A DNA stretch of 64,000 nucleotides, from positions 17,558 to 81,557 of the forward strand of contig JASMKO010000061.1 in NCBI GenBank assembly GCA_030749225.1, given 5' to 3'. Within the stretch, counting starts at the first letter, position 1. Every line of letters begins with the position of its first letter. This DNA is from Verrucomicrobiota bacterium. Its GTDB lineage: Bacteria; Verrucomicrobiota; Verrucomicrobiia; Limisphaerales; UBA1096. Below the pieces are notes generated by a model. The model was not told the DNA's origin and made no database searches. It saw nothing but the letters and a program-made list of their open reading frames with translations. Below are positions 1 to 64,000 of the stretch, piece by piece. The translations under genes and the position numbers were made by a program.

Positions 1-4
1 TAAA

Positions 5-3000
5 ATGCGAAAAACTTCTTTGAAGGTTTTGTTTTCGCTCTTGCTCACTTCAGTGGGTGCAATGGCGCAAGATGGACTTTTGGTCCATTTAAAGTTGAAT
101 GAGGCAGGTGGTGAGTCAGCCAAGGATTCGTCAGGAAACGGCCATGATGGCACGCTTGTTGGGGTTGCAGTTGCAAACAGCCAGTGGGTGGATGGGAAAT
201 CCGACAATGCAGTCTCCCTCGGCGTAGGGCACGTTGCCGTGTCTGATCTTCCGGAAATGACCTCGACCACTTGGGCTGCCTGGGTTCGTCTGGACAAGGA
301 CTCGTCATACGGAACTGCCATATCTGCCGCCTTCGATGGTGCGGGAGCGGGGCATACCTTGGGCTTTCATACAGGCGGTAATGTGAGAAAGCCGCGGGTT
401 TTGTGGAATCATGCGAATGGACATATATCAATCATGTCAGAGGAACCGGTTGAACTTGGGGAATGGAACCATCTGGCAGTCACGTATGATGCAGATTCCG
501 AAGAAATCGTTCTCTACGTGAATGGAGAGGCCAAGGCGGATGGCACGGTTGGCGCGACGGCTTTTAGTACAGTCAATTTGGGTAGAAGAGCCTCGTCGAA
601 AAATTGTCCGCTTAACGGGGCATTGGATGATGTTTCGATTTTCGACCGGGGCCTTTCGGGTGATGAAATTGAGCAATTATTCGATGGAGAAGCGGTTGCT
701 GAGGGCTTGGTTCTATCCTGGGGGTTCGGTGAGCAAGAAGGTTTTGCCTGTGCTGATTCTTCAGGAAATGGAAATGATGGTTCTTTGGTTGGTTATCCCG
801 CCGGTGAGGTGAGCAACTGGGTGGAGGGAAAAATCGGCGGCGCCTTGAGCCTGCCTCAAGCCTCTGAGCATTTGGAAATCATGGGGCTGCCAGACGTGAC
901 ATCGACGACATGGGCTGCATGGGTTCGACTTGATGCGGATTCAACTTACGGAGCTGCCGTTTCAGCTGCCTTTGATGGTGCGGGCGCAGGTCATAGCCTT
1001 GGTTTTCACACAGGCGGGACTGTGCGGCATCCTAGGGTTCTATGGAACCATGCCAACGGACATGTCTCCCTGGTCGCGCCGGATCCAGTAGAACTTGGAG
1101 AGTGGAATCATCTTGCGGTTACTTACAACGCGGATTCTGAAGACATAACTCTTTATGTAAATGGAGAGGCCAAGGGGAACGGCAAGGTTGGCACCACTCC
1201 GTTTTCAGTGCTTCACCTTGGCCAAAGAGCCTCATCAAAGAATTGCCCGTTAAACGGATCCTTGGATGATCTTAGGATTTACAGCAGGGCCCTTAGCGCT
1301 GATGAGATTTCCAGCCTTGTGGAATCCAATGCAGGTCCGGGATTGGTTGCCCATTGGAAATTTGATGAAAAATCAGGACTGCTTGCGTTTGATTCCGGTT
1401 TCAACAGTAATCTGGGTGCACTTGTGGGTTTTGAGAATGACGATTCTCAGTGGGTAGATGGCGTAATGGGAGGAGCCATAAGCTTTAATGGAAGTAACTA
1501 TGTTGAAGTGCCGCACGATCCATCCATTGGTGTAGACCTGATAAACGGATTTTCTGTGTCTGCCTGGTTTAATTCAAACGTGGAACTTGCGGCTGGTGGC
1601 AGCGGTAACCGCATGTTGGAAAAGGGCAACAGCTATTTCTTTCTACAAGGCGTGGGAAGCGGTGGGATGAACTTTTTAGTTAAAAAGGGCGGTGCAAACA
1701 AAACAGCCACTACTGGAGCGACCATTAGTGCTGGTGAGTGGAACCATATAGTTGGGGTGTTCGATGGTGAAAATGCGATCGTGTATCTTAATGGAGAGCA
1801 AAAAGGCATCATTGCTGTTCCCGCACCAGTTGATGACGCTGGATTACCGCTGCGCATCGGCTCTGATGATAGTGGTAATTTTTTCGATGGTTTAATGGAT
1901 GAGGTAATGATTTGGAGCAAACCTTTGAGTGAAGAGGAAGTTAGTGCTCTGTTTACCAATGAACTAAATCCCGATGCACAAACTGCCCCGGCGATCACAC
2001 AGGATCCCGGTTCAATGGACACCTATGAGGGAGGCTCAATCAGACTGACCGCAATTGCTTCGGGGACGCCACCAATGAAATATCTTTGGCTCAAGGGAGA
2101 AGAACCGCTTCGCTGGGCAACGGAGAAAACCTTGATGATTGAAGACACCACGAAAGAAGACTCCGGATCCTACAAGGTTCGGGTGTCGAACTCTGTTGGG
2201 GAGGTTTTCAGCGAGTCAGCAAATGTAACCGTGCTTCCGGTGGAAGGATTGGACACAGCCAGGCAGGCATTTTGGAAACTTAATGAGCAAGGGGGTGAAG
2301 TTGCGGTTGATAGCTCAAAAAACGACAACAATGCAGACTTGATAGATTTTGCCGATGAATCATCCCATTGGGTTGAAGGGAAGGTTGCTAAGGGGGTGGA
2401 ATTGGACGGGGAGATGGCATATTTGTCTGTGGTTGATGATGAAACACTGGCGCTTGGAGCAGAAGCGACGTTTTCTTTCTGGATTAAGCCGGGTTCTTAT
2501 GGTCCAGAGGAAAATGCCGGGACTTACACGAGATCTTCAAGTTGGATATTGAGGAAAGGTGATCATTTCTCCCTTAGATTGATCGACGACCCGGGAACTG
2601 TGAGGAAATCGCTGATTGTAAGATCGGACACTGGCGCTATAGCAAGCACGGTCAATAGGAAAGCAAACGAGGTAAACACCGTCCAGGGTTCTGTTGAAAT
2701 TGATAGTTGGCAGCATTTCACTGTCGTCTACAAGGCGGGGAAGATTATTTTCTACAAGGACGGATTTCGGATAGGGCAACCCGAGAAAGGCGTTTTAGGT
2801 GAGTCAAATTCTGATGACCTGTTCATAGGAAGTTATGATGATCAGGGTTTAGCGAGAAATGTTGATGGCATACTGGACGAAGTCGCCATCTGGTCCAGAC
2901 CCCTGTCGGAAGCGGAAATACTGGAGTTGGCAGGGCGCGACATTTCCGGGGCACCCGTGGTGATCTCCCAACCCAGGTCCCAGAAAAAACTGGAAGGCAC

Positions 3001-4579
3001 CACCGCCGTGTTTGAGGTCATGGTTACCGGAAAACGGCCGGTTGCTTATCAATGGTATTTCAAAGGTGAAGCCATCGAGGGGGCGACTTCAAGCTCGTTC
3101 GTGCTGGCAAAACTGAGCGCTGATCAGTCAGGTGACTATAATGTAAAAGTTACAAATGAGAAGGGGAGCGTCACCAGTGATGCTGCTATCCTCGAGATCG
3201 ATCGACTCGATGCCATTACAAGCGGGTTGGTTGCATATTACACCTTTGACGAGTCTGAGGGGGAGACCTTGCAGGATTCAAGCGGGAATAAGATAAACGG
3301 AACACTTGAAAACTTCGATGAAGGGTTTGGTGTGCCGGGGAGAGTTGGAGGTGCAATCGCTTTTGATGGTGATGACGACTTGATATCCGTTCCTCATAAT
3401 GACCTTTTAAACTTAGCCAATGAAGCAACGGTGTCATTATGGATGAATATTGAGGAGTTTGGGTCTTATGATCGGGTTTTTAGAAAGGCGGTCAACTTTG
3501 ATATGGTTCTGTTGGGAGGGGGTGTAGTTCGGACTCATGGTGTCAACAAAACACCTTATTCCTCACCCGGTAATACTTGGGAGGTGGGGACTTGGCAGCA
3601 CTACGCATTTGTCTACAAGGGGGGCAAGGTTCAATGGTTCAAGAACGGTGAAGCTGTTGGCCAAGCCATGTCAGCCCAACTGGGCGCAATTAACAGTGAT
3701 CCTCTGATCATAGGTAATTACGGGCCCAGTCTTGATATTGCTCGTCTGTATGATGGGTTGCTGGATGACATGGGAATCTGGCAACGAGGCCTGAGCGAAG
3801 TGGAAATTTCTGGCATCTATCAAAATGGCTTGGCGGGTAAGCCGCTGAATGAGGAGTTTGAACCTCTCAATATCAGGTCAATCTCCGTCAATGAGAACAA
3901 AGTGGATATTCATTTTTACAGTCCATTTAGCAGCAGGAATTATTTGGTTGAGACCAAGGCTGAGCTTGGTGATCAAGGATGGTCTGAACAAGCTGGAATG
4001 GAGTTAGGAAATCTTGGGAATGGTGACTTTAAAGCAACATTCTCCAGCGAGCAGAATGAGAATAATTTTTATCGTATTGTTGCGCTGGATCCTCCACCGC
4101 TCTTCTTCGACGATTTTGAAGATGGCGGTGAGGGTTGGACTCATGGAGGGGAAGGGGATAACTGGGAACTGGGTGTGCCTAACACCGGTCCGGGCAAAGC
4201 ATACAGCGGGAGCAATGTTTACGCGACCGGGTTGGGGGCTGATTTCGAACCATTCACAGAATCGTATTTACGCTCACCAGTAATAGATCTCAGTGACAAA
4301 AAGGTTCAAGCAACCTTGAGTTTTTCAGAATATAGAAAGGTGGATTCTGAAATTGCGTTCCACAAGGTTTCCGTGGTTGTTCTAGATGCCGAAACAGAGG
4401 AAACCCTTGACGAGCCATATGAAGCTTCGGGAGCGACTAATGGTTGGGAGATGCAGTCCATCCGTCTAAAACCTGACAGTCTGGCTCGAAAAATTATCGT
4501 TGAATTCAGGTTGTCCACAGATGACTTCAATCTTCAGGAAGGATGGTTCATTGATGATGTGAAGGTTGTTGCTGAATAG
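5..4579 (+). CDS. Large secreted multi-domain protein: five LamG/ConA-like jelly-roll domains, two Ig-like domains and a C-terminal beta-sandwich (MAM/immune inhibitor A-like) domain
   Basis: 1524-aa ORF with an N-terminal signal peptide (VGAMA-QD). Repeated LamG signatures (W.L.E..G..A.DSSGN..DG.L; W.H.A.TY......LYVNG; G.LDD..I..R.LS..EI) and Ig motifs (P.I..DP/QP...G..P..Y.W.K; DSG.Y.V.V.N..G). Confidence 0.85.
260..1280 (+). repeat. Intragenic tandem duplication of LamG domains 1 and 2 (period about 639 bp)
   Basis: The peptide [47 protein letters not shown]...[11 protein letters not shown] starts at both 260 and 899. The protein copies are highly similar and the third codon positions have diverged. 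Confidence 0.85.
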
Positions 4580-4733
4580 GTGAAATATAGGACTTTTGAA
4601 AACCCGGACTTAGCCTAGCTCATTCTGGGGCTTAAGTGGCATATATTGAATTTAAGGTGACATATAGGGAGTAGTTTGTTTAGATTGCTGCAGTTGGGTT
4701 GATTCCTGATGCGAATATCAGAATGGTAAGATT

Positions 4734-7514
4734 TTGATTAAATTAGCCCTATTTTCTTTGCTGATAGTCGGGTATTCCAGTGCTCAGGCTGCTGGGGAAT
4801 TTGCTTTTTTTGAAAAGGAGATTAGGCCGCTGTTGCACAAGCATTGTTATAAGTGCCACTCCACTGAGGCTGAGAAAGTAAAGGGTGGTTTGCTGTTGGA
4901 TAGTCGGCATGGATGGGAGACTGGTGGTGACTCCGGGCCGGCGATTGTGCCTGGCGATGCGGAAGGTAGCCTGCTGCTGCGCGCTGTAAGTTACGAGGAT
5001 GGTGATCTGCAAATGCCGCCCAAGTACAAGCTCGCCGAGCACGAGCGCGCAGCGTTGGTCAAGTGGGTAGAGACCGGAGCTCCGGATTCGCGTGTTTCCC
5101 AAGTTGTAGAAAGGGGCAAGGGAACCGATCTGGCCAAGGGGCGCGAATTCTGGTCGTTTCGTCCGGTGGTTAATCACGCTTTGCCGAAGATGAACCCAAT
5201 ACTCGTCCAAGAGGACAACCTGGGCGCAATCGATCGGTTCATCCTCGCGCGCCTGGCCAAGGAGGGTGTCGAACCGGTCGGTTTGGCTAAGACGGAGACG
5301 CTGTTACGCCGGCTTTACTTCGACCTGATTGGATTGCCGCCGACCCCGGAGCAGATTGACGATTTTTTGGCCGATCCATCGCAGGAGGCGTACGCACGGT
5401 TGGTGGATCGCCTGCTAGGTTCACCGCAGTTTGGAGAAACATGGGGGCGGCACTGGTTGGATGTGGCGCGCTTCGCGGAGAGCAGCGGCGGTGGGCGGAG
5501 CTTGATGTTCAAGGATGCGTGGAGATTTCGTGACTATGTGATTGACGCGTTTAATGATGATAAACCGTTCGATGACTTTATTCGCGAGCAGATTGCCGGC
5601 GACCTCTTGCCGGCCTCGAGTCGTGAACAGCGCAATGAGCAATTCGTTGCCGCTGGATTCCTAGCGCTGGGGCCGCACAACTACGAGTTGCAGGACAAGG
5701 AACTGCTGCGGATGGAGGTGGTCGATGAGCAGATTGTCACCATCGGTAGGGCATTCCTTGGCATGACGCTCGGTTGTGTGCGTTGCCATGAACATAAATC
5801 TGACCCGATCCCGATGGATGACTACTACGCGCTGGCAGGCATCTTTCGCAGTACCCAGTCGCTCGTGCCGGGCAACGTCTCTGGCTGGGTGGCGCGTGAC
5901 TTGTTGCTGGAGCCGGTACTGAAAAAGGCGGTCGATAAGCATGCCGCGGAGACCAAGGAAGCCAACGTCGCGCTAAAGGCAGCAAAGAAAGAACTGCTGC
6001 AACTCGAGGCGATCCAGAGTGGGGCGGGCATCGTTGTTGATGATCTGCATGCGGAGAAAGTCGGCGAATGGATGAAGTCGACGAGCAACAAGACGTTTTT
6101 TGGCGACAACTACATTCACGACAAGGGCGAAGGCAAGGGGCAGAAGAAGGTCGTTTTCACTGCGGAGTTGCCGGAAACTGGCGAGTATGAGGTGCGTTTC
6201 GGCTACACAGCCGGGGCGAATCGCGCCCGAAAGGCGCCGGTGACGATCGGGCACGCCGGTGGTCCGACGACGATTCTTGTCAATCAACGCGAGAAACCGC
6301 CGATCAACAACAACTTCAAGGCCCTGGGCCGCTTTCAATTTTCCAGAGGCAAGGCGGTTGTCTCGATTTCGAACGATCACACCAGCGATGTGGTAATCGC
6401 TGATGCGGTGGTATTCATGCCGATCGCGGAACTGGAAAAGGATTCCGGACTAGAGAAGCGCTTGGCTAAGTTGCGGGGTGAGGTTGATCGCTTTGTTAGG
6501 CGCCTGGATATGCTCAAGAAAACCAAGCCAACGGACTTGCCAAAGGCGATGTCGGTGCAGGACGAGAAGCACACCGGCGACTGGCATGTGCATATTCGTG
6601 GTGAAATTCGCAACAAAGGTGCAGTTGTGCCCCGTGGTTTTCTTCAAGTTGCCAGTAAAACAAAAAAAGTTGCGCAGCCGACGATTGCCGCCGGCAGGAG
6701 TGGTCGACTCGAGTTGGCCGAGTGGGTGGCGAGTGGTGACAATCCGTTGACAAGTCGCGTGATGGTCAACCGGATCTGGCATCATCTGCTGGGTCATGGA
6801 CTGGTGCGTACGCCGGACAATTTTGGCAAAACCGGAGAGCTTCCCAGCCACGCAGGGTTGCTCGACTGGTTGGCTTGGCGGTTTGTCGATGGCGGCTGGT
6901 CGGTCAAGGGTATGATCCGCCAGATTGTGTTGTCGAATGCCTATCGACGGGCATCGACCGGTGAGAGTGCCGGCCAAACTGATGATCCCCAGAATCGTTT
7001 GCTCTGGCGTGCAAATCGGAAGCGCCTTTCAGCCGAGGCAATCCGTGACACGATTCTGTTGTTGAGCGGGCAATTAAGCATGCAGCAAGGTGGCCCCACG
7101 ATCCGGAAGTTTTCGCAGTACGACCTGGGATATGAGTTCGATACCGTGCGTCGAAGCGTGTATGTGCCGTTTTTTCGCAACTCAATGCTCGAGGTGATGG
7201 AAGTGTTTAATGCTGCCAACCCGAATGTGACGACCGGTCGTCGAACCGAAACCACGCTGCCCACACAGGCATTGTACATGCTGAACAGCCCGTTTGTGAA
7301 CGCCGAGACCAGACGTGCAGGAGAACGCCTGGCAAGAATTGACGCAACGGACACTGTGCGTTTGCGCATCGCCTACCGGCTTGTGCTAGGCCGCCCGCCG
7401 AGGGCGGACGAGGCCGGTTTGGCACTGGAGTTCCTCGGCCAAGCAGGCACCAGAGGTTGGACGGTGTTGTTGCATTCTTTGCTTGCAAGTGTGGATTTCC
7501 GAACCTTGGATTGA
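4734..7514 (+). CDS. Planctomycete cytochrome c / DUF1549 / DUF1553 (PSCyt1-PSCyt2-PSD1) protein with an inserted golvesin/xanthan-lyase-C-like CBM domain
   Basis: Signal peptide; CYKCH and CVRCH heme motifs; RHWLDVARFAES and NPLTSRVMVNRIWHHL signatures; insert IVVDD...VGEW...YIHD...GEYEVR...ADAV. Confidence 0.9.
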   Translation: MIKLALFSLLIVGYSSAQAAGEFAFFEKEIRPLLHKHCYKCHSTEAEKVKGGLLLDSRHGWETGGDSGPAIVPGDAEGSLLLRAVSYEDGDLQMPPKYKLAEHERAALVKWVETGAPDSRVSQVVERGKGTDLAKGREFWSFRPVVNHALPKMNPILVQEDNLGAIDRFILARLAKEGVEPVGLAKTETLLRRLYFDLIGLPPTPEQIDDFLADPSQEAYARLVDRLLGSPQFGETWGRHWLDVARFAESSGGGRSLMFKDAWRFRDYVIDAFNDDKPFDDFIREQIAGDLLPASSREQRNEQFVAAGFLALGPHNYELQDKELLRMEVVDEQIVTIGRAFLGMTLGCVRCHEHKSDPIPMDDYYALAGIFRSTQSLVPGNVSGWVARDLLLEPVLKKAVDKHAAETKEANVALKAAKKELLQLEAIQSGAGIVVDDLHAEKVGEWMKSTSNKTFFGDNYIHDKGEGKGQKKVVFTAELPETGEYEVRFGYTAGANRARKAPVTIGHAGGPTTILVNQREKPPINNNFKALGRFQFSRGKAVVSISNDHTSDVVIADAVVFMPIAELEKDSGLEKRLAKLRGEVDRFVRRLDMLKKTKPTDLPKAMSVQDEKHTGDWHVHIRGEIRNKGAVVPRGFLQVASKTKKVAQPTIAAGRSGRLELAEWVASGDNPLTSRVMVNRIWHHLLGHGLVRTPDNFGKTGELPSHAGLLDWLAWRFVDGGWSVKGMIRQIVLSNAYRRASTGESAGQTDDPQNRLLWRANRKRLSAEAIRDTILLLSGQLSMQQGGPTIRKFSQYDLGYEFDTVRRSVYVPFFRNSMLEVMEVFNAANPNVTTGRRTETTLPTQALYMLNSPFVNAETRRAGERLARIDATDTVRLRIAYRLVLGRPPRADEAGLALEFLGQAGTRGWTVLLHSLLASVDFRTLD

Positions 7515-7526
7515 CGGGCGAGGTAG

Positions 7527-8957
7527 ATGGAGTACCCTACTCACATGCAGTCGATCAGTCGCAGGGAGATGCTGAAGACCACAGCGTGTGGTTTTGGCTC
7601 ACTGGCGTTGGCGGGGCTGTGTAGCCAAGGCGGCGCGGCCACCGGTTCGACAACCCTGTTGCAGCGGTCGCCGATGTTTGCGCCGCGGGCCAAGCGGGTG
7701 ATTTTCATTTTCATGGCCGGCGGGCCTAGCCATGTCGACACCTACGACTTCAAGCCGGAGCTAATCAAAAACCACGGCAGTGATTATGACTTCACAGGGG
7801 TGCGGTTCGGCACGTTCGGCAAGAAGAGCAAACGGAAGCTTATGAAGCCGCTGTGGGGCTTCAAGCAGTACGGTCAATGCAGCCAGCATGTATCGGATTT
7901 GTTCCCTTACACCGCGCAGATGGTGGATGATTTATGCTTTATTAAGTCGATGCAGACCGAGGGCGTGGCGCACGGGCCATCGACACTGTTCATGCACACT
8001 GGCGCGACGAATCTGGTGCGTCCGTCGATGGGCAGCTGGGTGACCTACGGTCTTGGCACCGAAAATCAAAACCTCCCTGGATTTGTGGTGCTGCAGCCGT
8101 CCGCGTCCAAGGGTGGGCCGCGCAACTACTCAAGTGCTTTCCTTCCGGCGATCCATCAGGGGACTGCGATTGGTAAGGCTGGACAACCGGCGAGTGAAGC
8201 AACGCTGCGCAACGCAGTGAACCCGTCATTGTCGCATGCCGAGCAATTGCGCAACTTACAGTTCCTGCAAGAACTAAATCGCGCACAATTGGCCAGGCGC
8301 CCGCAGGATGACCAGCTCGATGCCATCGTTGAGTCATACGAGTTGGCATGGCGCATGCAGATGAACGCCCCGGAGATTTTCGATATCTCGGGCGAGCCGG
8401 AGTCGGTGCGCGAGCGTTACGGCATCGGCTCGAAGGCAACGGATGACTTTGGTAAGCAATGCCTGATGGGGCGCCGGCTCGCCGAGGCCGGCGTGCGGTT
8501 CATTCAGTTGAATTATGCGGACGAGAGCACCAACCCGCGCTGGGATCAGCACAGCAACATGCCGCTGCACATGGACCACGCCCGGGCCACCGACAAGCCG
8601 GTCGCCGGGTTGCTGGCTGACCTGAAGGAACGCGGCCTGCTCGAGGAGACGCTCGTTTGGTGGGGTGGCGAGTTTGGGCGCACGCCGTTCTCGCAGAGTG
8701 GCGACGGGCGCGACCACAATCCGCGCGGTTTCACGACATGGCTTGCCGGTGCGGGCGTGAGGCCCGGTTTTTCGTATGGGTCAACCGACGAAATCGGCGA
8801 TACTGCAGTCCTAAACCCTGTTCACATGCGTGACCTGCACGCCACGATCCTGCACATCCTAGGCATGGATCACGAGAGGTTGACCTACCGCCATGCCGGC
8901 CTTGACGTACGATTAACTGGCGTCGCAGGCGAAGTCGTTCACGGGATTCTCTCCTAG
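7527..8957 (+). CDS. DUF1501 family protein with a Tat-like signal
   Basis: SRREML twin-arginine motif; AKRVIFIFMAGGPSHVDTYD, WDQHS and GEFGRTP...GRDHNP signatures; lies directly downstream of a DUF1553 gene. Alternative start at 7545. Confidence 0.9.
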   Translation: MEYPTHMQSISRREMLKTTACGFGSLALAGLCSQGGAATGSTTLLQRSPMFAPRAKRVIFIFMAGGPSHVDTYDFKPELIKNHGSDYDFTGVRFGTFGKKSKRKLMKPLWGFKQYGQCSQHVSDLFPYTAQMVDDLCFIKSMQTEGVAHGPSTLFMHTGATNLVRPSMGSWVTYGLGTENQNLPGFVVLQPSASKGGPRNYSSAFLPAIHQGTAIGKAGQPASEATLRNAVNPSLSHAEQLRNLQFLQELNRAQLARRPQDDQLDAIVESYELAWRMQMNAPEIFDISGEPESVRERYGIGSKATDDFGKQCLMGRRLAEAGVRFIQLNYADESTNPRWDQHSNMPLHMDHARATDKPVAGLLADLKERGLLEETLVWWGGEFGRTPFSQSGDGRDHNPRGFTTWLAGAGVRPGFSYGSTDEIGDTAVLNPVHMRDLHATILHILGMDHERLTYRHAGLDVRLTGVAGEVVHGILS

Positions 8958-11900
8958 CCCCAACCGCCGCCGCCGGGGGTCTTGATGACCAAACGGTCAC
9001 CTGCTAGCACGGCTTCCTGGGTGACGGGGCCAAGTTCCATTTTTTTTCCACCATGTTTGACCAAGTGCTGTTGGCCGGCATGCCCGGATTGACCACCGTT
9101 TAATCCGTACGGTCCCTGAGTGCGGTTTTGTGTAAGGAGTGAGAGTGTAACAGGCTCGGTGAAAAGCATTTCCCGGATGATGCCATCTCCGCCTGTGAAC
9201 AAGCCGTTGCCGCCGGAATTCTTGCGGATGGCGAATTGTTCAAGTCGGACTGGAAACCGCCATTCCAAAATCTCCGGATCTGTAATGGCGGTGTTGGTCA
9301 TGTGTGAGTGTACTGCATCGGCGCCGTCAAAACCTGGCCCAGCGCCGGCGCCGCCGCAGATGGTTTCGTAATAGCTGCATCGCTCGTTGCCGAAGATCAG
9401 GTTGTTCATCGTCCCCTGGCTGGCAGCGACGATCCCGAGAGGTTTGAGAAGCAGATTCACGAGGCGCTGACTCGTCTCGACATTGCCGCCGACAACGGGT
9501 GGCGCCTGATCGGGGTTATCGGGAAATTCGGGGTTAAGGAGGCAGCGGGGTAGGAAAATCTCGACGTGATCCATCAGCCCCTCATTCAGTGGCACCGGTT
9601 CATTGACGAGCAGGCGGACGACATAAATCACTGCGCTTTGGACAATCGCAGGTGTGGCGTTGAAGTTGCCGGGATGCAGCGGGTCGGTGCCAGTGAAATC
9701 GATGCGGATTTTTCCGTTACCAACCTCGATTGCGGCGGTCAGTCGAGTGCCGTCGTCGAGCGTCTCGATGGCGGAATGCCGTCCTGGATCAAGGGTGTCG
9801 ATCCGCCGGGCGATGGCGTTGGTCGCGCGCTGCCGGATTTGATGCATGTGGTTGGCGATCTTCGCGGGGCCGTGAATCGCTGCCAAGTGCTGGAGTGCTT
9901 GGCAGCCAAGCAGGTTGGCAGCGGCTTGTGCGTTGAGGTCTGCTAGGTTGTCCTTCGGAGATCGCGAAGGATTCGATCCGTCGCTCAGTCTTTTTTCGAA
10001 CTCGCAAAACCGGGCTTTGCCGCGGCGATAAAGAAAAGTCGGTGGAATGACAACGCCTTCATCGGCCAGCGATCTAGCCTGGGGCGGCATTGAGCCGGGG
10101 CTGATCCCGCCAAGTTCTGCGTGGTGCGCCCGGTTGGCCACATAGCCGAGGAGTTGTTTAGCCTCATCAAACACTGGGCTGATCACGGTGATGTCCGGCA
10201 GGTGCGAGCCGCCGTGACCCGGGTGGTTGGTGATGATCATGTCTCCTGGGGCAAGTGCTTGCAAAGGCGCGACGGAGCGGACGCAGAGGCCAAGCGCGCC
10301 GAGGTGCACCGGGATGTGCGGCGCGTTGACGACGAGTTGACCGTTGCGATCGAGCAACGCGCAGGAGTAGTCGAGTCGTTCCTTGACATTGGTCGAGACG
10401 GCGGTGCGCTGCAGTAGTTGGCCCATCTCCTCTACGATTGAGCCGAACCGATTCGTGAACAGTTCCAGTTCAACCAGTGGCGAGTGCACTGCGTTGCCGT
10501 CCTCTTTGACCACGGCGGAGCGAGCCAGTTTCAGCGTCCCCTCGGAGCCAAGCGTTCCGACCCAGTTTACATCCACGGCGACGGTGCAAAAACGATCTTG
10601 CACGATCGCGGGGCCGTTGAGGCGCTGACCGATGTTCAGTGATTCACGGTTAAGGATAGGCTCGTTGATTGGTTCACCCGTTGGGTCATTAAATGTTTCC
10701 GTCAGAATCGATGGCGGATGTGTCGAAGCGATGACCCGTGCAGAGACGACCTCAATCGATTTGTTGTCCGGCCAGTAGCCGAAAAGGTTTTCGTACCGCT
10801 CACGGAATGCCGCGGCCAAGTCGGTTGTCGTATCGAAGGCGATTTCCTCGGCTGATTCCTGCCCCTCATGACGGAGCGAAACGAGTCGGCGGCGGATGAT
10901 GACTTGTTCGTCTTTGAATCCTTCAGCCTTGATTGCGCCTAGCGCGGCGGTTTGGAGTTCGGCGAATACGTCACCGAGCGCTTGATCAAGAGTGTCGAGC
11001 GTCTGCAGAATCTGCCGTTCGGCGAACCGCTCCATGACAGCTTCCCGCAGGCCCCGTGCGCTGAGCAACCCAGCGTCATCAGGGCAAAGAACAGTGCCGA
11101 CACCGAGTTTTTCCGCGATAGCACAGGCGTGTTGGCCGCCGGCACCGCCAAAGGCGACCAGCGCGTAGTCGCAGGGATCGTACCCTTCGCGAATGGAGAT
11201 TGTGCGGATCGCATCAGCCATCCGCTCATTGGCGATGTCCAGAAAACCAGAGAGCAACTCGGAAGCGGGCGGTGGATCGGGAATTGAGCGGCGAACCTGC
11301 TCAAGAGCGGCTAGAGCAGCGGCGGGATTGACCGGGATGCTAAACTGCTTTGGATCGAGCCGGCCGAGGAGTAGGTTGACGTCGGTGATTGTCAGCGGAC
11401 CGTCCGAATCGTAGCAGGCAGGGCCGGGGTTCGCGCCCGCACTTTCCGGGCCTACGAACAGTTCGTCTCCGTTGTAACCGCATATCGAGCCGCCACCGGC
11501 AGCGACCGTCTCGATGGCGAGCACCGGGGCGAGCACCCGAGCACGCCCGACTCGGTGCTCAAATCGATAAACGAAGTCGCCGTCGAAGCGGCAGACATCG
11601 GTGCTCGTGCCGCCCATGTCGAACCCGATGATCCGCTCGAAACCGGCCTGTCGACCGGCCATTGCGGCTCCAACGACTCCGCCGGCCGGGCCGCTGAGCA
11701 GACTGTCCTTGGCACGATAGTCGGTGTGCGGGACAAGTCCGCCCGCGCTGGTCATCACGCGGAGTTTGCCGTTGCTCAGTTCACGCTCCACGCCGTCGAG
11801 ATAGCGCGACATGATGGGTGCAAGGTAAGCATCGACAACCGCGGTCTCGGCCCGCGGCAACACCTTTATAAACGGGGCCAACTCGCTCGACACGGAGACG

Positions 11901-12679
11901 TGTCGCCAGCCGGCGTCGCGGAGGTGGCTGGCCAAGTGTTGCTCGTGTTCTGGATTTCGATGACTGTGCAGGCAGACGACAGCGGCAGATTGGTTTTCAT
12001 TTTCCGGCGGCGCGACTTGCGGGAGGGTGAGCGGCTTCACCGTTTGGCCAAGCGCATCGAGGCGTTCCTGAACACCAACGACTTTGGCGGTTAGTGGTGT
12101 CGGTTTTTGGATGTTAAGCGCAAAAAGGTCAGGTCGTTTTTGGTCGCCGATGACCAGCAAATCCTCGAAACCTCTCGTAATAAACAGGGTGACCTCGGCG
12201 CCTTTTTCCTCGAGCAACGCGTTGGTGCCGCGGGTGGTGGCCAACTGCATGGCCATCGGCGGGAGCGGCTGGTTCGCGGGTGTGCCGGTGGCAATGCGGG
12301 CTGCGAGAATGGGGGCCTCGTCGGCGAAGGCGATCTCGATCGGCTGATCAAGCGCTGTGCCGCTCGGCAGCGGCTTGGCCAATCGGAGTTGATTAGGGGA
12401 GTCGTGCCCGGTGATTTCAATCGGTTCATCGGCTTGGCCTAGGAGGCGGAATTGCTGGCCAAGCGCGAAGCCGGCGAAGAGCGGTTGGGACAACTCGATC
12501 GCAATCTCGTTTGGTGAGTCGATGGCGGTGAGGGTGCCGCGGAGGCAACTGCTGGAGAGCACCTTGAATCGGAGGGTGTGCCCGTGTGGGTCGGTGGCGA
12601 GGCAGTCGGTGAAGGTGCCGCCGGTGTCCACCCAGACGTGCCAGCATTCCGACGTGGCATCGGTTGCGGCGGGGTTCAC
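8954..12679 (-). CDS. ATP-dependent 5-oxoprolinase / hydantoinase A+B fusion
   Basis: [73 protein letters not shown] and C-terminal TPGGGGWG motifs. Confidence 0.92.
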
Positions 12680-13107
12680 TGCTTGGCTGGTTGCGGTGTG
12701 ATTGTCGCGTCCAACGTGAAATCGCCAGTTTGAAGATGGGTAGGTTCGCCGACTGGGATATGAAATTGGCCTGAGACTTTCCGGTCTTCGCTATGGATGC
12801 TGTAACTCAGCGTGCCGGTTTTATGTTGGCCATGTTCCTTGATGAACACATCGACACTGATGGTTTGGCCGTCCTTGTCTGTGATTTCCATCGTGGCTTT
12901 TTGACCACCGAGGACGATCAGTTTTGGATGAGTGATCTGTTTGTTGTTTGCGTTGTCAACGACGATGATCTCGACCGTGTACATCGTTGCCGTGGCGGCG
13001 GGTTTGTGCGGGAAGCGCGTGCCGCTGGTTTCGATCTGGAAATGGCAACCAACGGTCGCGGCCATCAGTGAGCAGAGCAGGGCAGCGTTCGTTCGGATGT
13101 TTTTCAC
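12676..13107 (-). CDS. Hypothetical lipoprotein
   Basis: 143-aa ORF with lipobox TVGC; its stop overlaps the oxoprolinase start by 4 bp. Confidence 0.6.
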   Translation of the reverse strand: MKNIRTNAALLCSLMAATVGCHFQIETSGTRFPHKPAATATMYTVEIIVVDNANNKQITHPKLIVLGGQKATMEITDKDGQTISVDVFIKEHGQHKTGTLSYSIHSEDRKVSGQFHIPVGEPTHLQTGDFTLDATITPQPAKQ

Positions 13108-13143
13108 GGGGCAAAACTAGTGAGCGGGCGGGAGCGTCTCAAG

Positions 13144-13443
13144 TTAAATGTGGAGTTTTGCCTGTATCGATGCCGCTTTGGTGCCAGTGATGAGGAGGGT
13201 TTTGCTGCGATTTTTATCGCCGCGAATGAGGGTGACGTTGCAGGGTGGGAGGCCGAGCGACTTGGCGATGAACTTGAGCAGCGCCTTGTTGGCGGCGGAG
13301 TCGACGGGGGGCGCGGTGATGCGAACTTTCAGTTGCTCTCTCCCGGGATCGGCGATGATTTCATCCCGCGAGGCACGCGGCTGAACGCGGATGGCCAGTA
13401 TTACGCCATGGTCGGTTTCCCGGATGTACTTGGGCAGAGCCAT
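13144..13443 (-). CDS. yggU: DUF167 / YggU (UPF0235) family protein
   Basis: IRVQPRASRDEI...LKVRITAPPVDSAANKAL...LIRGDKNRSK signature. Start moved to the ATG at 13443 (MALPKY). Confidence 0.85.
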   Translation of the reverse strand: MALPKYIRETDHGVILAIRVQPRASRDEIIADPGREQLKVRITAPPVDSAANKALLKFIAKSLGLPPCNVTLIRGDKNRSKTLLITGTKAASIQAKLHI

Positions 13444-13511
13444 TCCGGTGCATTTGAGGTCACGAAGCGCTCGATGCCAAGTAGGGATTGCGCTAGATTC
13501 ACCGGGTGAAG

Positions 13512-14369
13512 ATGAAGATATACCAAGCGTTGTGGCTGTCGATGGCCCTGTCCTTGGCTGGATGTGCGAGCACTCAGCCAAGCGGCGGCAATTCGAAGAC
13601 AACAGCCAAGACGGCGGTGATTGATGACCGGGCGATCATCGGCCGAATGACGCGTGAGGCATCGAGAATGATGGATTCCGGGAAACCGGTTTCGATGGAA
13701 TCGTTGATTGGGCAATTGAAAAAGGAACCGAGCGTTAGTATTCGCCTGCCAGATGGGCAACGGGGGCAACTGAAGCACAAGCGGGAAGCGGTCGTTGTGG
13801 TTGGTGGGGTATATAAATGTGATCGTTGCACGCGATGGCATGTGGCTCCGGCAAGCGGATTCCTGATTGCGGACGACCTGGTGGTGACGAACTATCACGT
13901 GGTGAATCAGCCGGAGCGTGCTGCGCTCGCAGTACGGTTGTTTGACGGCCGAGTGTTCATGGTTGAGTCGGTGGTCGCCGCGAGTGAGCGTTATGACCTG
14001 GCTGTGTTGCGTGTTCCGGAGACAGGTGTGTCTCCCGTGACGCTTGGCCAAGCGGCACCGGTAGGGGCCAAGGTCTCCTTGTTCAGCCATCCGAACCAGC
14101 ATTTTTACACTTTGAGCGAGGGGCGGGTAGCGAGGTATTTCATGACACAGCGCAATCGCCGCCGCGTGCCGGCGATGTCGATTACGGCCGACTTTGGCCG
14201 GGGATCAAGTGGCGCGCCAGTACTGAACGAATCAGGGCAGGTGGTTGGCATCGTGACCAGCACCGAGTCGCTCTACTACACAGACAAGGATGGCGAACAG
14301 AAGAACCTGCAGATGGTCTTCAAAAACTGTGTGCCAGTAAGCCAGTTGCGTGAGTTAATCGGCGGTTGA
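13512..14369 (+). CDS. Trypsin-like (S1) serine protease lipoprotein
   Basis: Lipobox LAGC; ASGFLI, catalytic TNYHV, YDLAVL and GSSGAPVLN..GQVVGI motifs. Confidence 0.85.
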   Translation: MKIYQALWLSMALSLAGCASTQPSGGNSKTTAKTAVIDDRAIIGRMTREASRMMDSGKPVSMESLIGQLKKEPSVSIRLPDGQRGQLKHKREAVVVVGGVYKCDRCTRWHVAPASGFLIADDLVVTNYHVVNQPERAALAVRLFDGRVFMVESVVAASERYDLAVLRVPETGVSPVTLGQAAPVGAKVSLFSHPNQHFYTLSEGRVARYFMTQRNRRRVPAMSITADFGRGSSGAPVLNESGQVVGIVTSTESLYYTDKDGEQKNLQMVFKNCVPVSQLRELIGG

Positions 14370-14372
14370 TCG

Positions 14373-16133
14373 TCAGTCCTTGCTTGGGACACGGATGCTC
14401 TCAACCAAGTCCTGTACCTCCTGCGGGGCATCTGCTGCGGTCTTCGAGGCAGCAAACGCGACGGCAAAATTGACCAAGGCACCGATGGCTCCGAATGCAT
14501 TCGGTGTGATGCCGAGGAACCAATTCGGCTCCATACTTCCCAGAAAACTGGTGCTGGAAATGAACAGAATGCCCTTGTGCTGAAACACGTAAAGCAACGT
14601 GACACTCATGCCGGCGATCATCCCGGCTACTGCTCCCTGACGGTTCATTTTCTTTGAGAAAATGCCCAACATCAACACCGGGAAAATCGATGAGGCGGCC
14701 AAGCCGAAGGCGATGGCCACCGTCCCGGCGGCGAAGTCAGGAGGGTTCAATCCAAAGTAACCGGCCACTGCGATTGCGGCGACCATGGCCAAACGGCTGG
14801 CATTGAGTTCCTTTTTTTCAGAAATATCCGGTCGCAGAATGCCCTTAAGGAGGTCGTGCGAGATAGCTGAGGAAATCGCGAGAAGTAGACCAGCAGCAGT
14901 GGAGAGTGCAGCAGCTAGTCCGCCAGCCACCACCAGCGCAATCACCCACCCGGGCAGGTTGGCAATTTCGGGGTTGGCCAGTACGATAATGTCATTATCT
15001 ACAGTGGTCATTTCGTTGCCTGCCCAGCCGTATTCGGCGGCCTTTGTGGCAAAGGTTTTGTCTTGGTCGTTGTAATACTGGATGCGGCCGTCTCTGTTTT
15101 TGTCCTCAAATTTGAGCAGGCCGGTTTTTTCCCAATTCTTGAACCACTCGGGGCGTTTTTCGTATTCGAGACTTCCTGTGGCCTCACCAACGCGGCCGGG
15201 TTGGATGGTTTCGGTAAGATTAAGACGGGCCATAGCGGCGACAGCGGGGGCGGTGGTGTACAGGATGGCAATGAAGACTAGCGCCCAGCCGGCGGACAAG
15301 CGCGCGTCGCTTACTTTCGGCACGGTGAAGAAGCGAATGATTACATGTGGCAAGCCGGCGGTGCCGATCATGAGCGTCATCGTATAGACGAACATGTTCA
15401 ACTTGTTGCCATTGACGGCTGTGGTGTATTGGTTGAAGCCTAAATCCTGAATAACCTTGTCTAATTTTTCCAGCAGTGGTGTGCCGTCAGCAACCGACCC
15501 GCCGAGGCCAAGCTGCGGGATCGGGTTGCCGGTGAGATTGAGGGAAATGAAAATGGCTGGGACCGTGTATGCAAAAATCAAAACAACATACTGTGCGATC
15601 TGTGTGAATGTGATGCCCTTCATTCCACCAAGTACAGCGTAGAAGAAGACGATACCCATCCCAATGTACAAGCCGGTGTTGTAGTCGGTTTCAAGAAAAC
15701 GGGAGAAGGCAACGCCGACACCCTTCATCTGCCCGATAACGTAAGTGACGGACACGATAATGAGGCAGATGACGGCAACAATACGGGCGGTTTTTGAATA
15801 GAACCGTTCACCGATGAATTCCGGCACGGTGAATTTGCCGTATTTGCGCATGTACGGCGCTAGCATTAAAGCAAGCAGTACATAGCCTCCGGTCCAGCCC
15901 ATGAGAAAGACCGAACCACCGTATCCGGCAAAGGCAATCATGCCAGCCATCGAGATAAACGAGGCAGCGCTCATCCAGTCGGCCGCGGTAGCCATACCGT
16001 TTGAAATAGGGCTGACACTGCCGCCCGCCACGTAGAATTCCTTAGTTGATGAAGCCTTGCTCCAGATCGCGATGCCTATGTAGAGGGCGAACGACAGGCC
16101 AACAACAATGTAAGTCCAGATTTTTACGTCCAT
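14373..16133 (-). CDS. actP: Cation/acetate symporter, ActP-like (sodium:solute symporter family)
   Basis: NGMATAADWMSAASF, LGGMKGITFTQ and GTAGLPHVIIRFFTVP motifs; multiple TM helices; paired with a DUF4212 small subunit. Confidence 0.88.
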   Translation of the reverse strand: MDVKIWTYIVVGLSFALYIGIAIWSKASSTKEFYVAGGSVSPISNGMATAADWMSAASFISMAGMIAFAGYGGSVFLMGWTGGYVLLALMLAPYMRKYGKFTVPEFIGERFYSKTARIVAVICLIIVSVTYVIGQMKGVGVAFSRFLETDYNTGLYIGMGIVFFYAVLGGMKGITFTQIAQYVVLIFAYTVPAIFISLNLTGNPIPQLGLGGSVADGTPLLEKLDKVIQDLGFNQYTTAVNGNKLNMFVYTMTLMIGTAGLPHVIIRFFTVPKVSDARLSAGWALVFIAILYTTAPAVAAMARLNLTETIQPGRVGEATGSLEYEKRPEWFKNWEKTGLLKFEDKNRDGRIQYYNDQDKTFATKAAEYGWAGNEMTTVDNDIIVLANPEIANLPGWVIALVVAGGLAAALSTAAGLLLAISSAISHDLLKGILRPDISEKKELNASRLAMVAAIAVAGYFGLNPPDFAAGTVAIAFGLAASSIFPVLMLGIFSKKMNRQGAVAGMIAGMSVTLLYVFQHKGILFISSTSFLGSMEPNWFLGITPNAFGAIGALVNFAVAFAASKTAADAPQEVQDLVESIRVPSKD

Positions 16134-16148
16134 TTATTTGTCTTTGTG

Positions 16149-16424
16149 TTATTCGCTATCCTCGAATTTGAATTCACGGTCAAGTTTGTTCATTAACCTT
16201 ACGTAAGCGAAAATCAGGGCCACGAACACATATATGGACCCCTGCTGTGCCATCCAAAAACCGAGTTTGAATCCGCCAATTTCAATTTGGTTGAGTTGTT
16301 CTACGAGCAAAATGCTGCAACCAAAAGATACGATAAACCAGATCGACAAGAGAGTGATCAGAATGCGGATGTTCGCACGCCAATACGCTTGACGACGGCT
16401 TGGGAGGGTATTTTGATTTTCCAT
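16149..16424 (-). CDS. DUF4212 solute:sodium symporter small subunit
   Basis: YWRAN...LLSIWF.VSFG...GFKLGFWMAQQGSI signature, immediately upstream of the symporter. Confidence 0.88.
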   Translation of the reverse strand: MENQNTLPSRRQAYWRANIRILITLLSIWFIVSFGCSILLVEQLNQIEIGGFKLGFWMAQQGSIYVFVALIFAYVRLMNKLDREFKFEDSE

Positions 16425-16433
16425 GCTATAATT

Positions 16434-17069
16434 TCAGAGATGAGATTGGATGCTGCCCCAAATTTCTTCAGTGACATTGTTAAGGGATTGGTCTCCGTTA
16501 ATAATCTGAAAACGGTCAGGTTCAGCCTTGGCTAAGGTGTGGAATCCATCGAGGACTCGTTTGAAAAAATTCGCTCCGGATTCATCGAATTGATCCTGTA
16601 ATTCAGCGGTTAATTCATGTCGGGCAGAGACGCGGTCTTGACTGACGCTCAAAGGAATGTCGAGAAGCAGTGTCAGATTCGGCTTGGTATCGCCAACGGC
16701 CAAATCGATTGCTTGCTGAACCTTGGCCATGTCGAGTTCGCGTCCGAAGCCTTGATAGGCCAGCGATGAGTCGTAAAAACGGTCGCATAGTACGACGGCG
16801 CCTTTGGCCAGGGCTGGGCGGATCGCTTCTTGAACAAGCTGTGCGCGACTGGCATTCATAAGCAGCAACTCCGCATCTGGCGAGATCGTGGCATCGCCGG
16901 GAGGATGCTTGACAACTTCGCGGATCGCCTCGCCGATAGGGGTGCCGCCAGGCTCGCGCAAGGTTACGACTTGGCGGCCAACCTTGGGCAACTGCTTGGC
17001 CAAACGTTCGATCTGGGTCGATTTGCCACACCCCTCAATGCCCTCGAAGGTGATCAATAAACCGCTCAT
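16434..17069 (-). CDS. tmk: Thymidylate kinase
   Basis: ITFEGIEGCGKSTQ P-loop, REPGGT, DRFYDSSLAYQG. The start at 17069 forms an ATGA overlap with the upstream gene's stop. Confidence 0.95.
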   Translation of the reverse strand: MSGLLITFEGIEGCGKSTQIERLAKQLPKVGRQVVTLREPGGTPIGEAIREVVKHPPGDATISPDAELLLMNASRAQLVQEAIRPALAKGAVVLCDRFYDSSLAYQGFGRELDMAKVQQAIDLAVGDTKPNLTLLLDIPLSVSQDRVSARHELTAELQDQFDESGANFFKRVLDGFHTLAKAEPDRFQIINGDQSLNNVTEEIWGSIQSHL

Positions 17070-17956
17070 TTGAGTGGCGGCACCTTGGCAGTGGCGGCTG
17101 CTTGTACGGCTTTTTTGGTTTTGATCTCGCGTGGGAAAATTCGAGTCAGATAGGCCACAAGCGACTTGATCTGCAAGTCGTCGAGAGGTCCTCCGTGCTT
17201 CTTTGCAAAGGCTGGCATTAGTGATCCCGACTTGCTGTCGGTAATCCACATATTCCAATATGCTTTATCTTTCCCTTTGGATAACGCACGAAGTTCAGTG
17301 ACAAATGGTGCGCGGTTTATTGCATCATGGCAGATTCCGCAGGCGGTTGCGTAAAGTTGTTTGCCCCGTTTTCCGATGGTAGGCTTGACATGGCACTCGA
17401 TACAGTCTTGTTGAAAAACTGCCTGTCGATTTTTTACAGCCAGCCTAAGGTTGGCTGCGCGTTCTTCAGCTGATCGGGCACGCTTAACGACCAGGGAGCC
17501 ATTCGCGGATCCGATAGAGACCTTGGTGGTCAGAATGATGGTTCCAAGGTTGGTGATAATCGTACTCTCCTTGATAATAATTCCAGTTTTGCCCCGCAAA
17601 TCCATGGTGATGGGGATGGTTCCTTTTTGGCCGGGATTGATGATCCAAGGCGTTTTGGGGAGTTTGGCTACTGTGCAACCGCAGGAGGTGAAGGCGCGGG
17701 TGATTCGAACCTCTTTATCCATTTTGTTTTGGAAATGAAACTCGAAACCCACATCAAGTTCATCCGGGCTCGATTGGTGTCGCTTGCCCAATGAGTCCCA
17801 ATTGAGGATTTTTTTTACCTTAAGTGGTTGTTTTTCGCCCTTTTCGAGGTATCTGAGATTTCGCTCACCAAAGGCGCTGTAATGGGGGAATATCAATACA
17901 GTGGCCAGTGCGGCCATTTGAAACTTGATGAAACTTACAGTTGATGTCGAAAACAT
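17066..17956 (-). CDS. Exported DUF1573 (Ig-like) plus di-heme c-type cytochrome protein
   Basis: F.F.N...V.I...TSCGCT...I.PG..G.I DUF1573 pattern; CIECH and CGICH heme motifs; distal ligand candidate in SLMPAF. Confidence 0.75.
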   Translation of the reverse strand: MFSTSTVSFIKFQMAALATVLIFPHYSAFGERNLRYLEKGEKQPLKVKKILNWDSLGKRHQSSPDELDVGFEFHFQNKMDKEVRITRAFTSCGCTVAKLPKTPWIINPGQKGTIPITMDLRGKTGIIIKESTIITNLGTIILTTKVSIGSANGSLVVKRARSAEERAANLRLAVKNRQAVFQQDCIECHVKPTIGKRGKQLYATACGICHDAINRAPFVTELRALSKGKDKAYWNMWITDSKSGSLMPAFAKKHGGPLDDLQIKSLVAYLTRIFPREIKTKKAVQAAATAKVPPLK

Positions 17957-18038
17957 GTTAACTGGTCGGGCGAATTATCCATGAATTGAGTTGGGCAAAG
18001 CAATCTTTGATTATTCAAAGCTTCTGCAAACAGCTATA

Positions 18039-18386
18039 TCAAGGGCGATTTAATTCAACGCTAACCCAGTCGGTATCAGGGAGGATGAATTTTTTGATCA
18101 TAACGCGTACGTTGGTTGGTTTGAATTCCTGTAGCACCAGTTCACAAATATCGTCGGCCAGCGCCTCAAGGAGTTTCCAGCGACGCGTTCGGCCCAGCGC
18201 TCTCACCGATTGACAGACGGAGTGGTAATCGATCGTCTGCTCCAAGTTGTCGGAGGCCCCGCTTGGGCAAAGGTCATGTGTCATCTGAATAGTGATGAGC
18301 AGTTTTTGAGGCTCCGCCCGTTCCTCGTCCGGTACGCCGATGTGAAACTGGACCTCCAAGTCCTTGATGGTGATGCAGTCAGGCAT
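18039..18386 (-). CDS. folB: Dihydroneopterin aldolase
   Basis: I.I.DL....HIGV..EER..PQ, D.LE.TIDY, LLEALA and V.I.K motifs; 115 aa. Confidence 0.92.
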   Translation of the reverse strand: MPDCITIKDLEVQFHIGVPDEERAEPQKLLITIQMTHDLCPSGASDNLEQTIDYHSVCQSVRALGRTRRWKLLEALADDICELVLQEFKPTNVRVMIKKFILPDTDWVSVELNRP

Positions 18387-19464
18387 CGATTGGCTCCGGT
18401 TCGCGGGTTGTTACAGCGTCCAGCAGCGTTCGGGTGGGCTTGTTTAGAGCAAGGGCTAATGCCTCGCTTTCGCTCACCCAGCAAAATGTCTGGGCTTCTT
18501 CATTGAGGGTGACATCGGTTTCACCGGCGCAGCGGCAGGTGTAGTTGAGCAGGATGAAATGTTCGGGCCGGTAAAATTCCGCCGAGTTGATGCAGTCTTG
18601 CGAAAGCACAAATTCAATGTCGGCAATCTGAAGGCTGGTTTCCTCCGCGACCTCGCGTCGGAGGGCCTCCACGGATGTTTCACCGTATTCAATCTTGCCG
18701 CCTGGGATGCCCCATTTGCCGGACCACTTGTCTGTGCGCACCATCAACACTTGACCAAGCGCGTTGTAAATTAGCGCGCCGACGGTGGGTATGGGTCTCC
18801 GGTCGTTGCCGCTTTGGCCATGGACGATTGGCAAGGACAGGTCGTTGGCTAGCAAGAGCGTCTTTAACTCATCGAGATGCGTTACGATGATGGTGGGCCT
18901 GCTTTGGCGGAGTTGGTCGAGCGTGTTATAACCGGTGAGGAGTGCGCAGGAGTGGATGTCGCCGTGATGCGCCGTTTCGATATCGTGCTGCATGTCTCCG
19001 ATGTACAACGTCTCATCTTTCAGCAGGTTGTTTTCCTGAATAATCTCGTCGATTTTCTCCCGCTTATCCCAGATGCCAAGGTAAAGTTTTTCAAAGCAAC
19101 CATCCATCCCGGCGTTAGCTGCTTGTACGGTGAAGTAGCCGGAGTTGACCGTGCTGAGTATGAAGCAGCGGATTTTCCTTGTCTTGCAAAACTCAAGGAA
19201 CTCGTTCGCATGGGGCAGGGCGGTGACTTCGCCGCACACTTCCCGGAAACTACCGTGGAACCAGCCCTCGAGCGTCTCGAGTGGGATATCTGGTGTGAAC
19301 CGTTCGTAAAACCTGGTGAATGGCAACTGAAACTCGTTGCGGAATTCATCCAGTGTGAGCGCCGGGACGCCAGCCTGCTTGAGGACGTGGTTGGTCGCCT
19401 TCCAGACGCCGGGCAGGTCGTTCACCAGCGTACCTGACCAGTCGAAAATGATATTACGAATCAT
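18379..19464 (-). CDS. HAD-family phosphatase / Nudix hydrolase fusion
   Basis: N-terminal HAD motifs IIFDWSGTL, ILST and YIGDMQHDI; C-terminal Nudix box GGKIEYGETSVEALRREVAEETSL. Start moved to the ATG at 19464. Overlaps the folB start by 8 bp. Confidence 0.88.
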   Translation of the reverse strand: MIRNIIFDWSGTLVNDLPGVWKATNHVLKQAGVPALTLDEFRNEFQLPFTRFYERFTPDIPLETLEGWFHGSFREVCGEVTALPHANEFLEFCKTRKIRCFILSTVNSGYFTVQAANAGMDGCFEKLYLGIWDKREKIDEIIQENNLLKDETLYIGDMQHDIETAHHGDIHSCALLTGYNTLDQLRQSRPTIIVTHLDELKTLLLANDLSLPIVHGQSGNDRRPIPTVGALIYNALGQVLMVRTDKWSGKWGIPGGKIEYGETSVEALRREVAEETSLQIADIEFVLSQDCINSAEFYRPEHFILLNYTCRCAGETDVTLNEEAQTFCWVSESEALALALNKPTRTLLDAVTTREPEPIDA

Positions 19465-19560
19465 GCGCGGGCAGCTTAGACAAGATTGATCCAAAGGGTA
19501 AGTTTCGATTGCGCCAGAAAACCATTGCGACAGGGGGGTGGGCAATGGGACAAATGCCGC

Positions 19561-21003
19561 ATGTCCGAGCAAGACAGAGCTAACGCACTGCTGCAAGAGG
19601 GAATTGAACGTGCCAAATGCGGCAAATTAGATGACGCGCTGCGGTTGTTTGACGACGCGCTGGAGGTTGCCCCTGAAAATCCTGTTGTCAATTATAACCG
19701 GGGCTTGGCTCGCCAGCAGGCCGGCTCGATCGAGGCGGCCATCGTGGCATATCGTGCAGCCACTGAAGTGCAGCCACAATTCACGGAGGCGTGGATTAAC
19801 CTGTCTCAGGCGTTGAAACTGCTGGGCCGCTTTTCCCAAGCCTTGGAGGCGGCCGAACGATCTGTCCAACTCGATCCCGCTGAGCCATCCGCTTGGCTAG
19901 CCAAAGGCAATGCATTGCGGGGATTGAATGCGCTTGCCCAAGCGGCCGATTCGTTCCGCAGCGGGGTGTTTGCAGATCCGGGTGATCGGTTGTTAAAAGC
20001 CAGTTTGGCCAACACAATCCGGGAACTTGGCCAAGTCCCGGAGGCAATTCGGTTACTCCGCGAGACGATCGAGGCGCACCCCGATTTCGCCGAGGCACAC
20101 CGTGATCTGGCGCATGCGCTGTTACTCAACGGCGAGTACCGTGAAGGTTGGATAGAGAATCGCTGGCGTTGGGACACTGAATCGCTTCAGAACGCCAAAC
20201 GCCACCAAGAAATCCCGGAATGGAAAGGGCAGCCGCTCACTAGCAAGCGTATTTTGCTTTGGGATGAACAAGGGTTTGGGGATGCGATTCAATTCGTACG
20301 TTTCGTGCCATGGGTTGCTGAGATGGGGGCCGAGGTGGTGCTTGAGGCCCAGCCTCAACTAGTGCGTCTGTTTGAGACCGTGGCTGAAGTGGGTGAAGTG
20401 ATCCCTAGGGGAGGCGCGCTGCCACCGGTGGACTATCAGGTTTCATTGATCGACTTGGGGGGGGTGTTTTGCTCTGAAGTAGCGTCGATACCGAACGAAA
20501 CACCTTATGTCCATGTTGGAAAGATCTACAGGCCGCCCACCGAAAACCGGTTGAGGGTAGGCTTGTGCTGGGCCGGCAATCCATGCCACGACAACGACCG
20601 GAACCGGTCGATGACTTATGAGACATTAAGTCCGTTGCTGGAGTTGCCGCAAATCGACTTCGTCAGCCTGCAAATTGCCCAGGGAGACTGTGAGATGTCC
20701 GCGACTGGGAACCTAAAGGAGAGTCTGGGTGATCCGGTTGACTTCCACGAGACTGCCCGCCTTGTCGCGACACTGGACTTAGTGATTACAATCGATTCAT
20801 CCATTGCCCACTTAGCCGGCGCACTTGGGCAAGCGGTTTGGGTGTTGCTCCCTTACGGCCCAGATTGGCGCTGGATGCTCGGCCGGGACGACTCTCCTTG
20901 GTACCCCGGCACCACGCTATTTCGCCAGGCGGAACCGGGAGATTGGTCTGCTCCCATCCGTGAGATCAGTCAAAAAATTACCGATTTCTTTGCTCAAAAG
21001 TAA
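19561..21003 (+). CDS. TPR-repeat glycosyltransferase (GT9-like C-terminal domain)
   Basis: Several TPR units followed by W.G..L..K.ILL..EQGFGDAIQFVRF, VGLCWAGNP.H.ND..RS, DLVITIDSSIAHLAGALG and WRW....DSPWYP. Start at ATG 19561. Confidence 0.85.
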   Translation: MSEQDRANALLQEGIERAKCGKLDDALRLFDDALEVAPENPVVNYNRGLARQQAGSIEAAIVAYRAATEVQPQFTEAWINLSQALKLLGRFSQALEAAERSVQLDPAEPSAWLAKGNALRGLNALAQAADSFRSGVFADPGDRLLKASLANTIRELGQVPEAIRLLRETIEAHPDFAEAHRDLAHALLLNGEYREGWIENRWRWDTESLQNAKRHQEIPEWKGQPLTSKRILLWDEQGFGDAIQFVRFVPWVAEMGAEVVLEAQPQLVRLFETVAEVGEVIPRGGALPPVDYQVSLIDLGGVFCSEVASIPNETPYVHVGKIYRPPTENRLRVGLCWAGNPCHDNDRNRSMTYETLSPLLELPQIDFVSLQIAQGDCEMSATGNLKESLGDPVDFHETARLVATLDLVITIDSSIAHLAGALGQAVWVLLPYGPDWRWMLGRDDSPWYPGTTLFRQAEPGDWSAPIREISQKITDFFAQK

Positions 21004-21059
21004 TCTAAAGTATTGATATTAAAAGGGTTGGAGGAATTTTAGAAAATCTCATTTTTGAC

Positions 21060-21086
21060 TAAAGTTTATCGGCTCCTTGTCGATAA
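21060..21086 (+). promoter_or_regulatory. Sigma28 (FliA/SigD) promoter of flagellin 1
   Basis: TAAAGTTT-N11-GTCGATAA, one mismatch to the consensus TAAAGTTT-N11-GCCGATAA, about 110 bp upstream of the flagellin ATG. Confidence 0.85.
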
Positions 21087-21195
21087 TGCTTGTTGACAAG
21101 TGGCATAGCCTAATGCCGCATGGAGAACGGAAGACGCCGATGAAAAAGGTCCTCCACGCATGGACGCTAAATAAAACGACAAATGGAGATGTCTT

Positions 21196-22020
21196 ATGAT
21201 AATCAACACCAATACTACAGCAGTAAGAGCTGCTCGCCTGTTATCTGAATCCACTACAAAGCTGGGTGAGTCACTGGCTCGCCTTTCATCCGGAAGCAAA
21301 ATAGTCAATTCATCTGACGATGCGGCCGGCTTGGCACAGGTGCTCAAGCTCGATGCTCAATTGAAACGAACTCAAGCCGCAAGTGCTAACGTGGGGAATG
21401 CAGTTTCCTTTGTTCAAACGCAGGACGGCTTTCTGGAAAAGGTTCAGACAGCGCTTGAGCGCATGAGTGAACTGACAGTCCTTTCGAAGGACGTCACAAA
21501 AAGCGACACGGATCGATCCAACTACACCGTTGAGTTCCAGCAGTTGCAGAATTACATCAGCGACATTGGGGAGAAGAAATTCAATGGCGTGACGTTGTTT
21601 TCAAGTACCCAGGAAGCTGTGACCATTGACAGTGATGCCAACACATTCAGCATGAATGCGGTGAACATGACAAGTGCCGTGGCGACCACCGGCCTGGCTA
21701 CCATCTACAACGCGACCAGCACGTCGATCTCGAGTACGTCGAATGCGTCGACGGCGTTGACCAACATCAAGACTGCCATCCAGACCTTGGCCGATATGCG
21801 TGCCAAGGCAGGTGCCAATATCCAGAGGTTGAACATGACGGAACAGCAGTTGTCCATATCGAGTGAAAACATCGCGGCGGCTAGCAGTCGGATCAGGGAT
21901 GTCGATGTCGCCCAGGAGAGCACCAACTTCGCCCGTTACAACATACTGGTACAGACGGGCAGTGCCATGCTGGCCCAGGCCAACTTACTTCCGTCGGCGG
22001 CGTTAAGGCTGCTTGGTTGA
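21196..22020 (+). CDS. fliC: Flagellin (short, 274 aa)
   Basis: MIINTN, LARLSSGSKI..SDDAAGLA, KFNG..L, R.KAGA..QRL and SRIRDVDVAQE...IL.Q.G.AMLAQAN motifs. Confidence 0.95.
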   Translation: MIINTNTTAVRAARLLSESTTKLGESLARLSSGSKIVNSSDDAAGLAQVLKLDAQLKRTQAASANVGNAVSFVQTQDGFLEKVQTALERMSELTVLSKDVTKSDTDRSNYTVEFQQLQNYISDIGEKKFNGVTLFSSTQEAVTIDSDANTFSMNAVNMTSAVATTGLATIYNATSTSISSTSNASTALTNIKTAIQTLADMRAKAGANIQRLNMTEQQLSISSENIAAASSRIRDVDVAQESTNFARYNILVQTGSAMLAQANLLPSAALRLLG

Positions 22021-22061
22021 GGTGGTTAGGGACAACGGCCTCGGGCACTCCATTCATTGTG

Positions 22062-22091
22062 CAGGGCGGCTCCCAAGCCGCCCTGTTTTTT
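22062..22091 (+). terminator. Rho-independent terminator after flagellin 1
   Basis: CAGGGCGGC-TCCCAA-GCCGCCCTG perfect 9-bp stem followed by TTTTTT. Confidence 0.85.
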
Positions 22092-22107
22092 GCCTGCTAA
22101 GGTGAAA

Positions 22108-22956
22108 TTAATCTTGATAGGACTCAAGCGCCTCCTTGGCATCGATCTGCTTAAGCAGTTTTTGCATGCCATCGAGGTTCTCACGCAGGGCGATTTCGGA
22201 ATCGGTATCACTGCGATGATCAAGAATGCCTAGCGGCCCTTTATAGCCGGATTGGCGGACGATTCGAAGCATGGTCGCTTCATGTTGTCCTTGCCCAAGC
22301 GGCACAATTTTTGGCCGAGCATTGTCGTTCATCCCGTTTAGATTGAGGCAGAGTAGGTACGGTTGCATCAGCTTCAGGGATTTCTCGAAATCCGTTATAT
22401 GCCCGTGCCCATGGTGGAAATTGTAAACGATGCCGACATGTTTGGCGTCTTGATGCATCCGGAGATACTCGCAAAGGGCTACGAGGTTGGTCGGCTCGCC
22501 GCCCTGACCGCCGTGGTTGTAGAGGCCAAGCTTGCTGCCAAGTTGCCGTGTGCGTTTCACAAACGGTGACAGCACCTTGGCTGCTGCGGCCAAGCGCCCT
22601 TCCCGTGATTCGCCCTCCGGACTGGGCGCGGTGATCCATATCTGCGGGTGAATCCTGTGTTTCGAAAACAGGCGAAACGCCTCCTCATGAGCGCCCCAGA
22701 AGGCAAAGTATTCGAGCTCGTGTTTTTTGTACTGGAGGATTTCCTCCTCGAATTCATCTATATGCCGTTCGCGCCAATCGTAGGCCACGCGTTTGAGGCC
22801 CAAGCGCGCCAGCATCTTGGCCCGCGCCGCTGGTCCGCGCTCCTTGGCATCGAAAGGAACAATGCACCATGCGACCAGTTTGTCCTTGTCGAATGAATTC
22901 GCATGGCCAAGCGATGCAAAACCAAGCAAGGCAGCAATCAGTAACCGAGGGTTCAT
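22108..22956 (-). CDS. Exported sugar-phosphate isomerase/epimerase-like TIM-barrel protein
   Basis: Signal peptide; LGLYNHGG, GIVYNFHH, LNLNG and GYKGPLGILDH motifs. Confidence 0.7.
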   Translation of the reverse strand: MNPRLLIAALLGFASLGHANSFDKDKLVAWCIVPFDAKERGPAARAKMLARLGLKRVAYDWRERHIDEFEEEILQYKKHELEYFAFWGAHEEAFRLFSKHRIHPQIWITAPSPEGESREGRLAAAAKVLSPFVKRTRQLGSKLGLYNHGGQGGEPTNLVALCEYLRMHQDAKHVGIVYNFHHGHGHITDFEKSLKLMQPYLLCLNLNGMNDNARPKIVPLGQGQHEATMLRIVRQSGYKGPLGILDHRSDTDSEIALRENLDGMQKLLKQIDAKEALESYQD

Positions 22957-22962
22957 GAGGGT

Positions 22963-24249
22963 TCAGCGGTTCATAATGGACTCGATCTCGTCAGCCTCGA
23001 TCGGAATCTTGGCCATCAAGTTGACCGGGCCACCCTCAGTCACGACGATGTCATCCTCGAGTCGGATTCCGAAGCCCTCGTCCGGCAGGTAAATGCCCGG
23101 TTCCACGGTGAGCACGGTGCCGGGGGTGAAAGGTGCGTTGGTGTCACCAACGTCGTGTACGTCGAGCCCCAATGGGTGGCCGAGGCCATGCATGAAGTAT
23201 TTGCGGCAGGCGGGGTTGTCGGGGGTTTGCTTCTTTACTTGGCTGGTCTTGAGAAGGTCGAGTTTCAGCAGCTCCTCATTCATGTGGGCTTGGGCTTCCT
23301 TGGTCCAGTCACGGTGAAGTTTGCCAATTGTGGCGCTTTTAATGCTCGCACGCAGCACGCACAGGACTGCGTTGTAAACCCGTTTTTGTCGACGACTGAA
23401 CTTGCCGCTCACCGGGATAGTTCGAGTGAGATCAGCGTTGTAGTTGGCATAGCTGGAAGCCACATCCATTAGTAGTAGTTGGCCCTTTCGGCAGACTTGA
23501 TCATTCTGCAGATAATGCAGGACACAGTTGTTCTTCCCTGTGGCGACAATGGGCGTGTAGGCGAATTTGCCGCGACGACGTATGAATTCGCGCGACAATT
23601 CGGCTTCCACCTCGTACTCGGTCACACCCGGTTTCACAAACCGCAGCGTTCGATGGAATCCTTTTGCTGTGATGTTCACCGCCTCCTTGAGTAGTTCGAG
23701 CTCCAGATCCGTCTTCACCACGCGCAACTGATGCAACAACGGAGCGAGTCGGCGATAGGTGTGTAGTGGGAAATCCTTCCGGCATTGATGGATGAAACGC
23801 GCATCGCGAGTTTCCACTTCGACTTTGGCTCGTTTGTATTCATTGCTATTCAAATAGGCTGATTCTGCTTCGCACATCAACGAGCGAAACATCACTGGGA
23901 ATTCCGACAACCACTGGATGTTTTTGATACCGGAGATTTTTCGCGCGTCCTCCTTTGTGTGCTTGTAGCCCTCCCAGATTTTCAGATGTTCGTTCGGTTC
24001 ACGGAGGAACAGAATTTCCCTGTTCTTTTCCTCCTCGGCATCAGGGAACATCACCAAGATGCTTTCCTCCTGCTCGATGCCGCTCAGGTAAAACAGGTCG
24101 GCGTTCGGCTGCATTGGCAAGGTGCCGTCAGCATTGGTCGGTAACACGTCGTTCGCGTTCAGGGCGGCCAAGGCCTTGGGTGCCATCAACTTCGCGAGTT
24201 GTTGGCGGTTCTGTACGAAGAGTTTGTTATTGATTGGCTTGTGTCGCAT
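22963..24249 (-). CDS. pepP: Xaa-Pro aminopeptidase (M24B)
   Basis: LHY, LMD, ADLTRT, HGLGH.LGLDVHD, TVEPGIY and GIRLEDD metal-site motifs. Start moved to 24249 (MRHKP). Confidence 0.92.
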   Translation of the reverse strand: MRHKPINNKLFVQNRQQLAKLMAPKALAALNANDVLPTNADGTLPMQPNADLFYLSGIEQEESILVMFPDAEEEKNREILFLREPNEHLKIWEGYKHTKEDARKISGIKNIQWLSEFPVMFRSLMCEAESAYLNSNEYKRAKVEVETRDARFIHQCRKDFPLHTYRRLAPLLHQLRVVKTDLELELLKEAVNITAKGFHRTLRFVKPGVTEYEVEAELSREFIRRRGKFAYTPIVATGKNNCVLHYLQNDQVCRKGQLLLMDVASSYANYNADLTRTIPVSGKFSRRQKRVYNAVLCVLRASIKSATIGKLHRDWTKEAQAHMNEELLKLDLLKTSQVKKQTPDNPACRKYFMHGLGHPLGLDVHDVGDTNAPFTPGTVLTVEPGIYLPDEGFGIRLEDDIVVTEGGPVNLMAKIPIEADEIESIMNR

Positions 24250-24305
24250 TATGATCGGTGGCGACAGACTGCGTAAAAGGTCGCCAGTCGGCAAAGGTTT
24301 TTGTT

Positions 24306-25295
24306 TTACTCCGTTTGAACAAACGCTTCCAGGTATTGCTCGACAATCTGTTTAAGTGGTGGGGGCATGGGTAGGCCAAGCGCCATGGCACGCGAGCTGT
24401 CCACGGATGTGGGCCAATTGTCGACGATTGCCTGGATACGCGGGTCGAAGGCATTGGACACTTGGCCAAGCGCGAGTGTTTTCTCCCCGGCCAATTCATT
24501 CAAGACTGTTTCGGCCATGGCTGGGGTGACTTGGTGGGCGGGCAAGCAGTATGCACGGTCATCACCTAAGCGTTCCTCCGGTGCCTCATGCAGCGTGATG
24601 AACGAGTCAACGACGGTGCGGAAGCCGGTCATTGGGTGCGGTTGATCGCGGTGAACCGGCAATTCGCAGGTCTCGCCGTTGAGCGGCTCGCGGAACATCC
24701 CACTGGCCCAGCTTGATGCGGCGGCGTTGGGTTTGCCGGGGCGGATGATCACGGTCGGGAGCCGGGCGGATCGGCCGTCAAAATGGCCCTTGCGTGAGTG
24801 GTCGTTTACGAGCAGTTCGCAAATCGCCTTGGTCATGCCGTAGGTCGTTTGGGGTGTGCGCTTGGCCAGATCGCTCACCGGTGTGGGCATTGCGGCGCCA
24901 CCAAAACAGGCGATGCTGCTGGCAAACACCACACGCGGCCGGCCTCCGATCATGCGTGCGGCCTCGAAGATGTTTCGACCACCGTCAAGATTCACACGCA
25001 GGGCATCATCATAGCGCTCCTCGCACTCGCCGCTGACCATCGATGCAAGGTGGAAGATGGAGACATCGGTGCAGCCGTCAATGGCTGACTCGATTAAATC
25101 TCTGTCACCGATGTCGCCGTTAATCTCCTTAATTCGTTCGTCTGTTTGAGGCATGGAAAAGCGGGCATCAATGAGCACTATTTGCTCGATGGGTTCTGGT
25201 GCGCCACTCTGGCCGGTGAGGGTTCCCTGATTGAGGATTTTGCTCGCGAGTTGGGAACCGAGGAATCCACCTCCGCCGGTGATGATGACTTTCAT
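24306..25295 (-). CDS. denD: D-erythronate dehydrogenase-like extended SDR
   Basis: TGGGGFLG, FHLA..VSGE.E, ASSIA.FG, YGMTK and RLPTVIIRPGKPNAAASS.ASG..REPL.G pattern typical of DenD. Confidence 0.78.
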   Translation of the reverse strand: MKVIITGGGGFLGSQLASKILNQGTLTGQSGAPEPIEQIVLIDARFSMPQTDERIKEINGDIGDRDLIESAIDGCTDVSIFHLASMVSGECEERYDDALRVNLDGGRNIFEAARMIGGRPRVVFASSIACFGGAAMPTPVSDLAKRTPQTTYGMTKAICELLVNDHSRKGHFDGRSARLPTVIIRPGKPNAAASSWASGMFREPLNGETCELPVHRDQPHPMTGFRTVVDSFITLHEAPEERLGDDRAYCLPAHQVTPAMAETVLNELAGEKTLALGQVSNAFDPRIQAIVDNWPTSVDSSRAMALGLPMPPPLKQIVEQYLEAFVQTE

Positions 25296-26183
25296 TTAGG
25301 TAAATGAGATGTTGTTGAGTTCCTCGAGATGAGTAAGCAGGCCGCTGTGATCCATGTCCGCCTTGCCGCTATTAACCATGCCGTCGAACAGTTTGTGGAT
25401 TAGCTTTGTGATCGGGAGGTCGAGCCCAAGTTGGTCTGCGGTCTTCAGTGCGTTTTGTAAATCTTTGACTTGAAATTTCGCCGGGCCGCCCGGTTCGAAG
25501 GTTCGCTCGACCATGCGTTGGCCGTGCTCGGTGAGAATGCGACTGGAGGCAAAGCCGCCCTGCAACGCCTCCCGTATTTTCGCTCGATCCGCACCGCCAC
25601 CACCAGCCAATATGAACGCCTCGCTCACCGCGCCAATGGTGATGGCGACGATCACTTGGTTGGCCAGCTTGGCTAATTGCCCGCAGCCACTTGGCCCGAC
25701 ATGGGTTGCTTGGCCAAGCGGAGTGAAGACTGGCTGCATCGCCGAAAAGGTGCTGGCATCGCCACCGGCCATGATGGCTAGTTCGCCGGCCGCTGCGCCC
25801 CGGGTGCCTCCAGAGACTGGGGCGTCGAGGTAGTGTACTCCCTGCTCGGCGTGGCGCTTGGCGTGGTTGATGGCCTCGTCGGCACCGATGGAGCCCATGT
25901 CGATGTGTGTGGCGCCTTCACGGATGGAGTCGGTTGTGTCCTGATCGAACATCACTGCCGACACCGCCGGTCCGTCGGAGAGCATGGTGATGACCACGTC
26001 GGCACCGGCAACAGCGCTTTGCGGTGTGACGGCGACGACAGCTCCGCGCTTGGACAACGGCTCGGCCTTGGCCAGACTACGATTCCACACGGTAAGCGGC
26101 AATCCGGCTTCAAGCAGATTGTGACACATCGGTTCCCCCATTAGGCCGGTGCCGAGGAAGGCGATCTTATTATAACCGCTCAT
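25296..26183 (-). CDS. Beta-hydroxyacid dehydrogenase (2-hydroxy-3-oxopropionate reductase-like)
   Basis: AFLGTGLMG, LDAPVSGG, GQLAKLANQ, GFASSRIL..HGQRM and KDL motifs. Confidence 0.85.
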   Translation of the reverse strand: MSGYNKIAFLGTGLMGEPMCHNLLEAGLPLTVWNRSLAKAEPLSKRGAVVAVTPQSAVAGADVVITMLSDGPAVSAVMFDQDTTDSIREGATHIDMGSIGADEAINHAKRHAEQGVHYLDAPVSGGTRGAAAGELAIMAGGDASTFSAMQPVFTPLGQATHVGPSGCGQLAKLANQVIVAITIGAVSEAFILAGGGGADRAKIREALQGGFASSRILTEHGQRMVERTFEPGGPAKFQVKDLQNALKTADQLGLDLPITKLIHKLFDGMVNSGKADMDHSGLLTHLEELNNISFT

Positions 26184-26210
26184 TATTTTCTCGGTCTTGT
26201 GCTTCGTTGG

Positions 26211-27665
26211 TTAGGCGCTGGGGTCGTAGTTGGTGTTCGGTGCAGGCATCTTCGCTTTCATACGCTTTTGCCAAGCGGCAAGTTTAGCCCGCAGCCGCTT
26301 GACCTCGGCGGGATTGGCCTTGGCCAAGTTGTTGCGTTCGCTGGGGTCATTGGCAAGGTTGTACAGCTCGAATTTGTCGTAATGATAAAACTCGATGAGC
26401 TTCCAGTCACCTTCGCGGATGGAGGCCCCCGGTTTCCATGCGGAGCCATGGTAATGAGGGTAATGCCAGTAGAAGGTTCGCATACCGTACTCGTTGCCTT
26501 TGAGTTGGGGTATGAGGCTTTGCCCGTCGATGTGCAGTTTGGGACGAAGCGGGAGGCCAGCCAGATCGAGCATGGTCGGGAAGAAATCCATGCTAACCAT
26601 CGGTTTGTGAGAGACACTATTTGGTTGTGTGACCTCGGGGGCACGGATGATCGTAGGTTCGCGCACGCCGCCTTCGTACAGCCAGCCCTTGCCGGCCCGG
26701 AGCGGGAGGTTGCAACCGGGGCCGGAGCGTCCACGCTGGAGGGTGCTAAGGCCTCCGTTGTCGCTAAAAAATATGACGACGGTGTTTTTGTCGAGTTTAA
26801 GCTCAGTCAACTTGCTCAGAAGCGCACCGACGCTGTCGTCCACGGCGGCCACCATCGAGGCCAACGCTGAGTTGTCCTGTCGCAGGCGGTTGGTGCCATC
26901 GTGCTCCGGTTCAGTCGGCGTTTTGCCTTCGAACGCCTTGGCCGCCTTGGATTGATAATGGTCGATGTGTTTGTTGTACGCCTGTATTGGAGTGTGGATG
27001 TTGTAGTAGGAAAGATAGAGCAGGAACGGCTTGGTTTGGTCTCGCTCTTTCAGGAATTTGAGAGATTCCTCGGTGAGGCGTTCGGTGAGGTATTCCCCCT
27101 TGTGCTTGGCTTTAAGGGTGGGGTTAGTCCAAGGCGCATAGTAGCCGCCAGGAGGTGAGCCGCGCTGGTGGCCTCCGATGTTCATGTCGAAACCCTGGTC
27201 GGTCGGCCAATGGCCTTTGTCGCCGAGATGCCATTTGCCGGCGAAGAAAGTCTGGTAGCCATGCTCTTTGAGTACTTCGGCAATGGTGACTTCCTCAAGG
27301 GGCAAATGGCGGCGGTCGTCGGGGTGGAGCAGGGGGTTTGTGGGGCGGTTGGGCTGGCCGGGAATCCAGTCGGTGATATCGACGCGCACCGGATGCCTTC
27401 CGGTCATGATGCTGGCGCGTGTCGGGCTGCAAACGGATCCGGCGGCATAGCCATGCGTGAAACGCATCCCGCTCCTGGCCAACTGGTCAATGTTCGGTGT
27501 CTCGTGGAACGTGCTGCCGTTGGCCCCGATGTCCGCCCAGCCCATGTCGTCTACAAGGAAGAATAGAAAATTGGTCTGCTTTGCGGCGTCAAGTGCCGGT
27601 GCGGCTATGATTAAAACACAGAGGATGTAGAGGCGCAGAGGCTCGCAGAGTTTAGTTACTTTCAA
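26211..27665 (-). CDS. Sulfatase (S1, Cys-type)
   Basis: [28 protein letters not shown] and GKG.LYEGG.R motifs. Probable TTG start at 27665; the ORF-track extension overlaps the upstream gene. Confidence 0.9.
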
Positions 27666-27699
27666 TGTTTGAAATTTATTGGGGGTTCCTTGATCTGGT

Positions 27700-29232
27700 T
27701 TAGAGCTTCGGGGCTTTCCAATCGGGGATGCCGCCGTTTTTGATCTGTTCGGCGTACCAGACGTGAAAGGGGCGAGTGGCGGACATAGGCACGCCTTCAT
27801 TGACCATCAACGGTCGGGCTTCTTTCCAAAACTGCGCGAAGGCAGTGCGCATTTTTGTGGCCACCACGGGTTGTTGCTCAATGATGTTGGTAGTTTGGCC
27901 GGGATCCTTTGTCATGTCAAAGAGTGCGTCTTTTGGTGAAACGCCTTCCTTGCGCTGTCGTTCGGAAACGCTTATGGCAGTACCGCCGCCCACGAATCGG
28001 TAGCGCTCGCTGCGCACGGCATAATTTATCCACTTGAAATCATCCGGGTTCGCACCTGTTTTCCAGCGACCCTTGTGGGTGAAGAGGTATCGATCTTGCA
28101 GCGATTTCTTTTTACCCGACAGCAGTGGCAACATACTACGGCCCTCGACCTGGCCCTTGGGTAGCGTCTTGATACCAGCGATATCCGCGAAGGTGGGCAG
28201 CACGTCGATGTGCGCGCTGAGGGTGTCGATGTTGCGCCCGCATTCCCACTGAGCATCCCAGCGTACGAAGAATGGTACGCGCACACCGCCTTCATCGGCG
28301 CTGCCCTTCAGACCTTTCATGCTGGCGTTGTAAAACGGATAGCCCTCGGCCACCGGCTGTCCTTTGCGCCCTGAGCCACCGCCGGTCATGCCGTTGTCGC
28401 TCATGAAAATCAAAATTGTGTTCTTGAATAAATCCCATTCCATCATTTTGCCCATCAGGCGCCCCATGTTTTCGTCGATATTCTCGATCATCCCGTAAAA
28501 GCCCGCTTGCCGGGCGGCAAAGCCGCGGTCGGTGAAGCGCTTGGCGTTCTTAGGCGGCGCGATGAACGGCCCGTGTGGCGCGTTGGTGGTGATGTAAGCG
28601 AAGAACGGTGCATCGCTATCTTTCTTCTGTTTGATCCAGCCTAGCGCAGCGTTGAAAAACAAATCCGTGCAGAAGCCCTTGGTTTTCACGAATGAACCGT
28701 TGTGACGGATGATGGGGTCGAAGTATTTGTTGCCAGGTGCGTCAGCGCAACTGCAGTTGTAAGCTTGCCCAATGCCGCCTGCGCCATGGATGAAGGCCTC
28801 GTCGAAGCCGCGGTTGTGAGGCTGATAAGCCTCCTCATCGCCGAGGTGCCATTTGCCGAAAATACCGCTGGTGTAGCCGGCCCGCTTTAGGACCTGTGGC
28901 AATGTGGTGGCCTTGAGGGTCATGCGTTCGCGCTCGAGGATGGTATGCGTCACGCCGTTTTTCATCGGGTGCCGGCCGGTCATCAGCGCGCTACGCGTCG
29001 GCGCGCATGTCGGACTGACCATGAACCGCGTGAATCGCGTGCTGGTGTCGTACAGTTTGTTGAGGTTGGGCGTCTTGATCCACGGATGCCCATGCCGTCC
29101 AACTGGCCCGAAGCCCTGGTCGTCTGTGATGACAAGGATAATGTTGGGCTTCTTGGCTTGGGTATCCGCTTGGCCAAGGGATCCTCCAAGCGTGCAAAGA
29201 AACAGAGTGAGTAGTCGAAGTGCAGATTGCAT
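27700..29232 (-). CDS. Arylsulfatase (S1, Cys-type)
   Basis: Signal peptide; [33 protein letters not shown] and EGGVRVP motifs. Confidence 0.92.
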
Positions 29233-29329
29233 GCCCGGTTGATAACCGAAGAGGCGAGCCTTGCCAACATGGGATTTACTTAATCCTGATTTCTATTGCA
29301 AGCGTTTGCCCAAGGCGTAGTACTCGCTC

Positions 29330-29614
29330 ATGGCTGCTTCATCAAGCCACTGCTGCCGGGCGGCGGAGCGATTTTGTTTCCGAGCATTTTTGGTGTCGTT
29401 TGGCTTCCTTTTGTTCTGGTTTCTGTTGACGGTTGTCGCATGGGATTGGGCGGTTGGCATCCATGGTGCGACGCTTGGGGTCGAGGAAGCTAAAATGGAA
29501 CAATTTTCCTATGACGTGAAGATAGTGAATTACTTCCTAATGGGAGCATTCAAGCTGGCTGCATTCCTGTTGTTCCTCATCCCGTGGTTGGTTCTTCGAT
29601 TTTCGAGGAATTAA
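29330..29614 (+). CDS. Small membrane protein (DUF6868-like)
   Basis: 94 aa with two hydrophobic segments and a C-terminal Y..MG.FKL...LF..IPWL.L pattern. Confidence 0.55.
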   Translation: MAASSSHCCRAAERFCFRAFLVSFGFLLFWFLLTVVAWDWAVGIHGATLGVEEAKMEQFSYDVKIVNYFLMGAFKLAAFLLFLIPWLVLRFSRN

Positions 29615-29784
29615 GTTTTACGCTCTTCTGTATCAGTCGACAGCCGCTCCATTTTTTGATATGGCTGCGTGTGCCGTAGCCGAACAATCATATTGCATCA
29701 AGTCCGCTAAGATTGTGGTGTGAGGCCGGGGAAACCGGTTTCGACGTGGCCGTGGCGGTCGTGGGAGATTCGCGCCAGCCGCGG

Positions 29785-30867
29785 TTAGTTCGACTTCCGG
29801 CGGGTGAAGAGGCGCGACACCCAATGGTTCAGTCGGCCCGCAAACGAGCACTGGCAGAGGAAGGCATCCATCAGTCCGCGAGTGCCGGTACAGAACTTCT
29901 GCTTGTAGTCGTGGCCGCCCTGCATGAAGTCGAACTCCGTGCAGCCCTCGCGGATCGCCCGCTCGATGTTGTGCAGCATTAACAGCTTGCCGGGTGAGTG
30001 CCGGTGGTAGTCTGGCAGGTAGGCGATGTGAAAAAAGCCGTAGTAGCCGGGCTGGCGGATGGCAATCTCGAAGGCGATCGCCATCTGGTTGAGGCGCAGC
30101 GCGGTGATCTCCGCTTGGCCAAGCGCCATCAGCTTCGGCAGAAGTTCGTGAAAAAATTCCTCCGAACCCCTCCCGGTCAGTTGTCCCAATCTCTCCCGCC
30201 CCTTCCAACTGACTTTCTCGATGGAGCGCATCTCCACCTCGAAGTGCAGCAGGTCGTCCGGTGTGCGGTAGGTGACGTACTCGACTTGGCCGAATTGTTC
30301 AACGTGACGGGCGTCGTAGCGGAGTGATTTGCGTGTCTTGGCACCGACCGTGCCATTGATGTATCCCTCGAAATCGGGCTGAGTACCCAGGTCGATGAAG
30401 TGGTTCGGGGAGCGATTCCGGATAGTCGTCAGGTTGGGAAAGGAGGCCAGCGCGGGCTCGAGGTGGTCACGCACCCATTGACCGCGCAGCAGGGGAATCC
30501 AGATGAACCGGTAATCTTCGAGCAGTTGGGCAAGCGCCTCGAAGACGGTTTTGAGTAGGGTTTCGTCACGTCGGATGACCAGTGGCTCGAGGCAGTTTGC
30601 GATATCCGAAAGGCTGACCCAAAGTCCGCGCCCACCAATCGCCGCGTACTCAAAAAACGGCCAGGTGGCGACAAGACGGTTGTCAGCGTCGCGCACGATG
30701 AGTGTCACGGGGAACACCCGTCCACCCCGGTGATTGAGCCAAGTGAACACCCACTCGGCGGAAAAAAACGGATTCGGCGACTCGGCTTGGTTGAACAGCC
30801 ACCGCCACTCATCTTCCAACGCCTCGAGTGGATTGAAGCCGTTCAGGACGTGTGCCGTGTACTGCAT
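29785..30867 (-). CDS. GNAT family N-acyltransferase (Acetyltransf_6 / CelD-BcsL-like)
   Basis: EW..L.....PF.S.EW, KTRK.LR, SWKG, SPG.LL and EFDF..G...YK motifs. Confidence 0.8.
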   Translation of the reverse strand: MQYTAHVLNGFNPLEALEDEWRWLFNQAESPNPFFSAEWVFTWLNHRGGRVFPVTLIVRDADNRLVATWPFFEYAAIGGRGLWVSLSDIANCLEPLVIRRDETLLKTVFEALAQLLEDYRFIWIPLLRGQWVRDHLEPALASFPNLTTIRNRSPNHFIDLGTQPDFEGYINGTVGAKTRKSLRYDARHVEQFGQVEYVTYRTPDDLLHFEVEMRSIEKVSWKGRERLGQLTGRGSEEFFHELLPKLMALGQAEITALRLNQMAIAFEIAIRQPGYYGFFHIAYLPDYHRHSPGKLLMLHNIERAIREGCTEFDFMQGGHDYKQKFCTGTRGLMDAFLCQCSFAGRLNHWVSRLFTRRKSN

Positions 30868-30875
30868 GGGATGGC

Positions 30876-30889
30876 CGCTTGGCCAAGCG
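30876..30889. repeat. Intergenic perfect copy of the 14-bp palindrome CGCTTGGCCAAGCG
   Basis: Occupies half of the 27-bp gap between the sulfatase stop (30895) and the GNAT start (30867). Confidence 0.9.
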
Positions 30890-30894
30890 TTTGG

Positions 30895-32766
30895 CTACTT
30901 CGAGTCCCTAAGGATGTGGTCAATCAGTCGGTTGGCGTAGTTTCTCATCCGTGGGTTGGCCTTGGGATCGATGCGCGCCAGTTTGCCGATGACCTCCCTG
31001 TGTGGATCAGCGTGTTTTCCGAGGAGATCCAACGCGTTGAGGGCAAGCATCGAGAGGGCGATGCCGTTTTTCGCCGGGTCGGCGTACTGCATCAGCGCCT
31101 CGGCGGCTTGTCGGGCTTCGGCTTTCCTGCCGTAACGCCCCAGTGCCTCGGCCGCAATAATTCGGACGCTTGGCGACTCGTCCCTGAGCGCGGCGATTAA
31201 TGCCCCGCGCCCATTGCGGATACCGTTTTTGCCGCGGATGAGGTAGCCCATTGAGGCCCAGTAGCGCACGGCACTGTCATCGCTCTTGATGAGTTTGGCC
31301 AGTCGCTCGGTGTTTTTTTTGCCCTTGCTTGACGCAGCGTTGGCAGCTAGGAAAATAGCATCAAAATCGTACCGGCTGTCGTCGTGGCCCATCTCGTACG
31401 GGGAGGCATCGCCGGCGCGGGAATGAATCTCGGCCTCCGGCAAAAAACCAATGTCGCGCACGTCCTTGGCCCAGTTGCGGTGGGCCTTGCGTAGGCGCTT
31501 GAGGATAGCTGCGTGTTCCTTTGATTTGGCGAGATTGCGAACTTCGTCGGGATCGGCCTCAAGGTCGTACAGTTCCTCCGCCGGCTTGGTCTGCCAAAAG
31601 ACGGACTGCGCAGCGTTGAGTTTGCCGGCACGGAACAGGTCGCGCCAGACGCGCGTGGTCGGCGTCTGGAACATATAATCGAGGTATTGCCCATACGGTT
31701 TGTGGGGCATGTAGTTGCGGATGTAAACGTGGCGTCCATCAAATACCGTACGAACCATGTCGTAACGCTCGTCCATCCGGCCGCGAAAGCCATAGCTGAA
31801 CTTTTGCGCGGGTGCCGTGTGTTGCCCCATGAATGCATGGCCCTGCATGTGCTCCGGGGGTTTGACGCCGGCGATACTGAGGAGGGTGGGGGCGAGATCG
31901 ATAAAGCCGACGAGTCGGTCCGTGCTGCCACCGGTTTTGTATTCCGGCGGGGCGAGGTGCTTGAATTTTTCCGGCACATGTACGATGAGTGGTACGTTCA
32001 GCCCGGAGAAATACGGCCACCGTTTGCTGCGTGGCATACCGGAGCCGTGGTCACCGTAGTAGAAGACAATCGTGTCGTTTGTTAGCCCGGATTCCTCAAT
32101 CTCTCTCAGGTTTTTACCCACGAGTTTGTCCATCATAGTGATGCGGTCGTAATACTGTGCCCAATCCTTACGCACCTCAGGAGTGTCGGGGTGGTAGGCA
32201 GGGAGCCGCACCATGGCTGGGTCGTGAATGCGATCTGTTGCGTTGATCTTGTTTCGAATCTGGCTCTCGTGGCTGATGGTGTGGTTGAAGATGGCGAAGA
32301 ACGGTTTGCCGTCGGGCCGGTTTTTCCAGTGCGCTTTGCGCCCGCTTTCGTTCCAGACCGGACCGACCTTCTCGAGGTTGTAATCCTCCTTGGAGTTATT
32401 CGTGCAATAGTAGCCAAGCTCGCGCAGGTAGGCCGGGTACATTTTGAATTCGGCCGGGAGGCGTGTCATGCTGCGCATATGCTCGGCCCCGGTGGCGGGT
32501 GGGTAGATCCCGGAGATGATCGTGGTTCGGGCCGGGGCGCAGACCGGCGCGGTCGAACTGGCCTTGGTGTAGCGGATGCTACGCTTGGCCAAGCGGTCGA
32601 GGTTTGGCGTGACCGCGTACGAGTCGCCGTAGCAGCCTAGGTGCGGCCCGTTGTCCTCGCTGGTGATCCAGAGAATGTTTGGCAGAGTCTGTTCTGCGCG
32701 CACCTGGCTCATGCCAAGCGCGGCCAGCAGCAAGCTCCCTTGCCCGATTTTTCGGAAAAACGACAT
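30895..32766 (-). CDS. Sulfatase with a C-terminal HEAT-repeat region
   Basis: PNILWITSEDNG, CAPAR, GDHG, DLAPT.LS and EELYDL..DP motifs; HEAT-like D....VR..A repeats. Start at 32766, or up to 32802. Confidence 0.9.
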   Translation of the reverse strand: MSFFRKIGQGSLLLAALGMSQVRAEQTLPNILWITSEDNGPHLGCYGDSYAVTPNLDRLAKRSIRYTKASSTAPVCAPARTTIISGIYPPATGAEHMRSMTRLPAEFKMYPAYLRELGYYCTNNSKEDYNLEKVGPVWNESGRKAHWKNRPDGKPFFAIFNHTISHESQIRNKINATDRIHDPAMVRLPAYHPDTPEVRKDWAQYYDRITMMDKLVGKNLREIEESGLTNDTIVFYYGDHGSGMPRSKRWPYFSGLNVPLIVHVPEKFKHLAPPEYKTGGSTDRLVGFIDLAPTLLSIAGVKPPEHMQGHAFMGQHTAPAQKFSYGFRGRMDERYDMVRTVFDGRHVYIRNYMPHKPYGQYLDYMFQTPTTRVWRDLFRAGKLNAAQSVFWQTKPAEELYDLEADPDEVRNLAKSKEHAAILKRLRKAHRNWAKDVRDIGFLPEAEIHSRAGDASPYEMGHDDSRYDFDAIFLAANAASSKGKKNTERLAKLIKSDDSAVRYWASMGYLIRGKNGIRNGRGALIAALRDESPSVRIIAAEALGRYGRKAEARQAAEALMQYADPAKNGIALSMLALNALDLLGKHADPHREVIGKLARIDPKANPRMRNYANRLIDHILRDSK

Positions 32767-33048
32767 CGGCAGAATTGAAACACCACCGACATTCATAGGC
32801 AACGGTTGAATTTCTTAGAACTGAACCAATCTGCGATGATTCTGTTTTTCTCCAACTTATTGAACAATTGGGTGTAATATCGGTCTTGATAGTTGGCTTT
32901 GCCCTGAATGGACCGGGCTCTGGTAAATCTTCCCTAATAAAAACCGATCAAGGCCGTCATGAATATGAGAGCATTGTTGAATGTCTCGAAAAGACAGCAG
33001 GACAAGCAGACTCCCATGCAGACGCGTGTGAAAGGTGCTTCCCAGTCC

Positions 33049-33597
33049 ATGAACGACCCGCAGGCTGAGACCGCTCCGAGGAAGGAGGCGATCGAGGAGG
33101 TGTTTCGCCAATGCGAATCACCGCTGTTGGCGTATGCCATTAAGATGGTGCAGGACGGGGAACAGGCGCAGGAGATTGTGCAGGAGGCGTTCGCGCGCCT
33201 GCACGCCGCCTACGCTGAGGTGAGCGTGCCAAGGCCGTGGTTGTACCGCACGGTATTCAACCTGGCCATGACGCATCATCGCGAGCGCCAGAAGGTAGTG
33301 CCCGTCGGGTTCGCCCCGGAGGAGACTCATGGTGCGGAGCCGCCGACATCACCCGCACCGGACGAGAGGATGGTGCGGATGGAGGCCGTGGCCCAGGCGC
33401 GCGCCTGCATTGAGCAACTGGATGACCGGAGTCAGCAACTGGTTCGGCTGAGATTCGAGGACGGGCTCTCTTATAAACAAATGAGTGAGCGCACCGGCCT
33501 GACGGTGACCAATGTGGGGTACATCCTTCACACGTCGCTGAGGAAACTTGCCACCGCGCTGAAACGATCTGGATACATCCATGAGCGACTCTACTGA
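33049..33597 (+). CDS. ECF sigma-70 factor
   Basis: Region 2 AQEIVQEAF..L...PWLYRTV.NL and region 4 RF.DGLSYKQMSE.TGL...NV..IL. Upstream in-frame starts exist (32959). Confidence 0.9.
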   Translation: MNDPQAETAPRKEAIEEVFRQCESPLLAYAIKMVQDGEQAQEIVQEAFARLHAAYAEVSVPRPWLYRTVFNLAMTHHRERQKVVPVGFAPEETHGAEPPTSPAPDERMVRMEAVAQARACIEQLDDRSQQLVRLRFEDGLSYKQMSERTGLTVTNVGYILHTSLRKLATALKRSGYIHERLY

Positions 33598-36500
33598 ACA
33601 CAAACCGAAACCGTTTCGCGAGCAACTTGAGGCGCGCGTTGTCGCGATGCTGCTGGGCGAGGCCAGCCCATTCGAGGAGGAGCAATTACGCGAGCAACTG
33701 AAGACCGACGCCGCCTTGACAAAGTTCTGCGCCGAGATCGAACAGACACTGCCGCTACTCAACGAGGCACTCGATGTTGGCCAAGCACCAAAAGCCAAGT
33801 CGCCGAAATCGCGTCTGGCTGGCAAGCGGCGCAGCAAGTTGAAGCAGCTTTTTCGGAGCAAGCCTGGCTTTGTTAAGCGCGATATTGTGCGGCTTGATTT
33901 CCGCAAGGCCTTGGCCATCGCCGCCGCCGTGTGTGCGGTGCTGTTTGTCACCGCCGGTTTGCTCCTGCCGAGCTTGGCTAAGTCCAAGGACGGGTTGGTT
34001 GTGGCGGCAAACAGTAAACCGGTTGAGCAGTTTGGGGAACGCGTTGAGACAGAGGAGAAGTTGCGAGCGGACGTCGCGGGTGTTGGAAACTATGCCCGTG
34101 TCAAGGGAGTGCAGGTCGCCAACGAGAGGAGAGCAACCGATCAGACGGTGCCGTCGTCCGAAAGTGCTCCCTCGCCCTCCCGGGATCATATCAGTGGGAA
34201 GGTGGATTTTTTGGCGGGCAGTATCGAGGAGGATAGCGAGGGCACGGTGCTGTACGATGAGTCGGGTGAGGAGGCCGCGCCACTGCTTGCCGAGGGGGAT
34301 CGCTCGACTGCCGCAACCGAGGTGACACCCGCGCGGGGCAAACCCGATGGCGGCCGCAGTGTGGGCCGCGCCCGCAATCGCCCCCAGATTGCGTCGAAGA
34401 GGGAGCTTGCGGATCTGGCACTGCCGGTAGGCACGGGCGGCATGGGCATGGGAGGGGGTGGTTTTGTCCTCGATGCGCACGCGGACGGCCTCGCTGTGGG
34501 GCAGCCGGTGAACAATAGCGGAGTTGCGGCGGGACCGGTTTCCGGTGGGGTCGCTGGCGCTCCCTTTTCGGGACTTGATGCCGATCGCGACGGGGAAGCG
34601 GGGGAGGACGGCAAACTCTACGGCTTTGGGGGAGGCCAGGCGGCTCGGGATTCGGACAAGACACTGGGTGCGAAGGGCACCCGCAAATACTCCGGCCGTT
34701 CCGCCCTGGAGTCGCCCGAGGGCGAGTCGGTGGTGCTTGGCCAAGCGTTCAACATAGCCGCCGGCGACGAGGTGGAGAGCGAGTCGCTCAATGGACAGAA
34801 TGTGCGCTGGTTTGCGGCGGACAAATCAACGCCGTTCGGGAAAAGCTTGGAACGAGATCAATCCGGTGCAGAGGTGCTTTACTTTCAGAGCGAATCAATT
34901 CTGGCAGAGGCTGGGGCACCGGTGGGGGGGGCAGTTGCGCTGGGTGTCGTCCTGGACGATGAAGTTGCGAAGGAGAGCGGCCAGGCGGAGGTGCTGACGT
35001 TGGGCGAGGTCCCGACGCTCGGACGGATGTTCAAAAAAAGGGCCGAACTGGAGAAGGCAACCGATGATCTGTCAGTGGTGCAAATGGAACGGAGCGCCGA
35101 CACAAAGGCACCCAGTGAAAGGGGCCGCACTTCAGGCGAGTCCGCCCGCCAAAGCCAGTACTTGGCCAAGCAGGACAAGGACGTGCTGGCCGAGTCGCCG
35201 GCGCTCGGGAGCGATCGGCAGCAGCGGTTGGCGGAGAAACATACCGACAAGAGGCGCAAGAGCCAGTCGACGCGGCAGCCGAAGTCTTCCATCACGGCCA
35301 ACCGGGAGTTGCTGCGGCGCAAGGGCAAACCGGCCGCCAACAAGAAATTGCCGACGCCCGCGGCAAAGCCGCAGAGCGCCAGCAGATCGTCCCGGTTGCC
35401 AGAGGCCAAGCGGGAGGAAAAACAACTCGTTGAGAAACTCAAGGATGCGAAACTGCCGGCCAAGTCGCCCACGCCGTCGGTCGTGTACACGCCACGCCCG
35501 GAGACGGTCACCGCCGAGAACAATTTCTCCACCTTCTCGCTGAACGTCAGCGACGTGTCGTTCAAGATCGCTCTCGCCAGTCTGCAGGCCGACAAGCTGC
35601 CGGCCCCGGCCAACGTGCGCAGCGAGGAGTTTTTGAACTCGCTTGAGTATCGCGACCCGATGCCGCGCGCCGGCGAGCCGCTGGCCTTTCACTGGGAACG
35701 CGCGCGGTCGCCATTCGCGCATGACCGCGATTTCATCCGGTTTTCCGTTCGCACCGCCGCGCTTGGCCGCCAGCGGGGGCGCGCGGTCAACCTGGTATGC
35801 CTGCTGGACAACTCCGGCTCGATGGAGCGCGAGGATCGCGTGAGCATCGTGCAGCAGGCACTTGATGTGCTGGCCCGCAAGTTGACGCCAAGCGACCGTG
35901 TCAGCCTGATCACGTTCTCACGCACGCCGGAGTTGCGCGCCGACGGTATGCGCGGCGGCAACCGCGAGGCATTCTTGAAGAAGGCAAGTGGCTGGATTCC
36001 GCAGGGCGGTACGCACGTCGAAAAGGCGCTCGCGTTGGCATACGAAACGGCGAAAAAAAACTTCATCCGCGGCGGCAACAACCGCGTGATTTTGCTCACC
36101 GACGGCGCGGCGAACATGGGCAACGTCGATCCTTACCAGCTCCGCAAGACCGTGGAGAGCCACCGCAAACAGGGCATCGCGCTAGACTGCTTCGGCATCG
36201 GCTGGGAGGGCTACAACGACAACCTGCTCGAGGTACTCGCTCGGAACGGCGACGGGCGGTACGGCTTTTTGAACCAGCCGGCCCAGGCGGTTGCCGAGTT
36301 TGAGCAGAAACTGCTCGGTGCATTTCAGGTCGCTGCCTCGGACGTGAAGGTGCAGGTCGAGTGGAATGCTGATCGGGTGAGAGTGTTCCGTCAGGTCGGC
36401 TATCTTCGGCACCAGCTGAAGAAGGAGGATTTCCGCAACAACAAGATCGACGCGGCGGAGATCAGCGCCGCCGAGTCGGGCAACGCACTGTACGTTGTGC

Positions 36501-36826
36501 AGGTGAACCCGGACGGCGAGGGGCCGCTGGGCGTGGTGCGCGTGCGCTACAAGGTGCCGTTTGCGAGCGAGTACACCGAGATGGAGTGGAGCCTTGCCTA
36601 CGAGTCGGCCGCGACACCGCTGGAGCAGGCCGGCCCGGCGATGCGCCTGGGTAGTGTGGCGGCGACATTCGCCGAGTGGTTGGCGGAGAACCCCTACGCG
36701 CAGGGCGTGCAGTTGGCCGATTTGCAGGGGTTGATTTCCGGCATTCCGTCAATCTACGGCACCGACCCCCGGCCGACCCAGCTCGAGTGGATGATCAACA
36801 AGGCGCGCATCCTAGCCGGGAATTGA
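33581..36826 (+). CDS. Membrane-anchored anti-sigma-like / vWA (YfbK-type, DUF3520) protein
   Basis: N-terminal EARVVAMLLGEAS..EE..L helix bundle, one TM helix and a long low-complexity linker, then STFSL.V..VSF, VRSEEFLN, MIDAS DNSGSM, NRVILLTDG and DVK.QVE.N...GY..L..EDF motifs. Confidence 0.85.
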   Translation: MSDSTEHKPKPFREQLEARVVAMLLGEASPFEEEQLREQLKTDAALTKFCAEIEQTLPLLNEALDVGQAPKAKSPKSRLAGKRRSKLKQLFRSKPGFVKRDIVRLDFRKALAIAAAVCAVLFVTAGLLLPSLAKSKDGLVVAANSKPVEQFGERVETEEKLRADVAGVGNYARVKGVQVANERRATDQTVPSSESAPSPSRDHISGKVDFLAGSIEEDSEGTVLYDESGEEAAPLLAEGDRSTAATEVTPARGKPDGGRSVGRARNRPQIASKRELADLALPVGTGGMGMGGGGFVLDAHADGLAVGQPVNNSGVAAGPVSGGVAGAPFSGLDADRDGEAGEDGKLYGFGGGQAARDSDKTLGAKGTRKYSGRSALESPEGESVVLGQAFNIAAGDEVESESLNGQNVRWFAADKSTPFGKSLERDQSGAEVLYFQSESILAEAGAPVGGAVALGVVLDDEVAKESGQAEVLTLGEVPTLGRMFKKRAELEKATDDLSVVQMERSADTKAPSERGRTSGESARQSQYLAKQDKDVLAESPALGSDRQQRLAEKHTDKRRKSQSTRQPKSSITANRELLRRKGKPAANKKLPTPAAKPQSASRSSRLPEAKREEKQLVEKLKDAKLPAKSPTPSVVYTPRPETVTAENNFSTFSLNVSDVSFKIALASLQADKLPAPANVRSEEFLNSLEYRDPMPRAGEPLAFHWERARSPFAHDRDFIRFSVRTAALGRQRGRAVNLVCLLDNSGSMEREDRVSIVQQALDVLARKLTPSDRVSLITFSRTPELRADGMRGGNREAFLKKASGWIPQGGTHVEKALALAYETAKKNFIRGGNNRVILLTDGAANMGNVDPYQLRKTVESHRKQGIALDCFGIGWEGYNDNLLEVLARNGDGRYGFLNQPAQAVAEFEQKLLGAFQVAASDVKVQVEWNADRVRVFRQVGYLRHQLKKEDFRNNKIDAAEISAAESGNALYVVQVNPDGEGPLGVVRVRYKVPFASEYTEMEWSLAYESAATPLEQAGPAMRLGSVAATFAEWLAENPYAQGVQLADLQGLISGIPSIYGTDPRPTQLEWMINKARILAGN

Positions 36827-36851
36827 TTTTAAAATAAAACGATATAAAACA

Positions 36852-39800
36852 ATGAATTGCTCAATAAAAAAAATTGGAATCACCGGAGTGATGCTTGCTC
36901 TTGGCCAAGCGGCAGAACCGTCCGCCGTCGAGGTGGACAAACTCAAGATAAACGGCGAGGTCGACGGCGAGAAAGCCGGCTTCGTCATCACCGGCGATTT
37001 CAAGCCACGAAAGCCGGAGGAGGAAAAGGAGAAGCTGATCTACTCGGCACGCACCGAGAACCGCATCACGCATCGCCGAGGCCAGACGGAGCAGAACATC
37101 AGCGGCACGGTGAAAATCCTGCAGGGCGAGACGAAGGAGCTGCGTTTCGCTGTGAATGGCAAGGGGAAACTGGTTTCCGCCAAGAGCGAGCAGGCGATCG
37201 AGTGGGGGCTGCGCAACGACAAGAGTGGCCAGCGTTATTTCGTGCTGTGGTTCGATCCCGAGAAACCGACCAGGGGTGAGGTGAAATTCACGGCGCACTT
37301 TCGCAACACGCACGCGCAGGCCAAGGCGGCATTGAACGCGATCAGCCTCTCGCCACAGGGTCAGGCGGTGCTCAACGCCGGGCTTATCAACGTCGCCACC
37401 GCGGCCGGCTACGACCTGGCGATCACCAAGGCCAACGGCGTGACCCGCGTGACCAAGGGGCTTGAACAAGCGTCGCCCAAGTCATCACCATCATACAGCT
37501 TCCAGTTCAGCGACACCACGCCCGAGGTGGCCTTTAGCACGACCGAATCGGATCCGGATGCCGACCGTATTTTCTTCGATGGGTTTGACTTGAAAGGGCG
37601 CCTGGCTGACGGCGTGGCGGCGTTCTCGCTGAAGGGCCGCGTCGAGGTGCGACACTCGAAGGGCGGCAGGCTGCCGGTCGTGTTCGGCGGCGCTGCGCTG
37701 GCGTCGATCCCGGCGACAAAAGATTACAAGGTCGGTTTTTCTGGCGAGACCTATACGCTGGAGTTCGCCAAGGGCGGCACGTATCCGGTCAATCTCGAGT
37801 TTCACGCGCGCATTGCCGAGAAGGACAGCTGGAACAACATCGATTTTGGCGTCGTGCCGTCGGCGCTGCGGCCGGTGAAGCTGAGCGGTTGGCCAAGCGC
37901 AATTTCGTTCGACGTCAAGTCGGCCTCGAAGCCGGTCGTCAAGGACGGGGTTTACGACCTGTTCCTCACGCCGCGCGACCGACTGTCGGTCCGCTGGAAG
38001 GAAACCAAGCCGGTGGTGATCCCGAAGCTGTTCTACTCGGCGGAGGCGGCGGTGCACATCGCCGTCGGCGCGGGGCTGGCCCGGCAGATTAACCATTTCG
38101 ATTACCGCGTGATGCAGGGGCGGATGAGCACCCTCGAGCTGGACTTGATCGGGGACGGCGAGGTGGTCAGCGTCAACGGGCGGAACATCCTGAACTGGAG
38201 CATCAAGAAACAGGAGGACGGACGGCGGCTCGTGGTGAAGCTCAATAGACAGCAGACCGCCAACTACAATCTCGTGGTGCGGACACAGACTCCGCTGGGT
38301 GCGTTCCCGGTGCGCTTCCATCCCCTTCGCCTGGTGCCGGTTAACCCGGTGCGGTACGGAGGCCACCTGCGGCTGGTCAACAACGGCGCCGTGCAGCTCG
38401 AGCCGGTGAGCGTGGACGGCCTGTCGCAGCTCTCGGCCAACCGTTTCCCCGCCGCCAGCTCGATCGCTGCGCCGGCGAACAACCCCAAGCTCAAGCCGTT
38501 GGTGTACCGCTACTCGGGCGGCGACTACGAGTTGGAGGTACTTGCCGACAACATTCTGCCGGAGCTGACCGTTTCGCAGCTGTTGGTCTACCAGCTTGGC
38601 TTCAACGAGATCACGCTTGACGCCGAGGTTGACCTCGAGATTCGAGATGCGCCGCTGCGGGAGTTCACAATTCGCATCCCGGACGGCTACACGGTGGCGC
38701 AACTGACAGCGGCCGCGTTGGCAGATTACTTCCTCGGCCCGGCGGAGAACGGCCAGCGTCCCCTGCGGCTGGTGTTCTCCCGGCCGCTCGAAGGGCGGCA
38801 TTTGATCCAGCTACGGCTGGAGCAAAACCAGGCGATCAAGGGGGACACATGGACGATCCCGCGGCTGGACTACGTGCAGGTCAAGTCCTTTCGCGGGTTT
38901 GTCGGTGTGTCGGCCTCCCCGGGACTGCGGCTGGTGCCTGCTGCGGTGAAGGACGTGAACGAGATCGCCGTCGTCTTTTTCCCAAAAAAAATACCGGGAC
39001 TGCAGGCGGCCTATCGCATCAAGGAAACTGGCTGGGAGGCGAACCTCGGCGTCGAGCGGATGGAACTGGAACTGCAGGTTGATGCGCTGCACCTCTACTC
39101 GATCGGGCAGGGGATCGTGTACGGCAGCTCGGTGCTCAACTACCTGATCGGCGGCAAGCCGGTAAGCGAGTTGAAGGTGCTGGTACCGGCCGACTACGCC
39201 AACGTGGAATTTGTTGGCCGCGACGTGCGCAACTGGAAGCTCGACGAGGCGGCCGACAACAGCCTCACCAATTCGTACACAGTCTACTTCCAGTCCACGG
39301 TGTTTGGCGACTACACGCTGCTGGCTACCTTCGAACGGCAGTTCAACCCGGAGGGCGAGACGCTGGCGTTCAACGGGGTGCGCCCGGTGGATGTGCAGTC
39401 CGAGGCTGGTTACTCGATCCTGATCGGCAAGGAGCGGTTCGAGCAGTCGCAACCCGGGGTGGAGGGGGAGCTGATCGCGCTCGAGCCGTCGGAAATTCCG
39501 GAGGAGTACCGGCTGCTTTTCGACGCACCCATTCTGGCAGCGTACCAGTACTCGGGCGGCGGATTCACGCTCGACAAGCGTCTCAAGCCATTGAACCGGC
39601 AGGAGTCGCTGGAGCAGGTGGGAGACCGGGCGGCGTTCTCGACGCAGGTTTCCAACGACGGCCAGGCGGTGACCACCGCGACATACTTTTTGAAGAACCG
39701 CGGCCATGCCCATTTCGAGGTGGCACTGGAGAAGGAGGTTGATCTTTGGGAGGCCAAGGTAGCCGGCAGGCGGGTGATCCCGATCACGCAGGGTGAAACG

Positions 39801-42800
39801 ATCCTCGTGCCGCTGCCCAAGGGGCAAAACCCGAACGACCCGATTGAGGTGTCGCTCAAGTTCGCGCCCAAGGCGTCGGACGATGGTGAGGTGCGCGTGA
39901 CACTGCCGAAAGTCAGCTCGCCGCTGCTGCTGGCCAAGTGGAACGTGACGCCGGATCCGGACTACCGGCTGGAGTTCGTGGCTGGCAGCGTCAAGCAGAC
40001 GAACGAGCGGCAGGACTTGAGCGGATTCGCCCTATTGAAACGGGGCGATTTGCGCCTGGCATTCTTGATCGCCGGCTTGGCGGCGTTTGTCGGGGGCTTG
40101 CTCGTTCGCTGTGGCACCCGCACCGGTCGTCACCGCTGGGATTGGCAGAATGTGCTGGGGCAGCTCCTTGGCTGGACCCTGATGCTGGGGTCGCTGATTT
40201 TACTGGGATTCGTGGCGGCCTATGCCGCTGGGCAGTCATTGCATGTTGAGCCGGGGTTGGTGTTCACCTCGTCGGTACTCAAGGCCAGCGAGGTGTTGTC
40301 AATCACAGTGAACAATCTCGAAGTCGACGCTGCGCTGTACTCGTTTACTATTTTCCTTCCGGCCGTGGTGGGCATCGGGATATGGGTGTACCGCTTCAAG
40401 TCGGACGACGATGTGGTGCACAGGGGCGGCCTGCTGGTCGGTTGGTTGTTCATCGCCTGGACGACGCTGCTGGTACCCAATGGCGTTCACTGCTTTGCCG
40501 GGCTGGTTATCCTGTTTGTGCTGGTGCACGTCGCTTGGCCAAGCATTGCCGTCCAGATCAACCTGCCGGCCAAGGCGCCGAAACCACCGGCTCCGGTAAA
40601 GCCAACGGAAGGCGCCGCGCCCGCCGTGACCGCCACGACAGCGATCCTGCTTGGCCTGTTTTTGAGTTCCGGCACCGCGCTTGCCCAAGCGGCCAAGCCG
40701 GATGGCGGGCGGTTGCTCTCCATGGTACAAAGCGGCCAGGCGGCCAACAGCCGCGTGACGCTCACCGGGACGCTCAAATGGGAGGCCAAGGCCGGCAGCC
40801 GCATCCAGTTCCTGTCTGCGCCGGCAGTGCTCAAGAGCATCGATCTAAAGGACGGCAAACTGAAGCTGGCACAGTTCACCGCCGGCAAGGCGACATCACA
40901 GCAGATCATTGCCAACGAGGCGGGCGAGTACGACGTCGATTTTGAGTATGAGACACGCATGACACAGGTCAACGGCATGTGGGGCTTCAGTGTGCCGACA
41001 CAGCCGGCGATGGTGAACCGGTTGTCGCTCGAAATGCGCGGGCAGGAAATCGAGGTTACCTCGCCGGATGCCGTGTCGCTGAAACACACCTTCACAAAAG
41101 ATAGGATCAACAAGGTCGACCTGGTTTTGCCGCCCAAGCCGGGTGCGCGCGTCAACTGGAAGCCCAAGGCGCGCGATGAGAGCATCGAGAAGCCAGTCTT
41201 CTACGCGGAGTTCCAGCAGCTCTTCATCCCGACCGCCGGGATCGTCGCGGGCGTGCACGACCTCAAGGTGCGCCTGGCCCAGGGGCAGTTGAGCGAGTTA
41301 TCCATCGTCGTGCCGGACGGCATCACGGTGACGGATGTCACCTCGAAGCTCGTTGCCTCGTGGCGATTCGACCCTGAGACTGGGACGCTGCAAATTCAGT
41401 TTGCCGCGCCGCAAAAGGCGTCGTTCGATCTTCAGGTGCGTTCGCAGCAGTCAGCCGGGGCATTCCCGTACGAAAAGACGCTTGGCCTGCTCGGCGTGAA
41501 TGGCGCGGCGGGCGAACTGGGTCTCGCCGCCCTCGGCACCGGGTCCGAGGTGCAACTGGACAGCGCCTCGGTGGATGGCCTCGCGCCGATCAACCTCGAG
41601 GATTTCCCGGCGGCGATGGCCCAGTCGGTGCAGAGCGAGTTTGCCGGGTTGACCGTGCGCCGTGCCTACCGGTACTCAGGCCGCGCTGCAGGCCTGACGC
41701 TCAATGCCTCGGCAGTTCAACCGGATATCCGCGTGACGAGCAACCAGCGACTGTCACTCGGGGAGGACCGGAGCGTACTGTTGGTGAACCTCGCCGCCCA
41801 AGTCACCCGCGCCGGTGTATTCAAGTTGAGCTTTGCCTTGCCGACTGGACTTGAGATTGAGTCGATCACCGGTAACGCGCTGAGCCACTGGACGGACATC
41901 AAGGATGGCGACGACACGATTGTGATGCTGCATCTCAAGGGCAAGACCGAGGGCAACGCAAAGTTTCAGGTGAACCTCGCCGGGGCTGGACTCGAGAAGA
42001 CCGAGAGCTGGCAGGTGCCGCGCGTGGCGATCCGCGAGGCGACCAAGGAGAGCGGCCAGTTGTTCATCATCCCTGAGCAGGGCATCCGCGTGTACATGAA
42101 GGATCGCGAGGGCGTGTCGCAACTCGATCCCAAGCAGGCCGGCATCCGCGACCGGGGGGTGCTGGCATTCCGCCTGTTGCAGGGAGACTGGACGCTGTCG
42201 TTCGACGTCGAGCGAGTGGATCCGTGGATCCAGGCGGTGTTCCTGCAGGATGCCTCCATCCGGCAGGGCACGGTCAAGTATCGCGGCGTGCTGGAGTACC
42301 AGATCGAGAACACCAGTGTGAAGACCCTGCGCGTGGCGCTGCCGGAAGCGGCAGAAGGCGTCGGTTTCAGCGGCGATCAGGTTATCGACTTCGTCAAGGA
42401 CGCCGCCGCCGAGGATGGTCGCGCGGTGTGGGAGGTGAAACTTGACCGGCGCATGATCGGCAAGTACCAGCTCACCGTGTCGTACCAGGTTCCGTTGGCC
42501 AAGGACGCCATCGGGCAGCCGGTGGAGGTGCGGAGCCTGCAGGCGGTCGATGTGAATCTGCAACGCGGATTCATCAGCGTGCGCACTGAGGGCCGCATCC
42601 TGCTCCAGTCGGGATCGGCGCCGGACGGGCTGTACAGTGTCGAGTGGAGCCAGGTGCCCCGCTCGCTCAAGAGCGCGCTCAATCTCGAGGAGACGCAGTT
42701 AGTCTACCGCTCCGTCAAGCCAGCAACGCTGAGTGTCACCGCCCAGAACCAGGATATTGCCGAGGTTGTGGCGGCGCAGGTGGTCAGTGCCAAGTTCCGT

Positions 42801-43886
42801 ACCGAGTTGTCGAGTTCGACCAACGCAGTGACGCACGTGCGGTTGCAACTTCGCCAGGGCGAGGAACGCGAGCTGCGCGTCAACTTGCCCAACGGGGCCG
42901 AGTTTTGGTCGGCGTTTATTGACAGCAAGGGAGTATTGCCGTGGGAGGATAACGAAGAGGTGGTGATTCCGCTTGAGAAAAGCCCCGGCGAAAACAGTTG
43001 GTCGATGGTTGAATTCTTTTACCAGTCGCCGGTCGGTGCCACGCAAAAAACGATTCAAAGCCCGGTAATTCAGCTGCCGATGGAGAACCTGAAATGGACG
43101 ATCCACGCGCCGACCGGCCTGGAGATTGAGGTGGACGAGGACGCCTCGACGGTGACGTATCAAGAGGAGCGAGCAGCGCAGCCTCAAGGAGGTGTCAGCG
43201 TGAGTTCCCGGGGAGACGAACAGGCTCGGCAAAGTGCTTCAAAACTGTACCTGGACAACGAGAAACAAATCCAGCAGCGCCAAACACAGAAGGCGGAGGA
43301 GATGCTTCAGATCGGCAACCGGAAGATTGAAGAGGGCGATCAGCGGGAGGCGCGCCGCGCGCTGGAGTCGGCCTACAAGTTGTCGCAAAATGACGCCGCA
43401 TTCAACGAGGACGCCCGCGTCCAGTTGCAGAAACTAAAGACCCAGCAGGCGATGATGGGCATCAACATGCGCCGCAATAATTTCATGATGAACAGCGGCG
43501 TGGCCTCGCAACAGGCCGAGCAGCAGCAGGCTGCCATTCCGCTGCAGCAGGGCAAGGGCGTGAATTACACCCAGGCGCAGGTAAAGCAGGTCATGGAGCT
43601 GAACACCATTGAGGACAACACAGCATTCCGACGCTTGGCCGAGCGCATTGTCCGGCAACAGGAGGCGATCGAGGCCGAGACAGGGGCAATACAGGCCACG
43701 CTCCCGGGTGTTGGCCAGGTGCTGAACTTCAGCCAATCGGTGCAGGGCAAGGGCAGCCGGGAACTGCGTGTAGTGCTCACCGCCAAGACTGGTGGTGTGG
43801 GATTTCCAACGGAAAAACTGGTCCTGCTGCTGGCGCTGCTCATCGCGCTTGGCTTGATCCGCCTCGCCGCGCCGAAGCTGGAGTGA
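36852..43886 (+). CDS. Giant (2344 aa) hypothetical exported/membrane protein with an internal duplication
   Basis: Long uninterrupted ORF with high-GC third positions; signal peptide, central TM bundle, C-terminal TM; two homologous beta-rich halves. Confidence 0.85.
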   Translation: MNCSIKKIGITGVMLALGQAAEPSAVEVDKLKINGEVDGEKAGFVITGDFKPRKPEEEKEKLIYSARTENRITHRRGQTEQNISGTVKILQGETKELRFAVNGKGKLVSAKSEQAIEWGLRNDKSGQRYFVLWFDPEKPTRGEVKFTAHFRNTHAQAKAALNAISLSPQGQAVLNAGLINVATAAGYDLAITKANGVTRVTKGLEQASPKSSPSYSFQFSDTTPEVAFSTTESDPDADRIFFDGFDLKGRLADGVAAFSLKGRVEVRHSKGGRLPVVFGGAALASIPATKDYKVGFSGETYTLEFAKGGTYPVNLEFHARIAEKDSWNNIDFGVVPSALRPVKLSGWPSAISFDVKSASKPVVKDGVYDLFLTPRDRLSVRWKETKPVVIPKLFYSAEAAVHIAVGAGLARQINHFDYRVMQGRMSTLELDLIGDGEVVSVNGRNILNWSIKKQEDGRRLVVKLNRQQTANYNLVVRTQTPLGAFPVRFHPLRLVPVNPVRYGGHLRLVNNGAVQLEPVSVDGLSQLSANRFPAASSIAAPANNPKLKPLVYRYSGGDYELEVLADNILPELTVSQLLVYQLGFNEITLDAEVDLEIRDAPLREFTIRIPDGYTVAQLTAAALADYFLGPAENGQRPLRLVFSRPLEGRHLIQLRLEQNQAIKGDTWTIPRLDYVQVKSFRGFVGVSASPGLRLVPAAVKDVNEIAVVFFPKKIPGLQAAYRIKETGWEANLGVERMELELQVDALHLYSIGQGIVYGSSVLNYLIGGKPVSELKVLVPADYANVEFVGRDVRNWKLDEAADNSLTNSYTVYFQSTVFGDYTLLATFERQFNPEGETLAFNGVRPVDVQSEAGYSILIGKERFEQSQPGVEGELIALEPSEIPEEYRLLFDAPILAAYQYSGGGFTLDKRLKPLNRQESLEQVGDRAAFSTQVSNDGQAVTTATYFLKNRGHAHFEVALEKEVDLWEAKVAGRRVIPITQGETILVPLPKGQNPNDPIEVSLKFAPKASDDGEVRVTLPKVSSPLLLAKWNVTPDPDYRLEFVAGSVKQTNERQDLSGFALLKRGDLRLAFLIAGLAAFVGGLLVRCGTRTGRHRWDWQNVLGQLLGWTLMLGSLILLGFVAAYAAGQSLHVEPGLVFTSSVLKASEVLSITVNNLEVDAALYSFTIFLPAVVGIGIWVYRFKSDDDVVHRGGLLVGWLFIAWTTLLVPNGVHCFAGLVILFVLVHVAWPSIAVQINLPAKAPKPPAPVKPTEGAAPAVTATTAILLGLFLSSGTALAQAAKPDGGRLLSMVQSGQAANSRVTLTGTLKWEAKAGSRIQFLSAPAVLKSIDLKDGKLKLAQFTAGKATSQQIIANEAGEYDVDFEYETRMTQVNGMWGFSVPTQPAMVNRLSLEMRGQEIEVTSPDAVSLKHTFTKDRINKVDLVLPPKPGARVNWKPKARDESIEKPVFYAEFQQLFIPTAGIVAGVHDLKVRLAQGQLSELSIVVPDGITVTDVTSKLVASWRFDPETGTLQIQFAAPQKASFDLQVRSQQSAGAFPYEKTLGLLGVNGAAGELGLAALGTGSEVQLDSASVDGLAPINLEDFPAAMAQSVQSEFAGLTVRRAYRYSGRAAGLTLNASAVQPDIRVTSNQRLSLGEDRSVLLVNLAAQVTRAGVFKLSFALPTGLEIESITGNALSHWTDIKDGDDTIVMLHLKGKTEGNAKFQVNLAGAGLEKTESWQVPRVAIREATKESGQLFIIPEQGIRVYMKDREGVSQLDPKQAGIRDRGVLAFRLLQGDWTLSFDVERVDPWIQAVFLQDASIRQGTVKYRGVLEYQIENTSVKTLRVALPEAAEGVGFSGDQVIDFVKDAAAEDGRAVWEVKLDRRMIGKYQLTVSYQVPLAKDAIGQPVEVRSLQAVDVNLQRGFISVRTEGRILLQSGSAPDGLYSVEWSQVPRSLKSALNLEETQLVYRSVKPATLSVTAQNQDIAEVVAAQVVSAKFRTELSSSTNAVTHVRLQLRQGEERELRVNLPNGAEFWSAFIDSKGVLPWEDNEEVVIPLEKSPGENSWSMVEFFYQSPVGATQKTIQSPVIQLPMENLKWTIHAPTGLEIEVDEDASTVTYQEERAAQPQGGVSVSSRGDEQARQSASKLYLDNEKQIQQRQTQKAEEMLQIGNRKIEEGDQREARRALESAYKLSQNDAAFNEDARVQLQKLKTQQAMMGINMRRNNFMMNSGVASQQAEQQQAAIPLQQGKGVNYTQAQVKQVMELNTIEDNTAFRRLAERIVRQQEAIEAETGAIQATLPGVGQVLNFSQSVQGKGSRELRVVLTAKTGGVGFPTEKLVLLLALLIALGLIRLAAPKLE

Positions 43887-43956
43887 GAATCGTGAAACCG
43901 GGCTTTACGGCGGAGCAGTCTGCTGGTAGCCCTGCTGCCTGAACTTAATCCCGGAC

Positions 43957-44283
43957 ATGAATTATTTTTTGGAAACAGAGGTGAAGCCGATTCAGGTCGA
44001 TAACGGCTTGTCACTGCACCAGCGGTATCAATCGATGCGGTACCGTGCGATCCGTTTCCCCGGCAGCGAGCAGGCGAGTGTTCGACCGGCCGTACTCGAC
44101 ACCCGGTTCGGCAATGCGCCCAACGTAACCTCCCCTCTAGCCGGGGCGTCGCTTGGCCAAGCGAGCAGCCGGCTGGCTGCCCAGCCGTTCATTGACTACG
44201 GTCAGCCCGAATTCACCGTGGTCCGCCGCGAGGTCGCCTACGGGGTTAACCCGTTCCCGTCCGGCTTGAACGAGGTCGGCTGA
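43957..44283 (+). CDS. Possible small hypothetical protein
   Basis: 108-aa ORF filling the gap between co-oriented genes and ending 6 bp before the nitrilase start; no motif recognised. Confidence 0.35.
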   Translation: MNYFLETEVKPIQVDNGLSLHQRYQSMRYRAIRFPGSEQASVRPAVLDTRFGNAPNVTSPLAGASLGQASSRLAAQPFIDYGQPEFTVVRREVAYGVNPFPSGLNEVG

Positions 44284-44289
44284 GTTTCG

Positions 44290-45261
44290 ATGAAGGACAC
44301 CAAGGTTGCTTCCGTACAATTCGAACACGCGCCCGGCGATAAGCAGGCGAACCTCGAGAAGGTGCGCCGTTTCACCGCCGAGGCGGCGGAGCAGGGCGTC
44401 GAACTGGTGGTTTTTCCGGAGATGTGCATCACCGGCTACTGGTTTCTGCGTGACCTGAGCCGAGAGCAACTCTTGGCCCTTGTCGAGTCGGTGCCGAGCG
44501 GGCCCACAACGGAGGAATTGCTGCGCTTGGCCAAGCGGCACAACCTGAGCGTCGGGGCCGGCCTGCTCGAGATCACTGACGAAGGCGAGATGTTCAACAG
44601 TTACGTCGTGGCGATGCCGGACGGGCGAACGGTGTGCCACCGAAAGTTGCACGCCTTCGTCAACGAACACATCGCCAGTGGCAGCAGGTTCACGGTGTTC
44701 GATCTCCCCAACGGTAATCGTGCAGCGATCCTAATCTGCTACGACAATAACCTGTTTGAGAACACCCGCATCGTGGCGCTCAAGGGGGCGGAGATATTGA
44801 TCGCGCCTCACCAGACTGGCGGCTGCCGGACGCCAAGTCCTCGCTGCATGGGTGTTATCGACCAGTCGCTGTGGCATGCGCGCGGCGAAAACCGAGAGGC
44901 GATCGAGGCTGAGTTTCTTGGGTCAAAAGGGCGCGAATGGCTGCTGCGGTGGCTGCCGTCGCGTGCGCATGATAACGGAATGTTCCTGATCTTTAGCAAT
45001 GGCGTCGGAATCGACGGCGACGAGGTCCGAACGGGTAACGCGATGATTTTCAATCCTTATGGTGAAATTCTCACGGAAACGTGGGTGGCCGATGACAAAA
45101 TGATCGTTGCCGACCTTGAGGCTGACCAGTTGACGATGAATGTCGGCATGCGTTGGATCCAGACGCGCCGGCCGGACCTGTATGGGAGCCTGGCCAAGCT
45201 GACCGGCCGCGAAATGGATACGCGCACGGTGCGGTTCAAGGGTATTGAAAAGGGGAGTTGA
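44290..45261 (+). CDS. Carbon-nitrogen hydrolase (nitrilase family)
   Basis: Catalytic triad contexts VFPE, HRKLH and LICYD; RAHDNG and RRPDLY motifs. Confidence 0.9.
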   Translation: MKDTKVASVQFEHAPGDKQANLEKVRRFTAEAAEQGVELVVFPEMCITGYWFLRDLSREQLLALVESVPSGPTTEELLRLAKRHNLSVGAGLLEITDEGEMFNSYVVAMPDGRTVCHRKLHAFVNEHIASGSRFTVFDLPNGNRAAILICYDNNLFENTRIVALKGAEILIAPHQTGGCRTPSPRCMGVIDQSLWHARGENREAIEAEFLGSKGREWLLRWLPSRAHDNGMFLIFSNGVGIDGDEVRTGNAMIFNPYGEILTETWVADDKMIVADLEADQLTMNVGMRWIQTRRPDLYGSLAKLTGREMDTRTVRFKGIEKGS

Positions 45262-45285
45262 TCTTCCGCTTGGTCAAGCGCTTGG

Positions 45286-47760
45286 TTATTTGGATATTTT
45301 AATCAACGCACTCCATTCGTCCTTGTAAAAGGCCCGGCTATGAATGGTATTTTTTATGGGTAGCGTCGTTTTATTCGACTCGATTCGTTTGGAAGTGGTT
45401 GATGCCTTGCCGCCAATCTGTCGTGGATCACTGCCGTCGGTGGTGACGAACAGGTCACCGTTCCTCGCTTGAATCGAAACCTGAGACTTGTCCCCGTTGA
45501 GTTGATACACCGGAGCAGCGACATCGGAAATGACCCCGTGTCTGTAAAGCTGTGAAAGAACAATTTCGCTACGTGCGGGGAAGTAATCGTTGACGAGGCG
45601 ATTAATCTCATGAATCCAGTCGTCGTCGCGGTTTCGGGGAGGGCGCTCGGTCGAGGCCTGGCCACCGGAGGGTGTGTAGCTGGAGTCACCCCATCGGGCT
45701 GATTCGCAAACGACTGACATTTCGATTTCATCGATTCGTTCGCGGAATTGTTTCTGAACCATGTCCGGAGTGAGGGCGCCCCCGTTATAAAAGTGTTTCT
45801 GGATGCGGTCGCCAACGCGAATCCGGAACTCCTCATTGTCCAGGCACTGTTGCCAGATCCACTGCGGGTTGCTGGAGGAATAATGGTTGCCGGCTGGAAA
45901 AGGTCCGGTGCGATCCTCGCGAACATCGCGGAGCGTGTGTTCAGCATCCCACACGAAGAAACGGAAACCGTCCCGTTTTTTGCGGTGGCGAAGTCCGTAC
46001 CAGTTGTTTGGGCCGAAGTTTTGCCCCCATGCACTGACCGGCGCGTCGTAGTTGCCCCCATAAAAAATCACCAGCATGTAGTCGATCAGGTTGTCCACCT
46101 CAAGCAGGCATTCGTAGTTGAGATTCCCGGTGCCGTCCGGGTTTTTGCCGAGCATCTTAAAATAAGTCTCGTCCAACTCAAGACCTTCACGAGCGATGTC
46201 ACAAAGCCGGCCCCAGGCATCAAGATTGCCATCGTTAGCCATGACGCCGATGGACATGTCGCGGTCCTTCAGGTAGGTGCGTCCCTTTTTGATCGCATCG
46301 TAGTTTTCCTTTTTGCCGCCGAGATAGGAGGCGCCGTAGGAGGCCTTGATGCGTTCGCAGGTGTTGTACACGCCCCAGTAGTGGCCATTGATGAACAGGT
46401 GGTAAAATTTGCCCCGCGCAGCCGGTTGCCCCATGGCAAGTTGCAGGTCGCGGTTGAATTGGTCCCGGAGAAAAATTGTGCGCTCCTTGTCACCGATATG
46501 CCATGAGTAGTTCTGAAACGTGCGCAAATCAATGTTATCAAATTCCTTGGCTCCTTTGTTACCAAAAAGTGGATAGTCCAGTTTGGACGGGCCGTATGTA
46601 TCACGAAAAAAAAATCTAAAAGAGTGCTTTGGGTTGTTGGAGCGGCGGCTGAATCCACCGCGAATTCGGATGCCGCAGTCGATCTGAAATCCTTTCTCCC
46701 CGTTAGGGTCGATTAACTCGATGGAACAGGGGCGTTCGGCTTCTCTTCCGTCCCATTCAGCATTGGCGTAAATTCCGCGCTTTGCATCGAATAGGTCGTT
46801 GAGGTTCATCACCAGCGAAAACGAGGGCAGTAAATGGAAACCTTTGATGAGATCCTTTGCGAAACGGGGATCGTTCACAATGCGCTGATCCATCCCGTAA
46901 TCAACCTTGTTATTGCCCCAGGTGAACGGGAAATGTTCCGGTGGCAACCCATCGGGAGACTGCCGCACGATATCATCTGAAAATAGAAAAGTTCGTGTTG
47001 TGGGAACTGAGGGTTTGTATCCCTGTTTGAATGCTGCAGTGCGGAGTGTGGTTGTCTTGGCGATATTAATAGGGGATGCATACACCAGTCCGTTTTCTGC
47101 AGTCGGATGTGTGCCATCCAAGGTGAAGCGGATGGTGGCGTCCTTTGTTTTCGTTTTGAGTTGCAGTTGGAACGATTGATGATGCCATCCGCGCTTCTCA
47201 CTGAATTTCACGGGTTTTATCGTGCCAGCGAGTGGCTGAGCATTGGCTTTGCCCGGAGTAGGTGTCAGAAAGCTTCGTTTTCGACTCTCCGCTTGCCTAA
47301 TGTTCCGACTCGGTAAAATGCCGTAGGAGATGTCTTTTTTTTGATCCGGGTATTTTGGAGCAAGTTGATCGATCACGCTTTTGCCGTCGCTGCCGATCAA
47401 CGCGAGGTAATCCCCTTTGCCGCGCAGGGCAAAACTGGCGTGCAACGGTTCGCCCTTGGCGCCCCGATCCTTGCCGGACATGAACACGACCAGGAACTGC
47501 CCGGCCTCGAGCTTGGTTTCTGGAAATGTCCACTTCATCAAGCGCTTGGGGCTGTCTGTCAACGCGGCGCCGCCAAGGTCGACCGGTTTCGCGCCGAAGT
47601 TGTGCAGTTCGATCCAGTCCGAAAAATCACCCTCTTCATCCTGGAGCCCGGAGTCGTTGATGGCGGTAAACTCGTTGATCACCACGGTAGGTTGGGGCTC
47701 TTGGCCAAGCGCAACGGCTGTTGTAAGTATTAAGCCGGCGGCAAGATGGCGAATTTTCAT
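45286..47760 (-). CDS. Secreted CotH-family kinase with lamin-tail and FN3/CHB-like domains
   Basis: Signal peptide; VVINEF.A.N...DWIEL.N (LTD); IRFTLDG..P; GIRIRGG.SR...KHSFR, YWGVY...ER, NNWY and WDAE CotH motifs. Confidence 0.82.
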   Translation of the reverse strand: MKIRHLAAGLILTTAVALGQEPQPTVVINEFTAINDSGLQDEEGDFSDWIELHNFGAKPVDLGGAALTDSPKRLMKWTFPETKLEAGQFLVVFMSGKDRGAKGEPLHASFALRGKGDYLALIGSDGKSVIDQLAPKYPDQKKDISYGILPSRNIRQAESRKRSFLTPTPGKANAQPLAGTIKPVKFSEKRGWHHQSFQLQLKTKTKDATIRFTLDGTHPTAENGLVYASPINIAKTTTLRTAAFKQGYKPSVPTTRTFLFSDDIVRQSPDGLPPEHFPFTWGNNKVDYGMDQRIVNDPRFAKDLIKGFHLLPSFSLVMNLNDLFDAKRGIYANAEWDGREAERPCSIELIDPNGEKGFQIDCGIRIRGGFSRRSNNPKHSFRFFFRDTYGPSKLDYPLFGNKGAKEFDNIDLRTFQNYSWHIGDKERTIFLRDQFNRDLQLAMGQPAARGKFYHLFINGHYWGVYNTCERIKASYGASYLGGKKENYDAIKKGRTYLKDRDMSIGVMANDGNLDAWGRLCDIAREGLELDETYFKMLGKNPDGTGNLNYECLLEVDNLIDYMLVIFYGGNYDAPVSAWGQNFGPNNWYGLRHRKKRDGFRFFVWDAEHTLRDVREDRTGPFPAGNHYSSSNPQWIWQQCLDNEEFRIRVGDRIQKHFYNGGALTPDMVQKQFRERIDEIEMSVVCESARWGDSSYTPSGGQASTERPPRNRDDDWIHEINRLVNDYFPARSEIVLSQLYRHGVISDVAAPVYQLNGDKSQVSIQARNGDLFVTTDGSDPRQIGGKASTTSKRIESNKTTLPIKNTIHSRAFYKDEWSALIKISK

Positions 47761-48464
47761 CGTTTTTCCAGCACTTGGCTTTCGTGCTTGCGGATGGCAT
47801 CGAGTTCCTCGCGGCTGGCTTTACCATCACCGTTGGTATCGAACTCTTTCCAGCGTGAGCGGCGTTCTCCCTGGGTGTCGGAGCGCACACCGCGAAACCC
47901 TGCAATGGTTGAGCGTATGTAACTGTCGTATGGGTTGTAGGTCTTCGACTTTAGGTTAGCCCTAATATGTTGCATTTCCTCAACGTCAATTTTGCCGTTC
48001 TTGTTGGTGTCATAGCGTTTGGTGACGTTTTTGATCTCGATGTCGCGCGCTGTGTCCCACTCGTCCCCGTCGAAGCGGCCGTTTTTGTTTTTATCATATA
48101 ATGCGAGCCAGCGTTCCGGCGGCTTGGGGGAGCCGCCTTCACGGTTGCCTCCCCTACGTTCTCGAGCACGCCGGATTTCGTCGTGTCGCTCATCGGAGAA
48201 TTTTTTCGTGGCTAGGCGCATGGCGTTACGCTCGGTCTTGCTGAGGAAGCCGTCCTTGTCGGCGTCGAATTTCTCAAGCATCGACTTCCGTACCTTGTTA
48301 AGCGGAGCCTCGCCAGGTTTCTCGGGGAAGGCGTATAGGAACGGGCGGGGGATGCTCGTTCTGCGAGATTTTGAACGAGATTCCTGGGCGAACGGATCGG
48401 TCGGAATGATCAGGCTGAAGGCCAGAACAGTTAGTGGTAACAATATCTTTTTCAAATTGGTCAA
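47757..48464 (-). CDS. Exported EF-hand calcium-binding protein
   Basis: Four EF-hand loops: DADKDGFLSKTE, DKNKNGRFDGDE, DTNKNGKIDVEE and DTNGDGKASREE; signal peptide; 4-bp overlap with the CotH gene. Confidence 0.78.
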   Translation of the reverse strand: MTNLKKILLPLTVLAFSLIIPTDPFAQESRSKSRRTSIPRPFLYAFPEKPGEAPLNKVRKSMLEKFDADKDGFLSKTERNAMRLATKKFSDERHDEIRRARERRGGNREGGSPKPPERWLALYDKNKNGRFDGDEWDTARDIEIKNVTKRYDTNKNGKIDVEEMQHIRANLKSKTYNPYDSYIRSTIAGFRGVRSDTQGERRSRWKEFDTNGDGKASREELDAIRKHESQVLEKR

Positions 48465-48493
48465 GCGGGGCAGTCGTGTTACATGACAACATT

Positions 48494-48514
48494 TATGACG
48501 ATTTATTCGTCATA
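48494..48514. promoter_or_regulatory. Candidate operator (inverted repeat)
   Basis: TATGACGA-N5-TCGTCATA perfect 8-bp dyad in an AT-rich intergenic region, 30 bp upstream of the EF-hand gene. Confidence 0.4.
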
Positions 48515-48663
48515 TGTTCGAATGTCTGTTAGCACAGGGAATTAGACAATACGCAGAATCTCAAAAAAGGTTTCAGCTACTATTGTCACAAATATGCGAC
48601 GAATTTACATTACTGTCCGTATGACCGTTAATCAGAAAAGTATAGGTAACTTTGTGGGTCAGA

Positions 48664-51600
48664 TTAGTTGTTTTTTCGAATCAATTTCAGTGAATTCAAG
48701 TCGATCACGAATCCAGAGATGGGCGAAACCGCTTGAACGATCGCCCTCTGATCCCCCTCGTCAAGTTCAACTATGCCGATGTGGGTGGACTTGTACTGAT
48801 CCCATGTGCCGGTGCTGTCGACCTCGTGAACGATCTCGTTCTGGCCGATGCGCAGTTGGATGCGATTGACTTTCGATTTGCCGTCGAGGGCCCAATTTAA
48901 GTGAACATCGTAAACGCCGGCTCTCTTTGTTTTGATCGACCAAGTGGCACGATCGCTTGCAGCACGCCAGAAACCAAGGTTGCTGTACTTTTCTTCAAAC
49001 ACCAATGAGTCCCCGTATATTTCCGCGGTTGCCGCAGTCAGGGACAGCGCGCCTCCTTCATTTTCTTTGACAAGTGTCGGTTTGTTTCCGGGGAACGACT
49101 TTGGAGGGTGGGCGGATGCATTGATGTGAGCAATCAAGTCAGCCAGTTGCTGGTTGTTTAATACCTGCTCAAATCCCTCCGGCATGAGTGAGCGCCCTAG
49201 TCCGGTCAGCGACTGGATGTTAGTCCGCAGTACCTGGCGTTGTTGTCCGTTCAAGTCCATCAGGGCGACGCTGTTTGCCCCCTCACTGCTGATCATGCCG
49301 GCGAGTTGGGTGCCGTCTTTTGTGACAAGGGCGTACACGCTGAATCGATCCTCGACCGCCTGGTTCGGGTTGAGGATGGCGCTCAGCAGGGCACGCGGTG
49401 ATTTGTCGGTGATCGCGGCCAGGTCTGGCCCGGCGGCATTGCCGGTGTTGCCGAGCTTGTGGCACGCCGTGCAGTGTGTGGTGAACAACAATTCTCCGGA
49501 CGCCGCGTCGCCTTTAAGTGAATTCACTTTCGCCAATCGATCGGCCACCAACAGGTCGCGCTGCGTGTTTTGTCGGCCAAAATGCGCTGTCGCTTGTCCG
49601 CGAATCGTCTTGTTGGAATGCTGCTTGAGTAGTTGCCTAAATGCCGTTCCAATTTCGGCGGGGAGAACCAATTTGTTGTCGATCGCAAACAGAAGGCCAA
49701 GTGTCTTTTTTTCATCGTTCAAGATGTGCTGAAGGACGCGGTTTTTGCGGTTCGGAGAGTAACTTTTCCAGTGGGTCAGCAACGGTGCAGTCGCTGGGTC
49801 GCGCTTGTTTAATTCATCCAGCGCAAGGTCGAACAGCGGGGTGGGTGACAGGGCGCCAAGTTGTCGGTGCAGGATCGTCCTTACCTGCTTTGCGTCGTTA
49901 GCGATGTTGGTCAACAGTCGCAGTGCCGCGACTCGGTCGCCGGTTTCAGTGCTGTGGTTCTCGACGATGACCTTCAGCGAGTCGAGCAGTTCGGCATCGA
50001 GGCCCAGCTCTGATCGCGGGAGGTTTCGCTTTTGTGCGTTTTCGAGCAGAGCAGAAAGAGCCGTGAGTCGCCACGTCTCCAGTTTGTCGATTTTGGTTGT
50101 GAGGTTGAGGAGCAGTTTTTTGATTTCATCGGTGGAAGCCTCGGCACCGGCCAGGGCAAGAAGGTTTCCAGTAAGTGGCCCGTACGAGCGAATATCGCCC
50201 TCGTTGATCAGGTCCTTGAGTATGTTCACGGAGTGGTCGCTAGCTGATGAAGCGATGGCCGTTTGAAGGTCAGGATCACCTGAGGAGCGCATGGCCAAGC
50301 GGCCAAGAAGCCTGCTGGCGATGGGGGATTTCCATTCGCCGAGGGAGAAAGCCATCTGGGCGAGGACACGTGGGTCGGAGTCGGATACCGCCTGGGCAAG
50401 CGTTTGGTCAAGGTCATCCACCTGACCTGTGCGGAACAGCGATTCGGCAACCCGAATGGCGTGCTCCCGAACGCCGGGGTGCCGGTCTTCCAAGCCTTGG
50501 CGGATGTGTTCCGGCTGGATTTGTTTCAGTCCGTCAAGGGTGCAAAGCGCATGTAAACGGGCTGTCGGTCTGTCGCTGTTTTTGAGTAGTTTGGCCAAGT
50601 GAGGCACCGCGGAGGCATCGCCCCGGTCGACCAGCAGTCGTTGCGCGGTGTCCCGTTGCCAGCCGCTTGGGCTGTCAAGTGCGGCGACCAGCTCAGGTAC
50701 AGTTTTCACGGCTAAGCTGTGAAAGGGGCGCGGTATTTTGTTTGCAGGGAAAACTCGGTAAAGGCGACCACGGTCGGAGCCGGCTCGAAGCTGCAACTTG
50801 CGCTCCACGTCGTTTGGGATCCATTCCGGATGCTCGAGAACTAGACGGTAAAAATCGGCAATCCACAACGCACCGTCCGGGCCGGTTTTGAGCATGATGG
50901 GTCGAAACCACGCATCCCGCGAGGCGATAAACTCCTGTCCATTGGCACCCTCGGGCCGGCTGCTTTTGAAGCTAAGCCTGTCCGGCGTAAGTACTTCTCG
51001 GCGTACGACATTGTATGCCGGAGCACTTACGAAAAGTAGTTGTCCGGTCGGTTTGTCAAATAACTCGTCACGATATGGAGTAGGACTGTTGCCGGCTGTA
51101 ATATGCTTAGCCGTGCCAACTAAATTGAAGCGTTGTACCGGTTGACTGATACTTTTGATCAGGTGGGACCGGTTGTAGTTGCCAAGCGTTTGCCTGTTGC
51201 GTGCTGTAGTTAGTTGGGGGTTGCGGCGAATGTAATGCTCTGGGAAAGGGTAATTCCATCCAATGAACGAGTTGTTATTGCCAAACCAGTTGCCCCAGTC
51301 ATCGCGTCGTCGACCAAACTGCGTTTGTCCTGCCTGCGTATCAAAAGCAAGCGTGTTCGGGTTAAACCGAAAATCGCGACCACGAATGTTGATAGAATGT
51401 TGTTTACCGGGAGATCTTATGGTGCCACCACTGTCGCCATTTGCCGCATACACCCAGTTGTCCAGGCCATATTCAAAGCCGTTCATTCGATGCTGCTGGT
51501 TGCCCTCACCAAACCCGGTGAAGAGTACCTTGGTTTCGTCCGCCGTCCCGTCACCGTTGGTGTCTCGTGCAAAAAGGATGTTAGGAGTTGCGCTGACGAG

Positions 51601-53799
51601 GGCGCCGTCGCGCCACGGCATCACGCCGCTTGGATAGGGCAAGTCGTCAAGAAAAATTGTTGTGCGGTCGTAGCGACTGTCGCCGTCTCTATCTTCCAGG
51701 ATTCGAATGCGGCCGCCTGGTTTGCCTTTGTCATCCAATCCGAGCGGGTAGTCGGCCATTTCCACCACCCACAACCGGCCGTGCTCGTCCCATTCGAATG
51801 CCACTGGATCCATTACTAGCGGCTCGCTGACCATGAGTTCGACTTTGTAACCCGGCAGCGTTTCGATAGCTTTTGTGGATTCCTCGGGCGATTTGGGAAG
51901 TGGCATCACACCGCGAAGGAGTTCGTCGAACGAACGTCGGTCAACTAGGTTCGGCAGGTGCGCAGTGTCTTCATTTTGCACCCAGAGATGGTCTGAGTGA
52001 AACCAAGCGCCGTTGCTGTTGTGTTCACCACCACGGACAATCATTGGGATGGCATTGCCATCGCTACGTAGCCCGGACATGACTTCGCGTGTCCAGCCAA
52101 CACCCCAACCGAGGATTGGTTGTGGTACGTAGAGATGAAACGAGTACCGGACTTCGTTGGAGTGAATCACATCCAAATGTCCATCCTTGTTTATGTCTTC
52201 AAAACGGACACCGTTGTCACTTCCGTCATCACGAACGATGTGAACATTCTTGGGGAGATTGAAATTAGCTTGTTGCCATCTTCTTTGGCTCTTGTTCCAT
52301 TTTAGTACAGCCTGTTGCCTTGGGTTGCTGACGATGATTTCACACATGCCATCGACGTCTATGTCACGCAATCGTACACCGTTGTCTCGGCCGGAGATGG
52401 TGGTCCGAAGCGCTTGGCCGTCGATTTCCAGCCCTTGGCCAAGTGTTTGGTTATTGCGCCAGTCACTGCCGTCAAAGTGCCAAACGCCGCTAGTTTTTCC
52501 GTTGCTGATCAAGATCGTGGCGTTGCCACTTGCCTGGAGTACGCCGAACCGGGCACCGGCATCTGTGCGCTTGCCGTCGGCATCAGTTTGCACCAACTGA
52601 AATGGGAACGCGGCTGTTTTCCAGCGCTTGGCTTGAGGGTTCCACAGGCGGGTTTGCTGGAGTTGTTCGTTCCCGATGACTGCGTCCATGAAGCCGTCGT
52701 TGTTCAGGTCGAGTAGGCGAACGCCGTTGTCCTGCCCGTTTTCGGCCCTGAGAGGCTGCCCACCTAGTAGGTTTTTCGTGAGCCGCTCGCGGGCCTCGCG
52801 GAAGTTGAGGAACTTGACCTTGTTACCGTGGTTTTCAGTGATGTGATCGATCCAGTCGATCATCTGGGTATTTTTAACCCAGCCGTGAGGGTGGAATACA
52901 AAATTGAAAACACCCTGCTTGAGGACGGTCGCATCGATGGCAGCTTTCCAGTCTTCCACGGTGACCGGGTTACTGTTGCCGAGAAGGTGTTGGGCTTCCC
53001 AATCGCTTGGCACCATGCATGGCATTTCCCAAATACGACTCCCTACGGCATAGGGGTAAGGATAGTTTTCAATGGTGACAACATATGAATCGAAAGGGAT
53101 ATATTTTTCAAACTTTGCCTTCCCATCGGTGTCGGTGAGGAGTGATGCGGGTAGAGATTTGTCCGCCGAGGTGAAGATGTTGAACACTGATGTGTCCATC
53201 TCCAAAAACTGTCCCGCAGGATTGTTTTGCATCAGCAGTTCGGAAAAAACCCTGGGGCTGGGTGTGTTTTGTGAATCGCAGCAGGGTGTCCGAAATGCGA
53301 CTGGCAGGTTGTTGGGGATGTTGTTCAGTAGATCGACTCCTCCGTGGTATGTGTTCATGGCTGGAGTGAAGTTGCGGTTGGCGAGGATGGGGCAGGGGTG
53401 GGAGAGCGTGTGCACCTCGATCGTAACACCCTCCTTTAGCCACTGCTGAAGGTGGGGGTTGGTCGGAGTGATTGAATTGCAAAAAATGCTCAGCGGCGCA
53501 CGGCCGTCAATTTTTTTGAGTCGTTCAAGGATAGGGCGACAAAAATTTTCGTACCGAGTATGCTCGCGCATGTCGTCAATACCTAGGCTTACAACAGCTT
53601 CTACCCCGTTTTCCCCGACCCACTGTGGCGTGGTAAGCCTTGGGAAGGTGAGCCCGACGTGGAACGGATCTTCCCCATCCAGATAGGCGAGGCGGTTGCT
53701 CGCTGGGTTGGCCGGGGTTTGGCTAGGTGCGGCGGACAGAAGAATAGCAATACAGATTATTCGTCCAAGCGAACGGAAGGATTTCCTGCAATGGCTCAT
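48664..53799 (-). CDS. PVC-type heme-binding dehydrogenase-like protein fused to a polysaccharide deacetylase and FG-GAP repeats
   Basis: NodB motifs GIDD, HTLSHP, FRTP and FHPH; D.N.DG..D loops; beta-propeller EPLV.DPV...WD..GRLWVVEM.DYP and FRP...GPDGALW.AD; HEAT repeats; CTACH heme motif with SLMPEG; C-terminal CBM6-like domain. Confidence 0.85.
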   Translation of the reverse strand: MSHCRKSFRSLGRIICIAILLSAAPSQTPANPASNRLAYLDGEDPFHVGLTFPRLTTPQWVGENGVEAVVSLGIDDMREHTRYENFCRPILERLKKIDGRAPLSIFCNSITPTNPHLQQWLKEGVTIEVHTLSHPCPILANRNFTPAMNTYHGGVDLLNNIPNNLPVAFRTPCCDSQNTPSPRVFSELLMQNNPAGQFLEMDTSVFNIFTSADKSLPASLLTDTDGKAKFEKYIPFDSYVVTIENYPYPYAVGSRIWEMPCMVPSDWEAQHLLGNSNPVTVEDWKAAIDATVLKQGVFNFVFHPHGWVKNTQMIDWIDHITENHGNKVKFLNFREARERLTKNLLGGQPLRAENGQDNGVRLLDLNNDGFMDAVIGNEQLQQTRLWNPQAKRWKTAAFPFQLVQTDADGKRTDAGARFGVLQASGNATILISNGKTSGVWHFDGSDWRNNQTLGQGLEIDGQALRTTISGRDNGVRLRDIDVDGMCEIIVSNPRQQAVLKWNKSQRRWQQANFNLPKNVHIVRDDGSDNGVRFEDINKDGHLDVIHSNEVRYSFHLYVPQPILGWGVGWTREVMSGLRSDGNAIPMIVRGGEHNSNGAWFHSDHLWVQNEDTAHLPNLVDRRSFDELLRGVMPLPKSPEESTKAIETLPGYKVELMVSEPLVMDPVAFEWDEHGRLWVVEMADYPLGLDDKGKPGGRIRILEDRDGDSRYDRTTIFLDDLPYPSGVMPWRDGALVSATPNILFARDTNGDGTADETKVLFTGFGEGNQQHRMNGFEYGLDNWVYAANGDSGGTIRSPGKQHSINIRGRDFRFNPNTLAFDTQAGQTQFGRRRDDWGNWFGNNNSFIGWNYPFPEHYIRRNPQLTTARNRQTLGNYNRSHLIKSISQPVQRFNLVGTAKHITAGNSPTPYRDELFDKPTGQLLFVSAPAYNVVRREVLTPDRLSFKSSRPEGANGQEFIASRDAWFRPIMLKTGPDGALWIADFYRLVLEHPEWIPNDVERKLQLRAGSDRGRLYRVFPANKIPRPFHSLAVKTVPELVAALDSPSGWQRDTAQRLLVDRGDASAVPHLAKLLKNSDRPTARLHALCTLDGLKQIQPEHIRQGLEDRHPGVREHAIRVAESLFRTGQVDDLDQTLAQAVSDSDPRVLAQMAFSLGEWKSPIASRLLGRLAMRSSGDPDLQTAIASSASDHSVNILKDLINEGDIRSYGPLTGNLLALAGAEASTDEIKKLLLNLTTKIDKLETWRLTALSALLENAQKRNLPRSELGLDAELLDSLKVIVENHSTETGDRVAALRLLTNIANDAKQVRTILHRQLGALSPTPLFDLALDELNKRDPATAPLLTHWKSYSPNRKNRVLQHILNDEKKTLGLLFAIDNKLVLPAEIGTAFRQLLKQHSNKTIRGQATAHFGRQNTQRDLLVADRLAKVNSLKGDAASGELLFTTHCTACHKLGNTGNAAGPDLAAITDKSPRALLSAILNPNQAVEDRFSVYALVTKDGTQLAGMISSEGANSVALMDLNGQQRQVLRTNIQSLTGLGRSLMPEGFEQVLNNQQLADLIAHINASAHPPKSFPGNKPTLVKENEGGALSLTAATAEIYGDSLVFEEKYSNLGFWRAASDRATWSIKTKRAGVYDVHLNWALDGKSKVNRIQLRIGQNEIVHEVDSTGTWDQYKSTHIGIVELDEGDQRAIVQAVSPISGFVIDLNSLKLIRKNN

Positions 53800-53878
53800 G
53801 AGTCAGGCGTTGACCATGCCCGTTGGAGGGAGTCGTGACAAGTTTTGCTGTGGAGATTTGCAGTGGTAAAAAAAAATC

Positions 53879-53905
53879 TAAAGTAATTTGTCATCTTGCC
53901 GATTG
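53879..53905 (+). promoter_or_regulatory. Sigma28 promoter of flagellin 2
   Basis: TAAAGTAA-N11-GCCGATTG about 105 bp upstream of the ATG, with the same spacing as the flagellin 1 promoter. Confidence 0.78.
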
Positions 53906-53968
53906 TGAGACCGTGCAGCGCGGTCGAGAGGTCGCAGGAACACGGGAAACGCCTCAAAGGTTTTCCAG

Positions 53969-53982
53969 CGGCATGGATGCCG
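53969..53982 (+). promoter_or_regulatory. Putative CsrA-binding hairpin in the flagellin 2 leader
   Basis: CGGCA-TGGA-TGCCG stem-loop exposing GGA; further ANGGA motifs nearby, including the SD. Confidence 0.55.
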
Positions 53983-54011
53983 TTTAACCTTCAGACGAAA
54001 GGACTTGTCAT

Positions 54012-54839
54012 ATGGTAATTAATACCAACATCACGGCAAATGCCGCATCGCGGGCATTAGCCGATTCCACCAGTCAACTCAGTAAATCCTTGGCCCGTTT
54101 ATCCTCGGGTTCGAAGATTGTATCACCTGAGGATGATGCAGCTGGTTTAGCGCAGAGTATGAAGCTTCAAGCGCAAATCAACCGGAACGAAGCTGTCAGG
54201 GCGAACCTGGGAAACGCAGTTTCCTTTACTCAAACGCAGGATGGCTTCCTGCAAAAAGTGCAGGCCTCACTCGATCGGATGAGTGAACTGACAGTCCTTT
54301 CGAAGGACGTCACAAAAACCGACACGGATCGATCCAACTACACCGTTGAGTTCCAGCAGTTGCAGAACTACATCAGCGACATTGGGGAGAAGAAATTCAA
54401 TGGCGTGACGTTGTTTGGTAGTACCCAGGAAGCTGTGACCATTGACAATGATGCCAACACATTCAGCATGAATGCGGTGAACATGACAAGTGCCGTGGCG
54501 ACCACCGGCCTGGCTACCATCTACAACGCGACCAGCTCGTCGATCTCAAGTACGTCGAATGCGTCGACGGCGTTGACCAACATCAAGACTGCCATCCAGA
54601 CCTTGGCCGATATGCGTGCCAAGGTGGGTGCGAACCTACAGCGGTTGAACATGACAGACGATCAGGTAACCATCATGAATGAGAACCTGTCGGCAGCGAA
54701 TAGTCGGATCACTGATGTGGACGTGGCGGTTGAGAGCACCCGGTACGCCAAAGCAAACATCCTGGTTCAGAGTGGCACGGCGATGTTGGCGCAAGCCAAT
54801 ATTCTCCCTGCCTCAGCGTTGCAGTTGATCGGCCGATGA
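54012..54839 (+). CDS. fliC: Flagellin (short, 275 aa)
   Basis: MVINTN, LARLSSGSKIV.P.DDAAGLA, KFNG, R.KVGA..QRL and SRITDVDVA.E...AMLAQAN motifs. Confidence 0.95.
   Translation: MVINTNITANAASRALADSTSQLSKSLARLSSGSKIVSPEDDAAGLAQSMKLQAQINRNEAVRANLGNAVSFTQTQDGFLQKVQASLDRMSELTVLSKDVTKTDTDRSNYTVEFQQLQNYISDIGEKKFNGVTLFGSTQEAVTIDNDANTFSMNAVNMTSAVATTGLATIYNATSSSISSTSNASTALTNIKTAIQTLADMRAKVGANLQRLNMTDDQVTIMNENLSAANSRITDVDVAVESTRYAKANILVQSGTAMLAQANILPASALQLIGR
54279..54624 (+). repeat. 346-bp near-identical copy of 21463-21808 (flagellin central block)
   Basis: Manual ungapped alignment gives 8 mismatches in 346 bp; identity drops abruptly on both sides. Confidence 0.92.
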
Positions 54840-54898
54840 CGCGGTGATCAGTTCCCCCTACGGGACTTGGGGGTATTAATTAGTCCCTCGCGCAACTA

Positions 54899-54930
54899 GG
54901 CGGCACTTCGGTGCCGCCATTGCTGTTTTT
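54899..54930 (+). terminator. Probable terminator after flagellin 2
   Basis: GGCGGCAC-TTCG-GTGCCGCC perfect stem with a cUUCGg tetraloop; delayed T-tract (ATTGCTGTTTTT). Confidence 0.7.
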
Positions 54931-54945
54931 GACCGCATTAATCAG

Positions 54946-55326
54946 TTGACAGGGCTATGCCACGGTGGAAGTTTCAACATCTGGTACATCTGGCTTATCA
55001 AAGTTAGCAAGGTGATGCCCGACACCACGCTGATTCAGTGGGGTGCCTCCAAGGTGCCAAGCAACGCCAAGGCGATTTGCGATATGCAACTGTGTCACTG
55101 CTTGGGCGGCAAGCCGACGAAGTGGCGTTATGTCGGTGAAACCTTTAAGATGAAGTTTGCCGTCGGGGAATTGGAACCGGGGACGAAGTACGAGGTCCGT
55201 GTCCGCACCAGGGTGGACAAGATGCCTGGGGCATGGCAAATCAAGGAGCATGCTTTCACAGCCGGGGTGGGAGAGACGAGCAGACCATCGACCATGCTAG
55301 CTACATCGATTTTCAGGTCTTCGTAG
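54946..55326 (+). CDS. Small FN3-like ORF or gene remnant
   Basis: GELEPGTKYEVRVRT matches the FN3 L.PG..Y.V.V strand motif; start is uncertain and there is no clear signal peptide. Confidence 0.4.
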   Translation: MTGLCHGGSFNIWYIWLIKVSKVMPDTTLIQWGASKVPSNAKAICDMQLCHCLGGKPTKWRYVGETFKMKFAVGELEPGTKYEVRVRTRVDKMPGAWQIKEHAFTAGVGETSRPSTMLATSIFRSS

Positions 55327-55512
55327 GCGACGAGATGCGCCTCACCTAGTCGTCCGACAAGGGTTGTTTCGTTGTGGACTCCTCCGAAAGCATAGTCAAT
55401 ACGGAGTGGCTGCTGGTCGATATTCGTCCGGTTCAGGTTTCCCAGGTGATGGTGGTCGCCTTGCCCATCGCGGGAGCCGGCATTCGGTTTTTTTAGCGTT
55501 CGAAACTGAGCC

Positions 55513-57123
55513 TCAATCCAGCCCATACTTCTCGATCCACGACTGTGGTAGTGTGCCGAAGCTCAACAGCCAGTCGTTGAACCGGCGCAGCGGCCAGCCC
55601 CGTCCCTCCACTAGTTTCCGGTAAAGCCGAGCGTTCTCCAGGCATCCCAGCCAGTAACTCATCGGCACGGCGGGGCTGCCGGTGTACCAGTTCACATCAG
55701 CCTTTGCCCGGGCCTGGGTGAAACCAAGGTGTTTTTGCATGTGCTTCACCGCCTGCCGGTGACTGTACGCTCCGGTTTGAAGTCGGAGATCAACGAGAAT
55801 CCGGTGGCAGCGCCAGAGGGCATCGTGTAGTTGCTGCAGCTTTAGTTCGGCTGACTTGATGATTTCAAGGTCGACACACATCTGCTCGCACCACAGTGTC
55901 CAGCCTTCATAAAAAATCGCATGTTCGTTGAAGACCCGTCGCCATTTGCGCGGGTGGGCATTCGCGAAGATGAACTGCAGGTGATGCCCGGGATAAGCCT
56001 CGTGCGCACAGGTCAGTTCCAGCCCAAAGTGCTGCTGTTGTTCAGCGAGTTTTTCCGCATCCGTTTTTTTCTTCAGGCCAAGGTCGTTGACCCAGAAAGT
56101 GCCGCGCTGTCGTTTGTCGAACGGCCCGGGCGGAGAGTAGGCGGCCATGGGGATGATGTGCGTCATGAAATCGGGCACCAGCGTGATTGCGAGCGAGTCG
56201 CCCTTGGGGAAACTCATCGCCTTGGCCTCCTTGAAGCGGCGAACGATCTCCCGGTTGGTTTTGCGATAGACCGACAATAGGTCGCCCCCCGGCTTCCAAC
56301 TGTCACGTGCGGCTGCCACGATTTGTTCAACCGATTTGTTTTTGCCGAGTTTGGATGAGGCCTTTTTCAGTAGTTCCCCGATACGGTCGATTTCCGCCAA
56401 CGCCACGGCCTCCACCTGTCCAAGCGTGTAGTCCAGGCCAAGTTCGTCGCGGATGCGCCGCTGGAGGCGTTTCTTTCCGATGGCGAACGACCCCGGTTTG
56501 GCCACGCGCTTGGCCATGACGGATTTGCGGTAATTGACGCACGCCCGCTTGGCCAAGCTGATGAGGGAGGCATCTTCAGGTTGCTCTCCGTTGACTTGCA
56601 GGAAGGCGGTCAGCGCGTCAAAAAATGAACCGGAAGCCTTAAACGTGGCGTCCATGATGTTCCGCCAGACTCGCTCCGGTCGATCGATCCGTTTCGCCGC
56701 TTGGCCGAGGTAACGGCGTGATTCTTTCAGGAGACTGCGGAGGTTCTTTGCCGCTCGTTTGGGTTCCGATTCCCCGCGTTGCAGTTCCCGCAGGAGTAAC
56801 TCGAAAACCTCATCGAGACCGTTGGGATCGAGTGTGTGGCGTCCATGTTCAAAATCCTCACATTCCCGGTGGAGCCGGGCGCGGAAGGCCAAGCGGTCAA
56901 GGTTCTGCTCGCCGGACAACGCGGAGGGGGCAATGGTGTCGAGCATTTCCAGGGCGGAGCGGCGTCGGGCATGTTGCCTCCGAAGAGCGGTCAGTGTGGC
57001 AGGATTGAGACGACCCTCGCCACTGCGCAACCCAACGTACGTGGCGTCGGCCGGATGCTCACGGTGGAATGTGGTAAAATAATTGTCGAGCAGCGCTTCA
57101 AAGGTTTTGGCAATCGAGTTCAT
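55513..57123 (-). CDS. DUF885 family protein (metallopeptidase-like)
   Basis: AHEAYPGHHLQ, YEGWTLWCE, RILVDL.L and SYWLG motifs; no signal peptide. Alternative GTG start at 57177. Confidence 0.88.
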   Translation of the reverse strand: MNSIAKTFEALLDNYFTTFHREHPADATYVGLRSGEGRLNPATLTALRRQHARRRSALEMLDTIAPSALSGEQNLDRLAFRARLHRECEDFEHGRHTLDPNGLDEVFELLLRELQRGESEPKRAAKNLRSLLKESRRYLGQAAKRIDRPERVWRNIMDATFKASGSFFDALTAFLQVNGEQPEDASLISLAKRACVNYRKSVMAKRVAKPGSFAIGKKRLQRRIRDELGLDYTLGQVEAVALAEIDRIGELLKKASSKLGKNKSVEQIVAAARDSWKPGGDLLSVYRKTNREIVRRFKEAKAMSFPKGDSLAITLVPDFMTHIIPMAAYSPPGPFDKRQRGTFWVNDLGLKKKTDAEKLAEQQQHFGLELTCAHEAYPGHHLQFIFANAHPRKWRRVFNEHAIFYEGWTLWCEQMCVDLEIIKSAELKLQQLHDALWRCHRILVDLRLQTGAYSHRQAVKHMQKHLGFTQARAKADVNWYTGSPAVPMSYWLGCLENARLYRKLVEGRGWPLRRFNDWLLSFGTLPQSWIEKYGLD

Positions 57124-57173
57124 CCGTGGGGTAATTCTGTGTGCTTGACAGGCAGGGCCAATCCAATCTGGAT

Positions 57174-57929
57174 TCACGGTAGTTGTTTTCTATACTGCAA
57201 CGGAGTCATGTTCATGGTTTTCTTGAACTGCACCGTGAAGGAACTTTGATCGTAGAAGCCAAGCGTGAAGGCGATGTCGCCGATCGACTTGGAGCCGTTG
57301 CAGAGGAGTTCGCACGCCTCATGGATTCGCATCTTGATGATGTACTGCTGGGGTGACAGGTTGAAGGTGCTCTTGAATTTTCGCTCGAACTGGCGGAGCG
57401 AAAATTGGCACATGGCGGCAAGATCGGCGATGGAAATCTTCTCCCGAAACTGCTCGTGAATGTAATCGAGCGCTGGGTTGATGCCCTGTTTATCAGGGAA
57501 TTTTTCGCGGTAATGATGGTAATCCTGAATGATCCCCATGATACCTAGCACCTCGTCATCGTCCGAGATGATCGGGTACTTGCTGGTCCGGAACCATGAC
57601 GGTATGCCCTGCCGGTTGAGGAACAATTCCACAATTTTTGTGGCTGGCTCGCGGCGTTCCATGATCGCGAGGTCATCCCGCCGATATTTTTCGGCCAGGT
57701 GCCTGGGGAGCAGTTCAAAATCGGTGCGCCCGATGAACTCCTTCTCGGACTCGAATCCGTACAAGGAGACGAGGTGTTTGTTGGCGGCCAGCAGCACGCC
57801 GTCCTGATCCTTTGCAAAGAAGGAAAGGCCGGGAACGCAATCGAAAAGATGATAAAACCGGGTTTCCTGACTGATTCGCTTAAACAGGGTTGTTCTGCGT
57901 TTTTCTGCCTGATTGGAGTCAATCACCAT
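57174..57929 (-). CDS. AraC family transcriptional regulator with a PAS domain
   Basis: PAS FFAKD.DG...AN....IGRTD...Y..DD; HTH SLRQFERKFK..F..SP.QY and GFYDQSSF...FKK..TP.QYR. Confidence 0.92.
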   Translation of the reverse strand: MVIDSNQAEKRRTTLFKRISQETRFYHLFDCVPGLSFFAKDQDGVLLAANKHLVSLYGFESEKEFIGRTDFELLPRHLAEKYRRDDLAIMERREPATKIVELFLNRQGIPSWFRTSKYPIISDDDEVLGIMGIIQDYHHYREKFPDKQGINPALDYIHEQFREKISIADLAAMCQFSLRQFERKFKSTFNLSPQQYIIKMRIHEACELLCNGSKSIGDIAFTLGFYDQSSFTVQFKKTMNMTPLQYRKQLP

Positions 57930-58040
57930 TTATAAGGTTGTTTTTTATGATTTGTCGTGGTGACGCTTTGATAATAAAACAAGCCTAATTATGGCAAGAC
58001 ATCTTTTTGGAATACCCGTACTGTTTGCCCCGTTCGAGGT

Positions 58041-61025
58041 ATGACGATGTTCTGTTTTTTTAAACAACGTGGAATTGGTATTGGATGCCTGCTTGCTGGA
58101 TTGGCTTTCACTTTCGAGGGGCAGGCGGCGGAGTTGTCGGGTGCAGCCAAGGCCGAGTTTTTTGACAAGAAGGTATATCCGATCCTCAAGGAAAACTGTT
58201 TCAAGTGTCACGGAGCGCGGGAGAGGCTCAAGGGCAAGCTGCGACTCACCAGTCGGGAGGGCTTACTCAAGGGAGGGGAGTCTGGGGTTGCCGTCCGCTT
58301 GGCCAAGCCAGAGCAAAGCCTGCTGTTGTCGATGATTTCGTGGAAGGATGAAGACCACGAAATGCCACCAAAGGAAAAACTGCCGGAGGAGCAGATTGCG
58401 CTGCTGACGGAATGGGTTAAGCTTGGGGTGCCGTTTAATCCCGAGAAGGAGATTCATGGCCAGAGAGCGATTGCCGAAAAGCTGCCGACCACAGAGGTCA
58501 ACGCAAGAACCAAGGCAGCATGGGCATTCAAGAGGCCGGGATCGATCTCGCCGCCCAAAGTGGACAAGCCGCATTGGCAGGGAAATGGCATCGATGCGTT
58601 TGTTTATGAGCGACTGCGTAAGGCTGGTTTGCAGCCAAGTACACCCGCCAGTAGGCAGGTGCTGATTCGGCGGGCTTACTACGACCTGACAGGGCTGCCG
58701 CCGTCATTGGCGGAGGTTGAGGCGTTTATTGTCGATTCCTCGCCGGAGGCGTTTGAGAAAGTTATAGACAAGTTGCTTGCCTCGGACCGTTATGGTGAAA
58801 AATGGGGGCGTCATTGGCTTGACCTTGTTCGTTTCGCTGAGACGAACGGCTACGAAAGAGACAGTCGGAAGGATTTGATTTGGAAATATCGCGACTACGT
58901 TATCCGTGCCTTTAATCAGGACAAGCCGTACAATCGGTTTATCATGGAGCAGTTGGCTGGTGACGAGCTTTCGGATCGAGATGCGGACAGCATCACAGCC
59001 ACTGGCTTTTATCGGCTCGGCATTTGGGATGACGAGCCTGCGGATCGTGAACTGGCTCGATACGATTATCTTGATGACATTATACGCACGGTAGGGGAGA
59101 CATTCCTCGGGATCACGATTGGATGTGGCCGTTGCCACGATCACAAAGTAGATCCTGTTACTCAGAAGGACTACTACTCGATGCTCTCATTCTTTAGCGA
59201 TATCTCGCCGCACGGAAAGGGAAGCCGCAATCATGTGCAAATTAGCGACCCAGTTGACAGGGTGGCCTATGATCGCGCTGTTGTGAATAAGCAGGCGCGT
59301 GAGGCGGAATTGCAGGCCAACATAGCACCGATAGAGGAAAAGTTCATCGCCGGTTTAGCCAAGCGCCGGCCGGAACTCAAGCTGAGCGCTGGTTTGCCTA
59401 AGGGCAAGAAGAATGCCTGGGTTGTGCCGGACGCCAACCGCGGCAGGGGAGTCGAGTGGGAGTTCACGTTCGACAAGCCCGCTGAAAACTGGTTCGAGAT
59501 TGCGTTCGACGACAGCAAGTGGCGCAAGGGTCGCAGCGGGTTTGGTTCCCCAGGGACGCCCGGCGCGAAGGTGCGGACGCCGTGGCACTCGAGTGACATC
59601 TGGCTGCGCCGCGATTTCGGTCTCGAGACTATCCCGGGGCAAATGACACTCAAGATTCACCACGACGAGGATGCCGAGGTGTACCTCAACGGTAAACAGG
59701 TCAGGACCTTCAAGGGGTATTTGAAGAATTACGTTGAGGTGGATGTCACCGGTGAATGCCTCGATGTCATTCAGACAGGACGCAATACCCTGGCCATTCA
59801 CTGCAGGCAAACAGGTGGGGGCCAATACATCGATGCCGGGTTGGTGGTGGACGAGAGCACGACCCCAATTCCGGTGTTGATGGCCAGGCACGGTATGGAG
59901 ATTCTTGGGGCGATCAACGTTGAGAAGTACAACAAACTGCGCCTCGAATTGGCCAAGGTGCAATCAACCAAGCTGACGCTCAAGACCGAGTATGCCATGG
60001 CAGTGGCAGAAGATGCCCGACGCAAGATGTGGATTTTGCGCCGCGGTTTACCGGCAATGAAGACGGCAGAGGTTGGGCCGGGTTTCCCGGATATCCTCGC
60101 CGGCCCGGCCGTACATGTGCCGGAGCAATACGCTGTGGGTAAATCCTCGGGCAAGCGTCGTGTGCTTGCTGAGTGGTTGGCCAGCGCTAAGAATCCGATG
60201 GCTTCACGGGTCATGGCAAATCGTCTGTGGCAACATCACTTCGGTCGAGGTATTGTAAGAAGTTCAAACAACTTCGGCTTCGTTGGCGCTCAACCTACTC
60301 ACCCCGATTTGCTAAACTGGCTGGCCAATGAGTTGGTCACTGGTGGTTGGAAACTCAAGCGAATGCACAAGCTGATCATGATGAGTAACACCTATCAAAT
60401 GTCATCAAAGGGGAGAGAAGTTGCCTTGGCCAAGGATCCGAATAATGATCTGATGTGGCGTTACGACATGCGGCGGCTGTCCGCGGAGGAGATTCGTGAT
60501 TCCATTCTGAACTTGACCGGACAACTCAACCTCAAGATGGGCGGGCCAAGCGTTTACACGGAAGTACCGAAGGATGTGTTGGCAACTGCTTCACGTCCGG
60601 ATGCTGCCTGGGGCAGGTCCTCCGAAGAGGAGCGGAATCGGCGCAGTGTTTACATTTATGTCAAGCGTTCGCTGCGTGAGCCATTCCTGAACGCGTTCGA
60701 CTGGGCTGATACCGACAACACTTGCGATGTGCGGTTCGTTACCACGGTCCCAACGCAGACGCTCACTTTGCTAAACAGCAAGTTTCTCAATGACTCGGCG
60801 GCGAGCTTTGCCAAGCGATTAGCAAGGGGGGCGGACGAGGCCAAGGCACAGGTGCGACAGGCGCTGCACTTGGCCACCAACCGAATGCCGACTGTTGAGG
60901 AGATTGACGATGGCTTGAGGTTGATTCACGATCTAAAGGTCAAGGCCAAACTGGACGATAACCAAGCGCTCCAGCGCTTTTGCCTGTTGGTGCTGAACCT
61001 GAATGAATTCCTTTATTTGGACTAA
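58041..61025 (+). CDS. PSCyt1 / DUF1549 / DUF1553 protein with an inserted galactose-binding-like jelly-roll domain
   Basis: CFKCH and CGRCH heme motifs; RHWLDLVRFAETNG and RVMANRLWQHHFG signatures; insert W....FDDS.W..G..GFG...IWLRR.F...HDEDAEVYLNG...G.N.LAIHC.Q..GGQYID. Confidence 0.9.
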   Translation: MTMFCFFKQRGIGIGCLLAGLAFTFEGQAAELSGAAKAEFFDKKVYPILKENCFKCHGARERLKGKLRLTSREGLLKGGESGVAVRLAKPEQSLLLSMISWKDEDHEMPPKEKLPEEQIALLTEWVKLGVPFNPEKEIHGQRAIAEKLPTTEVNARTKAAWAFKRPGSISPPKVDKPHWQGNGIDAFVYERLRKAGLQPSTPASRQVLIRRAYYDLTGLPPSLAEVEAFIVDSSPEAFEKVIDKLLASDRYGEKWGRHWLDLVRFAETNGYERDSRKDLIWKYRDYVIRAFNQDKPYNRFIMEQLAGDELSDRDADSITATGFYRLGIWDDEPADRELARYDYLDDIIRTVGETFLGITIGCGRCHDHKVDPVTQKDYYSMLSFFSDISPHGKGSRNHVQISDPVDRVAYDRAVVNKQAREAELQANIAPIEEKFIAGLAKRRPELKLSAGLPKGKKNAWVVPDANRGRGVEWEFTFDKPAENWFEIAFDDSKWRKGRSGFGSPGTPGAKVRTPWHSSDIWLRRDFGLETIPGQMTLKIHHDEDAEVYLNGKQVRTFKGYLKNYVEVDVTGECLDVIQTGRNTLAIHCRQTGGGQYIDAGLVVDESTTPIPVLMARHGMEILGAINVEKYNKLRLELAKVQSTKLTLKTEYAMAVAEDARRKMWILRRGLPAMKTAEVGPGFPDILAGPAVHVPEQYAVGKSSGKRRVLAEWLASAKNPMASRVMANRLWQHHFGRGIVRSSNNFGFVGAQPTHPDLLNWLANELVTGGWKLKRMHKLIMMSNTYQMSSKGREVALAKDPNNDLMWRYDMRRLSAEEIRDSILNLTGQLNLKMGGPSVYTEVPKDVLATASRPDAAWGRSSEEERNRRSVYIYVKRSLREPFLNAFDWADTDNTCDVRFVTTVPTQTLTLLNSKFLNDSAASFAKRLARGADEAKAQVRQALHLATNRMPTVEEIDDGLRLIHDLKVKAKLDDNQALQRFCLLVLNLNEFLYLD

Positions 61026-61045
61026 TCCTAACGTTTGACAAGAAC

Positions 61046-62545
61046 ATGAAGAATAATAACAACACGCCGAGAAACACATTTTGCGGTCGTACCGCAAGGC
61101 GTGAGTTTTTGCACCAGGTCGGCGGCGGCTTTACGTCGCTGGCATTAACCGGGTTGATGGCCAATGACGGTTTCCTCAACTCCCAAGCCGTAGCGGCCGA
61201 TGGTAGGACTTCGTGGGTTAACCCCTTGGACCCGAAGGCTCCCCCACTGATGGCTAAGGCCAAAAACGTGATTTTCCTGTTCATGTATGGTGGTCCGAGT
61301 CATGTCGACACGTTCGATTACAAGCCCAAACTTTATCCACTTGATGGGAAGACAATCAAGGTGGATACCTTTGGTCGGGGCGGAAAGAAAAGCCAGGGCC
61401 GTGTTGTCGGCCCGAAATGGAAGTTTAAGCAATTTGGGCAGAGCGGCAAGTGGGTGAGCGACCTGTTTCCAAATGTTGCCCAGCAGGTCGACAAGATTTC
61501 GTTTCTCCATTCAATGACTGCGGATTCGCCCATCCACGGTTCAGCGATGTTGATGATGAATTCGGGCAGCATCCTCAGTGGGCGACCCTCACTGGGATCG
61601 TGGGTCAACTACGGGCTGGGTTCAGTCAATGAAAACCTCCCGGGTTACGTGGTGATGCTTGATCCGACCGGTGGACCGATCAGCGGTGCGAAGAACTGGA
61701 CAAGCGGTTACATGCCAGCGACATACCAGGGTGTCGTTATGAATGCCAGTGGCACGCCTATTCTTGACCTCCAGAATTCCCGCAATATGAGTCGGGAGGA
61801 GCAGCGATTACTTATCGACCAGTTGAACAAATTTAACGGACAGCACCTTGGCGAGAGATCGGACAATTCAGCGTTGGCTGCCCGCATCTCCAGTTACGAG
61901 TTGGCCTACAAAATGCAGATGAGCGCGCCCGAGGCAGCCGATTTCAACAGTGAACCGGAATATATCAGGAATCTTTATGGCCTCGATCAAAAACGAACCG
62001 ATGACTTTGGGCGCAAGTGTCTGCTGGCCCGGCGGCTTGTTGAGCGCGGTGTTCGTTTCATACAGATCTACTCGGGAGGCAACCATAACGATGCCAATTG
62101 GGATGCTCACGGCGATCTGGAGAAGAACCACAACTATCATGCAGGCAACACCGACAAGCCGATTGCCGGTTTGCTGCAGGATTTGGAGCAGCGTGGCATG
62201 CTGGACGAGACTCTCATTATCTGGGGCGGCGAGTTTGGCCGCCAACCCACCGCCGAGTACAATGCAAAGCCGGGTGCGGGGAATTATACCGGCCGTGACC
62301 ATAACAGCTATGGTTTTACCATGTGGATGGCCGGGGGCGGTATCAAGGGTGGGACAAGTGTTGGTGAAACTGACGAGTTAGGGAGCAGGGCTGTCGTCAA
62401 GCCATTCCATGTGAAGTATTTGCATGCGACTGTGCTGCACCAACTCGGGTTTCATCCAAACCAATTGACCTACTTCTACCGTGGGTTGGATCAGAGTTTG
62501 GTAGGGGTGGAGGATGTGGAACCCATTCATGAAATCATCGCCTAG
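61046..62545 (+). CDS. DUF1501 family protein with a Tat-like signal
   Basis: ARREFL twin-arginine motif; AKNVIFLFMYGGPSHVDTFD, WDAH and GEFGRQP...GRDHN motifs. Confidence 0.9.
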   Translation: MKNNNNTPRNTFCGRTARREFLHQVGGGFTSLALTGLMANDGFLNSQAVAADGRTSWVNPLDPKAPPLMAKAKNVIFLFMYGGPSHVDTFDYKPKLYPLDGKTIKVDTFGRGGKKSQGRVVGPKWKFKQFGQSGKWVSDLFPNVAQQVDKISFLHSMTADSPIHGSAMLMMNSGSILSGRPSLGSWVNYGLGSVNENLPGYVVMLDPTGGPISGAKNWTSGYMPATYQGVVMNASGTPILDLQNSRNMSREEQRLLIDQLNKFNGQHLGERSDNSALAARISSYELAYKMQMSAPEAADFNSEPEYIRNLYGLDQKRTDDFGRKCLLARRLVERGVRFIQIYSGGNHNDANWDAHGDLEKNHNYHAGNTDKPIAGLLQDLEQRGMLDETLIIWGGEFGRQPTAEYNAKPGAGNYTGRDHNSYGFTMWMAGGGIKGGTSVGETDELGSRAVVKPFHVKYLHATVLHQLGFHPNQLTYFYRGLDQSLVGVEDVEPIHEIIA

Positions 62546-62596
62546 CTTCGACAAAGGAGATTCACTTGAATCATGCTTTAGATAAGGAACCCGATC

Positions 62597-63505
62597 ATGG
62601 AAAAAAAGAACCGTTTGTTTGGGGATACTGCAAGAACACCATCCACAAGATGCTTCTCCATGCAGACAGCCATTAGCGAGTCAAGGGGCTTCACGCTGAT
62701 TGAGTTGCTGGTGGTGATTGCCATCATTGCCATACTGGCAGCTCTGTTGTTGCCTGCCCTGGCGCAGGCCAAGGCCAAGGCGCAGCAGATTTTCTGCATG
62801 AACAACGAGAAGCAGATGGGGATCGCCCTGCAGATGTATGTGTCCGATAACGGATACTATCCGGGGCATTGGGATGCACGGGCTAGGATTGGCAAATCGA
62901 AGCACACCGGTAACTTCGTTAACAATGCCATCGCGTGGCCCGGTCGCCTGTACGGCTACGCGGAAAGTACGGAGTTGTTTTTCTGTCCGGCAAAGAAGGG
63001 GGACGGTGCTGAACGATTCCGCTGGAAAGATTACAAGGGGAAAGATCCAGCGAAGAAGGATTCAGCTTTTCCATTTAACCTTTATCCTGGTGGAGGCGCG
63101 TTCTTCACCTACGGTTACAACGACTGGGGAGTGCGAGAATTCGTGAGAGTCAATAATCGTACTTTGGGCCTCGGCGGGGATGTCCAGAGTGAGGCTGACC
63201 TGATTCCTGAGAGTGTTGTCCGAGTGCCTTCCGACATGATCTGCATTTCTGACACTCAGGCGGATGGGACATGGGACTGCGCAGTGGATCCTTGTGACGG
63301 TGGTAATTTTAATAATCCAGCTCGCGAGTGGCCGAGTAAGCGGCATACTTTGGGCTCGAACATCCTGCTGGCCGACGGGCATTCCGAGTACCACAAGATG
63401 ATGGACTTGGTGGCTCGCAAGCCAACAGGTACATTTAAACCGGATGCGGAAAATATGCTCCGGCGCTGGAACAATACCAACGAGCCTCACCGTCAATGGT
63501 GGTAA
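62597..63505 (+). CDS. Prepilin-type N-terminal cleavage / DUF1559 (H-X9-DG) protein
   Basis: [34 protein letters not shown] and C-terminal RH..G.N...ADGH. Alternative start at 62660. Confidence 0.9.
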
Positions 63506-63512
63506 GCTGAGG

Positions 63513-63863
63513 ATGAATGACAAGGCCAAGCTCGGTTTGTCGATCGTCGCCATCATAGTTTGCGGTGGTTTCATCGTTAAGTCGTTGTTGTCGTCTGGAA
63601 CGAGTGCGGACTTCCCTGATGGGGGTACATGGACTCAATGCAATGCTTGTGGGGAAATGCAAGTCATTGGTCCCGAGGCTCGGGGTGAATTCTATGACAA
63701 TAACCCGAGTCAATTGGGCCAGTCGATGACATGCCCTAAATGCAAACGCGGCCGCCTGGTGGATGGGTTGAGGTGTCCTGTAAATGGATGTTTCTACGTC
63801 CAGGCCGGCCAGTTACCGGACGGTAGGCCGTTATGTCCCAAGTGCAAGAAGCCGTTCCCTTGA
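63513..63863 (+). CDS. Small membrane-anchored Cys-rich (zinc-ribbon-like) protein
   Basis: ATG 7 bp after the DUF1559 stop, preceded by GAGG; N-terminal TM helix; CNAC, CPKC, CPVNGC and CPKC. Confidence 0.7.
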   Translation: MNDKAKLGLSIVAIIVCGGFIVKSLLSSGTSADFPDGGTWTQCNACGEMQVIGPEARGEFYDNNPSQLGQSMTCPKCKRGRLVDGLRCPVNGCFYVQAGQLPDGRPLCPKCKKPFP

Positions 63864-63948
63864 GCTCTTGGCCAAGCGCGATTTTCGTTGGTGGCAAATG
63901 GTTGCTTGGTGGGTTTGATAACAGAACGCTTGCTTTGCCCATCATATC

Positions 63949-64000
63949 ATGATGACCGTGTTTCGAGTGGTCGCGTTGTTGGGGCTCTTGGCTTCAACCG
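63949..64000 (+). CDS. Possible 5-prime end of an exported protein running off the window
   Basis: MMTVFRVVALLGLLAST resembles a signal peptide; only 17 codons are visible. Confidence 0.3.
   Translation, partial: MMTVFRVVALLGLLAST

Follow-up and report, generated by a model that had tools for sequence, protein, structure and literature searches.

The function of the highly iterated palindrome HIP1 (GCGATCGC) has been an open question for 30 years. Among the words read by chromosome-associated proteins, matS/MatP, SBS/SlmA, NBS/Noc and parS/ParB are dyads of 13–16 bp that are read by dimers, number tens of sites and are limited to chromosome domains, and looping proteins depend on helical phase. 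REP/BIME elements are palindromic extragenic stem-loops with conserved flanks, and are frequent directly after stop codons. In the literature consulted here, the accounts of sequence-tagged DNA uptake concern two families of proteobacteria and, in Campylobacter, methylated DNA. The DUS and USS words of the former are reported in one account to arise by point mutation, to be scarce in newly acquired DNA and to be evenly spread, molecular drive being sufficient to produce them (PMC7811141). A second account treats them as non-palindromic and reportedly bound singly, and considers clustering to be favoured where several sites are bound simultaneously (PMC1939737). The RAATTY word of Campylobacter jejuni, as cited in bioRxiv 2024.09.10.611283, is a methylated 6-mer uptake signal that requires an orphan methyltransferase. 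Here we describe a palindrome, for which no published description was found, that recurs about once per 1–3 kb across a genus of uncultured marine Verrucomicrobiota.

Results

The window (the whole 64,000-nucleotide stretch of DNA analysed) contains 21 exact copies of the 10-mer CTTGGCCAAG against 0.08 expected from 100 dinucleotide shuffles, which confirms an earlier note on this DNA that had placed at least 21 copies in it. The source genome (G000; 3.08 Mb in 120 contigs, among which no rRNA was found) holds 1,522 10-mers, 739 12-mers and 381 14-mers, with sites on 119 of the 120 contigs. Markov models predict 20.5 10-mers (order 3) or 117 (order 4), and the called genes contain 1,189 copies compared with 60–82 in 10 synonymous-codon shuffles. 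Coding DNA accounts for 78% of the sites (1,188 of 1,521), and the four most enriched tripeptides are LAK, LGQ, GQA and AKR (3.4–3.9-fold). New sites arise through point substitutions, whether the DNA is coding or not, and they reshape the proteome.

The full consensus is a dyad of 14–16 bp, (C/G)CGCTTGGCCAAGCG(C/G). The spacing of its half-sites is fixed, as in nucleoid-protein sites: GCTTGGCCAAGC occurs 739 times in G000, compared with 0–7 times for each alternative spacer of 1–11 bp. Among variants with a single mismatch, those changed at an outer position predominate. When the sites are sorted by reading frame, the flanks show no left–right symmetry beyond the consensus, so we interpret the palindrome as a pair of half-sites rather than a hairpin. 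Exact sites are found 0–11 bp downstream of stop codons in 133 cases.

At 0.33/kb the window is poorer in sites than the genome as a whole (mean 0.49/kb), and no exact copy occurs in its first 14 kb. Of the 15 longest stretches in G000 that lack the motif, 13 have a GC content of 33–55% against 59%, and genes in the lowest GC3 decile carry 0.40 sites/kb against approximately 1.1. The palindrome is therefore scarce in newly acquired DNA, as DUS and USS are, and low-GC islands lack it.

Six copies in the window extend to the perfect 14-mer, as had been claimed, with 10-mers starting at 14043, 30114, 30878, 32584, 44152 and 44526. These lie in a trypsin-like gene (14041..14054, LGQA frame), a GNAT gene (30112..30125), intergenic DNA (30876..30889), a sulfatase gene (32582..32595, RLAKR), at 44150..44163 and in a C-N hydrolase gene (44524..44537, RLAKR). 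The 10-mer of the intergenic copy starts 7 bp past the stop of 30895-32733(-) and is retained by all aligned relatives; that of the first copy is kept in G010, G016, G018, G014 and G017 and absent in G012 and G005. Further exact 10-mers occupy an epimerase gene (24461..24470, with a near-match at 24370 that is 90 bp or 8.6 turns away and out of phase), an NAD-binding dehydrogenase gene (25709..25718), two sulfatase gene positions (26319..26328 in the LAK frame, and 29169..29178), VWA genes (34736..34745 and 35161..35170), the vicinity of the 5' end of a 2,344-aa gene (36900..36909) and of a CotH gene (47700..47709), position 52434..52443, and DUF1553/1549 genes (58298..58307 and 60425..60434). 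Most motif-rich relatives have the dehydrogenase site, and the four aligned low-GC genomes have all lost it. The copy at 63867..63876 begins 3 bp past the stop of the ORF at 63444-63863(+), so that both intergenic copies that had been noticed (30878 and 63867) lie just downstream of stop codons. The reading frames given for 14043 and 36900 (LGQA), 32584 and 44526 (RLAKR) and 40534 (AWPS) also hold.

Several sites in the window form groups with near-matches. A TPR gene contains a phased pair (19932..20036) in which a near-match at 19932 and an exact 10-mer at 20026 are separated by 93 bp, or 8.9 turns at a period of 10.45 bp. A second phased pair (40533..40690) joins the exact copy at 40534 to a near-match at 40679 (146 bp, 14.0 turns). 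Two near-matches at 33775..33983 are 197 bp apart (18.9 turns), and the spacings among three at 50289..50600 are 101 bp (9.7 turns) and 199 bp (19.0 turns). The DUF885 gene carries a cluster of four (56496..56710), with sites at 56496, 56508, 56548 (exact) and 56699 and spacings of 12, 39, 51 and 152–203 bp.

The same pattern extends to the whole genome. With sites treated as independent, 108 of 135 exact 10-mer pairs that lie 15–130 bp apart are in phase (67 expected), as are 546 of 762 pairs with at most two mismatches (383 expected). For the latter the excess declines to 429 of 702 at 130–250 bp (350 expected) and to 299 of 587 at 250–400 bp (296 expected), so that phasing fades by approximately 250 bp. 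It persists for pairs in different frames and for pairs that span two genes, and recurs with the period held fixed in relatives (168/248 against 125; 126/199 against 99). Within 271 long genes the density of pairs is 1.7–1.8 times that expected below 200 bp and 0.63–0.82 times that expected at 400–1,200 bp. The AA/TT periodicity of the flanks is weak (approximately 3%). Helical phasing is a classical sign of intracellular looping or wrapping. The phasing, the clustering and the link to competence described below are new with respect to the earlier note.

All 26 genus genomes (including G000; 59–93% complete) are enriched for the 10-mer, with 41–3,286 copies overall and 427–3,286 in 21 of them, whereas it is not enriched in 35 other families. 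Because the other 25 genomes are all enriched and sites stay at orthologous positions in sister genomes, the word is not an assembly artefact. The earlier note was right to call it a lineage-specific, dispersed word that acts at the DNA level and is kept by a dedicated system. Five motif-poor genomes retain 41–65 10-mers against 1–4 for the control, and 59 copies of TTGGCCAA against 19.5 in shuffles. Their clade is sister to G003 (909 sites/Mb; support 0.999) and has undergone a 40- to 70-fold loss of the word. Exact retention of G000 sites is 146/217 in 11 competence-positive genomes (background 10–25%), 35/122 in G011 (background 16%), 5/32 in G025 (background 11%); for the motif-poor clade it is 1/82 (background 2–3%). 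Identity at codon position 2 in G011 and G025 is unchanged at 0.93. The GC content is 0.50 in G025 and approximately 0.42 in the motif-poor clade.

Among the 26 genomes comEC is present in 14, dprA in 14, full-length comM in 13 and radC in 11; the five motif-poor genomes have none of the four. Synteny demonstrates deletion of comEC in G001, G004, G008, G024, G011 and G025, and of dprA in G006, G008, G011 and G025, while in G005 comEC is truncated to 154 aa and dprA is frameshifted. G005 and G012 carry a broken comM gene; none was found in G011 or G025, nor in any of the five motif-poor genomes, and G011 also has a deletion of radC. These losses lie on five separate branches, a small sample (n=5). 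After recent loss (G005, G012) the motif is intact; after older losses its density is 291, 133 and 12–23 per Mb, compared with 373–923. Judged from these sequences, decay appears greatest where the uptake genes were lost longest ago.

Two genomes fit a dependence on competence imperfectly. G012 has a broken comM and a GC content of 0.52, yet carries 705 sites/Mb and keeps 9 of 14 sites, which is compatible with an uptake signal only if the loss of comM is recent; the comM remnant has 80.5% identity to G019, against 82–84% for its flanks. Conversely, G017 has comEC, dprA, comM and radC, yet keeps 5 of 22 sites (background 13%). G018 keeps 14 of 39. Pilus ATPases are present in the genus, and their distribution, like that of MutL, ParB and HU, does not follow the motif. 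The HHH_3 matches inspected comprised GspK and PstC and no ComEA. No receptor of the ComP or PpdA/ComN minor-pilin type was identified; the prepilin-like ORFs listed number 67.

Discussion

With moderate confidence, these comparisons suggest that the palindrome is likely a genus-specific signal for the uptake of self DNA in natural transformation, multivalent in its action and kept by molecular drive. Its reader would be a multivalent receptor with two-fold symmetry that recognizes the palindrome on double-stranded DNA, and fragments with good sites would be preferentially taken up and recombined, as for DUS and USS. Where two sites within approximately 200 bp face the same side of the helix, the second would add avidity and so give rise to phased clusters, and further sites in an already clustered stretch of 1–2 kb would add little, giving the zone of repulsion. 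Once competence was lost the drive would stop and mutation would erode the sites. Uptake is the best supported of the three options raised in the earlier note because the word decays with the loss of competence genes. Against it, the loss of transformation also ends recombination and so weakens selection on any weak signal, and the word is still enriched in the competence-less motif-poor clade. The non-palindromic form and reported single binding of known DUS and USS, and the usual association of helical phasing with looping or wrapping inside the cell, also speak against it.

The main rival to the uptake signal, and in our judgement an unlikely one, is an abundant nucleoid or looping protein, acting as a dimer or tetramer, that links sites lying on one helical face and organizes the chromosome into units of approximately 1.5 kb; selection per site would be weak, and sites would erode once recombination, and with it the maintenance of GC, went with competence. 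This would account for the 10.45-bp phasing that fades over approximately 250 bp, the clusters every 1–2 kb, the palindromic 14–16 bp site, the 133 sites directly after stops, the residual enrichment without competence and the decay in competence-positive G017, and the periodicity of HIP1 has been interpreted as a role in chromosome structure (PMC5861425). However, site conservation in G011 and G025 falls towards background with constraint at the protein level unchanged. The motif-poor clade moreover tolerates its 40- to 70-fold loss, the flanking periodicity is only weak, and no ParB paralogue or unusual HU is present (one ParB and 1–2 HU in 5/5 genomes, motif-rich and motif-poor alike). We judge it improbable that the site instead works after uptake as a Chi-like mark that promotes recombination or protects DNA, a role already suggested for homologous HIP1 sites, with a drive that depends on transformation. 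The link to competence is the same, and homologous HIP1 sites are reported to boost transformation without methylation (bioRxiv 2024.09.10.611283), but DNA is single-stranded past ComEC, which leaves the phasing unexplained. The candidate reader, a genus-specific, catalytically dead HsdR-N (PD-(D/E)xK) protein of the HSDR_N_2 family (G000, contig C101, 11059-12072), is full-length in 13 genus genomes with one weak match in 35 other families. In each of the 13 genus copies aligned, other residues stand in place of the catalytic E, ExK and QxxxY that the family consensus retains. It follows the motif imperfectly. G011 and G008 have lost the gene by deletion, G014, G017 and G018 (373–420 sites/Mb) have only fragments of it, and a search of the motif-poor clade did not find it; yet it is intact in G025, where the motif has decayed, and G014 and G018, which have lost it, retain 4-fold motif bases at 0.86 and 0.83, comparable to 0.84 in G007. 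It was also picked post hoc from the G011 and G008 deletions, and a fold search gave no match at E<=0.001.

Methyl-directed mismatch repair or conversion at a GGCC/TGGCCA methyltransferase site, ratcheting the word up as in Elhai's HIP model, is very improbable. GGCC and TGGCCA do lie inside the core, outer-position single-mismatch variants are the commonest, as reported for HIP1 (PMC4390886), and MutL is present in 17/26 genomes. The co-distributed C5 methyltransferase that the earlier note had suggested seeking, however, is present in just 2/26, one of them motif-poor, PF01555 (N4/N6) and PF02086 (D12) are found in 0/6 genomes searched, and a six-frame scan of G000 gave no amino-methyltransferase motif pair; type I and IIG enzymes were covered by the motif scan in G000 only, and the genus genomes are 59–93% complete. 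As no cognate methyltransferase was found, the methylation model of HIP1, and with it the repair option of the earlier note, is unsupported. GGCC on its own shows no excess over shuffled sequence, decayed genomes keep MutL, and repair offers no reason for helical phasing. An RNA hairpin, terminator or REP-like element is less probable still: sites peak directly past stop codons and pairing within the 14-mer can give a stem of 5 bp, but most sites are coding, divergent, tandem and convergent spacers are alike in density (1.07–1.21/kb), stems are not extended, flanks are not conserved, U-tracts are few (9/111 post-stop sites), and folding z-scores were -0.5 to 0.9 for the three sites tested.

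If the palindrome serves in uptake, the marine Verrucomicrobiota that carry it select kin DNA from seawater; if its sites are those of a nucleoid protein, they form a bacterial chromatin code with approximately one cluster per gene. The absence of a methylase, the helical-phase grammar and five independent losses of different age allow both hypotheses for such words, uptake and chromosome structure, to be put to the test through comparative genomics alone. On the uptake reading, these repeated and datable losses would serve as a natural experiment that asks what accounts for highly iterated palindromes, and the genes co-lost in these lineages provide a short list in which to find the reader.

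Comparison with known systems

The palindrome shares with the DUS of Neisseriaceae and the USS of Pasteurellaceae a copy number of approximately 1,500–3,000 per genome, gain by point mutation, occurrence both inside and outside coding DNA, a reshaped proteome, a tie to competence, scarcity in new DNA and a kb-scale spread; it differs in being a perfect 10–16 bp palindrome, in its short helical-phase clusters and in belonging to Verrucomicrobiota. Like RAATTY it would be a palindromic self-DNA tag for transformation, but it is a 14-mer for which a methyltransferase was not found. With HIP1 and the alternate HIPs it shares hyper-abundance, palindromy, orthologous conservation and gain by substitution, as described for those words (PMC4390886, PMC5861425, PMC13756078), and also a link to transformation, which for HIP1 is recent. 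Here, however, the word is longer (14–16 bp), has no cognate methyltransferase found and is confined to one genus, and the periodicity seen in its 120-contig assembly is 10.45 bp and approximately 1–2 kb, against 10–90 kb for HIP1. On one plasmid, HIP1 was not clustered below 200 bp and had only a possible phase bias (38/61). In contrast to matS, SBS, NBS and parS there are 1,522 exact copies on 119/120 contigs, which decay after the loss of competence, and in contrast to REP/BIME the sites are mostly coding, originate by substitution and have neither a stem-loop extension nor conserved flanks. More tentatively, and at something short of an even call, the palindrome may represent a third, independently evolved sequence-specific uptake system and the first with a grammar, in which an unmethylated 14–16 bp palindrome read by a multivalent, same-face receptor would have rewritten the genomes and proteomes of a whole genus.

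Abundance and anatomy of the palindrome

The 21 exact copies of CTTGGCCAAG that the earlier note had counted in the window were all recovered at their positions (0.08 expected), as were the six perfect 14-mers among them and the reading frames it had assigned. In the source genome, G000 (3.08 Mb, 58.6% GC), the palindrome is the most frequent 10-mer, with 1522 occurrences against 5, 10, 21 and 117 expected from Markov models of orders 1, 2, 3 and 4; its perfect 12-mer and 14-mer forms occur 739 and 381 times. With genes called by a hexamer model (2398 genes), 1188 of 1521 sites are coding (427/Mb), 315 are intergenic (1051/Mb) and 18 span a boundary. Synonymous shuffles leave 60–82 sites within genes, where 1189 are observed, and the four most enriched tripeptides of G000 (LAK, LGQ, GQA and AKR) are all encoded by the motif.

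The consensus is (C/G)CGCTTGGCCAAGCG(C/G), outside which there is zero information, and the strictest positions lie at the centre. Spacers between the half-sites are not tolerated (739 sites without a spacer vs 0–7 with one), and in relatives sites are gained and lost by point substitution in gap-free alignments. Since the apparent flank symmetry disappears after division by frame and location, the most plausible reading of the word is as a pair of half-sites, which would be bound by a protein with two-fold symmetry; hairpins, cruciforms and template switching were rejected on the loss of symmetry by frame. The most frequent pair distance comes from CCAAGCGCTTGG, found 131 times in G000, in which a second site starts 12 bp after the first and overlaps it.

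Other genes in the window include two that encode flagellin-domain proteins of 274–275 aa outside any flagellar operon (21196–22020 and 54012–54839), the former without a counterpart at the orthologous position in two low-GC genomes. Downstream of genes for an ECF sigma factor and a VWA-domain protein lies that of a 2344-aa protein (36852–43886), which has no Pfam match at E 1e-5.

Taxonomic range

Twenty of the 25 other genomes of the genus contain 427–3286 10-mers and five contain 41–65 (control word 1–4), whereas 35 genomes from other families of the order have 0–48, similar to the control. The five motif-poor genomes have a GC content of 41–43%, and samples of 32–88 kb from each contained no substitute palindrome. 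Among the matches listed for the tandem 20-mer in public records, 128 of 130 loci are titled as Verrucomicrobiota MAGs, and one protein homologous to a genus protein is labelled Limisphaerales by its source. The palindrome is real and lineage-specific; it is apparently undescribed, a literature search having found no earlier description.

Among 120 viral loci found to carry the 14-mer, none shows host-like density (maximum three exact copies), and the tandem form occurs in five viral loci at 1–2 copies each. On each of the viral contigs L585, L586 and L587 a distance of 737 bp separates two exact 10-mers, one of them in tandem form; the contigs possibly represent related phages of this genus with a density below that of the host. 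Another viral contig, L244, has 16 near-matches at 3793–9470, mostly GCTTGGCCCCGC and GCTTGACCACGC with several at 12-bp distance, which are a different repeat family. L087, a contig in an archaeal MAG, has a large surface-protein gene with four exact 10-mers in 3 kb at 49% GC and no G000 homologue; either the contig belongs to this genus and was misbinned, or the gene was transferred, is the likely explanation.

Helical phasing and clustering

Distances between sites in G000 show a 10.45-bp oscillation, whose amplitude drops from 0.84 at 15–57 bp to about 0.3 at 200–250 bp and to zero past about 290 bp. For exact pairs, 108 of 135 at 15–130 bp are in phase (67 expected, corrected for codon frame), and at 130–250 bp the excess is not significant (70/128 vs 64). 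When up to two mismatches are allowed, 546 of 762 (383 expected) are in phase at 15–130 bp, 429 of 702 (350) at 130–250 bp, and 299 of 587 (296) at 250–400 bp. With the period fitted on G000 and then held fixed, the pooled relatives, whose pairs share ancestry, give 168/248 vs 125, 126/199 vs 99 and 85/164 vs 83; single genomes are noisy. Phasing persists when the paired sites differ in frame or lie in different genes, and is therefore a property of the DNA. The periodicity of protein α-helices was rejected as its cause, since phasing extends past 130 bp and across frames and genes.

Sites also cluster. In 271 genes longer than 2 kb, pairs are enriched 1.7–1.8-fold below 200 bp and reduced to 0.63–0.82-fold at 400–1200 bp; as clustering is still seen inside long genes, an artefact of gene boundaries was rejected. 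Of the 15 longest stretches without the motif, 13 have 33–55% GC and the remaining two 56% and 59%, the last being a ribosomal protein operon.

Decay of the motif after loss of competence

Across the 26 genomes comEC and dprA were each detected in 14, full-length comM in 13 and radC in 11; the five motif-poor genomes yielded none of these genes. Synteny was used to tell true loss from assembly gaps. A vanZ-like gene adjoins ffh where comEC has been lost in G001, G004, G008, G024 and G011; the locus holds other DNA in G025, and 154 aa are left in G005. dprA is missing between its neighbours in G006, G008, G011 and G025 and frameshifted in G005. The comM genes of G005 and G012 carry internal deletions, and G011 has lost radC by deletion. 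On a FastTree phylogeny of 20 proteins rooted with five outgroups (placed by ffh only), in which G012 and G024 are sparsely covered and the root is not resolved near G012, the losses map to five branches and the motif-poor clade is sister to motif-rich G003. A MutL tree places G025 differently, yet likewise apart from that clade.

The word decays after competence loss. Competence-positive genomes have 373–923 sites per Mb, against 291 in G011, 133 in G025 and 12–23 in the motif-poor clade; G005 has 687 (734 in its sister G019, 93–96% identical) and G012, whose comM remnant is barely decayed, 705. Sites of G000 are exactly retained in 146 of 217 cases in 11 competence-positive genomes, in 35 of 122 in G011, where genomes with a comparable background give 46 of 89 (Fisher p 0.0009), in 5 of 32 in G025 and in 1 of 82 in the motif-poor clade. 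At four-fold sites identity is 0.90 for motif bases vs 0.61 for background, and in the three decayed groups 0.77/0.57, 0.64/0.49 and 0.44/0.28; G011 and G025 show no change in identity at codon position 2. Several observations count against the link. G017 fits poorly, having all four genes but only 5 of 22 sites; G018 keeps 14/39, G014 15/31 and G012 9/14; and the motif-poor clade still has a 3-fold excess of TTGGCCAA over shuffles, with LAK at 2.0-fold. The counts for G002 (1/4), G009 (1/3) and G005 (2/4) are too low for interpretation.

Within the genus, branches that lost competence (G001, G004, G006, G008, G024 and G025) have dropped to 50% and 42% GC from about 58% while retaining MutL, possibly because GC-biased gene conversion was switched off. 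As to ComEA, the HHH_3 matches inspected were GspK and PstC fusions; the phosphate permease PstC (L389, L390 and L391) carries an inserted ComEA-like helix–hairpin–helix segment whether the genome is rich or poor in the motif. Two near-identical pilin clusters of G000 (C43:3–13013 and C51:1–2498), which have three pilins in common and each lie beside a BrnT/BrnA-like pair, are candidates for a competence pilus tip; the C43 cluster extends into PilV/W/X-like genes and a large protein.

A candidate reader

A scan for deleted genes (G011, 366 kb; motif-poor clade, about 480 kb) turned up radC and the gene for an HSDR_N_2-family protein of 337 aa (G000:C101:11059–12072, equivalent to L504:7060–8073). 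This nearly genus-specific protein is 64–90% conserved in 13 genomes, has a basic, disordered tail and looks like a domesticated dead nuclease, its catalytic residues being replaced in all 13 aligned copies; a fold search with its model (pLDDT 73) gave weak restriction-enzyme matches only. In G008, G011, G014, G017 and G018 it is either missing or in fragments, whereas G025 has it intact, and site conservation is not clearly lower in G014 and G018 despite the loss. As it has no signal peptide and was picked post hoc, it is a lead only as candidate reader of the palindrome.

Mechanism and alternatives

The palindrome is somewhat more probably than otherwise a DNA-uptake signal read by a multivalent receptor. 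The receptor would be dimeric, sit on a rigid multivalent scaffold and bind duplex DNA ahead of the step at which ComEC makes a single strand; neighbouring sites in phase within about 200 bp would increase avidity, and extra sites inside one fragment length would contribute nothing. Biased uptake and recombination alone are reported to be able to fill a genome with uptake sequences, spread fairly evenly and with new DNA poor in them (PMC7811141), and simultaneous binding of several sites would instead cluster them (PMC1939737). Competence is described as frequently lost (PMC1626085). A post-uptake recombination mark, which like the uptake signal depends on transformation, is rather unlikely. 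Weakly selected sites for a nucleoid protein are a less remote prospect, if still a doubtful one. Among the covariates, a ParB/Noc paralogue, HU, MutL and pilus ATPases do not track the motif, and MutL, ParB, HU and the pilus ATPases are retained regardless.

Maintenance by methyl-directed repair, an option raised in the earlier note, is very improbable, as the enzyme it requires was not found conserved across the genus. PF00145 matches occur in only two of 26 genomes (G010 and motif-poor G008), PF01555 and PF02086 in none of six motif-rich genomes, and a six-frame motif scan of G000 gave no amino-methyltransferase; the NPPY motif coincided with a dense cluster of sites in one protein, a heparinase. 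The genomes are 59–93% complete, so that a single miss is weak evidence, but a conserved enzyme would still be expected in most. RNA roles have the slightest chance of all: 133 exact sites lie 0–11 bp 3′ of a stop codon, but these show no terminator signature, and site density is equal across divergent, tandem and convergent spacers.

Comparison with known systems

The palindrome would work like DUS/USS, but these are non-palindromic, single-site signals and the genus word differs in both respects; as its DUS/USS-like role is, moreover, only putative, it is not assigned to them. In appearance it resembles HIP1, which is reported to increase transformation and track uptake genes (bioRxiv 2024.09.10.611283; PMC13756078), but it fails the methyltransferase test, a cognate methyltransferase being required by Elhai's ratchet as described in PMC4390886. 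The available text on HIP1 periodicity (PMC5861425) gives a period of 10–90 kb and does not contain the term 'helical'. On a Synechococcus plasmid (L583), 38 of 61 exact HIP1 pairs 15–250 bp apart are in the 10.45-bp phase, an ambiguous bias, and short-range clustering is absent; a Nostoc plasmid is too sparse a sample for comparison of phase. The genus word is an iterated signal, most likely one for DNA uptake, whose copies follow a helical-phase grammar; the independent losses of competence provide a built-in series of natural knockouts for it.
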